From contig OZ237747.1 in NCBI GenBank assembly GCA_965178125.1, positions 930,001 through 994,000 of the forward strand: a DNA stretch of 64,000 bases. Reading direction: 5' to 3'. Below are positions 1-64,000 of the stretch, in pieces. The stretch's first letter is position 1, and each line of letters opens with the position of its first letter. This stretch comes from Bilabrum cf. latius (lineage: Eukaryota). Below the pieces are notes generated by a model. The model did no database searches and was not told the DNA's origin. It saw only the letters and a list, made by a program, of their open reading frames with translations. A program made the position numbers and the translations under genes.

Positions 1-2391
1 CTACAGCGAGTTGAGAGCCTGCATGAAGTCAGAGTGGATGGTAGACAGCGAAGCACCGAGGACTCGGCCCCGCGCTCCGCCGGTGCTCATCGTTCGGATG
101 GGCGAGAACTGGCTGACGGTGTCGGCCACTTCGCGGAGCTCCCTTGCGCGCTGTGCCATTGCATCCAGGCGCGCGAACAGCGCAGTTGCTTGGAATCGCC
201 ACGCAGCATCAGGCACCTCAAACACGGACCTTGCCTTGTAGTCAAAGTACACAGACCGGAAGCGCGCACAGAGCCCGAGGACCTGTTCCATCGCCTCTTG
301 CGCCTTGGTCGCTTCCTAATCCCCCAGCAGCTGCACGCCGCGTGTCGCCCTGGTGCAGACTCGGATGATAGCGTTGCTGATCTGCCGGAAGAGTACCACC
401 ACGCGAAGCGGTCGGCGGTAGGTTCCCTCGCCGTACTTCCATGCCAGCTGCACGATGTGCACGATGGGGCGGAGCAACTCCTCCGCCTGGCCAGTGCTGC
501 TGGCGGCCTCAAGTTGCTCGGCCCAGGGCCGCAGCGGCTCCAGCAGCTTGGCAATCTTACGAGCGGTGTCACGGGACCTGATCAGCTCAGCGCAGAGCCG
601 TCCAAACGAGGACTCGTAGGCAGATCTCGCCTTGGCGAGCACCTACAGGACCCGCCTCGCCCTCGGGCTGGCTAGTTGCTCTACGATCGCGTCGAGCCTC
701 ACGACCTGACCCGCCCAGAAATCCAGCTCGAAGGACGGTCCTGGGTGCCTGCGACGGTCACAGCACGGTGGCAGCCCCACGTCCAGCATGGGGGCGCCTT
801 CAGGAACGTTCTCTCCCTCGGGCTCCCTTCGGAGCACCCTGTGAATGGCCCTCGTCCAAGACAGCACCACCTGCTCCAGCACGTGGACGATCTGCCGGCG
901 TCTCGACTTGCTCGACTTCTTGCCTGGCTGCGTGGCACTGCTCGCAGTGGAACCCATCGATGGCACGGGGTTGCGGGCAGGTTCCATCCCGCGAGACGGG
1001 CCGCCAAAGGCACCCGCGCTGCCGTGGATGGGGGGAAGCGTAGGCACCCGGGAGGAAGTCGACGGTGACGGTGCTGGCTGCCGGTTGCCCGCCCATGCGC
1101 CACCGCGGACAGCCTCGCTGAACGTGGGGCTGGCTGCAGAAGCCATAGACACAGACTCGCTGCCGTCACCGCCGGCCTCTCCGGTCGCTAGATCGAAGAG
1201 AACGTCCGGGGAATCCGGCATGGACAGAGGCTCCCTGCCCTGCGTGCGGCCTAGCGCAGTGTCCAGGGATTGCGCAGCCACTTCCGCCTGTCTCACCACC
1301 TGCGCCCCTAGTGCCGTGCTCCAGGTGCTCCTGTTCTTGCGATTGCGCAGAAGGGGCAAATACACCCGGCTGGTGACGAGCTATAGCTGCTGCAGGGCGG
1401 CCACGCCTGCCAGACCTCCGCCCATCTAAGCCGCCGATTCCCAAGCCTGCCGAGCAACCCTGCTGCCCCTCTGGGCCGTACTGCGAGGACCCCCGCGCGC
1501 TGATTCGCTGCCCCAGCTGCCCACCGGTGCCCGGGCAGGAGGGAGGGGGCCGCTCGTAGACCCACGAGACCCGCCATTCGGAGTCCAATGCGAGCTAGAC
1601 CCTGCACCTGCCCCAGCCCCTGCCCCAGCATCGGCCCGGCCAGCACCGGTGCCGCCTTGGAGGGCGAGGGCAAGGGGATGCATCGAAGCATTACCACCAA
1701 GAGGATCGCCGTCACTTGCAGCCGCTTCTCTAGCGCTAGCGAGCGGACTATCGGGACGTACGCTGCCCGCCACAGAGCTGCTCGCTCCGTCCCGCCTTGC
1801 ACTGCTGGCAGGTGCTCCAGCTCTGAGTCCCTCTTCCGCTGCATCTATGGCCTGGGCACTGGCCAGCGAGCCGACAACGACCTCTACCTCAACGTCCTCT
1901 TCTGTGAGAGGCCCTGCATGCAGTTTATACACGTATACGCACCTTGCAGGTGGTGCATCTGCCGGTACGGATCCTCGGCTAGCGTGCGATCCAGGCGCAC
2001 GTCCTCCTCCGCTTGCTCGCTTCCACCGCTTGAACGCAGCCCCCACGGCATACACGAGAGAGCGTCCGTCCATGGTTGCAAACATCCCGCCACCTGCAGC
2101 CTCACATGCGTACAGCACGCGGCTTGGCCCATCGCTAAACTCAGATGCAACTCGATTGAATTCGGCGGAGCTCAGAAAAGCGGATAGCCCAGCAGGCTCA
2201 GTGCTGTCTCCGGCGAACGCACCAACATTTGACGACTCCTATGTTGTTTCAGATGAGGTGAGAGACCGCATGACGGATCGAATGGCGGATGCGATATATG
2301 AGCACCTCCTATCCGATTGATTGAGTGACCGACGGCTTGTCGCAGCTGTCCCGACGGACTTTCTGTCGTCAGCATCACCCACTGATGACAT
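1..2391 (-). CDS. Axonemal dynein heavy chain, N-terminal (DHC_N1) region; continues beyond the window start
   Basis: One frame from ATG 2391 (upstream in-frame TAA at 2401-2403) joins track ORFs 1426-2118, 643-1365, 316-642 and 1-291. It is broken only by TAG at 2239, 1426, 1381, 643, 316 and 1. Motifs VYLPLLxNxxNxxxW, VHVLEQVVLSW, HPGPSFELDFW, VVLFRQISNAII, LFARLD and GGARG are typical of outer-arm dynein heavy chain tails. Confidence 0.85.
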
Positions 2392-2930
2392 ATGGCTACT
2401 TTACAATCCAACAAATCGGCGGTTCTTTCAAGCAAGCCGTCCACCGTTTCGGAGGAAATCTTCCTGACTCGAATCCGCCAGCAACTTGCCTATTGAGGAA
2501 ATCTGCTTGGCTCAAATCGAGCAGGGCTGCGGCAAAGCACTGCCTATTGTAGTCTCCAGTTGAAATGTACCAACGACGCCTGCAATCAAGATTGGTGGAA
2601 CGGCACAGGCCTGATCAATATACAGCCGTTTGGTCGCCGCTTTGGTGGTGTGGCCGGTCGCAACCATTGTGCGACCGGGCAAGGCGGGGTGCTGTGCTGC
2701 CGGCGTGCAGCCGACTATTGATGTGCGAGATAGTCATGGATGCCCCAGTCACAGCATGTTCACATAAACAAGATTTGCACGGACAGGTGATTGCTTTGAA
2801 ACGTCCGCTGTCGCCGACGGCGTTGCTTTCAGTTGGTGGTTGCTTTGCCAGTTGAGTGAACCTTCACGAAGCCGCACCAACAGATGCAATTGAATTTTGT
2901 GGCGTCTGCCCTACATTGGTGGGAATTTAC

Positions 2931-5900
2931 ATGTACATGCTAGATCGTGACTATTAGAATGTAAGGTAGGAGCGGGAAGCGGCCGATAGGCATCATGCTC
3001 GCTTGCGTGCGCAACAAACTGCGAGCGAAGTCAGACAGAGCGGTTTTGGGTTGCCGGTGCGAAGACTACCAAGTACCGCCGTAGCATTTGGCAGCTCTGA
3101 AGGTCGTAAGAATTCTGGTTTCAAATAGGGAATTGTTGGTCGCGACAAGCCTCGGTCATCGCGCAAAGCCCGCAAGCCAAAGCGATTGAGCAACCAGAGA
3201 CGATCCAGCCGAGTGACCCAAGGGCAGAGGCATCAGACGGCCAGTCCGAATGGATCAGGAACCATCAGAATGCGAGTGTCAGCTACTCCAAGTTCCGACT
3301 CGATGTGGGGTCTGGGCGCGCTGGGAGGCACACTGCACAGTCAAACAGGTCCAACGTCCGCTGGCCGCTCCACAGCGGGACCCAGCATAGCGAGAAAGGG
3401 CAGGGTGCGGTCGATTCAGGGAAGAACGGGGGGCTTGGTAGCCAAGCAGCAGCCGCTGCGAAGCCTCGCCACCACCTTCGTGCCGTCGGACTCCATACCT
3501 CTGGACCCGGAGTCGCTCCACGAGCTCGGCCGCCTGGCCCGCCAGAGGAAACGAACCGCGAGCTCGAGCTCGAGCCACAGAAAGAGGGGGGCGAGAACGA
3601 GTGCCACAACCGGTCGCAAGCGCCGGGGCTCCCCAGTCCTCATCGCGACTCTGCCGAGCCCAAACACGGCAGCATGCTCCCCCCCACCGAAGAGCAAGGG
3701 CAAGGGCAAGGGCAAGGGCTCTGGCAAGACGAAGAGGATGGTCAGACGGGCCAGAAACAGCACAAACAAGACGCGAATTTCAAAGCAAGGACCGAAGCGA
3801 ACCCAGCGTGCCGCAAGAGCGACCAAGGCCGGTGCCGCGGGTTCCGAGCTGCAAGCCGTGATTGCCGCTGCAGCGACCGCTGCAGTGCGCCAGGCTCTCG
3901 GCATGCATTCAATTGCAGTGCAATCTGACGATCGCCTAGAGCAAGCTTCCGGTCCAGTATCCAACGCTTAGCCCAAGGCCACGGGAGTCACTACCGGCCC
4001 TTAGCCCAGGGCCACGAGTGACTCCCGTGCGAGCGAGACAGCTGCCGGCCCTTAGCCCAGGGCCACGAGTGACTCCCGTGCGAGCGAGACAGCTGCCATT
4101 CACGACAGAGAAACGGGCGGGCAACTGAACCAAGAAGGTAACGGGGGTGCGGGGCGGTACAAGGACGACTGGGAGGTCGAAGGTGGCGATCAGCGGGAGG
4201 GCAGCAGCAGGCAGGGGTACAGCGGCAGGATCCATGCAGCCAAGCTTCTGGAAGAAAGATCGGCCCGTATGCTGCAGGCAGCGAGCGCTCTCGCCTCTGC
4301 TGCTGCCCTTCGAGGGCAGCTACAGGGGCCTGTCGCCATGTAGCACGACAGGCAGCAGCACAGGGCGCAAGTCGAGGCTGATAGGATGCTGCAGCAGCGA
4401 GCACCAGCAGGCCGCATGGCTTCGCCGCTGTCCGTGTCGCCTGGCCCCTCTGCCGGCGTTAGTCCTGTTCCTGTTCGCGGCAGAAGAGAGGGAGAGGTAG
4501 ACGTGCGGGGAGTGGCAGCACCTAGCGCGAGTGGCTCCGCTGCTGTCGCAAGGGATAACATGGATGGCGATGAGGCCTCCCCGAATGGCGATGAGGCCTC
4601 CATAAACGGCGATGAGGCCGCACCGTATGTTGGCTCGCGGCTCTCTATCCCGCCTCTTCCAATTCCAGAGCCGAAGCCTAGCGGTCCCAGCGTGGGCGGC
4701 TCGATGTAGTCAAGTCGGCGTTCCCACAGCGCCAGTGCCAGCGCAAGCGAGGAAAGGGGGACAAGCCGGACAGGCTCCGGCGTGGAATCATCCGACGCCC
4801 GCTCGAGACCAAGCGCGCGCATGGGGTCTGCAAGGAGCAGCACTCGAAGCCAGGCGAGCCACCGATTTGACGAAGCGCGCAGGAGAATCAGCAGGAGCAC
4901 AAGCGGAAGCCAAGACGGTGGGAGCCTTCCGAATGGTTTGCACGCCAGCCGTGGCGTGGTCGAGTTCGCTCCCGGCAGCAGCGATTCGGAAGGGCGCAGG
5001 GAGTTGCGCAGGGAAGGCTGGAGGGTCTTCGCGCCCATGATTCCACCGTCAGAGCAGCCGCACTCTGCGCCAATAGATCGCAGTGCTCGAGGCAGCATCG
5101 AAGAGAGCAACGCAGACCCTAGGAAAATCGCGCAGTCTGCACCGGCATCCCCTCGAGGCAGTCTCAGCCTGAGCAGCAGCGGATCCGATGGTCGATAGGC
5201 AGCCAGCGAGCCCATGATGGCTGCCTCGAGCGGCGTTCCACAGCAGATGCCGGGGTCCCTCTACAGCGCGAGGCGATCGCCCGATCCATCCGACCAGCGG
5301 GCACGAGCGTCAGAACCTACCGGCGGCAAGCAGGTGTACAACGTGTCTGCCCGCCCAGTCGAGGGTAGCTTCTCTTCCTCGCGACGGGGGGCACAGCAAG
5401 GCAGATCAGGCAGCAACACGAGCAATGGCAGGAGCAACAGGTCGAGGCGATCGAGACGGAAGCTCAAGCACTTCGGCGACAGAGCTGGCAAGGCAGAGCA
5501 GGGACTCCAGAGGAACAGCCGGAGTGTCCGTAGGGGGAGCGCACGGAGCAGAAGTCGGAGCCGGAGCAGCGCTTCTCGGTAGAAAGCGATGGTATACGAC
5601 GTTGAGGTGTCTCTTCCTGACGGGGTGATGCCCGCCGGGACGCCGAATGCGTCGTCTGGCTCTAGTTCCAGGATCAGGGGACGATCCAGGGCCAGCTCAA
5701 TTCATGCGGCCGATGGAGTCGCGGGGAGCTCTGCACGAGGTAAAGTCGAGGACATTGTGGATGATGGGACTGGGCGTGGTGGCAGGCAGGCAGACACGCG
5801 GGCGGACGACCTCTCGAGCATCCAGTACGGAGTAGATGGCCGGTCGTACGAGTTTGCCTCAGTTGGCGAGAGCGGCATTGAAGATGCGAACGGGGTGCTG

Positions 5901-6761
5901 CACACGTTGGATGGGACACGATCCGCGGTTTCGCCGAGGCAAGTGCCTGGCCGAGAGAGCTCCGAGGGGCCGCTGGCGGCAGGCCGTGGGAACACCCGAC
6001 GGGGATCCGCGCACAGCCGACACGACGCGATCAGCGAACCTTCCTTCAAGGCAGCCGAGAATACCAAGCGAAAGAAGCGGCTCGATTTCCTCGTGGAGAT
6101 GTCGAGGGAACACGAGGAGGCCCTCGAGGCGCTGGCGCAGGAGCTCCGCCTCATCAAGCTGCAGGCCGAGAAGACCGACGAGGCCCGGAAACAGGCGCTG
6201 CTTCGTGCGGTCGAAGAAGCCAGGGAACAGCAAGCGGCACTGAGTGCGAGCATGCGGAGGCTGGGGTACAGCGAGGGCCAGGCGATGGGGCGGGCGCAGG
6301 GGCTGCTGGACGGTGCTGCCGCGGGCCTGAGTCACGCGGTGGCTGCGCATGACGTGGCGAGCGGATCCATCGGTTTCGGGGGTGTATCTGCCGCTGCTGC
6401 TGGCGTTGGCGCGGGAAACTCTCGCAGGATTGCGTTTGGCGACGAGGAGCAGCTTCAGCTCGGTGTCACCGCAGGAGGGCCGACTCAGCAGGCTAGCAGA
6501 AACGGAACACCAACGCGGGCCAGTGGGCGACTTGGATCTCCAGCTCGGTCGGGTGGGCATGCGCTGGATGCCACGCTCGGATCGGACTATTATTCGCGTA
6601 GGACTCCTGGCTGGGTGGGCTCTCCGATCGTACGATCGCCGGCCCAGAGCGTCGTTGCTCCGCCAGCGCGACTCGAGCGGCACGGCAATCAGCAGAATCC
6701 TCTGCAGCTGGACGCGGCACTGCTGTCCGCGAGGCTCGTCCATTGGAGCATGAGTAACTAA
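2931..6761 (+). CDS. Large (~1270 aa) low-complexity Ser/Arg/Gly-rich protein with a C-terminal coiled-coil; function unknown
   Basis: Single frame from ATG 2931 (or 2937) to TAA 6759-6761, joining ORFs 3186-3971, 4386-4709, 4782-5198, 5214-5582 and 5589-6761. There are ten in-frame TAGs (2955, 2967, 3126, 3969, 4002, 4053, 4341, 4707, 5196, 5580) and no TAA or TGA. Coiled-coil-like segment EHEEALEALAQELRLIKLQAEK. Confidence 0.7.
3995..4096 (+). repeat. In-frame 51-bp tandem duplication inside the CDS
   Basis: Two identical copies of cggcccttagcccagggccacgagtgactcccgtgcgagcgagacagctgc, each carrying an in-frame TAG. Confidence 0.9.
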
Positions 6762-6911
6762 ACCGTAGTTCCCATCGATCAAGCAAGCTAACTTAGCAAT
6801 TCTGGTGCCACAGAGCATGCCCAGCTCGATCTGGCTCGAGTGGTCACACCCTCGTGGCCACTGCTCCAACTGCATCTTGCCACATATCACTCCCATCAAG
6901 AGGCAACAGCG

Positions 6912-7460
6912 ATGATCTCTGTAGACTCAATGCTTCGATTCTCAGTATTTCTTACATTTGTGGGCCACGGCGGGATCGCGTTGATGGGGGGCTCCCCGAA
7001 ATGGCGGAATTATTTGGCAACCGCTGGAATTCGCGAACACAAGGCCTAGACGACTACCTTCTTCGCTGTTGGGCTTCTTGACGTCGTGGTGGCCATTGTA
7101 TGCTTGTTTGTATGGTGTCCTGTTGAAGTGATAACTTGGGCTGCCGCCTGGGGCTGCGCAACTGCCGCGATGCGACCTCTTTCGGGAGAGAATCTTCTCG
7201 AGTTCGTGGAGCGTGGCGGCAATTTTGTCCCGGCCATGGCTCTCGTGAATATGGTGGCATCGAATCAAATGACATCGTCGCTTCTGGGCATTCGTGGGCC
7301 AGCAATGGCAGTTTTGGCAAGGTCGCTCCTGCCCCCGATTCTGGTTGGCAATCTGTCGAACGGCGTGCTCGCCCAGATGGTCGTGTTTGTGGGCTATCTG
7401 GTCGTGCTGGGATTGATCAGCGTTGCACTGCGAGCCATGGGCGGCATCAAGCGCAATTGA
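6912..7460 (+). CDS. Small multi-pass membrane protein resembling bacterial DoxX-like hypothetical membrane proteins
   Basis: ATG 6912 to TGA 7458-7460 with one in-frame TAG at 7047. Motifs LRxxxxxxFxGHG, W..Y...GI, GLLD and WGxATAxMRPLSGExxxEFVERGGNF, plus hydrophobic helices. AATAAA at 7473. Confidence 0.7.
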
Positions 7461-7551
7461 TTGCACTTTGAGAATAAAATGGTGCTCTCTACAAGTTGGA
7501 CTGTGCATGCAAGCCATTTCATGTCTGGCATTTGATCCACAAACCAAGGGC

Positions 7552-8613
7552 TCAAGATGACCCCTCCTTGCTCTCGGACGAACCAGCACCCTTCTTTCCC
7601 GATGCGGCGTCCTCGTCCTCTTTCTTGGCAGCCTCGGCCCCCGCTACGATGCTCGACCGCTCGAGCGCGCCCGCACCCTTTGCGAGGTGGTCGATCTCCT
7701 TCGCGCCGTCGAGGGCCGCTCCCGCCCCCGCTGGGATAGGCATGCTCGCTTCAACCTGTCGCGCTGATGGCGCCGGGATGGTGACCCACACCTTGCCGTC
7801 TTTCGGGGGCTACAGCACCCACCCGAACGGCTTGCAGCAGATCTCATCGAAAGAGTCCTTTGCCAGTCGCAGGATTCTAAGGGCCTCGTCCAGCTCGATA
7901 GTTTCAAAGCTGCGCGCGATGTACGCGATTGCCCGCCCTCTTACGATACCGATGGTGTTCCTTGCTAGAGCCTGCAGCTGCTCGGGCCAAGACTGGCTGG
8001 TCAATGCCTGCAGGCAGGCCGCTGTGTCGCTGCGGCAACTGGCGATAGCGATCGAGATGGAACACGAATACAGGAGGAAATGAAGAGCTATCAAAGGATT
8101 CATCTTAACTTCATTTTCTCACTTTCGCCGGAGGGCCCTTGCTGCTTGGTAGGCAGACGCAAACTCCTTCCTATCCCGTGTGGCGGTCGTAGCCCGCTCG
8201 TGGGTAAACCGAGCTTCAGGGCTGCGAAATCACAATTTCATGGATACTTAACAGTCGACATAGTAGAAGCGATGCCTGAGGTCGGCTCTATGTTTTGTCT
8301 TGAGCAGCTCACATCGTGTTGTTGCAGATAGCACATAGAATCTACGCAGTTTGAGCTCTTGCTACGACAGCCGCTGCCAGAGGAGGCTATGTCTGCGAAG
8401 CACCGTCAAATAAAAGGAACAAACGGATTCAGGGCCCACAGTCCACGGATGGGGCATAGATGTGAAGATGGCGCTCACCAGCTCAAGTTCGTCTGCGAGA
8501 GGGCCCATGACCGCTGGTTCACCTGCATGAGAAGCTGCCTGAAACTGCGCCAGCCGCGTCTCCACCTATTGTTTGTGTCCACTACTGCCTGATGCTGCCG
8601 ATGCGGACGCCAT
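7552..8613 (-). CDS. CSN8: COP9 signalosome subunit 8-like (PCI/CSN8-PSMD8-eIF3K family), intron-containing
   Basis: ATG 8613 to TGA 7552, with in-frame TAG at 8566 and 7810. The spliced model gives ELEL...ASLLLCRLPEARFTHER...AYQAARALRRNDTAACLQALTSQSW...RGRAIAYIARSFETI...GW, which follows the CSN8 pattern (ELE / ARYLWKR / W / RAFALVSQAYTSI / GW). Candidate GT-AG introns are 8030-8122, 8222-8252 and 8276-8312, plus one upstream. Confidence 0.65.
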
Positions 8614-8737
8614 TTACGCACAGATATACCTAAGAACGCCATGATCCAAAGTATGAATTTAATACTATTGCACGTAACATTCACTCGTCATTCAATTGTA
8701 GCAGAGCCAAATTCCAGATTTGGCACCGCTGCGACTC

Positions 8738-10969
8738 ATGAGAGATATAAGTAGCCTTGTAAATCAGCTCTTGGGGTTACTTAATGGAAGCCTAACGCTG
8801 ACACTAGAGAGGGGAGGCCATGGACGTTGGCTGGGAGAGGCAACTGCGAAGTGCAGCCGAAGCTTGCTGTAGAGAGCTGCAAAGCTTGCTATTGAAAACT
8901 TGCCAAAGTCGAAATCCTCCGACCAACTTTGGAGTACAATGAAAGCTCGTTTAGTGGCTGCGATGTCGCGAAGCTTAGGCGATGAATTCGCGGCATCCGC
9001 TGCTTCGAGCGCAGATTCCAAACCATCCGCCAAATCGAAGGCGTTTTTGGCTTTGGCTTCTCTCCTCCTGGGGATTGGACATGGATTTCCCCCAGAAAAT
9101 GTGTCAGAGGCGATGCAAGCAGTAGTGACTGCTGCAAAGGGAGCTCGAGCATCCTCTGTAAGTGATGCGGTGCCGGCAAAGACGGCTGCGACACCCGGGC
9201 AGAGCAGTGCCAGGGCGCTTCGCAGAGCTATCCAGTCACAGGTAGAATGCCACGGTCGCTGTGCCGCCCGGCTAGCGGTGGGAGCCCCGGTCAAGCAGCA
9301 GCAGCTGTCTCTCGCGAATGGTTCCCAGCCGGCTGGATCTGCTGCTCCTGCCGACAGCTCCACGGCCCAAGGAGGTGCAAGCGGTGGTGTTTCAAAAGGA
9401 AGCAGCGGCGCCGGCGGCGATACTTCACAGCCTGCACCCCCCAGCACCGCAGCGACAAGTAGCAGCGGCAAAGGTGGCAGTGGGAGCGCTATAATCGCCG
9501 AGAGCAGCAGCAAGAACGCGGCGCGGCCTGCCCCCCTGTCGGAACCCCTCGCCGCTCTGCCCTGCTTTTGCGACGCCCGTCAGGGACACGCTTGGATGAG
9601 AGACGCGTGCGTGTGGGGAGCTGCTTTCGCCGACGAGATCCTGCAGCTGGATGCCCTCAGGACCGACGGAGGGGGCAGCTCTGCCAGCACTGGCGGCGCT
9701 GGTGGTACCCCCGCCGCTGCCGCTGCCGCTGCCGCTGCCACGGTAGCAGCCGAGGCAGCCTCCTCTGCTGGATCCATCACGAGCTCCAAAGGTAGCAGCA
9801 CTGGCAAAATCGAGTCTCTGATCGGCATCGGTGTGGCCCCGCCTCCCACAGCCAACCAAGTCCGCATCCGGGCGGCGACGGCGAGGGACATTGGCACCGT
9901 GATGCGCTTCGTCCACGAGCTGGCTGAGTTCGAGCGGGCGCCCGATGACGTGGCGACCACGGCACGGGGGCTTCGATTGCTGGCCGCAGCTAGGGGTCTC
10001 GGCGGAGAGGGCAAGGGTCAGGCGGAGCAGATGACCACCGCACCGTCCTCCTCTTCCTCCTCTTCCTCCTCTTCGTCCAAGTCATCGTCGGCTGCCAGCG
10101 CCTCCTCTTCCACGGCGTCAGTCGGCAGTTCTGGCGGCCCCGGCAATCCCGACGTCGATTTCATGCTCCCGGGGGACAAGGAGGACAGCGACCAGGGCAT
10201 CGCCTTCTCGTCTTCTCAGTTTCACGTCATGATCTGCGAGGAATTGGAGCTGTCCGCCGGCGGCTCTGGTAAGGCCTCCGATGCCCAGGCCCCCATGGAT
10301 GGGTCCTTAGAGTCCGATGCAGCTGGCGAGGATGTGGAGCAAGAACCGAGCGCAAAGCGGGCGAGAATTGATGCCGGTCCTGCCGCTGGGGATGGCAAAG
10401 ACAGCTCAGACGGTGGCGCTGGCGAAGGCGATCAGCCGGAAGGCTCCGGCTCGCGAGCGCCTGGCTCTACCGCGGGTGACGGGTGGAAGCCCGTAGCCAT
10501 GGCGTTTTTCTATCCCACTGTAAGCACTTGGAAGGGCCGCTGCATGCACTTAGAAGACCTCTACGTGAGCCCTTCCCACCGCAGGTCCGGCATCGGGACT
10601 CGGCTGATCTCGGCGGTGTGCGCGGCAGCTTCGATCAGTGGTTGCGCGAGGGTGACCTGGCAGGCCCTCGACTGGAACACGCCTGCCGTGAAGTGCTACC
10701 ACAGACTAGGCGCCACTGAGCTGAAGGAGTGGATGGATTTCAGGCTGGAAGGTGCGGGTGTGCACAAGGTGGCTGGGCTGGGCGCAGATGGTCCGGTGGC
10801 TGCGGGGGCACCCTAGTAGGGAGAGCTGGCTTCCCCAGGAGAAAAGAGGACGAGGGGGGGAATATCGGCAGTGGGCCCTTCGCTGCAGGGCGGAAGAGCT
10901 GTGAGCAAAACAGCCTTCTCAGCTGCGGCACGCAAGGTGCAGGATTGTAAGCCTGCCTAGGGCTGGTGA
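8738..10969 (+). CDS. GNAT N-acetyltransferase, diamine/spermidine acetyltransferase (SSAT/SAT2)-like, with long low-complexity extensions
   Basis: Motifs IRAATARD..MRFVHELAEFER, FYPTVSTWKGRCMHLEDLYVSPSHRRSGIGTRL and WQALDWNTPAVKCYHRLGA. The frame runs from ATG 8738 through TAG 8870, TAG-TAG 10814-10819 and TAG 10958 to TGA 10967-10969. Confidence 0.85.
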
Positions 10970-11059
10970 GGAGTCGAACCTGCTCGTGTATATTGACGTT
11001 AGAGTTCATTCGGTACAGTCACTTTCAGCACGAACTATGCGCGTCTAGGATTGACCAAT

Positions 11060-13807
11060 TCAGTCCACCACGTCCATTTCCGACCACAGGGTCCCACCAG
11101 AGCCTCCGCCAGAGCCCGAGCTGGGTGACGCCGACCCTTTCGACCCAGCCCCTGCACCGTGTCGGAGCAGCTGCCCGAGAGCACGCCTGCCACCCACCCC
11201 TTTGCTACTTCCTAACGTCAACGCCTTGTTCCTACGTGCGCCCCCGATCACCTGTCTGTGCTTCACGGGTACCTTGCCAGCGGACCCGCCCGCTGGTCTT
11301 GCCGCAGTCGGCACCTGGTCTCTGTCAATGCCGGAGGAGGGGCCACCGTCGTCCGATGAATGATCCTGCATCGGGCTCTGACCATTTGATCCGTGCACAG
11401 ACAAACCCATGCGTTCAGCAGCTGGCTGCGATACCCCAGCCGGCGGCTTGGCAGCAGTTGGTGCGCCACTGGTGTCCCAACTTTCACCAGATGCTTTAAG
11501 ACACGGGGTCCCGGGGTGAGACATTGCAACGCTGAGCACTTCGTACGGGCTACGACCGCACAGTCGTCGCATCGCGCACGTTTGCAGCCATGAGGGATGC
11601 ATTTCCTCTGTGGGCTCACCATCTGGCCCGGATGGTTCTTCGCGAGCAAAACCACCATCGTAATTATCATCTTCGAGCTCGTCGTCCCCGCTCGGCTCCA
11701 TTCTCAGATTCTGGCCTGTGGATGCACTGTCAGTGCAACCAGGAGCAGAGATGCGCATGGGAGCGGTGTACCCTCTGCTGGAGGGTGCGCTGTCGCCCTC
11801 TTGAGATAGGAATGAGTCATCGTGCGACGGCGGCGACAGGAAACCACCATGCTCCTGTTCGTCGCCGGCCCCACCAGCCGATGCGCCATTGCTGGCAGCT
11901 CTGGTGGAGTCTCCTCGGTAGCGGCCAGCAGACACGCTCTGGTCCTCTAGTTCTTCATCTGCACCGTAGCCGAACTGCTCCTCGAGCACTCTCTTGAGCC
12001 TAGCGAGGTGCTCTGGGCGCACCATCGATTGCCGTCCTCGGATCGCGCAGAGCTGCATGGAGCAAGCCCAAGAAGAGCCCAGTGCCCCGGCTGCTACCGC
12101 GTCAGCGGCTGGAGACATCAGCATCTCAGCAGCGCTAGGCTTGAATCCAGCCAGCTTCTCAGTCGGAATCACGTAAGATGGCAAGCAGCTCCACCCGCTG
12201 GATGCTGGGTCGACAGATGGCCTGCCATCCGAGTCAGCCAGGGGATGTTCCTTGCACGCACCTATGGCAGCGTCTAGAATATGGGCGTTGCAGCGGGAGG
12301 CAACCGTGTGCTTGTACCCTCCACCACCGAGAATTACGGTTGGCAGCCCCAACCGAACGATCCAGTTCACAACAGCTCTGTATGACACGTGGGTCAGGTT
12401 CCACGCAGCAGTGGGATCCTGGCCGAGTCCGTCGCACCCTGCCTACAGCACAATGCCATCCGGTTGCGCGAACCTGACCATGGCTCGCAGTGCGGGCAGC
12501 AGCATGGCACAGAACTCCGCGTCAGTGCAGCCACGTTGGATGGGCACGTTCATGACCCCCTTGCGGCCGCACGACTCCCGCAATGCCCCCGACCCTGGGT
12601 AAAATCCCTTAGAGCGGTGGTGCACAGAGAGACAGTAGCAGTTTGGGACTCCCTGCAGAATACCCTCTACCCCGTCTGCGTGGTGCACGTCGATGTCGAC
12701 GTAGAGAACTCTTGCGTCTCGCTGGAGACTGCGAACGAAATCACCGTCTTCCGTGGCAGCAGCCTGGTCCAAGGAGCTTGAGTCGGTATCAGCCCTTGGA
12801 AGGATCCATGCGTTGCCCGAAGAAGGGCTAGCATCAGGCTCCGTTGCCTGCATGTCGCTGTGCTACTCCTCTGACCAGTCACCGACCCAGCCGGCCGATA
12901 TGCTGCCGGTAGCCTCACCGGTGTCGTCTGGCTCCATGGACGGCAAACTGCCCACGGCTAAGCCAACGTCTGCATTAACCTTGACTTTCTACTTGGCGTC
13001 GGACACTGCTTGCTCGTGCAGCTCTAGCTGAATGTCGAGGCTCTCCTGCAGCGAACTCTGTAGAGCTAAGACCGCCAGAGCACAATCATTCAGGTAGCAA
13101 AACCCGCTGGCAAATCCGTGCCCTGCGTGGTGTCGGCCACCAAAGAAGCACACGCCAACGCGCCCCTTGGGCTGTGCGATTCTTGCAACCGTATTGCCTG
13201 CGTTGCTGTCTCGCGTCCTGGTGACCTGCGGGGACACGAACCGAGCAGCCCCGAGAGCCATTCCCGCGATCCCGGAGGCGTACGTGTGCACGCCAGGAAA
13301 TGGAGGACAGTCGTCCACAAGCCCAAATTCTTCTCGTTTAGAGAGGGCGGGCGGTCGTTTCGCGAGCGTTCTGGAATTCGGCCGGGTAGCCTTGCTCGCC
13401 TGCCCGCCTCCTGCTCCGTCGAGCTTGTCCTTCAATCCCGGATCGGTGTCGCAGCTCAGAAGCATTCGAATGTATGCGTCACTGTGACATTCACTCAGTT
13501 GTTGCTCAGTTGCGAAATCCCACGCAATCTTCTTGCAGTGAAAAAGAGCTCCAGAGCTCGACAGAAGCGACCCGGTTAGCCACGCTCGTGATCCCTGGGA
13601 AGTCCTGTGCTTCGGAAGAAGACCCGCAACTGAGACTGAAGTCCGGTCGAACACTACTCCAACTTCATTCGAGGGCAGTAGCGACTACGTTCTAGGCCAC
13701 GGAAGGTCATCCTTAATATGCTCGCTTTCTTGGGACTACCTGCTCGGGGCACCTGAATGGCCGGATTCCGTGCGATCTTGAGTTCCCAAGTAAGATATCG
13801 GGTACAT
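11060..13807 (-). CDS. Class I histone deacetylase (HDAC8-like) with low-complexity inserts and tail
   Basis: Motifs EFGLVDDCPPF, GGRHHA..FASGFCYLND, RVLYVDIDVHHADGVE, LSVH..GFYPGSG, NVP, PDGIVL*AGCDGLGQDP..WNLT and LGGGGY. One frame from ATG 13807 to TGA 11060, with TAG at 13736, 13685, 12989, 12863 and 12443. Confidence 0.9.
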
Positions 13808-13899
13808 TGTTCTATTTATTAGGATTTAGTCCGCTATACCAAAGAATTCCGGTGAATTGACCTAGCAACCAGTATGGTGCAACTCGCGCGCGATCCCCT

Positions 13900-13960
13900 T
13901 GGATTGGTTTGTGCCTGATTGGCGGGTACACGTTCCTTGCCTCCAATGAATCCAATGCAG
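13900..13960. promoter_or_regulatory. Putative bidirectional promoter with clustered CCAAT boxes
   Basis: Two ATTGG and two CCAAT motifs within ~60 bp, in the AT-richer 315-bp gap between the divergent HDAC and BCAS3-like start codons. Confidence 0.4.
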
Positions 13961-14122
13961 ATAAATACTGCTACGGGGCGGATTCAAACGCACGCTAATT
14001 TTGGGCTATCTTATGTGTGGAGAGCAGTAAAATGAATCCAAACTCATATTGGGGGGGCACTCATCACACCAAAATTCTTGAAGAGGGCGTTCGCGGAATC
14101 TCTCCGTTAAACAACACAGAGA

Positions 14123-17100
14123 ATGGAGTATCATCCGACACTTGTTGAATCACACAGTACAGTAAAGCATATTGTGACTGGCGCGCGGCGTACTGCGAAA
14201 GCCCTGGGTAGTTAGGCAGCCGATTTGTTAACTGGAACAAGTGCTGGCAAAGACAATGAGAAACGACGGCGATCGCGCAGAGCGCTTGCTCTTCGACAGC
14301 TTAGCAGTGGATTTTTGGCAGACTAGTGTTTAAATCATCAGATTATTCAGGCTTAGGAGCAGAAATACTCAGTTGTATCGTGCAGGACTGGCACGTAGAT
14401 TTGGTTGGTAGCAGGCTTGTCGACGCCCGCTGCACCCGCCGGGGGGAGTTCCTCGGTGGATTCTTTGGCAAAATCTTTAGGGATCTCATTCATATCGTAG
14501 ATAACATTGCCGGGTATTTCGTTAGGATCAGGAGCAATATTTCAATCCAAGGTGGCACTAGCAAGAATAGCAGAAATTGCTGTTCAGCTTGGAGATGCAT
14601 TGAGCACGCAAGCAGGAAGCGGTACACGCGACGACAACCATGTAATTCGTTCGGTATTCGAGGCCTTGCTTGGCGCCCCAGGAGCAGCAGCGGATGGCGA
14701 TTCGCAAGCAAACATAGAAGCGGACCCAAGCGACCGACTGGTCGTGGCTGCGCATTTTGCAAGATCGATCGCCCCGTTCATGCGTTCTTAGCCAGTCGGC
14801 CAATCATCTCAGTCTTCGAACGCCACTGAGGCTCCAGCACCTGGCACCCCTGTGGAGATGAGCACCCCTGGTAGCAGCACCACCGGGACATCCAAGCCGA
14901 GCACCGAAGCCGCCGCAGGACCCGCCCTGGAAGGGGCACCAGAGGGGACTTGGGAGATCGGGCGCCGCGCATTAAACCTTTTGCGGAACCTCCACAGCCA
15001 CGGGGATCTCATCGCAGCTCCACTGCTAGAGGGCGGCACCGCGGGCAGCGGCAGGCAGAGCCGCCACGCATGGCCGAAACCGAGCGCGCTGGAGACTCCG
15101 AGTCCGAGTCCTTCGGCTGCATCCGGTGTGACGACTGAATCGGACGGAGGAGCCTCGTCATCGCCATCACCACCCACCTCGGCAGATCAGGCTACTCCCA
15201 ACCTGGACATCGAACCATCAGCCAGTGGTGCCCTGGCAGCCGCTGAGCTCACGCCGCACGACGTCCCGATCTTCTCTCCTAGCACGGGGGCTCTGGTGCA
15301 CGTGCTGCGGTTCAGCCAGCCCGTGGCCCAGGTTGCAACCGCTGGTGATTCTCTTGCGGTGACCTTCCGACGAGGCACGACGGTCGTGCTCGACGCCCTC
15401 ACAATGGACGTGCGATTCGCGGTGCGCGGAGCCAGGGCGCCCACGACGAGGTCTCGTCCGCTGCTTCCAGTGAGCGTCTCGGCAGAGACGATGCACGGAC
15501 CCGCCGGTCCGCACTCGTCACACCGTGATGGCACAGGGACGGCAGCAGACGTGCTGGACGACTCTGACGCTGAGGAGCCGGCGCGAGCTCCGAGCCTTGG
15601 CCGCATGCTCCCGCCGCCACCCGTGGCCCTGTCTCCTCTGTACCTAGCTGTTGGATCCAAGGATCGCGCGGGGAAGCCCGGCGCGGAGGAGCGGGCAATC
15701 GTGTGCGCTAGCGTGCTGGCGCTGCGAGCCACGATCGAAAGCAAGCTGGCCGGGGTGGGTGGCTCCCTCGGGTCGGTGAGGGCGCTGCCCGGCGACAGCA
15801 GCGGCGACGGGTCGGGAGACAAGGGGGGCTTCGGCGAGCTGGCTGGGGCGCTGCTTGCCGGAGCTAGCGCCCGCGTGGCAAGCGCGATCGGTTGGTCTGC
15901 GGATGCAGCGGGGGAGCTTGTGTGGCAGGAAGTGTCCCGTTTCTTCCACGGCGATGTGCAAGGCGGAGCTGGGGACAGGGAGGGGTCGACCTCTCGGAGG
16001 CACAGCAGCGCGAGCACCGTGGGAGCCGGAGCCGCTGCAGATCCAGCGGGCATGGTGGTGGGTGCCGGGCAGGACGCACCCGGCGTGGGCTAGGGTGAGG
16101 GCGGTGCGGCCGGCTGGGATAGCGCCGCCCCTGGTAAAGGCCAGCGCGCTGCCAACCGAAACCGATCCAGGATCGGGAGTGAGACCAGCCAGCATTCGAG
16201 GGGGGCTGGAGATCTCGAGCACGGGGCAGACGAAAGCAGCGAGTCGGAGCACCGCCATGCAAGCAGCGCACAGCCTCGGCCCGGCCATATTGCGCAGCAA
16301 GACGCCCTGTCTGGCGCGAGCCAGAGCGATGAAGCGCACGAGCTGATCATGGAGGCGTTCTTGCAGCGGCTGGCAGATGGGAGCAGCACGGCCACAGTGC
16401 ACGACATCGTAGACTCGGTTATCGGCTCCGAATCTCGTTCAGCCCCCGGTTTGGTGCCCGCGGTGAGTCGATCCGGCTGGCTGGCTGGCGGTGCGGCCGC
16501 CGTCGCGAGCCGAGCAGTCTCAGCCGTGTCGACTGCTGGACAGTGGATCGGCGGGACGCTTGTGTGGGCGGGCATACCGGAGGACTCGAGCCTCGTGGCA
16601 GGGAGCAGTGCAGCAGGAAGCAGGAGCACCGGACTCGTGGCGGGCTGGGACCACTTGAAGAAGCAGCTGTCCTCCACCAAGGGACGGAGGGCCGTGGTGC
16701 AGGGCGCCGTGACCACAGCGCACGAGGCTGCGAGGGCCGCCCGGGTGGTAGCAGGGGCAGCCAAGCAAGTGGGCAAGGCGGCCGCAGCGGGGATGAAATC
16801 CGCTGCCAAGGCGTCTATCCCGCTGCTGAAGGCAGCGCTCCGAATGGCAGCCGACATTTCTGGAGAGGCCGTGGAGATGCCAGGCGACGAGCCAGCTGGG
16901 AGCACCAATGCACCTCGTCCTGCGGATCCGGCTAACCCATTCTCTACACCTCAGGTGGAATCGCTACCGGAAGAGAGCAACGAAAATGCGGATTCAAGGG
17001 AAGCGAGGGATGAGCCTGGAGCTGGCTGCGTCGCCGTCTACGACGTGCACACGGGCCAGCTAGTCGCTCACTTCAGGGCAGAGAGGCCCGGCACTGCCAT

Positions 17101-19630
17101 CGCTGCACTTGCCCTGGAAGACCCGAGCCATGGGCCCATCGACTGCTCTAGTGATGGCGCAGCTCCAGGCATGGGTGCGGCTGCATCGGCAGGGACGCTG
17201 CTTGCAACTGCGAGCGATCGCGGATAGGTTGCGCACGTGTACCGGTTCATGCCGCCGCAGCGCCGCCTCACAGGACCAACCACGGATGAATCTCGTACCG
17301 ATACGCGTGGAAGTGCTAGTCGTGCTGTTTTGCTCGCAGTGCTGGAGCGCGTCGCATACGATGGTGGTATCGATGATCGGGTGTTGCCACCGGTCAGCAC
17401 AGCCGGGTTGGCTGCGAGCCTCGGCAGGACAAGAGCCAGGCTTCCAGGCACTTGGGCGCTCGGTGTGCCCCGTCGACACGCCGACCTCGTAGCACGGCTG
17501 CAGAGGGGTGTCACGCACGCGCGCGTATCCAGCATTCGGTTCGAGCGAGGCGAGCTCGGCGTTGATCGATCGTCAGCAGCGGCTGGTGCAGTAGGGGAAG
17601 CGACCGTGCCCGGTGAGGGCAGCGCAGCCGCTGGTTGCCTTGAGCCGCACCTAGTCATGCTGTGTACGGACCACGGGACGACTCACGTGTTCGATCTTCC
17701 TCCTCTGGCCACGTTGCTGGGCCACTGGGACCAAGACGGAGGCAGGCTGCCCCTGCCTGCTGCCGGGACAGCCGAGGCTAAGGGATCGACGCTGTCGTAG
17801 GAACCAATAGACTGCGCCACTGGCCGTTCTGATGGTCGGTTCTCTAGCACTGCGCCCGTGCCCTCGGACGAGGTACAGCTAGGGGGTGTCCCCGATGTAT
17901 CCGTTGAGCGGCACCGCGACTCGTTCTTGCAGCGACGGCGGGCCGACGCCTTGCGTCAGGTGGAGTCGGTAGCACCGGATTTGGTGCCTGTCGCGCAGCT
18001 AAGGACGCCCGCGGAGCCGGCCTACTCGCCTGCGGATCATGCGGCTGCGCTGCAGTCGGCTGTGGAGCAGAAATTGCCCGGCGCGACTGCTCTGACCTCA
18101 GTGCCAGCGGCCCCGTTGGCACCGGCAGGTTGCCTGCCGCCGTCCTGGTCCTCGTGTGCCGTGCTGCCGTGCAGTGCACCCGGGGCTGAGTGGGCCGTGG
18201 CAGATCCCAAAACCAAGAAGCGTTGGACCGCTTCAGCAAGCGGGAAGTGCTTGTTGCTTGCGTGCACCCGAGACGGTCGCCTGCACTGCCACAGGGTATC
18301 CATGGCACGGGCATTCGAGCCTGAATCTACCGCAGGGGTAAGCCGTGGGAGTGGAGGCTCAAGCAGCACAAGGGATGCTAGCACCGTTGTGCTGCCGAAG
18401 CTCAGGATGGCTGCTTCGTCCCCTATCTCCCTCGACTGCCGAATGGGGCTCGGCTGGCCGTTCGGAGTGCATCGCTCAGTGCAGACACCCGTCTCAAGCT
18501 CCGAAGCAAAGGACTCATATAGGCCAGTAGAAGCTGCATGTGGGGAGATGTACCGCGGTCCATGGATGGCAAAGGTGATTCTGGGCACGGGTGCACCAGT
18601 CACCGACCTGAGCTGGCCTCCCGAAGGTGCGCTGGCCCTCGTCCCAAGACGGGGCGGTGCAGGTGATCCAGCGGCTATTGAGGACCCGATTGACGCGTTC
18701 ATGGCTCTGGATGACGCCGAGGCGTTCCTGCAAGATCCAAGCGTGCAGTCGACGCATGTTCTCAAATCCTGCACGCTGTCGCAGGCGGTTTCTCTCAGGA
18801 TGGGTGGCATCGATGCCAGCGACCTGCATGACGCTAAGGCACCTCCTCTGCCAGTGGTTGCAGCGCGTGCAGCCCGTGAAGAAAGTGGGAGGTACGGACT
18901 TGCCCCCCGAGATCGCAGCACGAAGGAGACGCAAGCTGCTGCAGGAGCCAAAGGGGCTTCCGCTACCGCTGCAGGCTCTATGAGCATGTAGCCTGCACAG
19001 GACTCGAGAACGCAGAGCGGATCGCCTGACGTCACTGTGAGACTCGGAGCTGCGCTGGGCGTGCGCGCCCCGTTGGTTCACATGGAGTCCGTGCCTGTGG
19101 GGGCGGGCTCCGCGGGCGAGGAGTTTGGACGCGCCAGGGAGAGGTCCAGGGAATCCACCGGTGGATTGGCCGACGCGATCCGGGTGGAGGGGTCAAGCTG
19201 GGGAGTCGACTCTCCCGTGGCACTCGAGCGTGATGCTGGCTAGGGCGACGTGGCGGCATGCATCGGTGGCGGCAGCCACGCTTCGGGGTCGCTGGCAGAA
19301 GAAGAGCGAGGCGGGGCAACCCCAACATCTGCAGACATGCGGGCGATGGCGCGCGACGATGCGATTTCTCCTCCACTGGCGCAGGGGGATGGAGGCGGTT
19401 CGTTTGAGCTGCAGGGCGGCGGCATCATGCAGGACCACTTCGCGAGCGGTTCACCAGTGCCTGGCGGTACGGCACTCACGGGCACGGGCACCGGTGGCTC
19501 GACAGGAAGTGCGTAGCATGGCAAGTCGGACGCTGGCGCGTCGTGTTCGGCCGATGAAGAGGATGGTGGCGAGTCCGAGGACGACCAGGACGATGTTGTG
19601 CTTGGTGGTGGTGGAGCTGTATCCGAATAA
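14123..19630 (+). CDS. BCAS3/ATG18-like WD40 beta-propeller protein (~1835 aa) with extensive low-complexity inserts
   Basis: One frame from ATG 14123 to TAA 19628-19630, with 12 in-frame TAGs (14213, 14324, 14354, 14396, 14498, 14789, 16091, 17225, 17798, 18989, 19241, 19514). Motifs VHVLRFSQPV, GCVAVYD..VAHFRA, GTLLATAS..G*..HVYRFMP, LQRGVTHA.V.SI.F and TDHGTTHVF match the BCAS3/ATG18f-h pattern. Confidence 0.8.
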
Positions 19631-19753
19631 CAACTGTACTTTCATTGCAACGACGCCAACGACAGCTGGCCAAACTATTCGCCGCTCGATGTCCTCCACG
19701 ATAATGCGTCACCTTGCTCTTGCCACTCCCATTTTGCCACCCTCCTTCTTCTC

Positions 19754-20918
19754 TCAATCGTCCTTACCACCACCGGGTGCCTCCTCTGGACCTGGACCTG
19801 CCCCCGTCCCTGCGTCTTTCCCTCCGGCTTGACCGCTGCCGCTTCCTCCCGCCTGAGCTCCGCCAGCGCCTGCGTCTGGCGAATGTGACCCGCCATCCGC
19901 TTCATCCCCCCCCTCCACGGGGCCAGCCTCTACGCCGGTTCCTGCTAGCTTCCATCGCTCCAAAACTGCTTCCATCTGGGCGATGTCCGACTTGTTCAGC
20001 TCGTCTGAACACAGCGCCAGCACCCACGCCAAGCACAGCTTCCGGTCGCTGCCCCCCTCTTGGAGTGCCCGGCACAGCTCGCTCTCGTCGTCGACCTCTG
20101 CGGCTATTTCTGCGGCGGTCTTGCCATGTTCGTCAACGGCTTCTGGGTTTGCACCTCCTGCAAGGCACTCGACCACGAGCTTGGCGTCCAGCTTCCACGC
20201 CGCGGAATGAAGCGGGGTGTTGTTAAGCTGCATCGGATCGGATCTTCAGACCAGCAACACGTGATGAGAGTGATACAGGCAGGGATGCGATGAGCGTACA
20301 GCAGCAACAAATGAAATGTAGCTTACGTAATCAGGAACAGCAAAGTCTGCCCCGGCCTTGCGGAGATACTCAACGCACTCGCACTCAGTTGCACTGACCG
20401 CAAGTGCAGCGGCAGTGTTTCCGTCCTGTGACCATCGCATGGGAGATCGGATGCACACCAGATTGCGCGAACACATTCATTGTGTCATTTGAGTTGTTGC
20501 AGGTGCAGGGAAATGAAACATACTTTGTTTCTGGAGTCCAAGTCAGCTCCAGCGTTCACTAGGACTTCGATGGTTCGATGGTTGCCTTGGATGGCTGCTT
20601 GGTGAATCGGCTGGAAACCCGATTTCTGCGGAGGTAAGACCAGCATAAGCTGTGAATCACATCTTGTGATGAGGCAGCGGTTCAATAAGTTCAGACATGG
20701 TCCATGTACGTCTCCAGCTTCCTCCAATAGGGATCGCTCGCTTACATGCATCCCATGGTGCTAATATTGCTGATTAATGCGTAGCAACGAACAAATGTAA
20801 CACTTACTGCGTCTACAGACGAGATATCTGCACCTTGCAAGATCAGGTATTGCGCGAACTCGATGTTCTCATGTTGATGCCAACAACACATGTGAAGAGC
20901 TTTGTCGAGAAGAGCCTA
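19754..20918 (-). CDS. Ankyrin-repeat protein, multi-exon; 5' end not resolved (probably ~21.0-21.1 kb)
   Basis: Exon peptides KALHMCCW..NIEFAQYLILQGADI, GFQPIHQAAIQGNHRTIEVLVNAGADLD, GNTAAALAV..ECVEYLRKAGAD and NNTPLHSAAW..CLAGGANPEAVDEHGKTA are separated by GTAAGT/GTATGT/GTAAGC...CAG introns. Ends at TGA 19754. Confidence 0.8.
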
Positions 20919-22788
20919 CTGCAATATCTGATGTATACGCCAAATATTTGCGTGGCAAATTGAAGCAGGTGCAAATCCGCTGGGGGTCTGGCGAAGCCAT
21001 ACTGATATAGCGGATCTTATGAATTGCCTTGGTCATCTCCTTACGCTATCATCTGCCCCTGCACCCTAAGCGACTAGAGCCTTAAATGTCTCTGTGTTGC
21101 AATTCATCGAAAGCTCTATCAGTTTTTCCATTAGTAGAATTTTAGTGCCGCATCCTGATTAGATTCCTGCGAGCCGGATGCATCATTTCAAAACCTCGCA
21201 GAATGTGAGCCAAGCCACTTTCAATATACATACCAACTATGGCAATAATATGGTCATACGCTTTCTCGGTAAGACACTCTCACAAAAATACTAGCAAGCT
21301 GGATATCGACTCAGTCGAAAAGTCGTATCGTCACTTTCAATCATCATCATCACCTTCGAGATCTCGCATCGGACCCTCGTCCGGGGACGCATCGACTCAG
21401 AGAAGAGTGGTTTGTGTTTTGCGGCGAACCTCCGCCGTCCACGGCCAGCCATCGGATTGCAGTACGGCGGCAATGAGGCAGCAAGCTCAGCCATGCAGGA
21501 CAAGGTGCGGGAAGCCTTGGACCGCCAAGTCCACCGGAAGGCAGCTCAACTGCGCAGTCATGGGGAGCAGTCGTCTGGTCCTGCCAGGGGGCATGCGGAG
21601 TCGCCACACAGCCTCTTTGCGAGTCATGCACAAGGTGCAGGCATGAGGCCGTCAGGTGGCGGAGCATCAGGCAGCTCATCATCTGCACGGCCACGCCACA
21701 GTGAAGGGAAGCAAGCAGGCGCCAGCAGCCCGGCATCTAGGCCTGGGCGCTCTCGAATGGGATCATCTTGCGGTGCTGGGCGTGACCGGGCGGACGGGGC
21801 CTCGGATCTTGGAAGTGGCTACCTGGACGATGCAGAGGGGGGCACGAGTGGCCAAAGTGGGATGGAGTCGGGCGATGAGGATCTGTGACCTTGGGTGCAC
21901 ACGGCTCGTAATGCTCGAAGTGCCTTGCCTGGCTCCATTGGCGCTTGCGTCTGTAGCATCGCGCCCGACTTACCTGCGACTGTCGATCCTTCTGTTGACG
22001 GCATCTGGATGGGGGAAACGTTTACTCTCCTCGTCTGTCCTCCCGTCTCCCGATTTCTCCCTGCCAGTGGGTGCCACCACCCCAGTGCTAGTGGTGCTTC
22101 TTCCTCCTCCAACTTGTCCACCTGTCTTCCCCCATCGCCTTCATATCTGCCACGCCCACGACTTGATGGCTCATCCGAGCTCTCTGTCCAGTGCGCTTCC
22201 TCAGCGGCTCTGCCTTGCACTCGGAGATGCAGGGCACTGCAAGCCCTCCGGAGGATCGCAGGATTTCAGCGGAGCAGACTAGATAGAGCTGGGCTAACCT
22301 TGGACTCCAGCTTCGATGGTTCGATTCGTACTTTATCATTGATCCCCATGACTCCATGCAGGCTGTATTCGTCCTTGCTGCAGAGGCGCAGAGAGGGACA
22401 GGGTCAGCAATACTTGCGAGATCACGGCATGCAAACGCCCTTCAGCCAAGAGCTTCGATCGTGAGTTTGCCCCCTTGTCTGAGATCAGCTTGACATGCCA
22501 TGTCGATGATACCAGCGGCTGCTTTGGCACTCGCGTAGCACTCTCGCAGGAGGGTGTAGCAAGCCGCTGTTCAGTTCGCTTCTGCAATCGCTGCGGGCAA
22601 GGTCGACGTGGCCGAGCAGCAGCTGTACGAGAATGCCGCTCTTCTGGCTGGGTGGAGCGGTTGTGGCGTCTTGCTTCGGGTGCAAGTGCGCTTGACTGCA
22701 CCGAATGGCGATGTGTGTAGGTTGATAGTGAGAAACAAGCTGTAGACTGAGTGGATCGCTTTCCGTTGCATAGATTGGCTGCATCCGT

Positions 22789-23862
22789 ATGTTGTGGAAT
22801 ATGATATCCATGCACTCAGGTACACTCATGTCTGGAATGCATCGTGGCATGCGACTGTGTTGGGCTGCTCGGCAAGCTGCTTCGACATCCATCGGCAGTT
22901 GCACACGTGAGGCATTTGTAACTGGCTGCCGTCCGACCAATATCCTAGGTTTGATCCGTGCTACATTGAATCACGATGAGTATTGGATTTGTTCTTGGTG
23001 CTTTTCGCAGCCGCTGGAATGGGCCCTTGCATTCAGCATGCGACCGGTGGCCTGCTTCAGCCTGGAGTGCGCTTGGCATCTTCTGCTTGCGGGAGCTGGA
23101 AACGATCCGTGGCAGAAGATCGATTGGTGGAGAGCTCTCAGTGAGCCGGATAAGCCTTCGAATCCTTGGTATGTGGCAGGGCATGATGCAGGATATTTCG
23201 GCAGCCCTTCTGGAGCTGCCTTGCTGCTGCGTTGGGGCCAAGATCAATGGAGGCAGGCAGTGGATAAGTTCCCTGGGACTGACACGTGGTCCAATGGTTT
23301 ATCTTATGGATTGCATTGTAGGATTGGGGATGACGATGACACTGAAATCTGTCGCAAGGATTTCGAAGATCGTGGCTTGGGGCATTTGCTCGCTGCAAGG
23401 ATCAAGAAGAACCCGCGCCACATCCTGCGGAGGCTCTTCGAGATCGCACCTGACGGCGTGCTGGATCCTGTGAAAGGCCTGGACCCTCGCCGGGCCGATG
23501 CAGTCATCCGATGGAGGCGGGCCCATGAGGCCCACAGGGACGCAAGCATGGTGTTCCGGGCGGCGAGCGAGGGCAGGCCCATGGAGCTGGAGAAGAGGCT
23601 GAGGCTGGGCAAGCTGGCGGGTGGGCTGACCCGGGCGGGCCGTGTGGGGTCTGGTGCATGGGGAGCAGCAGCGGTGCGGCTGCTGAGTCCAATGGAGGCA
23701 GCTCGTGTGGGGGGTCATGGGAGGTGTGTGGCTGTGCTGTAGGAGGCGTGGGAGGGGCAGGCGACTGGCAGTGAGGGTGCTTGTGAAGGCAGGGGTGGGG
23801 CTGGGTCGGGGGGTGCGGCAGTGTCGAACTCGCTGATGCGGCTGGGTCAGACCACGAAATGA
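22789..23862 (+). CDS. Array gene A2 copy 1: divergent ankyrin-like protein; may have extra 5' exons from ATG 22429
   Basis: ORF 22789-23742 reads through TAG to TGA 23860-23862. Ankyrin-like segments are PLEWA..LECAWHLLLAGA, VFRAASEG..LEKRLRLG and SPMEAARVGGHGRCVAVL. A GTGAGT donor lies at 22461 and a CTCTCGCAG acceptor at 22541-22549. Confidence 0.55.
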
Positions 23863-24120
23863 GTCGGATTTGAGTGCGTATTCGATTAGGAAGCTGTTCA
23901 GCCTCAGGCGGTGGCAGAAAGGAGCGGCATGCGTTCCTGCCCGCATGTTGTTGCCGCGGAGTGCTGCATCCGTGCTTCGGGCCTGTGTTGAGATAGTCTG
24001 TCGGCGGTTGCAGCCGCTGGAATCGACAACTGCAGTGCGAACAGCATCTTGAGCACGTGAGAGAGGTTGCAGTCCGTTTGCGGGATGTACGCTTGTTGAC
24101 TTCGTTCAGAATCAGTTGCA

Positions 24121-24924
24121 ATGGACGGCAGCGCTGGTGGTGGCAGTCAGCCGTCTGGTCTGCTTGTCAAGCGGGCCAGAGAGGCCACGGCTGCAGGTGA
24201 GGCGGAGAGTGGCAGTGGCGCGGCGCAGTCCGCAGGGACGCCCTCGGGCAATTCACTGACGCGACTCACAGCACGGTCGTTCCCCGAGACTGGCAGTGGA
24301 TCCGTGGGTGCTTATCTGCAGGATCCGCGAGCATTGGTGGGTTCGGGTGAGTCGGCGCGATCCAGCGGTGCAAGGAGCGCTGGCCTGCCTCAGTTCGAGG
24401 AGCAGCCGCCGCCCAAACGGGGACGCATCGACTCAGAGAAGAGTGGTTTGTGTTTTGCGGCGAACCTCCGGCGTCCACGGCCAGCCATCGGGTTGCAGTA
24501 CGGCGGCAATGAGGCAGCAAGCTCAGCCATGCAGCTCTAGGTGCGGGAAGCCTTGGACCGCCAAGTCCACCGGAAGGCAGCTCAACTGCGCAGTCATGGG
24601 GAGCAGTCGTCTGGTCCTGCCAGGGGGCATGTGGAGTCGCCACACAGCCTCTTTGCGAGTCATGCACAAGGTGCAGGCATGAGGCCGTCAGATGGCGGAG
24701 CATCAGGCAGCTCATCATCTGCACGGCCACGCCACAGTGAAGGGAAGCAAGCAGGCGCCAGCAGCCCGGCATCTAGGCCTGGGCGCTCTCGAATGGGATC
24801 GTCTTGCGGTGCTGGGCGTGACCGGGCGGACGGGGCCTCGGATCTTGGAAGTGGCTACCTGGACGATGCAGAGGGGGGCACGAGTGGCCAAAGTGGGATG
24901 GAGTCGGGCGATGAGGATCTGTGA
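24121..24924 (+). pseudogene. Orphan 3' fragment of gene B (267 codons from an internal ATG) in a short unit
   Basis: Matches the C-terminal part of gene B (33050-33853); TAG at 24538, TGA end. Equivalent fragments lie at 21383-21888, 27157-27960, 36163-37011, 39247-40051 (1-bp frameshift near 39523) and 54777-55580. Confidence 0.55.
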
Positions 24925-25824
24925 CCTTGGGTGCACACGGCTCGTAATGCTCGAAGTGCCTTGCCTGGCTCCATTGGCGCTTGCGTCTGTAGCATCGCGC
25001 CCGACTTACCTGCGACTGTCGATCCTTCTGTTGACGGCATCTGGATGGGGGAAACGTTTACTCTCTTAGTCTGTCCACCCGTCTCCCGATTTCTCCCTGC
25101 CAGTGGGTGCCACAACCCCAGTGCTAGTGGTGCTTCCTCTTCCTCCTCTTTGTCCACTTGTTTCCCCCATTTGCCTTCATATCTGCCACGCCCACGACTT
25201 GATGGCTCATCCGAGCCCCCTGTACAGTGCGCTACCTCAGCGGCTCTGCCTTGCACTCGGAGATGCAGGGCACTGCAAGCCCTCCGGAGGATCGGAGGAT
25301 TTCAGCGGAGCAGACTAGATAGAGCTGGGCTAACCTTGGACTCCAGCTTCGATGGATCGATTCGTACTTTATCATTGATTCCCATGACTCCATGCAGGCT
25401 GTATTCGTCCTTGCTGCAGAGGCGCAGAGAGGGACGGGGCCAGCAATACTTGCGAGATCACGGCATGCAAACGCCCTTCAGCCAAGAGCTTCGATCGTGA
25501 GTTTGCCCCCTTGTCTGAGATCAGCTTGACATGCCATGTCGATGATACCAGCGGCTGCTTTGGCACTCGCGTAGCACTCTTGCAGGAGGGTGTAGCAAGC
25601 CGCTGTTCAGTTCGCTTCTGCAATCGCTGCGGGCAAGGTCGATGTGGCCGAGCAGCAGCTGTACGAGAATGCCGCTCTTCTGGCTGGGTGGAGCGGTTGT
25701 GGCGTCTTGCTTCGGGTGCAAGCGCGCTTGACTGCACCGAATGGCGATGTGTGTAGGTTGATAGTGAGAATCAAGCTGTAGACTGAGTGTATCGCTTTCG
25801 GTTGCATAGATTGGCTGCATCCGT

Positions 25825-26898
25825 ATGTTGTGGAATACGATATCCATGCACTCAGGTACACTCATGTCTGGAATGCATCGTGGCATGCGACTGTGTTGGG
25901 CTGCTCGGCAAGCTGCTTCGACATCCATCGGCAGTTGCACACGTGAGGCATTTGTAACTGGCTGCCGTCCGACCAATATCCTAGGGTTGATCCGTGCTCC
26001 ATTGAATCACGATGAGTATTGGATTTGTTCTTGGTGCTTCTCGCAGCCGCTGGAATGGGCCCTTGCATTCAGCATGCGACCGGTGGCCTGCTTCAGGCTG
26101 GAGTGCGCTTGGCATCTTCTGCTTGCAGGAGCTGGAAACGATCCGTGGCAGAAGATCGACTGGGAGAGATCATTCAGGGAGCGCAAGACGCCTTCGAATC
26201 CTTGGTATGTGGCAGGGTTTGATGCGGGATATTTCGGCAACCCTTCTGGAGCTGCCTTGCTGCTGCGTTGGGGCCAAGATCAATGGAGGCAGGCAGTGGA
26301 TAAGTTCCCTGGGACTGACACGTGGTCCAATGGTTTATCTTATGGATTGCATCGTAGGATTGGGGATGACGATGACACTGAAATCTGTCGCAAGGATTTC
26401 GACGATCGTGGCTTCGGGCATTTGCTCGCTGCACTGATCAAGGACAACCCGCGCCACATCCTGCGGAGGCTCTTCGAGATCGCACCTGACGGCGTGCTGG
26501 ATCCTGTGAAAGGCCTGGACCCTCGCCGGGCCGATGCAGTCATCCGCTGGAGGCGGGCCCATGAGGCCCACAGGGACGCAAGCATGGTGTTCCGGGCGGC
26601 GAGCGAGGGCAGGCCCATGGAGCTGGAGAAGAGGCTGAGGCTGGGCAAGCTGGCGGGTGGGCTGACCCGGGCGGGCCGTGTGGGGTCTGGTGCATGGGGA
26701 GCAGCAGCGGTGCGGCTGCTGAGTCCAATGGAGGCAGCTCGTGTGGGGGGTCATGGGAGGTGTGTGGCTGTGCTGTAGGAGGCGTGGGAGGGGCAGGCGA
26801 CTGGCAGTGAGGGTGCTCGTGAAGGAAGGGGTGAAGCTAGGTCGGGGGGTGCGGCAGTGTCGAACTCGCTGATGCGGCTGGGTCAGACCACGAAATGA
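25825..26898 (+). CDS. Array gene A2 copy 2
   Basis: Near-identical paralogue of copy 1; TAG 26776 is read through to TGA. Confidence 0.55.
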
Positions 26899-28865
26899 GT
26901 CGGGTTTGAGTGCGTATTCGATTAGGAAGCTGTTCGGCCACAGGCGGTGGCAGAAAGGAGCGGCATGCGTTCCTGCCCGCATGTTGTTGCCGCGGAGTGC
27001 TGCATCCGTGCTTCGGGCCTGTGTTGAGATAGTCTGTCGGCGGTTGCAGCCGCTGGAATCGACAACTGCAGTGCGAACAGCATCTTGAGCACGTGAGAGA
27101 GGTTGCAGTCCGTTTGCGGGATGTACGCTTGTTGACTTCGTTCAGAATCAGTTGCAATGGACGGCAGCGCTGGTGGTGGCAGTCAGCCGTCTGGTCTGCT
27201 TGTCAAGCGGGACAGAGAGGCCACGGCTGCAGGTGAGGCGGAGGGTGGCAGTGGCGCGGCGCAGTCCGCAGGGACGCCCTGGGGCAATTCACTGACGCGA
27301 CTCACAGTACGGTCGTTGCCCGAGACTGGCAGTGGATCCGTCGGTGCTCATCTGCAGGATCCGCCAGCATTGATGGATTCGGGCGAGTCGGCGCGATCCA
27401 GCGGTGCAAGGAGCGCTGGCCTGCCTCAGTTGGAGGAGCAGCCGCTGCCCAAACGGGGACGCATCGACTCAGCGAAGAGTGGTTTGTGTTTTGCGGCGAA
27501 CCTCCGCCGTCCACGGCCAGCCATCGGATTGCAGTACGGCGGCAATGAGGCAGCAAGCTCAGCCATGCAGCTCTAGGTGCGGAAAGCCTTGGACCGCCAA
27601 GTCCACCGGAAGGCAGCTCAACTGCGCAGTCATGGGGAGCAGTCGTCTGGTCCTGCCAGGGGGCATGTGGAGTCGCCACACGGCCTCTTTGCGAGTCATG
27701 CACAAGGTGCAGGCATGAGGCCGTCAGGTGGCGGAGCATCAGGCAGCTCATCATCTGCACGGCCACGCCACAGTGAAGGGAAGCAAGCAGGCGCCAGCAG
27801 CCCGGCATCTAGGCCTGGGCGCTCTCGAATGGGATCGTCTTGCGGTGCTGGGCGTGACCGGGCGGACGGGGCCTCGGATCTTGGAAGTGGCTACCTGGAC
27901 GATGCAGAGGGGGGCACGAGTGGCCAAAGTGGGATGGAGTCGGGCGATGAGGATCTGTGACCTTGGGTGCACACGGCTCGCAATGCTCGAAGTGCCCCGC
28001 CTGGCTCCATTGGCGCCTGCGTCTGTAGCATCGCGCCCGACTTACCTGTGACTGTCGATCCTTCTGTTGACAGCATCTGGATGGGGGAAACGTTTACTCT
28101 CCTCGTCTGTCCACCCGTCTCCCGATTTCTCCCTGCCAGTGGGTGCCACCACCCCAGTGCTAGTGGTGCTTCTTCCTCCACCTCTTTGTCCACCTGTCTT
28201 CCCCCATCGCCTTCATATCTGCCACGCCCACGACTTGATGTCTCATCCAAGCTCTCTGTCCAGTGCGCTACCACAACGGCTCTGCTTTGCCTTGCACTCG
28301 GAGATGCAGGGCACTGCAAGCCCTCCGGAGGATCGGAGGATTTTAGCTTCACAGACTAGATAAAGCTGGGCTAACCTTGGACTCCAGCTTCGATGGATCG
28401 ATTCGTACGGTATCATTGATCCCCATGACTCCATGCAGGCTGTATTCGTCCTTGCTGCAGAGGCGCAGAGAGGGACAGGGTCAGCAATACTTGGGAGATC
28501 ACGGCATGCAAACGCCCTTCAGCCAAGAGCTTCGATCGTGAGTTTGCCCCCTTGTCTGAGATCAGCTTGACATGCCATGTCGATCATACCAGCGGCTGCT
28601 TTGGCACTCGCGTAGCACTCTTGCAGGAGGGTGTAGCAAGCCGCTGTTCAGTTCGCTTCTGCAATCGCTGCGGGCAAGGTCGACGTGGCCGAGCAGCAGC
28701 TGTACGAGAATGCCGCTCTTCTGGCTGGGTGGAGCGGTTGTGGCGTCTTGCTTCGGGTGCAAGTGCGCTTGACTGCACCGAATGGCGATGTGTGTCGGTT
28801 GATAGTGAGAATCAAGCTGAAGACTGAGTGGATCGCTTTCGGTTGCACAGATTGGCTCCATCCGT

Positions 28866-29945
28866 ATGTTGTGGAATATGATATCCATGCACTCAGGTAC
28901 ACTCATGTCTGGAATGCATCGTGGCATGCGACTGTGTTGGGCTACTCGGCAAGCTGCTTCGACATCCATCGGCAGTTGCACACGTGAGGCATTTCAAGTT
29001 GTAACTGGCTGCCGTCCGACCAATATCCTAGGTTTGATCCGTGCTCCATTGAATTACGATGAGTATTGGATTTGTTCTTGGTGCTTTTCGCAGCCGCTGG
29101 AATGGGCCCTTGCATTCAGCATGCGACCAGTGGCCTGCTTCAGCCTGGAGTGCGCTTGGCATCTTCTGCTTGCGGGAGCTGGAAACGACCCGTGGCAGAA
29201 GATCAACTGGGAGAGATCATTCAGGGAGCGCAAGACGCCTTCGAATCCTTGGTATATCGCAGGGTTTGATGCGGGATATTTCGGCAGTCCTTCTGGAGCT
29301 GCCTTGCTGCTGCGTTGGGGCCAAGATCAATGGAGGCAGGCAGTGGATAAGTTCCCTGGGACTGACACGTGGTCCAATGGTTTATCTTATGGATTGCATC
29401 GTAGGATTGGGGATGACGATGACACTGAAATCTGTCGCAAGGATTTCGACGATCGTGGCTTCGGGCATTTGCTCGCTGCAAGGATCAAGAAGAACCCGCG
29501 CCACATCCTGCGGAGGCTCTTCGAGATCGCACCTGACGGCGTGCTGGATCCTGTGAAAGGCCTGGATCCTCGCCGGGCCGATGCAGTCATCCGCTGGAGG
29601 CGGGCCCATGAGGCCCACCGGGACGCAAGCATGGTGTTCCGGGCGGCGAGCGAGGGCAGGCCCATGGAGCTGGAGAAGAGACTGAGGCTGGGCAAGCTGG
29701 CGGGTGGGCTGACCCGGGCGGGTCGTGCGGGGTCTGGTGCATGGGGAGCAGCAGCGGTGCGGCTGCTGAGTCCAATGGAGGCGGCTCGTGTGGGGGGTCA
29801 TGGGAGGTGTGTGGCTGTGCTGTAGGAGGCGTGGGAGGGGCAGGCGACTGGCAGTGAGGGTGCTTGTGAAGGAAGGGGTGAGGCTGGGTTAGGGGGTGTG
29901 GCAGTGTCGAACTCGCTGATGCGGCTGGGTCAGACTACGAAATGA
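28866..29945 (+). CDS. Array gene A2 copy 3
   Basis: Paralogue with a 6-bp in-frame insertion (FQVVTG); ends at TGA 29943-29945. Confidence 0.55.
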
Positions 29946-30381
29946 GTCGGGTTTGAGTGCGTATTCGATTAGGAAGCTGTTCGGCCACAGGCGGCGGCAG
30001 AAAGGAGCGGCATGCGTTCCTGCCCGCATGCTGTTGCCGCGGAGTGCTGCATCCGTACTTCGGGTCTGTGTTCGAACCCCCTGTGCTGAAAAGGAAAGGA
30101 ATTCTGACGAGTTGTCCCTGCCCTGTCCTTGGCCGGCGGTGGTTGCAACCGCTGAAATCGATAACCGCAGTGCGAACAGCATCTTGAGCACGTGAGAGAG
30201 ATTGCAGTCCATTTGCGGGATGCAAGTGTAATGCTTGTATTGATCATTACCAGGCAACCCGCATTTGTCCCTTGGAGTGCTAGTTGTTAGTCCTTGCGCC
30301 CCCTTCGTTCGGCGGGCAAGGGAGCGATTTGGTCGACATTGCTTACGGTAGGCCGCAACTCGACCATAGGTAGATCGCTCG

Positions 30382-33300
30382 CGTTGCGCTGCTAGGAGGA
30401 CAGTAGCCCAAGGATCTGGCCCAGTGGTTCGCAGTGTCCCAGCTTACCTCTTTCTTGCAGATGTCGACGTGCTGCCCTAGTCCTTCTTGCAGGAGAGCTC
30501 GGAGGCTCATCGTCCTTTCAGGGTCGTCACGGCCCGTCCGCAGGCAAGGCCGCACGGGGCCTCACTGGTGCTGTGGTCGCGGCCCCCGGACCCAGAGCAA
30601 GCCCGAGCTCGCACCGATGAAGGAGAAGGATCGGTAGGTACTATGGGTGGGATGAATACTTCACCATCTGGTGCGCGCCCCGGTGAGGTTCCTCTTGCCT
30701 CGCCCGGGGAAGGGCACGTGCCGTTGTTCCACGGGGCCGACCCTGAAGCATGGGTACATGCGATGTTCCAGAGATTCGGACCGATACTGGGGTATTCCAT
30801 GAACGTGGATCGGTCGGTGGCGGCTATAATGTTTCTCAACCAGGCATCTGCGTGGGCGGCACTACATGCACTTGCAAGCATTCCTGGATAGCCACTGGGT
30901 CAAGTGCTGCTGGCCCACGGCGCCGGGGGGCAATCAGGCCCGGGGACGGCTGCACTTGGCCGCATCATACCCGAAGCAGTATACACGTGGCTAGGAGATG
31001 GAGAAATACATGGGCAAGAGTACGTGTTCATGAAGATTGGCTTGGAAGAGTCGGGCGCCGGTGCGATCCATGTTTCTGACAACCCTCTACAGCTGGATCT
31101 CGTGGGGCAAATGTTCGAAGTAGCCGCAACGTCGCAGCCATCAGGGATGGTGTTCTAGAGGTGCCGCGGCCCGCCCAAGGGAGGCGCATGTGACGCAAGC
31201 GTGTTCTCTCTGTCAACGCTCCCGGCGGGTCAAGCCGGACCTGGCATTCAGTGCGAGCTACATCGAGTGGCTGCAGGTGAGGCCAGCACAAGCTCGATGG
31301 AAGTGGAAATGGGCAGAATCAAAGGGGCGGGCTCAACGGCGGCGGGGGCCGCCCAGACGGCTATGAGAGCAGGCTCATCATCATCACCATCATCGTCATC
31401 ATCGTCATCTGCTGCTGCTGCTGCTGCGTCATCGTCGTCGTTGTCTGCACCTGCCGGGTCGTCAGACGTGTGCTTTCAGGTGCATGCGCGGTCATCGCAG
31501 GCGATGGTATCGATCGAGAACAGCGTGAAACGGCGCTAGTATAGTATTTGGGGAGATGCCGTCGAGACTAATACTCAGGTGGGAGTTGAATACTCAGGTG
31601 GGAGTTGAATGCCATAAGCAGCAGCGGCGACAAGCGGAGCAAGCAGCAAGCGGCGCGGCAGCAAGTCAGCCTGCGCCAACGTTCTCGTTCCAAGTGGCTG
31701 GGGAGCTCATGTGCTTGCGCAATCCATTGCATGTCACCTCTGTGATCGGCTGGGCGTCATGGAGGGCAGAGCTGGGCGATGCAGTTCGCCTTGCCGGGGG
31801 GAGGCACCCACACGCGCATCTTGCCAGGACAGAAGGGCTGCAGCGTGCGCTCAAAAAGCTGGACATGTCGACGTTCAAGCCGATGGCTCCTCGTGAGAAC
31901 GGGAGCGCACCTGTCATCGATGCATTGCAACAATCGGCGTGCCGGCTATTCGTAAACCGTGTGACTGGCCCTTGCCCGTAGAATGGGTTTGAGGAGTCTT
32001 TCTCTTCTCCCGCGCCTCAGAGGTACGAGCACGCAAGCCATCTGTCGGCGTTGGCGGCTGGCTTCCGGAAGATGGGCGGCAAGAAAGGCAGCACCGAGAT
32101 GTTTGGGCTGGACATTGAAAATCAGATTCGGAGGGTGCGTGGCTTTCAAGCATTGAGCTAGCATGACAAGGGCAAGAAGATCAAGACAGCGATTGAGGAA
32201 TAGATGGGACGAACAGTGAATCGACTTCGCAGGTACTCCGTGCTGCTCGATGACAGATTCATGGCCCAGCTCCGCATCGGCGTGCTGACTGCGGCACGAG
32301 CTCGATTCAGTGCTGCGCTGACCACATCCGAAGCTTGGACGGCGTTCTGTGCGAATGCCCCCGCTAGAGAGTTTGCTGAGATTGTCCAGAATGTGTTCGA
32401 CTCATTGCTTGCCGAAGCTGATGTGAAGACTATTAAGCCCAGAGATTCTCGCGCACACAATGCCGAAGGGGCAGGCGAGAAGGGATCAGGGCAGCTGGAA
32501 GTCGTCGAGTGGGCTGCCCGGATCATCGCTAGAGTGACGAGTTTGGGCGTCGTGCTGGAGCGGACAGGGCAGGTGCAGCCATCGCAAGGAGGCAAACACG
32601 AACGGAGTGGCGCAGGTCCTGGTCAAGAAGCGAAACCACTGTCGTCTGCAGCCCACGGCGCGGCTTCATCGTCGTCCTCATTATCCACATCCTCATCGTC
32701 CTCGTCGCCTTCGACCTCAGCTGCATCCTACTTACCTTCCCCAACTGAAGCTGGTGGCGCGGTTGATTCCTCTGATGTTGGCGCTCAGGTCCAACTCCGG
32801 TTCGGTCCAGGGCCTGGGCTGCCCGATTCGCGTGTGGTCAGCTTCGTGCTTGACCGTGAGCCGAACTCTGAGCCTAAGAGTGTCAAAGTGTCAGATACAG
32901 AGCACATGCCTAGTACAGCCGTTTTCATTCGGTAGAAGCAGCAAGATGTAGCGCGGATCAGCCAGCAGCAGCCTGCTTGGTGGTGCCGCAGCCCAGACGC
33001 CAGGACGCCCGTGGAAAGGTCGGTTGCGATGGATTCAGAATCAGTTGCAATGGACGGCAGCGCTGGTGGTGGCAGTCAGCCGTCTGGTCTGCTTGTCAAG
33101 CGGGCCAGAGAGGCCACGGCTGCAGGTGAGGCGGAGGGTGGCAGTGGTGCGGCGCAGTCCGCAGGGACGCCCTGGGGCAATTCACTGACGCGACTCACAG
33201 CACGGTCGTTGGCTGAGACTGGCAGTGGATCCGTCGGTGCTCATCTGCAAGATCCGCGAGCATTGGTGGATTCGGGCGAGTTGGCGCAATCCAGTGGTGC

Positions 33301-33853
33301 AAGGAGCGCTGGCCTGCCTCAGTTGGAGAAGCAGCCGCCGCCCAAACGGGGACGCATCGACTCAGCGAAGAGTGGTTTGTGTTTTGCGGCGAACCTCCGC
33401 CGTCCACGGCCAGCCATCGGATTGCAGTACGGCGGCAATGAGGCAGCAAGCTCAGCCATGCAGCTCTAGGTGCGGAAAGCCTTGGACCTCCAAGTCCACC
33501 GGAAGGCAGCTCAACTGCGCAGTCATGGGGAGCAGTCGTCTGGTCCTGCCAGGGGGCATGCGGAGTCGCCACACGGCCTCTTTACGAGCCATGAGCAAGT
33601 TGCAGGCATGAGGCCGTCAGATGGCGGAGCATCAGGCAGCTCATCATCTGCACGGCCAAGCCACAGTGAAGGGAAGCAAGCAGGCGCCAGCAGCCCGGCA
33701 TCTAGGCCTGGGCGCTCTCGAATGGGATCATCTCCCGGTGCTGGGCGTGACCGGGCGGACGGGGCCTCGGATCTTGGAAGTGGCTACCTGGACGATGCAG
33801 AGGGGGGCGCGAGTGGCCAAAGTGGGATGGAGTCGGGCGATGAGGATCTGTGA
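30382..33853 (+). pseudogene. Array gene B copy 1, 5'-truncated (start codon and most of the signal peptide deleted)
   Basis: Relative to copies 2 and 3, about 265 bp between gatcgctcgcg and ttgcgctgctagg are missing, including ATGCTTCGTATC. The remainder is open with TAG readthrough and removal of 31579-31597, ending at TGA 33851-33853. Confidence 0.55.
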
Positions 33854-34761
33854 CCTTGGGTGCACACGGCTCGCAATGCTCGAAGTGCCTTGCCTGGCTC
33901 CATTGGCGCCTGCGTCTGTAGCATCGCGCCCGACTTGCCTGTGACTGTCGATCCTTCTGTTGACAGCATCTGGATGGGGGAAACGTTTACTCTCCTCGTC
34001 TGTCCACCCGTCTCCCGATTTCTCCCTGCCAGTGGGTGCCACAACCCCAGTGCTAGTAGTGGTGCTTCTTCCTCCACCTCTTTGTCCACCTGTCTTCCCC
34101 CATCGCCTTCATATCTACCACGCCCACGACTTGATGTCTCATCCAAGCTCTCTGTCCAGTGCGCTACCACAACGGCTCTGCTTTGCCTTGCACTCGGAGA
34201 TGCAGGGCACTGCAAGCCCTCCGGAGGATCGGAGGATTTTAGCTTCAGAGATTAGATAGAGCTGGGCTAACCTTGGACTCCAGCTTCGATGGATCGATTC
34301 GAACTTTATCATTGATCCCCATGACTCCATGCAGGCTGTATTCGTCCTTGCTGCAGAGGCGCAGAGAGGGACGGGGCCAGCAATACTTGCGAGATCACGG
34401 CATGCAAACGCCCTTCAGCCAAGAGCTTCGATCGTGAGTTTGCCCCCTTGTCTGAGATCAGCTTGACATGCCATGTCGATCATACCAGCGGCTGCTTTGG
34501 CACTCGCGTAGCACTCTTGCAGGAGGGTGTAGCAAGCCGCTGTTCAGTTCGCTTCTGCAATCGCTGCGGGCAAGGTCGATGTGGCCGAGCAGCAGCTGTA
34601 CGAGAATGCCGCTCTTCTGGCTGGGTGGAGCGGTTGTGGCGTCTTGCTTCGGGTGCAAGTGCGCTTGACTGCACCGAATGGCGATGTGTGTCGGTTGATA
34701 GTGAGAAACAAGCTGTAGACTGAGTGGATCGCTTTCCGTTGCATAGATTGGCTCCATCCGT

Positions 34762-35838
34762 ATGTTGTGGAATGTGATATCCATGCACTCAGGTACACTC
34801 ATGTCTGGAATGCATCGTGGCATGCGACTGTGTTGGGCTGCTCGGCAAGCTGCTTCGACATCCATCGGCAGTTGCACACGTGAGGCATTTGTAACTGGCT
34901 GCCGTCCGACCAATATCCTAGGTTTGATCCGTGCTCCATTGAATCACGATGAGTGTTGGATTTGTTCTTGGTGCTTTTCGCAGCCGCTGGAATGGATCCT
35001 TGCATTCAGCATGCGACCGGTGGCCTGCTTCAGCCTGGAGTGCGCTTGGCATCTTCTGCTTGCGGGAGCTGGAAACGATCCGTGGCAGAAGATCGACTGG
35101 GAGAGATCATTCAGGGAGCGCAAGACGCCTTCGAATCCTTGGTATGTGGCAGGGCATGATGCAGGATACTCTGTGTTGAATCCTTGTGGAGCTGCCTTGC
35201 TGCTTCGTTGGGGCCAAGATCAATGGAGGCAGGCAGTGGATAAGTTCCCTGGGACTAAAACGTGGTCCAATGCCATATACTCTGGCATTTTTGGGCGAAT
35301 TTATCGTGCTGATCACGTTGGATTGAAACGCAAGGAGTTTCGTGAACGTGGCATGGGGCATTTGCTCGCTGCATTGACCAAGAAGAACCCGCGCCACATC
35401 CTGCGGAGGCTCTTCGAGATCGCACCTGACGGCGTGCTGGATCCTGTGAAAGGCCTGGATCCTCGCCGGGCCGATGCAGTCATCCGGTGGAGGCGGGCCC
35501 ATGAGGCCCACAGGGACGCAAGCATGGTGTTCCGGGCGGCGAGCGAGGGCAGGCCCATGGAGCTGGATAAGAGGCTGAGGCTGGGCAAGCTGGCGGGTGG
35601 GCTGACCCGGGCGGGCCGTGTGGGGTCTGGTGCATGGGGAGCAGCAGCGGTGCGGCTGCTGAGTCCAATGGAGGCGGCTCGTGTGGGGGGTCATGGGAGG
35701 TGTGTGGCTGTGCTGTAGGAGGCGTGGGAGGGGCAGGCGACTGGCAGTGAGGGTGCTTGTGAAGGAAGGGGTGGGGCTGGGTCAGGGGGTGCAGCAGTGT
35801 CGAACTCGCTGATGCGGCTGGGTCAGACTACGAAATGA
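34762..35838 (+). CDS. Array gene A2 copy 4
   Basis: Paralogue carrying the alternative SNAIYSGIFGRIYRADH block; ends at TGA 35836-35838. Confidence 0.55.
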
Positions 35839-37911
35839 GTCGGATTTGAGTACGTATTCGATTAGGAAGCTGTTCGGCCACAGGCGGCGGCAGAAAGGAG
35901 CGGCATGCGTTCCTGCTCTCATGCTGTTGCCGCGGAGTGCTGCATCCGTGCTTCGGGCCTGTGTTGAGTTAGTCTGTCGGCGGTTGCAGCCGCTGGAATC
36001 CACAACTGCAGTGCGAACAGCATCTTGAGCACGTGAGAGAGGTTGCAGTCCGTTTGCGGGATGTACGCTTGTTGATTTCATTCGGTAGAAGCAGCAAGAT
36101 GTTATGTAGCGCGGACCAGCCAGCAGCAGCCTGCTTGGTGGTGCCGCAGCCAAGACGCCAGGATGCCCGTGGAAAGGTCGGTTGCGATGGATTCAGAATC
36201 AGTTGCAACGGACGGCAGCGCTGGTGGTGGCAGTCAGCCGTCTGGTCTGCTTGTCAAGCGGGCCAGAGAGGCCACGGCTGCAGGTGAGGCGGAGGGTGGC
36301 AGTGGCGCGGCGCAGTCCGCAGGGACGCCCTTGGGCAATTCACTGACGCGACTCACAGCACGGTCGTTCCCCGAGACTGGTAGTGGATCCGTCGGTGCTC
36401 ATCTGCAGGATCCGCGAGCATTGATGGATTTGGGCGAGTCGGCGCGATCCAGCGGTGCAAGGAGTGCTGGCCTGCCTCAGTTGGAGGAGCAGCCGCCGCC
36501 CAAACGGGGACGCATCGACTCAGCGAAGAGTGGTTTGTGTTTTGCGGCGAACCTCCGCCGTCCACGGCCAGCCATCGGATTGCAGTACGGCGGCAGTGAG
36601 GCAGCAAGCTCAGCCATGCAGCTCTAGGTGCGGAAAGCCTTGGACCGCCAAGTCCACCGGAAGGCAGCTCAACTGCGCAGTCATGGGGAGCAGTCGTCTG
36701 GTCCTGCCAGGGGGCATGTGGAGTCGCCACACAGCCTCTTTGCGAGCCATGAGCAAGGTGCAGGCATGAGGCCGTCAGATGGCGGAGCATCAGGCAGCTC
36801 ATCATCTGCACGGCCACGCCACAGTGAAGGGAAGCAAGCAGGCGCCAGCAGCCCGGCATCTAGGCCTGGGCGCTCTCGAATGGGATCGTCTTGCGGTGCT
36901 GGGCGTGACCGGGCGGACGGGGCCTCGGATCTTGGAAGTGGATACCTGGACGATGCAGAGGGGGGCACGAGTGGCCAAAGTGGGATGGAGTCGGGCGATG
37001 AGGATCTGTGACCTTGGGTGCACACGGCTCGTAATGCTCGAAGTGCCCCGCCTGGCTCCATTGGCGCCTGCGTCCGTAGCATCGCGCCCGACTTGCCTGT
37101 GACTGTCGATCCTTCTGTTGACGGCATCTGGATGGAGGAAACGCTTACTCTCCTAGTCTGTCCACCCGTCTTTCGATTTCTCCCTGCCAGTGGGTGCCAC
37201 CACCCCAGTGCTAGTGGTTCTTCTTCCTCCTCCACCTTGTCCACCCGTCTTCCCCCATCGCCTTCATATCTGCCACGCCCACGACTTGATGGCTCATCCG
37301 AGCTCTCTGTCCAGTGCGCCACCTCAGCGGCTCTGCCTTGCACTCGGAGATGCAGGGCACTGCAAGCCCTCCCGAGGATCGGAGGATTTCAGCGGAGCAG
37401 ACTAGATAGAGCTGGGCTAACCTTGGACTCCAGCTTCGATGGATCGATTCGTACTTTATCATTGATCCCCATGACTCCATGCAGGCTGTATTCGTCCTTG
37501 CTGCAGAGGCGCAGAGAGGGACAGGGCAAGCAATACTTGCGAGATCACGGCATGCAAACGCCCTTCAGCCAAGAGCTTCGATCGTGAGTTTGCCCCCTTG
37601 TCTGAGATCAGCTTGACATGCCATGTCGATCATACCAGCGGTTGCTTTCGTACTCGCGTAGCACTCTTGCAGGAGGGTGTAGCAAGCCGCTGTTCAGTTC
37701 GCTTCTGCAATCGCTGCGGGCAAGGTCGATGTGGCCGAGCAGCAGCTGTACGAGAATGCCGCTCTTCTGGCTGGGTGGAGCGGTTGTGGCGTCTTGCTTC
37801 GGGTGCAAGTGCGCTTGACTGCACCGAATGGCGATGTGTGTAGCTTGATAGTGAGAAACAAGCTGTAGACTGAGTGGATCGCTTTCCGTTGCATAGATTG
37901 GCTGCATCCGT

Positions 37912-38988
37912 ATGTTGTGGAATGTGATACCCATGCACTCAGGTACACTCATGTCTGGAATGCATCGTGGCATGCGGCAGTGTTGGGCTGCTCGGCAAGC
38001 TGCTTCGACATCCATCGGCAGTTGCACACGTGAGGCATTTGTAACTGGCTGCCGTCCGACCAATATCCTAGGGTTGATCCGTGCTCCATTGAATTACGAT
38101 GAGTGTTGGATTTGTTCTTGGTGCTTTTCGCAGCCGCTGGAATGGGCCCTTGCATTCAGCATGCGACCGGTGGCCTGCTTCAGCCTGGAGTGCGCTTGGC
38201 ATCTTCTGCTTGCGGGAGCTGGAAACGATCCGTGGCAGAAGATCGACTGGGAGAGATCATTCAGGGAGCGCAAGACGCCTTCGAATCCTTGGTATGTGGC
38301 AGGGTTTGATGCAGGATACTCTGTGTTGAATCCTTGTGGAGCTGCCTTGCTGCTGCGTTGGGGCCAAGATCAATGGAGGCAGGCAGTGGATAAGTTCCCT
38401 GGGACTGACACATGGACGTTTGCTTTGTCACGTGGACTCTCCGGACGGATCGATCGTGCTGATCACGTTGGATTGAAACGCAAGGAGTTTCGTGAACGTG
38501 GCATGGGGCATTTGCTCGCTGCAAGGATCAAGGACAACCCGCGCCACATCCTGCGGAGGCTCTTCGAGATCGCACCTGACGGCGTGCTGGATCCTGTGAA
38601 AGGCCTGGACCCTCGCCGGGCCGATGCAGTCATCCGATGGAGGCGGGCCCATGAAGCCCACAGGGACGCAAGCATGGTGTTCCGGGCGGCGAGCGAGGGC
38701 AGGCCCATGGAGCTGGAGAAGAGGCTGAGGCTGGGCAAGCTGGCGGGTGGGCTGACCCGGACGGGCCGTGTGGGGTCTGGTGCATGGGGAGCAGCAGCGG
38801 TGCGGCTGCTGAGTCCAATGGAGGCGGCTCGTGTGGGGGGTCATGGGAGGTGTGTGGCTGTGCTGTAGGAGGCGTGGGAGGGGCAGGCGACTGGCAGTGA
38901 GGGTGCTTGTGAAGGAAGGGGTGGGGCTGGGTCAGGGGGTGCAGCAGTGTCGAACTCGCTGATGCGGCTGGGTCAGACTACGAAATGA
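37912..38988 (+). CDS. Array gene A2 copy 5
   Basis: Paralogue carrying the TFALSRGLSGRIDRADH block. Confidence 0.55.
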
Positions 38989-40942
38989 GTCGGATTTGAG
39001 TGCGTATTCGATTAGGAAGCTGTTCAGCCTCAGGCGGTGGCAGAAAGGAGCGGCATGCGTTCCTGCCCGCATGTTGTTGCCGCGGAGTGCTGCATCCGTG
39101 CTTCGGGCCTGTGTTGAGTTAGTCTGTCGGCGGTTGCAGCCGCTGGAATCCACAACTGCAGTGCGAACAGCATCTTGAGCACGTGAGAGAGGTTGCAGTC
39201 CGTTTGCGGGATGTACGCTTGTTGACTTCGTTCAGAATCAGTTGCAATGGACGGCAGCGCTGGTGGTGGCAGTCAGCCGTCTGGTCTGCTTGTCAAGCGG
39301 GCCAGAGAGGCCACGGCTGCAGGTGAGGCGGAGAGTGGCAGTGGCGCGGCGCAGTCCGCAGGGACGCCCTGGGGCAATTCACTGACGCGACTCACAGTAC
39401 GGTCGTTCCCCGAGACTGGTAGTGGATCCGTCGGTGCTCATCTGCAGGATCCGCGAGCATTGATGGATTCGGGCGAGTCGGCGCGATCCAGCGGTGCAGG
39501 GAGCGCTGGCCTGCCTCAGTTGGGAGGAGCAGCCGCTGCCCAAACGGGGACGCATCGACTCAGCGAAGAGTGGATTGTGTTTTGCGGCGAACCTCCGGCG
39601 TCCACGGCCAGCCATCGGATTGCAGTACGGCGGCAATGAGGCAGCAAGCTCAGCCATGCAGCTCTAGGTGCGGGAAGCCTTGGACCTCCAAGTCCACCGG
39701 AAGGCAGCTCAACTGCGCAGTCATGGGGAGCAGTCGTCTGGTCCTGCCAGGGGGCATGTGGAGTCGCCACACAGCCTCTTTGCGAGCCATGAGCAAGGTG
39801 CAGGCATGAGGCCGTCAGATGGCGGAGCATCAGGCAGCTCATCATCTGCACGGCCACGCCACAGTGAAGGGAAGCAAGCAGGCGCCAGCAGCCCGGCATC
39901 TAGGCCTGGGCGCTCTCGAATGGGATCATCTCGCGGTACTGGGCGTGACCGGGCGGACGGGGCCTCGGATCTTGGAAGTGGCTACCTGGACGATGCAGAG
40001 GGGGGCACGAGTGGCCAAAGTGGGATGGAGTCGGGCGATGAGGATCTGTGACCTTGGGTGCACACGGCTCGTAATGCTCGAAGTGCCTTGCCTGGCTCCA
40101 TTGGCGCTTGCGTCTGTAGCATCGCGCCCGACTTGCCTGTGACTGTCGATCCTTCTGTTGACGGCATCTGGATGGAGGAAACGCTTACTCTCTTAGTCTG
40201 TCCACCCGTCTCCCGATTTCTCCCTGCCAGTGGGTGCCACCACCCCAGTGCAAGTGGTGCTTCTTCCTCCTCCACTTTGTCCACCCGGCTTCCCCCATCG
40301 CCTTCATCGCCCACGACTTGATGGCTCATCCGAGCTCCCTGTCCAGTGCGCCACCTCAGCGGCTCTGCCTTTGCTCTGAGATGCAGGGCACTGCAAGCCC
40401 TCCGGAGGATCGGAGGATTTCAGCGGAGCAGACTAGATAGAGCTGGGCTAACCTTGGACTCCAGCTTCGATGGATCGATTCGTACTTTATCATTGATCCC
40501 CATGACTCCATGCAGGCTGTATTCGTCCTTGCTGCAGAGGCGCAGAGAGGGACAGGGTCAGCAATACTTGCGAGATCACGGCATGCAAACGCCTTTCAGC
40601 CAAGAGCTTCGATCGTGAGTTTGCCCCCTTGTCTGAGATCAGCTTGACATGCCATGCCGATGATACCAGCGGCTGCTTTGGCACTCGCGTAGCACTCTTG
40701 CAGGAGGGTGTAGCAAGCCGCCGTTCAGTTCGCTTCTGCAATCGCTGCGGGCAAGGTCGATGTGGCCGAGCAGCAGCTGGACGAGAATGCCGCTCTTCTG
40801 GCTGGGTGGAGCGGTTGTGGCGTCTTGCTTCGGGTGCAAGTGCGCTTGACTGCACCGAATGGCGATGTGTGTAGGTTGATAGTGAGCATCACGCTGTAGA
40901 CTGAGTGGATCGCTTTCGGATGCATAGATTGGCTGCATCCGT

Positions 40943-42019
40943 ATGTTGTGGAATGTGATATCCATGCACTCAGGTACACTCATGTCTGGAATGCATCGTG
41001 GCATGCGACTGTGTTGGGCTGCTCGGCAAGCTGCTTCGACATCCATCGGCAGTTGCACACGTGAGGCATTTGTAACTGGCTGCCGTCCGACCAATATCCT
41101 AGGGTTGATCCGTGCTCCATTGAATTACGATGAGTATTGGATTTGTTCTTGGTGCTTTTCGCAGCCGCTGGAATGGGCCCTTGCATTCAGCATGCGACCG
41201 GTGGCCTGCTTCAGGCTGGAGTGCGCTTGGCATCTTCTGCTTGCGGGAGCTGGAAACGATCCGTGGCAGAAGATCGACTGGTGGAGAGCTCTCAGTGAGC
41301 CGGATAAGCCTTCGAATCCTTGGTATGTGGCAGGGCATGATGCGGGATACTTTGTGTTGAATCCTTGTGGAGCTGCCTTGCTGCTGCGTTGGGGCCAAGA
41401 TCAATGGAGGCAGGCAGTGGATAAGTTCCCTGGGACCAAAACGTGGTCCAATGCTATATACTCTGGCATTTTTGAACGGATCGATCGTGCTGATCACGTC
41501 GGATTGAAACGCAAGGAGTTTCGTGAACGTGGCATGGGGCATTTGCTCGCTGCATTGACCAAGAAGAACCCTCGCCACATCCTGCGGAGGCTCTTCGAGA
41601 TCGCACCTGACGGCGTGCTGGATCCTGTGAAAGGCCTGGATCCTCGCCGGGCCGATGCAGTCATCCGCTGGAGGCGGGCCCATGAGGCCCACAGGGACGC
41701 AAGCATGGTGTTCCGGGCGGCGAGCGAGGGCAGGCCCATGGAGCTGGATAAGAGGCTGAGGCTGGGCAAGCTGGCGGGTGGGCTGACCCGGGCGGGCCGT
41801 GTGGGGTCTGGTGCATGGGGAGCAGCAGCGGTGCGGCTGCTGAGTCCAATGGAGGCGGCTCGTGTGGGGGGTCATGGGAGGTGTGTGGCTGTGCTGTAGG
41901 AGGCGTGGGAGGGGCAGGCGACTGGCAGTGAGGGTGCTTGTGAAGGCAGGGGTGAGGCTGGGTCAGGGGGTGCAGCAGTGTCGAACTCGCTGATGCGGCT
42001 GGGTCAGACTACGAAATGA
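40943..42019 (+). CDS. Array gene A2 copy 6
   Basis: Paralogue combining the WWRALSEPDK and SNAIYSGIFERIDRADH blocks; ends at TGA 42017-42019. Confidence 0.55.
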
Positions 42020-42708
42020 GTCGGATTTGAGACTCAAATTTTGAGTGCGTATTCGATTAGGAAGCTGTTCGGCCACAGGCGGCGGCAGAAAGGAGCGGCA
42101 TGCGTTCCTGCCCGCATGCTGTTGCCGCGGAGTGCTGCATCCGTACTTCGGGTCTGTGTTCGAACCCCCTGTGCTGAAAAGGAAAGGAAAGGAATTCTGA
42201 CGAGTTGTCCCTGCCCTGTCCTTGGCCGGCGGTGGTTACAACCGCTGAAATCGATAACCGCAGTGCGAACAGCATCTTGAGCACGTGAGAGAGATTGCAG
42301 TCCATTTGCGGGATGCAAGTGTAATGCTTGTATTGATCATTACCAGGCAACCCTCATTTGTCCCTTGGAGTGCTAGTTGTTAGTCCTTGCGCCCCCTTCG
42401 TTCGGCGGGCAAGGGAGCGATTTGGTCGACATTGCTTACGGTAGGCCGCAACTCGACCATAGGTAGATCGCTCGCGCGTCATTTGTACCAAGTATTGGAT
42501 CATTTGGCAGTATCGGCTTGCAATTCTTGCCAGCCTGCTCTACCGGCTCAATCTTCGGGCTGGTAGCGCTGTACAACCAGCAGTGTCGACTGCCCCGCTA
42601 ATCGTTCTATTTTGCGGCCTCAGCCCTCTCTGCTTCGGAAGCTATTATGATGTTGGTTGAGTGTCCTTTCGTATTGATCGCAGGGCGGAGTTTTAGCTGA
42701 TGCTCCGC

Positions 42709-43761
42709 ATGCTTCGTATCGCTGTGCTGGCCTTGGTCGCAGCTTGCGCTGCTAGGAGGACGGTAGCCCAAGGATCTGGCCCAGTGGTTCGCAGTGTCCC
42801 AGCTTACCTCTTTCTTGCAGATGTCGACGTGCTGCCCTAGTCCTTCTTGCAGGAGAGCTCGGAGGCTCATCGTCCTTTCAGGGTCGTCACGGCCCGTCCG
42901 CAGGCAAGGCCGCACGGGGCCTCACTGGTGCTGTGGTCGCGGCCCCCGGACCCAGAGCAAGCCCAAGCTCGCACCGATGAAGGAGAAGGATCGGTAGGTT
43001 CTATGGGTGGGATGAATACTTCACCATCTGGTGCGCGCCCCGGTGAGGTTCCTCTTGCCTCGCCCGGGGAAGGGCACGTGCCGTTGTTCCACGGGGCCTA
43101 CCCTGAAGCATGGGTACATGCGATGTTCCAGAGATTCGGACCGATACTGGGGTATTCCATGAACGTGGGTCGGTCGGTGGCGGCTATAATGTTTCTCAAC
43201 CAGGCATCTGCGTGGGCGGCACTTCATGCACTTGCAAGCATTCCTGGATAGCCACTGGGTCAAGTGCTGCTGGCCCAGGGCGCCGGGGGGCAATCAGGCC
43301 CGGGGACGGCTGCACTTGGCCGCATCATACCCGAAGCAGTATACACGTGGCTAGGAGATGGAGAAATACATGGGCAAGAGTACGTGTTCATGAAGATTGG
43401 CTTGGAAGAGTCGGGCGCCGGTGCGATCCATGTTTCTGACAACCCTCTACAGCTGGATCTCGTGGGGCAAATGTTCGAAGCAGCCGCAACGTCGCAGCCA
43501 TCAGGGATGGTGTTCTAGAGGTGCCGCGGCCCGCCCAAGGGAGGCGCATGCGACGCAAGCGTGTTCTCTCTGTCAACGCTCCCGGCGGGTCAAGCCAGAC
43601 CTGGCATTCAGTGCGAGCTACATCGAGTGGCTGCAGGTGAGGCCAGCACAAGCTCGATGGAAGTAGAAATGGGCAGCATCAAAGGGATGGGCTCAACGGC
43701 GGCGGGGGCCGCCCAGACGGCTATGGGAGCAGGCTCATCATCATCACCATCATCATCGTCA

Positions 43762-43793
<32 letters not shown>

Positions 43794-46223
43794 GTCATCG
43801 TCGTCGTCGTCTGCACCTGCCGGGTCGTCAGACATGTGCTTTCAGGTGCATGCGCGGTCATCGCAGGCGATGGTATCGATCGAGAACAGCGTGAAACGGC
43901 GCTAGTATAGTATTTGGGGAGATGCCGTCGAGACTAATACTCAGGTGGGAGTTGAATACTCAGGTGGGAGTTGAATGCCATAAGCAGCAGCGGCGACAAG
44001 CGGAGCAAGCAGCAAGCGGCGCGGCAGCAAGTCAGCCTGCGCCAACGTTCTCGTTCCAAGTGGCTGGGGAGCTCATGTGCTTGCGCAATCCATTGCATGT
44101 CACCTCTGTGATCGGCTGGGCGTCATGGAGGGCAGAGCTGGGCGATGCAGTTCGCCTTGCCGAGGGGAGGCACCCACACGCGCATCTTGCCAGGACAGAA
44201 GGGCTGCAGCGTGCGCTCAAAAAGCTGGACATGTCGACGTTCAAGCCGATGGCTCCTCGTGAGAACGGGAGCGCCCCTGTCATCGATGCATTGCAACAAT
44301 CGGCGTGCCGGCTATTCGTAAACCGTGTGACTGGCCCTTGCCCGTAGAATGGGTTTGAGGAGTCTTTCTCTTCTCCCGCGCCTCAGAGGTACGAGCACGC
44401 AAGCCATCTGTCGGCGGTGGCGGCTGGCTTCCGGAGGATGGGCGACAAGAAAGGCAGCACCGAGATGTTTGGGCTGGATATAGAGCAGCTCGTTGCCGAT
44501 ATTCCAGGTTTCGTGACCATGGACGTGCGTGGTAAGGGCTAGGAGATCAAGACAGCGATTGAGGAATAGATGGGACAAACAGTGAATCGACTTCGCAGGT
44601 ACTCCGTGCTGCTCGATGACAGATTCATGGCCCAGCTCCGCATCGGCGTGCTGACTGCGGCACGAGCTCGATTCAGTGCTGCGCTGACCACACCCGAAGC
44701 TTGGACGGCGTTCTGTGCGAATGCCCCCGCTAGAGAGTTTGCTGAGATTGTCCAGAATGTGTTCGACTCATTGCTTGCCGAAGCTGATGTGAAGACTATT
44801 AAGCCCAGAGATTCTCGCGCACACAATGCCGAAGGGGCAGGCGAGAATGGACCAGGGCAGCTGGAAGTCGTCGAGTGGGCTGCCCGGATCATCGCTAGAG
44901 CGACGAGTTTGGGCGTCGTGCTGGAGCGGACAGGGCAGGTGCAGCCATCGCAAGGAGGCAAACACGAACGGAGCGGTGCAGGTCCTGGTCAAGAAGCGAA
45001 ACCACTGTCGTCTGCAGCCCAAGGCACGGCTTCATCGTCGTCCTCATCATCCGCATCCTCATCGTACTCGTCGCCTTCGACCTCAGCTGCATCCTACTTA
45101 CCTTCCCCAACTGAAGCTGGTGGCGCGGTTGATTCCTCTGATGTTGGCGCTCAGGTCCAACTCCGGTTCGGTCCAGGGCCTGGGCTGCCCGATTCGCGTG
45201 TGGTCAGCTTCGTGCTTGACCGTGAGCCGAACTCTGAGCCTAAGAGTGTCAAAGTGTCAGATACAGAGCACAGGACTAGTACAGCCGATTTCATTCGGTA
45301 GAAGCAGCAAGATGTAGCGCGGATCAGCCAGCAGCAGCCTGCCTGGTGGTGCCGCAGCCAAGACGCCAGGATGCCCGTGGAAAGGTCGGTTGCGATGGAT
45401 TCAGAATCAGTTGCAATGGACGGCAGCGCTGCTGGTGGCAGTCAGCCGTCTGGTCTACTTGTCAAGCGGGCCAGAGAGGCCATGGCTGCAGGTGAGGCGG
45501 AGGGTGGCAGTGGCGCGGCGCAGTCCGCAGGGACGCCCTCGGGCAATTCATTGATGCGACTCACAGTACGGTCGTTGGCTGAGACTGGTTGTGGATCCGT
45601 CGGTGCTCATCTGCAGGATCCGCCAGCATTGGTGGATTCGGGCGAGTCGGCGCGATCCAGTGGTGCAAGGAGCGCTAGCCTGCCTCAGTTGGAGGAGCAG
45701 CCGCCGCCCAAACGGGGACGCATCGACTCAGCGAAGAGTGGTTTGTGTTTTGCGGCGAACCTCCGGCGTCCACGGCCAGCCATCGGATTGCAGTACGGCG
45801 GCAGTGAGGCAGCAAGCTCAGCCATGCAGCTCTAGGTGCGGAAAGCCTTGGACCTCCAAGTCCACCGGAAGGCAGCTCAACTGCGCAGTCATGGGGAGCA
45901 GTCGTCTGGTCCTGCCAGGGGGCATGCGGAGTCGCCACACGGCCTCTTTACGAGTCATGAGCAAGTTGCAGGCATGAGGCCGTCAGATGGCGGAGCATCA
46001 GGCAGCTCATCATCTACACGCACGGCCACGCCACAGTGAAGGGAAGCAAGCAGGCGCCAGCAGCCCGGCATCTAGGCCTGGGCGCTCTCGAATGGGATCG
46101 TCTTGCGGTGCTGGGCGTGACCGGGCGGACGGGGCCTCGGATCTTGGAAGTGGCTACCTGGACGATGCAGAGGGGGGCACGAGTGGCCAAAGTGGGATGG
46201 AGTCGGGCGATGAGGATCTGTGA
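42709..46223 (+). CDS. Array gene B copy 2; frameshift near the C-terminus
   Basis: Starts at ATG 42709 (MLRIAVLALVAACAA). A 4-bp insertion (ctacacgcacggcc, ~46014-46027) shifts the frame to TGA 46037-46039; the normal end would be 46223. Confidence 0.5.
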
Positions 46224-46371
46224 CCTTGGGTGCACACGGCTCGTAATGCTCGAAGTGCCCCGCCGTGCTCCATTGTCGCCTGCGTCTGTAGCATCGCGCC
46301 CGACTTGCCTGTGACTGTCGATCCTTCTGTTGACGGCATCTGGATGGGGGAAACGCTTACTCTCCTCGTCT

Positions 46372-46620
46372 GCCCACCCGTCTCCCGATTTCTCCCTGCC
46401 AGTGGGTGCCACCACCCCGGTGCTAGTGGTGCTGCTTCCTCCTCCACCTTTTCCACCCGTCTCCCGATTTCTCCCGGCCAGTGGGTGCCACCACCCCAGT
46501 GCAAGTGGTGCTTCTTCCTCCTCCACCTTGTCCACCCGTCTCCCGATTTCTCCCTGCCAGTGGGTGCCACCACCCCAGTGCAAGTGGTGCTTCTTCCTCC
46601 TCCACCTTGTCCACCCGTCT
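46372..46620 (+). repeat. 79-bp unit expanded to 3 tandem copies in the B-A2 spacer
   Basis: ccacccgtctcccgatttctccc...ctccacctt starts at about 46372, 46451 and 46530; most array units carry a single copy. Confidence 0.85.
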
Positions 46621-47281
46621 TCCCCCATCGCCTTCATATCTGCCAGGCCCACGACTTGATGGCTCATCCGAGCTCCCTGCCCAGTGCGCTTCCTCAGCGG
46701 CTCTGCCTTGCACTCGGAGATGCAGGGCACTGTAAGCCCTCCGGAGGATCGGAGGATTTCAGCGGAGCAGACTAGATAGAGCTGGGCTAACCTTGGACTC
46801 CAGCTTCGATGGTTCGATTCGTACTTTATCATTGATCCCCATGACTCCATGCAGGCTGTATTCGTCCTTGCTGCAGAGGCGCAGAGAGGGACAGGGTCAG
46901 CAATACTTGCGAGATCACGGCATGCAAACGCCCTTCAGCCAAGAGCTTCGATCGTGAGTTTGCCCCCTTGTCTGAGATCAGCTTGACATGCCATGTCGAT
47001 GATACCAGCGGCTGCTTTGGCACTCGCGTAGCACTCTCGCAGGAGGGTGTAGCAAGCCGCTGTTCAGTTCGCTTCTGCAATCGCTGCGGGCAAGGTCGAT
47101 GTGGCCGAGCAGCAGTTGGACGAGAATGCCGCTCTTCTGGCTGGGTGGAGCGGTTGTGGCGTCTTGCTTCGGGTGCAAGTGCGCTTGACTGCACCGAATG
47201 GCGATGTGTGTCGGTTGATAGTGAGAAACAAGCTGTAGACTGAGTGGATCGCTTTCGGTTGCACAGATTGGCTCCATCCGT

Positions 47282-48355
47282 ATGTTGTGGAATGTGATAT
47301 CCATGCACTCAGGTACACTCATGTCTGGAATGCATCGTGGCATGCGACAGTGTTGGGCTGCTCGGCAAGCTGCTTCGACATCCATCGGCAGTTGCACACG
47401 TGAGGCATTTGTAACTGGCTGCCGTCCGACCAATATCCTAGGTTTGATCCGTGCTACATTGAATCACGATGAGTATTGGATTTGTTCTTGGTGCTTTTCG
47501 CAGCCGCTGGAATGGGCCCTTGCATTCAGCATGCGACCGGTGGCCTGCTTCAGCCTGGAGTGCGCTTGGCATCTTCTGCTTGCGGGAGCTGGAAACGATC
47601 CGTGGCAGAAGATCAACTGGGAGAGATCATTCAGGGAGCGCAAGACGCCTTCGAATCCTTGGTATGTGGCAGGGTTTGATGCGGGATATTTCGGCAACCC
47701 TTCTGGAGCTGCCTTGCTGCTGCGTTGGGGCCAAGATCAATGGAGGCAGGCAGTGGATAAGTTCCCTGGGACTGACACGTGGTCCAATGGTTTATCTTAT
47801 GGATTGCATTGTAGGATTGGGGATGACGATGACACTGAAATCTGTCGCAAGGATTTCGAAGATCGTGGCTTCGGACATTTGCTCGCTGCGCTGATCAAGG
47901 ACAACCCGCGCCACATCCTGCGGAGGCTCTTCGAGATCGCACCTGACGGCGTGCTGGATCCTGTGAAAGGCCTGGATCCTCGCCGGGCCGATGCAGTCAT
48001 CCGCTGGAGGCGGGCCCATGAGGCCCACAGGGACGCAAGCATGGTGTTCCGGGCGGCGAGCGAGGGCAGGCCCATGGAGCTGGAGAAGAGGCTGAGGCTG
48101 GGCAAGCTGGCGGGTGGGCTGACCCGGGCGGGCCGTGTGGGGTCTGGTGCATGGGGAGCAGCAGCGGTGCGGCTGCTGAGTCCAATGGAGGCGGCTCGTG
48201 TGGGGGGTCATGGGAGGTGTGTGGCTGTGCTGTTGGAGGCGTGGGAGGGGCAGGCGACTGGCAGTGAGGGTGCTTGTGAAGGAAGGGGTGGGGCTGGGTC
48301 GGGGGGTGCGGCAGTGTCGAACTCGCTGATGCGGCTGGGTCAGACTACGAGCTGA
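47282..48355 (+). CDS. Array gene A2 copy 7 (TTG in place of the usual TAG)
   Basis: A 357-aa ORF that is open in the standard code up to the same TGA the other copies reach by TAG readthrough. Confidence 0.6.
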   Translation: MLWNVISMHSGTLMSGMHRGMRQCWAARQAASTSIGSCTREAFVTGCRPTNILGLIRATLNHDEYWICSWCFSQPLEWALAFSMRPVACFSLECAWHLLLAGAGNDPWQKINWERSFRERKTPSNPWYVAGFDAGYFGNPSGAALLLRWGQDQWRQAVDKFPGTDTWSNGLSYGLHCRIGDDDDTEICRKDFEDRGFGHLLAALIKDNPRHILRRLFEIAPDGVLDPVKGLDPRRADAVIRWRRAHEAHRDASMVFRAASEGRPMELEKRLRLGKLAGGLTRAGRVGSGAWGAAAVRLLSPMEAARVGGHGRCVAVLLEAWEGQATGSEGACEGRGGAGSGGAAVSNSLMRLGQTTS

Positions 48356-49030
48356 AGTGGGTTTGAGTGCGTATTCGATTAGGAAGCTGTTCGGCCACAG
48401 GCGGCGGCAGAAAGGAGCGGCATGCGTTCCTGCCCGCATGCTGTTGCCGCGGAGTGCTGCATCCGTACTTCGGGCCTGTGGTCGAACCCCCTGTGCTGAA
48501 AAGGAAAGGAAAGGAATTCTGACGAGTTGTCCCTTCCCTGTCCTTGGCCGGCGGTGGTTGCAACCGCTGAAATCGATAACCGCAGTGCGAACAGCATCTT
48601 GAGCACGTGAGAGAGATTGCAGTCCATTTGCGGGATGCAAGTGTAATGCTTGTATTGATCATTACCAGGCAACCCGCATTTGTCCCTTGGAGTGCTAGTT
48701 GTTAGTCCTTGCGCCCCCTTCGTTCGGCGGGCAAGGGAGCGATTTGGTCGACATTGCTTACGGTAGGCCGCAACTCGACCATAGGTAGATCGCTCGCGCG
48801 TCATTTGTACCAAGTATTGGATCACTTGGCAGTATCGGCTTGCAATTCTTGCCAGCCTGCTCTACCGGCTCAATCTTCGGGCTGGTAGCGCTGTACAACC
48901 AGCAGTGTCGACTGCCCCGCTAATCGTTCTATTTTGCGGCCTCAGCCCTCTCTGCTTCGGAAGCTATTATGATATTGGTTGAGTATCCTTTCGTATTGAT
49001 CGCAGGGCGGAGTTTTAGCTGATGCTCCGC

Positions 49031-52000
49031 ATGCTTCGTATCGCTGTGCTGGCCTTGGTCGCAGCTTGCGCTGCTAGGAGGACGGTAGCCCAAGGATCTG
49101 GCCCAGTGGTTCGCAGTGTCCCAGCTTACCTCTTTCTTGCAGATGTCGACGTGCTGCCCTAGTCCTTCTTGCAGGAGAGCTCGGAGGCTCATCGTCCTTT
49201 CAGGGTCGTCACGGCCCGTCCGCAGGCAAGGCCGCACGGGGCCTCACTGGTGCTGTGGTCGCGGCCCCCGGACCCAGAGCAAGCCCGAGCTCGCACCGAT
49301 GAAGGAGAAGGATCGGTAGGTACTATGGGTGGGATGAATACTTCACCATCTGGTGCGCGCCCCGGTGAGGTTCCTCTTGCCTCGCCCGGGGAAGGGCACG
49401 TGCCGTTGTTCCACGGGGCCGACCCTGAAGCATGGGTACATGCGATGTTCCAGAGATTCGGACCGATACTGGGGTATTCCATGAACGTGGGTCGGTCGGT
49501 GGCGGCTATAATGTTTCTCAACCAGGCATCTGCGTGGGCGGCACTTCATGCACTTGCAAGCATTCCTGGATAGCCACTGGGTCAAGTGCTGCTGGCCCAC
49601 GGCGCCGGGGGGCAATCAGGCCCGGGGACGGCTGTACTTGGCCGCATCATACCCGAAGCAGTATACACGTGGCTAGGAGATGGAGAAATACATGGGCAAG
49701 AGTACGTGTTCATGAAGATTGGCTTGGAAGAGTCGGGCGCCGGTGCGATCCATGTTTCTGACAACCCTCTACAGCTGGATCTCGTGGGGCAAATGTTCGA
49801 AGCAGCCGCAACGTCGCAGCCACCTGGGATGGTGTTCTAGAGGTGCCGCGGCCCGCCCAAGGGAGGCGCATGTGACGCAAGCGTGTTCTCTCTGTCAACG
49901 CTCCCGGCGGGTCAAGCCGGACCTGGCATTCAGTGCGAGCTACATCGAGTGGCTGCAGGTGAGGCCAGCACAAGCTCGATGGAAGTGGAAATGGGCAGCA
50001 TCAAAGGGGCGGGCTTTACGGCGGCGGGGGCCGCCCAGACGGCTATGAGAGCAGGCTCATCATCATCACCATCATCGTCATCATCGTCATCTGCTGCTGC
50101 TGCTGCTGCTGCGTCATCGTCGTCGTCGTCTGCACCTGCCGGGTCGTCAGACGTGTGCTTTCAGGTGCATGCGCGGTCATCGCAGGCGATGGTATCGATC
50201 GAGAACAGCGTGAAACGGCGCTAGTATAGTATTTGGGGAGATGCCGTCGAGACTAATACTCAGGTGGGAGTTGAATACTCAGGTGGGAGTTGAATGCCAT
50301 AAGCAGCAGCGGCGACAAGCGGAGCAAGCAGCAAGCGGCGCGAAAGCAAGTCAGCCTGCGCCAACGTTCTCGTTCCAAGTGGCTGGGGAGCTCATGTGCT
50401 TGCGCAATCCATTGCATGTCACCTCTGTGATCGGCTGGGCGTCATGGAGGGCAGAGCTGGGCGATGCAGTTCGCCTTGCCGAGGGGAGGCACCCACACGC
50501 GCATCTTGCCAGGACAGAAGGGCTGCAGCGTGCGCTCAAAAAGCTGGACATGTCGACGTTCAAGCCGATGGCTCCTCGTGAGAACGGGAGCGCACCTGTC
50601 ATCAATGCATTGCAACAATCGGCGTGCCGGCTATTCGTAAACCGTGTGACTGGCCCTTGCCCGTAGAATGGGTTTGAGGAGTCTTTCTCTTCTCCCGCGC
50701 CTCAGAGGTACGAGCACGCTAGCCATCTGTCGGCGGTGGCGGCTGGCTTCCGGGGGATGGGCGACAAGAAAGGCAGCACCGAGATGTTTGGGCTGGATAT
50801 AGAGAAGCACGTTGCCGATATTCCAGGTTTCCAGACGATGGACGACCGTGGTAAGGGTAAAGAGGTCAAGACAGCGATTGAGGAATAGATGCGGACAACT
50901 ACAGAGCTGCTTCGCAGGTACTCCGTGCTGCTCGATGATAGATTCATGGCCCAGCTCCGCATCGGCGTGCTGACTGCGGCACGAGCTCGGTTCAGTGCTG
51001 CGCTGGCCACACCCGAAGCTTGGACGGCGTTCTGTGCGAATGCCCCCGCTAGAGAGTTTGCTGAGATTGTCCAGAATGTGTTCGACTCATTGCTTGCCGA
51101 AGCTGATGTGAAGACTATTAAGCCCAGAGCTTCTCGCGCACACAATGCCGAAGGGGCAGGCGAGACGGGATCAGGGCAGCTGGAAGTCGTCGAGTGGGCT
51201 GCCCGGATCATCGCTAGAGCGACGAGTTTGGGCGTCGTGCTGGAGCGGACAGGGCAGGTGCAGCCATCGCGAGGAGGCAAACACGAACGGAGTGGCGCAG
51301 GTCCTGGTCAAGAAGCGAAACCACTGTCGTCTGCAGCCCAAGGCACGGCTTCATCGTCGTCCTCATCATCCGCATCCTCATCGTCCTCGTCGCCTTCGAC
51401 CTCAGCTGCATCCTACTTACCTTCCCCAACTGAAGCTGGTGGCGCGGTTGATTCCTCTGATGTTGGCGCTCAGGTCCAACTCCGGTTCGGTCCAGGGCCT
51501 GGGCTGCCCGATTCGCGTGTGGTCAGCTTCGTGCTTGACCATGAGCCGAACTCTGAGCCTGAGAGTGTCGAAGTGTCAGATACAGAGCACAGGACTAGTA
51601 CAGCCGATTTCATTCGGTAGAAGCAGCAAGATGTAGCGCGGATCAGCCAGCAGCAGCATGCTTGGTGGTGCCGCAGCCAAGACGCCAGGATGCACGTGGG
51701 AAGGTCGGTTGCGATGGATTCAGAATCAGTTGCAATGGACGGTAGCGCTGGCGGTGGCAGTCAGACGTCTGGTCTGCTTGTCAAGCGGGCCAGAGAGGCC
51801 ACGGCTGCAGGTGAGGCGGAGGGTGGCAGTGGCGCGGCGCAGTCCGCAGGGACGCCCTGGGTCAATTCACTGACGCGACTCACAGCACGGTCGTTGGCTG
51901 AGACTGGTAGTGGATCCGTCGGTGCTCATCTGCAGGATCCGCCAGCATTGGTGGGTTCGGGCGAGTCGGCGCGATCCAGCGGTGCAGGGAGCGCTGGCCT

Positions 52001-52538
52001 GCCTCAGTTCGAGGAGCAGCCGCTGCCCAAACGTAGACGCATCGACTCAGCGAAAAGTGGTTTGTGTTTTGCGGCGAACCTCCGGCGTCCACGGCCAGCC
52101 ATCGGATTGCAGTACGGCGGCAATGAGGCAGCAAGCTCAGCCATGCAGCTCTAGGTGCGGGAAGCCTTGGACCGCCAAGTCCACCGGAAGGCAGCTCAAC
52201 TGCGCAGTCATGGGGATCAGTCGCCTGGTCCTGCCAGGGGGCATGCGGAGTCGCCACACGGCCTCTTTACGAGTCATGAGCAAGGTGCAGGCATGAGGCC
52301 GTCAGATGGCGGAGCATCAGGCAGCTCATCATCTACACGGCCACGCCACAGTGAAGGGAAGCAAGCAGGCGCCAGCAGCCCGGCATCTAGGCCTGGGCGC
52401 TCTCGAATGGGATCATCTCGCGGTGCTGGGCGTGACCGGGCGGACGGGGCCTCGGATCTTGGAAGTGGCTACCTGGACGATGCAGAGGGGGGCACGAGTG
52501 GCCAAAGTGGGATGGAGTCGGGCGATGAGGATCTGTGA
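49031..52538 (+). CDS. Array gene B copy 3, apparently intact (~1160 aa): signal-peptide-like N-terminus, RRM-like segment, Ser/Ala-rich linkers; function unknown
   Basis: ATG 49031 joins ORFs 49169, 49586 and 49883, then (after removing 50264-50282) ORFs 50241, 50889, 51690 and 52155, separated only by TAG codons, to TGA 52536-52538. The RRM-like segment is AMFQRFGPILGYSMNVGRSVAAIMFLNQASAWAALHAL. Confidence 0.6.
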
Positions 52539-53438
52539 CCTTGGGTGCACACGGCTCGCAATGCTCGAAGTGCCCCGCCTGGCTCCATTGGCGCCTGCGT
52601 CTGTAGCATCGCGCCCGACTTGCCTGTGACTGTCGATCCTTCTGTTGACGGCATCTGGATGGGGGAAACATTTACTCTCCTCGTCTGTCCACCCGTCTCC
52701 CGATTTCTCCCTGCCAGTGGGTGCCACCACCCCAGTGCAAGTGGTGCTTCTTCCTCCTCCAACTTGTCCACCTGTCTTCCCCCATCGCCTTCATATCTGC
52801 CACACCCACGACTTGATGGCTCATCCGAGCTCCCTGTCCAGTGCGCTACCTCAGCGGCCCTGCCTTGTACTCGGAGATGCAGGGCACTGCAAGCCCTCCG
52901 GAGGATCGGAGGATTTTAGCTTCAGAGATTAGATAGAGCTGGGCTAACCTTGGACTCCAGCTTCGATGGATCGATTCGTACTTTATCATTGATCCCCATG
53001 ACTCCATGCAGGCTGTATTCGTCCTTGCTGCAGAGGCGCAGAGAGGGACAGGGTCAGCAATACTTGCGAGATCACGGCATGCAAACGCCCTTCAGCCAAG
53101 AGCTTCGATCGTGAGTTTGCCCCCTTGTCTGAGATCAGCTTGACATGCCATGTCGATGATACCAGCGGCTGCTTTGGTACTCGCGTAGCACTCTTGCAGG
53201 AGGGTGTAGCAAGCCGCCGTTCAGTTCGCTTCTGCAATCGCTGCGGGCAAGGTCGATGTGGCCGAGCAGCAGCTGTACGAGAATGCCGCTCTTCTGGCTG
53301 GGTGGAGCGGTTGTGGCGTCTTGCTTCGGGTGCAAGTGCGCTTGACTGCACCGAATGGCGATGTGTGTAGGTTGATAGTGAGAAACAAGCTGTAGACTGA
53401 GTGGATCGCTTTCCGTTGCATAGATTGGCTGCATCCGT

Positions 53439-54518
53439 ATGTTGTGGAATGTGATATCCATGCACTCAGGTACACTCATGTCTGGAATGCATCGTGGCAT
53501 GCGACAGTGTTGGGCTGCTCGGCAAGCTGCTTCGACATCCATCGGCAGTTGCACACGTGAGGCATTTCAAGTTGCAAGTTGCTGCCGTCCGACCAATATC
53601 CTAGGTTTGATCCGTGCTCCATTGAATCACGATGAGTATTGGATTTGTTCTTGGTGCTTCTCGCAGCCGCTGGAATGGGCCCTTGCATTCAGCATGCGAC
53701 CGGTGGCCTGCTTCAGCCTGGAGTGCGCTTGGCATCTTCTGCTTGCGGGAGCTGGAAACGATCCGTGGCAGAAGATCGACTGGTGGAGAGCTCTCAGTGA
53801 GCCGGATAAGCCTTCGAATCCTTGGTATGTGGCAGGGCATGATGCGGGATATTTCGGCAACCCTTCTGGAGCTGCCTTGCTGCTGCGTTGGGGCCAAGAT
53901 CAATGGAGGCAGGCAGTGGATAAGTTCCCTGGGACTAAAACGTGGTCCAATGGTTTATCTTATGGATTGCATTGTAGGATTGGTGATGACGATGACACTG
54001 AAATCTGTCGCAAGGATTTCGAAGATCGTGGCTTGGGGCATTTGCTCGCTGCAAGGATCAAGGACAACCCGCGCCACATCCTGCGGAGGCTCTTCGAGAT
54101 CGCACCTGACGGCGTGCTGGATCCTGTGAAAGGCCTGGATCCTCGCCGGGCCGATGCAGTCATCCGCTGGAGGCGGGCCCATGAGGCCCACAGGGACGCA
54201 AGCATGGTGTTCCGGGCGGCGAGCGAGGGCAGGCCCATGGAGCTGGAGAAGAGGCTGAGGCTGGGCAAGCTGGCGGGTGGGCTGACCCGGACGGGCCGTG
54301 TGGGGTCTGGTGCATGGGGAGCAGCAGCGGTGCGGCTGCTGAGTCCAATGGAGGCGGCTCGTGTGGGGGGTCATGGGAGGTGTGTGGCTGTGCTGTAGGA
54401 GGCGTGGGAGGGGCAGGCGACTGGCAGTGAGGGTGCTTGTGAAGGAAGGGGTGGGGCTGGGTCAGGGGGTGCGGCAGTGTCGAACTCGCTGATGCGGCTG
54501 GGTCAGACCACGAAATGA
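53439..54518 (+). CDS. Array gene A2 copy 8
   Basis: Paralogue closest to copy 1, with a 6-bp insertion (FQVASCC). Confidence 0.55.
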
Positions 54519-55728
54519 GTCGGATTTGAGTGCGTATTCGATTAGGAAGCTGTTCGGCCACATGCGGCGGCAGAAAGGAGCGGCATGCGTTCCTGCCCGC
54601 ATGCTGTTGCCGCGGAGTGCTGCATCCGTGCTTCGGGCCTGTGTTGAGATAGTCTGTCGGCGGTTGCAGCCGCTGGAATCGACAACTGCAGTGCGAACAG
54701 CATCTTGAGCACGTGAGAGAGGTTGCAGTCCGTTTGCGGGATGTACGCTTGTTGACTTCGTTCAGAATCAGTTGCAATGGACGGCAGCGCTGGTAGTGGC
54801 AGTCAGCCGTCTGGTCTGCTTGTCAAGCGGGCCAGAGAGGCCACGGCTGCAGGTGAGGCGGAGAGTGGCAGTGGCGCGGCGCAGTCCGCAGGGACGCCCT
54901 CGGGCAATTCACTGACGCGACTCACAGCACGGTCGTTCCCCGAGACTGGCAGTGGATCCGTGGGTGCTTATCTGCAGGATCCGCGAGCATTGGTGGGTTC
55001 GGGTGAGTCGGCGCGATCCAGCGGTGCAAGGAGCGCTGGCCTGCCTCAGTTCGAGGAGCAGCCGCCGCCCAAACGGGGACGCATCGACTCAGAGAAGAGT
55101 GGTTTGTGTTTTGCGGCGAACCTCCGGCGTCCACGGCCAGCCATCGGGTTGCAGTACGGCGGCAATGAGGCAGCAAGCTCAGCCATGCAGCTCTAGGTGC
55201 GGGAAGCCTTGGACCGCCAAGTCCACCGGAAGGCAGCTCAACTGCGCAGTCATGGGGAGCAGTCGTCTGGTCCTGCCAGGGGGCATGTGGAGTCGCCACA
55301 CGGCCTCCTTGCGAGTCATGCACAAGGTGCAGGCATGAGGCCGTCAGATGGCGGAGCATCAGGCAGCTCATCATCTGCACGGCCACGCCACAGTGAAGGG
55401 AAGCAAGCAGGCGCCAGCAGCCCGGCATCTAGGCCTGGGCGCTCTCGAATGGGATCGTCTTGCGGTGCTGGGCGTGACCGGGCGGACGGGGCCTCGGATC
55501 TTGGAAGTGGCTACCTGGACGATGCAGAGGGGGGCACGAGTGGCCAAAGTGGGATGGAGTCGGGCGATGAGGATCTGTGACCTTGGGTGCACACGGCTCG
55601 TAATGCTCGAAGTGCCTTGCCTGGCTCCATTGGCGCCTGCGTCTGTAGCATCGCGCCCGACTTGCCTGTGACTGTCGATCCTTCTGTTGACGGCATCTGG
55701 ATGGAGGAAACGCTTACTCTCCTCGTCT

Positions 55729-55975
55729 GTCCACCCGTCTCCCGATTTCTCCCTGCCAGTGGGTGCCACCACCCCAGTGCAAGTGGTGCTTCTTCCTCCT
55801 CCACCATGTCCACCCGTCTCCCGATTTCTCCCTGCCAGTGGGTGCCACCACCCCAGTGCTAGTGGTGCTTTCTTTTCCTCCTCCACCTTGTCCACCCGTC
55901 TCCCGATTTCTCCCTGCCAGTGGGTGCCACCACCCCAGTGCTTCCTTTTCCTCCTCCACTTTGTCCACCCGTCTT
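55729..55975 (+). repeat. Second 3-copy expansion of the same ~79-bp unit
   Basis: gtccacccgtctcccg starts at about 55729, 55808 and 55890 (periods 79, 82 and 73 bp). Confidence 0.85.
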
Positions 55976-56611
55976 ACCCCATCGCCTTCATATCTGCCAC
56001 GCCCACGACTTGATGGCTCATCCGAGCTCCCTGCCCAGTGCGCTACCTCAGCGGCTCTGCCTTGCACTCGGAGATGCAGGGCACTGCAAGCCCTCCGGAG
56101 GATCGGAGGATTTCAGCGGATCAGACTAGATAGAGCTGGGCTAACCTTGGACTCCAGCTTCGATGGATCGATTCGTACTTTATCATTGATCCCCATGACT
56201 CCATGCAGGCTGTATTCGTCCTTGCTGCAGAGGCGCAGAGAGGGACAGGGTCAGCAATACTTGCGAGATCACGGCATGCAAACGCCCTTCAGCCAAGAGC
56301 TTCGATCGTGAGTTTGCCCCATTGTCTGAGATCAGCTTGACATGCCATGTCGATGATACCAGCGGCTGCTCTGGCACTCGCGTAGCACTCTCGCAGGAGG
56401 GTGTAGCAAGCCGCCGTTCAGTTCGCTTCTGCAATCGCTGCGGGCAAGGTCGATGTGGCCGAGCAGCAGCTGGTCAGGCCTTGTGCGACCGCCCGCTTGC
56501 GGAGCAGCTGATGTCCTGCGACTTCGTTTGCAGTGTGACGATTGCGTCAATCAGTCCGCCATCAGCAACGCATCGGTGCAGAAGCACTTCCTCGGCCAAA
56601 ACTACAACAAG

Positions 56612-59600
56612 ATGCTAGCTTTGATTCTCATCGTTGCATGGATGGTAACTTTAATGCATGTATCGGCCGATGATAATCTTGATGCCGGAACACTTCGTGG
56701 TGCAAGGGTCCAACTCGGCAGCTTGCCAATGACTCATTGGAACCGAAGTCAACCAGCAAAGCAACGCAAAGTAAGTTATCACTCGGATCATCCGGCGAGC
56801 AAAATCAATTGCAATCGAGAGATTAAGCGCCGTGCGAAAAGTTGTGATTGATTCAGCGCCAATTTCTGCATCTTGAGGCCGCCAATCCCGAGCCCATCAG
56901 CAGGTACAACGCTTGTGCAACTGCCACTATTTGTCCTGTTCTATCCAGGGGCTTCTTTACCGCATGTACTATTCAATCTTTGCCATATATCTCCAGCAGC
57001 TTTCGTCCGCGGCCGCCAGGTACAATGGGACCGTCCGCGCGTGGACCCACCTATCAGGCACCCATGGCACTCTCCCTTCCGTCTCTCTCACGGCCTATGA
57101 CGATTTTGCCGAGGCGGTGGCATACTTGGGAGATATCAACTCAGATGGATACCCAGACATTGCTGTTGGTGCACGGGAGGACGACGATGGCGGCGACGAC
57201 CGCGGGGCCGTCTGGATCCTGTTCCTGAACCAGCAAGGGGCCCTCAGTGCGGCATAGAAGATCAGCGACACGCAGGGAGGCTTCACTGGCGAGCTATCTA
57301 ATCATGTTTGGTTCGGTTGCGCGCTGGTGGCCCTCCCTGACATGGACTCGGACAGCGTGCCGGAGCTGGCGGTGGGCGCACGGGCTGACAACGACGGTGG
57401 GGCCAACAGAGGCGCAGTGTGGATATTATTCTTGCGCTCTGCTGGAACTGTAAAGTCGCACTAGAAGATATCGAGCACCCAAGGAGGATTCGGTGGGACG
57501 CTGTCACTCGGTGACTACTTCGGAGCTTCTCTAGCCCTTTTGCCTGACCTGGACTCAGACGGGATCCGGGAGCTGGCTGTCGGTGCTGTGCGAGCGAACA
57601 ACCTCAAGGGCACGGTGTGGGTGGTATTTCTGAATGCCGCCGGAACGGTCAAGGCCCAGACAGAAATCACTCAGAACACGGGTGGGTTCACTGGTGCTGT
57701 AGAGATATCTGACTGGTTCACGTGGTCCTTGGCCGCCTCAGATGCTGCTGTCGTGGGACCCAACGGAGCAGGTGCCCTGACGACCCTTGCTGTGGGTACT
57801 CCGAGTGACGACAGCAGTTTGGGAGGGTATGATCAGGGCGCAGTTTGGCTCTTGTCGCTGTCCAGCAGCGGCGCTGTGGTTGCTGGGCCGTCTGCACAGG
57901 TCAAGATTTCCTCTACGACCCCGGGCATGGAGGGCCAGCTGCAGAACGGCGACTATTTCGGCAGGTCTGTGATGTGGCTGCCTGACCTGAACGGAGACGC
58001 CCGGCAGGAGCTCGTGATTGGCGGTCCGGACGCTGACCTTGGAGGCTTGTCCACATCTGGCGCACTGTGGGTGCTCGGCCTGTCAGCCACTGGAAGCATT
58101 AGCTCCCTGCAGAGGATCGGCGGCGCTGGAGGAGGCGGGCACGGATTTCTGCACCCAGATAGTCGCTTGGGAACTTCTCTTGCCGTGCATCCCGGTAGCT
58201 CGTCCTACCCCGATTCCTCGCCGTGGAGACACCCCGTCGTGTTTGCAGGCATGCCGGCAATCGGAACCAACACCATACAAGACACGGGGCATGTATGGCT
58301 GTTGCAGCTCGTTGCTGTGCCAGAAAGCGCCTTGGAACCTGCGACAGTCATCACGGGCAGCAAGATCAGTGACACGCAGGGAAACTTCACCGGTGGCATG
58401 CAGAACCAGGAGTACTTCGGGAGTGCGGTCGCCTCTATCCCAGACATCGATGGCAACGGTCAGGGCGATATCGCTGTTGGATCACCGTACCGTGACCGCG
58501 GAGGATTCAGCTAGACGGGCGTCGTTTGGGTCTTGTTTCTGTAGTCGGACGCGGACGGAGGTCCGGGCCAGGTCCTGGGGCACCAAGAGATCGAATCGGG
58601 CCAAGGCGGGTTTCCGGGTACCCTGCAGTACAACGACTGGTTCGGCAGCGCCGTTTCCTGGGTACCTGGCGTGACGGATGCCGCCGGTGCTTCTGTGGGG
58701 GAAGGCGCCCTGGCTGTGGGGGCACCTGGTGACAGCGGGCCCAGTGGTGGCGACCGGCACGGCGCAGTCTATTTGCTCTTCCTACGCGCCGACGGGTGGG
58801 TCCTCTCGCACCTCAAGATCTCGCCGCAGAATCCCGAGAGCGGCTTCACTGGAACTCTTCAAAACGTTGACATATTCGGTGCGGATCTTGCAGCCATGCC
58901 GGGGCTGTTGCAAGCCGCAGGTGGGTCCGACTCATAGGTGCCCTACCTCGCGGTAGGCGCACCTGGTGACAATGACGGCGGTACCGATCGAGGAGCAGTG
59001 TGGCTTCTACAGCTGTAGACTGTCGGTGGTGCAGTGGTATCCCACCGCAAGATAAGTGACTCTGCGTCGAATGGCATGCTGAACCAGCTCGACGACGCAA
59101 ACAGCTTTGGGTTCGGCCTGTGCAGCATGGGAGATATTGATGGAAACGGTGCTCAAGACCTGGCTGTTGGCGCACCATTCCGGGAGGACATCGCCGGAGG
59201 CGTGAATTAGGGTGGAGTGTGGGTGATGTTGATCTCACCCACGAGCAGCTAGGCGATCCAGTCGCGGGAATACATTGGCGTTGGGAGCCCGCACGGGCCT
59301 CTAGAGCTGGACGATTGGGCGGAGTTTGGCAAGGCCCTCACCTTGCTGCCTGATCTTGATGCAGACGGGGTGCCAGAACTCGCAATTGGAGCCAACGGAG
59401 ACAGTGATGGAGGGTAGTACACGGGGGCCGTGTGGCTTGCCTTTTTGGCGACAACGGGGGCTCCCAAGCAGCAGGTCACCAAGCTGTCCAGCACAAGTGG
59501 CAGAATGACGGGAATCGTGGATCCGCAGGTTGGATCGCGATTTGGTGATGCACTCGCGGTGCTGTCAGGTACGTCGGATGGTGAATGGTCTTCGCCTTGG

Positions 59601-61277
59601 CTTGCAGTCGGTTCCAGCCGTGACTCGGATGGGGGGCACCAGCGCGGGGCCGTGCATCTTCTCAAGTTGAAAGCAGTGAGGCCGTCCCCATCGCCAACGT
59701 CTTTGCCCATTCCGAGCGTGAGACCCACTCCGGGGAACACCCTCACATCCTCCGCGAGTCCTGCCGCCTCCCCAAGGCCACGGATTCCAGAGATCGATAC
59801 GAACCGACCGTTGATGGCGCGTGTCCTATTCAGCGCCCCGTTTGATGCGGAGCACCTCAAGCCTTGGAACTGGAACCAGAAAACACCCGTTGTTGATGGT
59901 TCCGGTAATGACACGGCCGAACAGACCATCGTGCCAACCACATACATCTTTCGCGGGGCGCTGCTGGAAGCTACTGGCCTGAATGGCTGGGCAGATCTGC
60001 TCGGCCGCGTGTCGCCGGGAGAGTTGCATTCATTTGCACCAGAAGACAGATACGGGCCGACTGCGCACGCTGTTTTATTCAACGTGTCAGCCTCTGGGCT
60101 GGGGGGTCCATTCGGAGACGACGACGGGTTTCCAATAGATGAGGGCGATGATAATGGCGGAGTTGCCGACGATGATGGTGGATCAGGTAACCTATATCCA
60201 TCCCCCCATTTTACCACTGGACCAGTGAGAGTACCGCTTTCAGTGGAACCTGGCAGGAGGCTGTAGACTGACGATGATGAGGGCGGGGAGCCTGTGACCT
60301 TCGACGACACGACCCGGGCAATCGATATACTGCGCGCCATGGACGAAGCCTTGGCGGGACTGTTCGTGCAAGGCACCAATGTGTCGTCTGCGGATGGCAT
60401 TGATTTCCTTACCGTACACGGGGTTCGGCTAGCCAGATACTGCGGCTGCGGGTCTGAGATGGTTTGGGGCGAGCTGTTGCCTGACGGGAGCTGGACCTGC
60501 CCTGAGGAGCCAAAGGCGAGCATGGGGGCATTTCACTGGGTGACGATGGTCCTAGCGGGGCTTGCGGTGTGGGCGCCTGCCGTGCTGGTACTATTGCACC
60601 GTTCAAGCAGGAGCGGGGCCCTGCTTCTGTTCGGTGCCATGCTGCAGCTTGCTGCCATGGTGGGTACGGGCGGCTTGCTGTACGAACTAGCTATTGAGTG
60701 GATCTGCGAGAACGAGAATTATGCAATTGCTTGTGGATGCGCCCTTGGCGTCGGTGCTTTTAGCAACCTGATGCTGTGCAACAACGTCGTCGAGAGGCTC
60801 CGGAAGCTGGACGAAGGCTACTGGAATGAGCAGTGGCAGCTGGCCCTACCTTTGATGTTTCTGCTAGGCCCGAGCGGAGTGGGCTGGATGGAGGTACTGG
60901 TGAGTGACATTGGCAGTTTGGATCTGTTTGGGCTGCTGCGAGGCAAGCATGCGGAGCGCGAGACCTATTTGCAGGCGGCACAGTGCCAGCACTGGCCATC
61001 GCTGCTAATGAGCCACGGCGGACATTTGGCAGTGCAGATGTGGTTCCTGTTTGAAGGAGTCGTTGAGAGCGGGCGAGATGTGAATCTGACCCTGGGGCTG
61101 GCCATTGGGCTGACAGGAGGCTGCATGGTATGGCGGCTCCTGATGGCGGTTGTCGATATCGGGGTGCCGGAGGTTGTGCATGGGCACCGGAGGGCTGCTG
61201 CGGGGGCTGCTAGCAGTGGCCACGGAAGAGCAGACAAAGCCCGGAGCGTTGCTGCAGCGAGGGCAGAGGGTGTCTAA
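56612..61277 (+). CDS. Cell-surface FG-GAP (integrin-alpha-type beta-propeller repeat) protein with a Pro/Ser/Thr stalk and a multi-pass C-terminal membrane domain
   Basis: About 12 repeats of FG..xA..xDxDxDG..ELAVGA..DG..RGAVW. The main frame from ~57000 to TAA 61275-61277 has TAG at 57255, 57462, 58512, 58542, 58935, 59016, 59208, 59250, 59415 and 60264. A probable first exon starts at ATG 56612 (signal peptide MLALILIVAWMVTLMHVSA) with a GTAAGT donor at 56771. Several hydrophobic helices follow 60530. Confidence 0.85.
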
Positions 61278-62732
61278 TTGAAGGATCTTTCTATAAGCTG
61301 CTTTTTCTTCTTTTCCATTGGTGTGTTGCGTCTATCTGATACTAGGAAATCAGTGTACGGGGCGCAATGGTAGCATTTGTTTGCCATTTATTGAGGGACG
61401 GTCTTGCCGATTGCGCCCAATACCAATACTTGGGTCACGCAGAACGGCAAATTGAACACCTGGAGGGGTCAGGCACTATCATCTGCAGGACTTCGCATAG
61501 ATGCTGGAGGCGGGTCTGATAGGCTTATCCGGATTACTGACGCACTGCTCTAGACCTAAAGTAGCCCTAAGAGGGTGTCACGGCCATGCCTCCCGGGTCA
61601 TCGCTTGCGGCGGTAACTAGCGCATGAGTTTGACAGCGTGCTTGGACCGCTCTGGTAGCATGAAGGAGTATCTTTATTTTGGCCGCAGACAACGTATGTG
61701 TGCTGGTGAACGCCTGATAGCAGTTCGAGCACGAACACGAGCACGAGGTGGGCCGTGAAGGCCCCGAGGGATGATATACAATTCTACATATATTCTGAAC
61801 TCGCTCGGTCGCAGAGGGCCTGGCTCAGCGAGTGGACTGGATCCGGTCTCGGGCCTTGAGCGCAATCTTCGTCGCGTGTCTGACTACCGCAGTGGTCTCC
61901 GACATGACCGCCACCTCGCCCATCCCTGCCATTGCATCCTTTGGTACTGTCTCCAGCCTGATGGTACCCGTACTATGCGTGTACTGCACGACTATCAACA
62001 CTTTCATAAAAATCGTAGTCCTCTGGCACTCGTTGGGCCGGGACGAAAGGTGCTGCTGCCGTTTCAAGAGACCATCGAAGTAGACTACTGCGGAGACAAC
62101 TGCTTTGGTGCAACACCCACGAGCAGCTGCTTTGCCTATGCAGCACGCTTGTTGAAAGTGTGCAGAGCGGTGATGCGGACTGCCGTAACACCTGCCGACT
62201 TGAAGCAGCCACATCTCGCATCCATGAGAACGAGAAGGTTCAACAAATTCATCTGACACTATGAATGTACACGCCACTTTCCCAATGCACGCGACTGGAT
62301 GGCCCTATTCTCTTAGCTTGCACGCGCCGGTCCTGGCCGACCTGCCGTGCGCCCCATCTGTCCACCCGCCTGTTGGCCCTCTGCGCGCTGCTGGCCGTGC
62401 AGCCCGCTGCCACTCGCGTCTCCCTCGTGCCTTGCACCTGGAGCCCCCATCCACCCGTTGTGTTCTCCCTGTTGACACCGCACTATCGTCGCCTGTGCCG
62501 GTGTCCCCTCTGTTCTTCTCCACTTCCTGTCCTCCTGCGCCCACCTCATCTTCCAGCTCACCTCTGCTCCCCGTCGCTTCAATCCTGATGTCCGAGTACA
62601 TATAACAGATAGCAGCCACAACAATCCATGGGCACCCAGCAGTCTGCTGGATGATAGCAGCCACAACGATCGTTCCCGGGATGATTGTGACGCGAGCGTT
62701 GTAGGCGCGTCATCTGCACAACCGGAACCTGT

Positions 62733-62923
62733 CCACAACAGGACCACTACCCCCAGTCGATCAAATGAACAAGCCACCTGTCAACAACAGGGCCTCTACC
62801 CCCAGTCGATCAAATGAACAAGCCACCTGCCAACAATAGGACCACTACCCCCAGTCAATCAAACGAACAAGCGACCTGCCAACAACAGGACCACTACCCC
62901 CAGTCGATCAAATGAACAAGCCA
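62733..62923. repeat. 49-bp minisatellite, ~4 copies
   Basis: caacaggaccactacccccagtcgatcaaatgaacaagccacctg(t/c)caa starts at 62736, 62785, 62834 and 62883. Confidence 0.9.
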
Positions 62924-63600
62924 ACGAGGAACAGCACGGCCACAGCATGCCGTGCAAGACAGAGGAGAACGTTGTCGCACACGCATCATCACCAAATTAG
63001 ATGCTCTCCCAAGCCCCTCATTCGTACCCAGTATTGCCCGCTGTATCCCTCAGTGTAGCCACTCCGAAACATACTGGTCTTGCCACCAAACTCGTTTTGC
63101 AGCATACACACTCACCGCAAGCAACGTCGTGTAATGCAAGGTAAGACCGGAACTGTAGAAACTGGGATTGATTTGCGTGAAGGCCGACTCATCTTCCCGA
63201 GGGTACGCCGAAGATACTGATCTCGGCAGTGCTCAAGAAGACACGTACTACAATGTAGTGTAGTTCTGAGTCAGCTTGCAAAAGTTTTAAAAGTTTTCGA
63301 GAGGCCTATCGGCTGGCTCCAAGGGCAATCGGGATGTGTTCGTCTCAGGTTGATCCCTATAAGGAAAAAGTAAACATAACCCATGTCAAACGCACGCTGG
63401 TATATGCACTTATTGCATAGTTGCTGCCAAAGGTCTGCTGCGAGTGCATTTCACCCGGCGCTGCTTCATAACGCACACGGCACGTCAAGGCACAACACTG
63501 CGCAACTCGACTTATGCTTGTATTGCATCCCAAAAACCATAGCAAGGCCGCTAGTGAATCGTAAATCAAGATTATTATTAACATTGTGTCGCAAACGGGG

Positions 63601-64000
63601 CCTGCCACTGGCCACCTTGCTGCTGTGGGCAGCTTGGCGAGCCTGGGTGGGTTGCTGCGCGTCGTCCATTTGACGTCCGCTTGCCTTTGTCTGTGATGGC
63701 GCCTTGATGCGCCTGCCACTGGCCGCCTTTGCTGCTGTGGGCAGCTTGGCGAGCCTGGGTGGGTTGCTGCGCGTTGTCCATTTGACGTCCGCTTGCTTTT
63801 GTCTGTGATGGCGCCTTGATGCGCCTGCCGCTGGCCGCCTTGCTGCTGTGGGCAGCTTGGCGAGCCTGGGTGGGTTGCTGCGCGTCGTCCATTTGACGTC
63901 CGCTTGTTTCTTCTTTGATGGCGCCTTGATGCGCCTGCCACTGGCCGCCTTTGCTGCTGTGGGCAGCTTGGCGAGCCTGGGTGGGTTGCTGCGCGTCGTC
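63601..64000. repeat. ~111-bp tandem repeat, at least 3.6 copies, running off the window end
   Basis: cctgcc(a/g)ctggcc...gcagcttggcgagcctgggtgggttgctgcgcg...ttgatgcg starts at 63601, 63712, 63824 and 63934. Confidence 0.9.

What the first reader, a model, noticed from the sequence alone, without database searches (positions are those of the whole stretch)
1..61277. Variant nuclear genetic code: UAG is a sense codon (probably Gln) while UAA and UGA remain stops
Seen: the dynein (6), 2931-6761 (10), membrane protein (1), CSN8 (2), GNAT (4), HDAC (5), BCAS3-like (12) and FG-GAP (10) genes all contain in-frame TAGs. Their exonic frames have no internal TAA or TGA and no frameshifts. Located gene ends are TAA (6761, 19630, 61277) or TGA (7460, 7552, 10969, 11060, 19754, 33853), never TAG. 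Established: most eukaryotic stop reassignments move UAA and UAG together; UAG-only reassignment is rare, with reported cases in the fornicate Iotanema spirale (Gln), an uncultured rhizarian (Leu) and some phyllopharyngean ciliates. Inference: this GC-rich flagellate, whose Ala/Gly-rich proteins give me a tentative impression of a bicosoecid-like stramenopile, may be an independent and possibly undescribed case.
Basis: partly seen in the sequence, partly recalled or inferred. Interest (0 to 1): 0.95.

Follow-up and report, generated by a model that had tools for sequence, protein, structure and literature searches.

The report
UAG read as glutamine, nuclear code
This GC-rich eukaryote's nuclear genes use the stop codon UAG as an ordinary codon, most likely for glutamine, while UAA and UGA still end genes; this is a rare genetic-code variant, and the organism that carries it here could not be identified.

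Summary
Six large reading frames (7089 codons) contain 47 in-frame TAG, 0 TAA and 0 TGA. The other two frames of the same DNA hold 111 TAG, 48 TAA and 232 TGA.

The TAGs are in mature mRNA. A gene with three spliced introns keeps four in-frame TAGs, and a 5519-nt contig with transcript-like ends carries all 12 TAGs of another gene unchanged.

Glutamine is the best reading.
- One TAG in a histone deacetylase lies where 124 of 150 homologues have Q and none has S.
- Two TAGs in an FG-GAP protein lie where bacterial homologues have Q in 264 of 313 and 298 of 356 aligned residues.
- In all three well-aligned comparisons with close relatives where one side has TAG, the other has CAG or Q.

All nine located gene ends are TAA (3) or TGA (6). 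The code equals NCBI table 15.

Relatives at about 85-92% and about 50-70% protein identity also carry in-frame TAGs, so this looks like a clade trait.

The serine variant (Scotinosphaera) and the UAA+UAG variant are not supported. The organism is unidentified. No tRNA or eRF1 could be examined, because no genome is held.

The parts
1..2400 (-). N-terminal part of an axonemal (outer-arm beta-like) dynein heavy chain. The gene runs off the window start. 6 in-frame TAG.
   Evidence: Pfam DHC_N1, E 1.2e-52. The best PDB match is the Chlamydomonas outer-arm beta chain, E 4.5e-45. TAG sites.
2856..6761 (+). Low-complexity protein of 1301 codons stop-to-stop, with 10 in-frame TAG. It ends at TAA 6759-6761.
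   Evidence: RNA-like contigs cover 2924-3684 and 4607-6305 with no differences. No Pfam family.
6912..7460 (+). Small hydrophobic protein with 1 in-frame TAG (7047-7049). It ends at TGA 7458-7460.
   Evidence: no Pfam family. Contigs of X6 and X7 start at 6933 and 6892.
7552..8613 (-). CSN8-like gene with three GT..AG introns (8393-8478, 8222-8312, 8030-8122). The spliced frame holds 4 in-frame TAG. The stop is TGA 7552-7554.
   Evidence: Joints are present in X5, X6 and X7 and absent from DNA run X1. Spliced frame. Pfam CSN8_PSD8_EIF3K 24.8 bits. Splice sites.
8678..10969 (+). GNAT acetyltransferase with 5 TAG stop-to-stop. It ends at TGA. Its codon CAG in the motif ...VTWQALDWN... is TAG in the relative L001.
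   Evidence: Pfam Acetyltransf_1, E 2.5e-14..
11060..13825 (-). HDAC8-like histone deacetylase with 5 in-frame TAG. It ends at TGA.
   Evidence: Pfam Hist_deacetyl, E 1.9e-52. PDB HDAC8, E 7.8e-33. RNA-like contigs cover 11197-14010 unchanged.
12443..12445 (-). TAG codon 461 of the deacetylase, at the conserved Gln of the ...VLQ.G.D... motif.
   Evidence: 124 of 150 best homologues have Q, 0 have S. The relative L002 has CAG here, with 15 of 17 flanking residues identical.
14111..19630 (+). It ends at TAA 19628-19630.
   Evidence: An X5 contig of 5519 nt covers 14121-19636 with 0 differences and 0 gaps. Fragments from a relative end exactly before TAG 661 and TAG 1039. No Pfam or PDB match.
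20000..56800 (+). Array of tandemly duplicated units of about 3 and 6 kb carrying three families of reading frames. In-frame TAGs are kept at the same columns in nearly all copies.
   Evidence: No Pfam family.
56877..61277 (+). FG-GAP repeat protein with a C-terminal hydrophobic region and 10 in-frame TAG. It ends at TAA 61275-61277.
   Evidence: Pfam FG-GAP, E 2.8e-47..
57255..57257 (+). TAG codon 127 of the FG-GAP protein, at the conserved Gln before ...KIS...
   Evidence: Q in 264 of 313 aligned residues from 118 bacterial homologues.
57462..57464 (+). TAG codon 196 of the FG-GAP protein, in the same repeat column as codon 127.
   Evidence: Q in 298 of 356 aligned residues.
60264..60266 (+). 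TAG codon 1130 of the FG-GAP protein.
   Evidence: The 89%-identical fragment P0167 has Q here, and it ends at the same last residue as the TAA-terminated window frame.

Best explanation
The window is nuclear DNA of a GC-rich (about 60%), gene-dense, cilium-bearing eukaryote. Its cytoplasmic translation reads UAG as glutamine and keeps UAA and UGA as the only terminators. This code equals NCBI table 15.

Shown here:
- TAG is frequent inside expressed, spliced and conserved coding sequence.
- TAG occupies conserved Gln positions.
- TAG interchanges with CAG between relatives.
- TAA and TGA end genes.

Inferred from the known cases of this code, not tested here: UAG is decoded by a cognate tRNA-Gln with anticodon CUA, derived from tRNA-Gln(CUG) by one anticodon change. 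The release factor eRF1 has lost recognition of the G in the third position while still recognising UAA and UGA. In Iotanema spirale the eRF1 motif GTS has changed to GGS.

The trait is shared by at least two further lineages, so it arose before they split.
For: 1. Frame statistics. 47 TAG, 0 TAA and 0 TGA lie in frame in 7089 codons, against 111, 48 and 232 in the two other frames.

2. Gene tiling. The frames bounded by TAA or TGA tile window 1-20245, leaving gaps of 455, 30, 91, 64, 90, 285 and 123 bases. They are therefore whole genes, not pieces of longer frames.

3. RNA.
- Three introns are spliced out in runs X5, X6 and X7 (two studies) and not in DNA run X1.
- The spliced message holds 4 in-frame TAG and a 263-codon frame ending in TGA.
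- The contigs of X5 listed cover 27 further TAG sites. Only one base difference was reported in all 20 kb (12709), and it is not at a TAG.

4. Amino acid.
- HDAC TAG 461: Q in 124 of 150 homologues, then V 12, L 5, T 4, A 2, C 2, gap 1; no S.
- FG-GAP TAG 127 and TAG 196: Q in 264 of 313 and 298 of 356 aligned residues.
- Summed log-odds over the nine FG-GAP sites: Q +3.7, R +3.5, S -15.7, L -24.2. R is absent at the HDAC site.
- Well-aligned pairs with relatives: window TAG against CAG in L002 (15 of 17 context residues identical); window CAG against TAG in L001 (14 of 17); window TAG 1130 against Q in P0167.
- The relative has a run of four Gln codons followed by TAG TAG.
- In paralogue family A, 6 copies have TAG and 2 have CAG at one column.

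5. Conservation. ORF fragments from an 84-92% identical relative stop exactly before window TAGs HDAC 279, FG-GAP 546, large-protein 661 and 1039. The syntenic metagenome contig L002 has 13 in-frame TAG, 0 TAA and 0 TGA in its 1046-codon HDAC frame, which ends in TGA.

6. TAA is a stop.
- CAA occurs 60 times and CAG 190 times, so about 15 in-frame TAA would be expected if TAA were Gln. None is seen.
- P0167 ends at the same residue as the TAA-terminated FG-GAP frame.
- The mRNA-like contig ends 6 nt after TAA 19630.
- Table 6 adds only short extensions into neighbouring genes or lower-GC flanks.
Against: - No tRNA gene lies in the window or in L001/L002, and no genome is held. The decoding tRNA and eRF1 are unseen, and there is no peptide evidence.
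- Seven of the nine FG-GAP TAG sites fall in columns whose consensus in bacterial homologues is D, N, G, N, R, V or T, not Q. These columns also vary among the protein's own repeats.
- One pair in a weakly aligned stretch (6 of 17 context residues identical) is TAG against TCG, which is Ser. Other pairs in poorly aligned, low-complexity stretches show E, K, L, D, A, P, T, V and G.
- The tool labels X5-X7 only as guessed RNA, and X5 as 'probably DNA'. The RNA argument rests on the spliced joints and on contig ends that match gene ends.
- Under table 6, frame 2856-6761 fuses in frame with the membrane-protein frame across two TAA. I read this as chance, because contigs of X6 and X7 begin at 6933 and 6892. 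That is indirect evidence.
- The GNAT frame has a TAG two codons before its TGA, so use of TAG as a terminator there cannot be excluded.
Confidence: 0.85

Rival explanations
1. UAG is a sense codon for a residue other than Gln. The obvious candidates are Ser, as reported for the green alga Scotinosphaera (which also keeps TAA and TGA as stops), or Leu, as in the rhizarian exLh.
For: The stop usage matches the Scotinosphaera pattern (passages of PMC8271138). The best PDB match of the dynein stem is from a green alga. One weakly aligned pair is TAG against TCG. In class II deacetylases the motif position may be Ser; this is recalled, not tested.
Against: 0 of 150 deacetylase homologues have S or R at TAG 461; 5 have L. 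At FG-GAP sites 127 and 196, S accounts for 7 of 313 and 8 of 356 aligned residues. The summed log-odds are S -15.7 and L -24.2. Three of three well-aligned pairs with relatives are CAG or Q.
Confidence: 0.05
2. UAG has a dual meaning. It is translated as Gln inside genes but also ends some genes, depending on context, as stop codons do in Condylostoma or UAA does in Blastocrithidia.
For: Gene ends on TAG cannot be seen when frames are read with TAG as sense. The GNAT frame has TAG two codons before its TGA. Only nine gene ends could be examined.
Against: All nine frames run on to a TAA or TGA that is followed by lower-GC, non-coding-looking sequence. The relative's GNAT ends at TGA within one residue of the window's TGA-defined end. 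Two dedicated stop codons remain, so no dual use is needed.
Confidence: 0.07
3. Both UAA and UAG are reassigned to Gln (NCBI table 6, as in ulvophytes, Amoeboaphelidium and many ciliates), with UGA the only stop. TAA would merely be rare because the genome is GC-rich.
For: Most known reassignments move both codons (passages of PMC11687900 and PMC5304391). Under table 6 the frame 2856-6761 joins the next frame in phase.
Against: 0 in-frame TAA against 60 CAA. Three genes end at TAA; for one, the relative's fragment ends at the same residue, and for another, the transcript-like contig ends 6 nt later. The relative's HDAC and GNAT frames also have 0 TAA against 13 and 3 TAG. Amoeboaphelidium genomes are about 40% GC (table 1 of PMC10608142), against about 60% here.
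Confidence: 0.03
4. The TAGs are not translated at all. The frames would be pseudogenes or assembly errors, or the TAGs would be removed by splicing or RNA editing before translation.
For: None beyond the prior that in-frame stops usually mean broken genes.
Against: Only TAG interrupts the frames. The TAG sites are identical in four runs from three studies and are present in spliced contigs. TAG positions are conserved in relatives and among paralogues. No base differences were found at TAG sites.
Confidence: 0.01

Closest known systems
Iotanema spirale (Fornicata): UAG to Gln, with UAA kept as a terminator
   Same: The reassignment is the same, in a non-ciliate flagellate (passages of PMC9161772; PMC11687900).
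   Different: Iotanema's closest sampled relatives keep the standard code, whereas two relatives here share the in-frame TAGs. The eRF1 change GTS to GGS known from Iotanema could not be looked for. Whether the window's organism is related to fornicates is unknown.
NCBI table 15 ciliates: Blepharisma, Protocruzia tuzeti and some phyllopharyngeans (UAG to Gln)
   Same: The codon table is identical. Table 15 gives exactly the same long frames as TAG=Q.
   Different: The window is about 60% GC with 86-93 nt GTGAG..CGCAG introns. Its dynein stem matches Chlamydomonas (157 bits) better than Tetrahymena (113 bits). A ciliate origin therefore looks unlikely; this is an inference.
Scotinosphaera (Ulvophyceae): UAG to Ser, with TAA and TGA as stops
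   Same: Only UAG is reassigned and both other stops are kept (passages of PMC8271138).
   Different: The residue differs. Ser is not supported at any conserved site tested, and CAG or Q is the partner in relatives.
UAR to Gln codes (NCBI table 6): other ulvophytes, Hexamita, Streblomastix, Amoeboaphelidium
   Same: A stop codon has become glutamine.
   Different: TAA is not in frame anywhere here and it ends three genes.

Membership tests
UAG-to-Gln nuclear code (NCBI table 15) | UAG occurs in frame inside expressed protein-coding genes. | tested here: met
   47 in-frame TAG in 7089 codons. 4 TAG in an RNA-confirmed spliced frame. A 5519-nt transcript-like contig carries 12 TAG unchanged.
UAG-to-Gln nuclear code (NCBI table 15) | UAG aligns to glutamine in conserved orthologues. 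| tested here: met
   HDAC site: Q in 124 of 150 homologues. FG-GAP sites: Q in 264 of 313 and 298 of 356 aligned residues. Three of three well-aligned pairs with relatives are CAG or Q. The sample is small: six informative sites.
UAG-to-Gln nuclear code (NCBI table 15) | UAA and UGA still terminate translation. | tested here: met
   Nine gene ends: 3 TAA and 6 TGA. 0 in-frame TAA or TGA. A relative's fragment ends at the same residue as one TAA end. Table 6 gives no meaningful extension.
UAG-to-Gln nuclear code (NCBI table 15) | UAG is not used as a terminator. | tested here: inconclusive
   No gene end needs TAG, but only nine ends were examined and one TAG lies two codons before a TGA.
UAG-to-Gln nuclear code (NCBI table 15) | A tRNA-Gln with anticodon CUA is present. 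| not testable with these tools
   No tRNA gene in the window or in L001/L002. No genome is held.
UAG-to-Gln nuclear code (NCBI table 15) | eRF1 is altered in its stop-codon recognition motifs. | not testable with these tools
   eRF1 is not in the window, and no genome is held.
UAG-to-Ser code (Scotinosphaera type) | UAG aligns to conserved serine. | tested here: not met
   S in 0 of 150 homologues at the HDAC site. S in 7 of 313 and 8 of 356 aligned residues at the FG-GAP sites, with summed log-odds -15.7.
UAR-to-Gln code (NCBI table 6) | UAA occurs in frame as a sense codon. | tested here: not met
   0 in-frame TAA against 60 CAA in 7089 codons. 0 TAA in 1378 codons of the relative.

The most novel reading that the evidence does not exclude
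The window comes from an undescribed clade of GC-rich, cilium-bearing eukaryotes, with at least three lineages, two of them seen only in environmental or unlabelled assemblies. This clade would have evolved UAG to Gln independently while keeping UAA and UGA as stops. It would be only the second non-ciliate lineage with this code, and the first in a GC-rich genome. In such a genome AT-driven loss of the codon cannot explain the change, because GC pressure should favour TAG over TAA as a stop.
Probability: 0.45. Interest if true: 0.8.

Novelty: new member of a known kind. Interest (0 to 1): 0.7.

Why it matters
Nuclear codes in which UAG and UAA have different meanings are rare. The papers I read name these cases: Iotanema (Gln), one rhizarian (Leu), Scotinosphaera (Ser), and a few ciliates.

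A further lineage with genome and RNA data, and with relatives at two depths that share the in-frame TAGs, would allow three things:
- dating the change;
- comparing eRF1 and tRNA-Gln across the transition;
- testing whether GC-rich genomes reach this code by a route other than codon disappearance.

There is also a practical consequence. Gene callers using the standard code cut this organism's proteins at every TAG. The database fragments P0010, P0181, P0279 and P0280 end exactly at TAG sites. Its proteome is therefore mis-annotated wherever table 1 or table 11 was used.

Tried and rejected
- Whole genome: none is held. No genome-wide codon inference, tRNA search, eRF1 search or 18S placement was possible.
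I did not send the dynein translation to any tool after that.

Searches that found nothing useful
- No tRNA in the window or in L001/L002.
- No Rfam family in the window.
- Pfam found nothing for the membrane protein, the three paralogue families or the frame 61825-62709.

RNA runs
- No listed holder is on record as RNA. The RNA nature of X5-X7 is inferred from spliced joints only.
- Depth was not used to rank genes.

Taxonomy
- The atlas search with the HDAC core returned only generic deacetylase clusters.
- Cluster look-ups of 20 proteins named a few HDAC8-like homologues: Spiromyces, Blastobotrys, Ceratiomyxa, Vermistella, Corallochytrium and Cyanophora. That spread is too scattered to place the organism.
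- The dynein search among longer proteins gave two unnamed hits at 33-35% identity.
- The Chlamydomonas-type poly(A) signal TGTAA is absent from 9 of 9 3' regions, so a chlorophycean affinity is not supported by that feature.
- Amoeboaphelidium was considered and rejected: its genomes are 40% GC and its code is UAR to Gln.

Paralogues and weak pairs
- Variation at TAG columns among paralogues (CAG, TTG, AAG, GAG) consists of single-base neighbours and says little on its own.
- Pairs with the relative in low-complexity, poorly aligned stretches were not counted as evidence.

Literature
- Seven searches found no GC-rich non-ciliate organism with a UAG-only Gln code other than Iotanema.
- Subscription journals and supplementary files were not visible, so this is not proof that none is in print.

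Full report
**What the window is.** It is 64 kb at about 60% GC. The first 20 kb and the last 7 kb are tightly packed with eukaryotic genes on both strands. Read with the standard stops, only one frame reaches 500 aa. Read with TAG as sense, eleven do, the longest being 1839, 1466, 1301, 921 and 800 aa. Reading TAA as sense instead changes nothing. Reading TGA as sense opens frames everywhere, as expected in GC-rich DNA, so it is not informative.

Pfam recognises the following:
- dynein heavy chain N-terminal region 1 (1-2400, minus strand)
- a histone deacetylase (11060-13825, minus strand)
- a GNAT acetyltransferase (8678-10969, plus strand)
- FG-GAP repeats (56877-61277, plus strand)
- weakly, CSN8 in the last exon of a spliced gene
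- ankyrin repeats at 19757-20868 (minus strand)

That label is unconfirmed.

**The observation.** Across six frames totalling 7089 codons there are 47 in-frame TAG, no TAA and no TGA. Frames +1 and +2 of the same DNA hold 111 TAG, 48 TAA and 232 TGA. If the in-frame stops were random damage they would be mostly TGA. 47 of 47 being TAG has a probability near 2e-26 (my arithmetic).

The frames bounded by TAA or TGA tile positions 1-20245, leaving gaps of only 30 to 455 bases. They are therefore complete genes rather than pieces of longer frames. 'Never TAG' is partly true by construction.

**The TAGs are in mature mRNA.** Eight public runs were listed for the stretch, and seven of them hold all or part of it. 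I laid four of them on window 1-20000.
- Runs X5, X6 and X7 (two studies) contain contigs that skip 8393-8478, 8222-8312 and 8030-8122. The boundaries read GT..AG on the minus strand.
- DNA run X1 does not skip them. The three runs therefore hold cDNA, although the tool labels them only as guessed RNA.
- The spliced message has a 263-codon frame from ATG 8613 to TGA 7552-7554 with four in-frame TAG.
- In X5 a 5519-nt contig covers 14121-19636. That is the 1839-codon frame plus a few bases at each end, with no difference and no gap, so all 12 TAG are kept.
- The other listed X5 contigs cover 15 more TAG sites.
- Only one base difference was reported across the 20 kb (12709), and it is not at a TAG.

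Splicing-out and RNA editing are thereby excluded for the sites covered.

**Which amino acid.** This needed a real test. The literature holds a case with the same stop usage but a different residue: Scotinosphaera reads TAG as Ser and stops at TAA and TGA (passages of PMC8271138). Four lines of evidence bear on it.

1. *Deacetylase TAG 461.* It lies in the ...VLQ.G.D... motif. Among the 150 best of 4645 homologues from a full HMMER scan, the aligned residue is Q in 124, V 12, L 5, T 4, A 2, C 2 and a gap in 1. None is S or R.

2. *FG-GAP sites.* I masked the TAG sites and aligned the protein to 118 bacterial FG-GAP homologues (724 local alignments).
   - TAG 127 and TAG 196, which occupy the same repeat column, meet Q in 264 of 313 and 298 of 356 aligned residues.
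   - The other seven sites fall in columns with consensus D, N, G, N, R, V or T. These columns also vary among the protein's own twelve repeats.
   - Summed log-odds are Q +3.7, R +3.5, S -15.7 and L -24.2. The deacetylase site removes R.

3. *Close relatives.*
   - Fragment P0167 is 89% identical and has Q at FG-GAP TAG 1130.
   - Two metagenome contigs, L001 and L002, come from a more distant relative (410 of 878 aligned HDAC residues identical). They keep the gene order: large-protein start, deacetylase, GNAT.
   - In well-aligned context the window's TAG 461 faces CAG in L002. The window's CAG in the GNAT motif ...VTWQALDWN... faces TAG in L001.
   - That relative also has four Gln codons followed by TAG TAG.

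4. *Paralogues.* In family A, six copies have TAG and two have CAG at one column.

Against Gln stand one pair TAG against TCG in a weakly aligned stretch (6 of 17 context residues identical) and assorted residues in unalignable low-complexity regions. I put Gln at about 0.85 to 0.9.

**TAA and TGA are stops.**
- CAA is used 60 times and CAG 190 times. If TAA shared the meaning of TAG, about 15 in-frame TAA would be expected, and none is seen.
- The relative's frames show 16 TAG and no TAA in 1378 codons, and they end in TGA.
- P0167 ends at the same last residue as the TAA-terminated FG-GAP frame.
- The transcript-like contig ends 6 nt after TAA 19630.
- Under table 6 the frames gain only 7 to 108 codons, running into neighbouring genes or lower-GC flanks.
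- One case needs a caveat: 2856-6761 joins the next frame (6792-7460) in phase across two TAA. Contigs of X6 and X7 begin at 6933 and 6892, just before that frame's first ATG at 6912, so I read them as separate genes. This is indirect evidence.

Table 15 reproduces the TAG=Q frames exactly.

**A clade trait.** Database ORF fragments from a relative at 84-92% identity were called with a standard code. They end exactly before window TAGs at HDAC 279, FG-GAP 546, large-protein 661 and 1039. Of five window TAG sites covered, four are kept and one is Q. The more distant relative uses TAG even more heavily: 13 TAG against 29 CAG and 11 CAA in its deacetylase. In the window TAG makes up about 16% of presumed Gln codons (47 of 297).

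**Mechanism.** Shown: the codon usage, its expression and its alignment to Gln. Inferred from the known cases: a tRNA-Gln with anticodon CUA, which by wobble rules reads UAG but not UAA (passage of PMC11687900), and an eRF1 that no longer recognises UAG. In Iotanema the eRF1 motif GTS is GGS (passage of PMC9161772). Neither molecule could be examined.

**Who is it?** This is unresolved.
- It bears cilia, because it has an outer-arm-type dynein. The best PDB match is Chlamydomonas at 157 bits, against Tetrahymena 113, trypanosomatid entries 101 and 91, and human 81.
- Its introns are 86-93 nt and read GTGAG..CGCAG.
- It lacks the TGTAA signal in 9 of 9 3' regions.
- It is not Amoeboaphelidium, whose genomes are 40% GC and whose code is UAR to Gln.
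- A ciliate looks unlikely, given the GC content, the introns and the dynein match.
- The stramenopile guess could not be tested.

**Novelty.** The code itself is known. A new bearer outside the ciliates would be only the second for Gln. Seven literature searches found no matching organism. I could not see subscription journals or supplementary files, and the runs that hold the sequence date from 2025, so it may already be under study. I rate it a new member of a known kind, interest 0.7.

Noticed in passing
window 20000-56800: This is a mosaic tandem array. Eight copies of a reading frame of about 376 codons start at 22732, 25768, 28821, 34705, 37855, 40886, 47225 and 53382. Three full copies and five tail-only copies of a 774-codon frame, and three copies of a 437-454-codon frame, are also present. 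The units are about 3.0 or 6.1 kb long. None has a Pfam family. In-frame TAGs sit at the same columns in nearly all copies. I did not establish what these genes are or whether they are expressed.
   Followed up: partly
window 56877-61277: The best homologues of the FG-GAP protein (38-50% identity) are bacterial: Planctomycetota, Gammaproteobacteria, Actinomycetia and Latescibacterota MAGs. The eukaryotic gene adds a C-terminal multi-pass hydrophobic region with no Pfam family. Whether this reflects gene transfer was not examined.
   Followed up: no
window 14121-19636 and 7485-8614: Transcript-like contigs begin 2 nt before the first ATG (14123) and end 6 nt after the TAA (19630) of the 1839-codon gene. 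Convergent genes leave only 90-123 bases between their stops (10970-11059, 19631-19753). Untranslated regions may be very short or overlapping, but contig ends are not mapped RNA ends.
   Followed up: no
window 3994-4097; 46374-46620; 55728-55974; 62727-62923; 63600-64000: These are short tandem repeats with periods of 51, 79-82, 49 and 111 bases. The 51-base repeat duplicates a 17-codon block, including its TAG, inside the low-complexity gene.
   Followed up: no
L002 1-4256 and L001 1-2958: Two metagenome contigs from different records are 99.5% identical over 2493 bases. They keep the window's gene order (large-protein start, deacetylase, GNAT) at 56-57% GC. This relative therefore occurs in at least two environmental data sets.
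   Followed up: partly
window 2856-7460: The low-complexity gene and the following small membrane-protein frame are in the same phase, separated only by two TAA codons ten codons apart. I read this as coincidence, but it is the one place where read-through of TAA would produce a fused product.
   Followed up: partly
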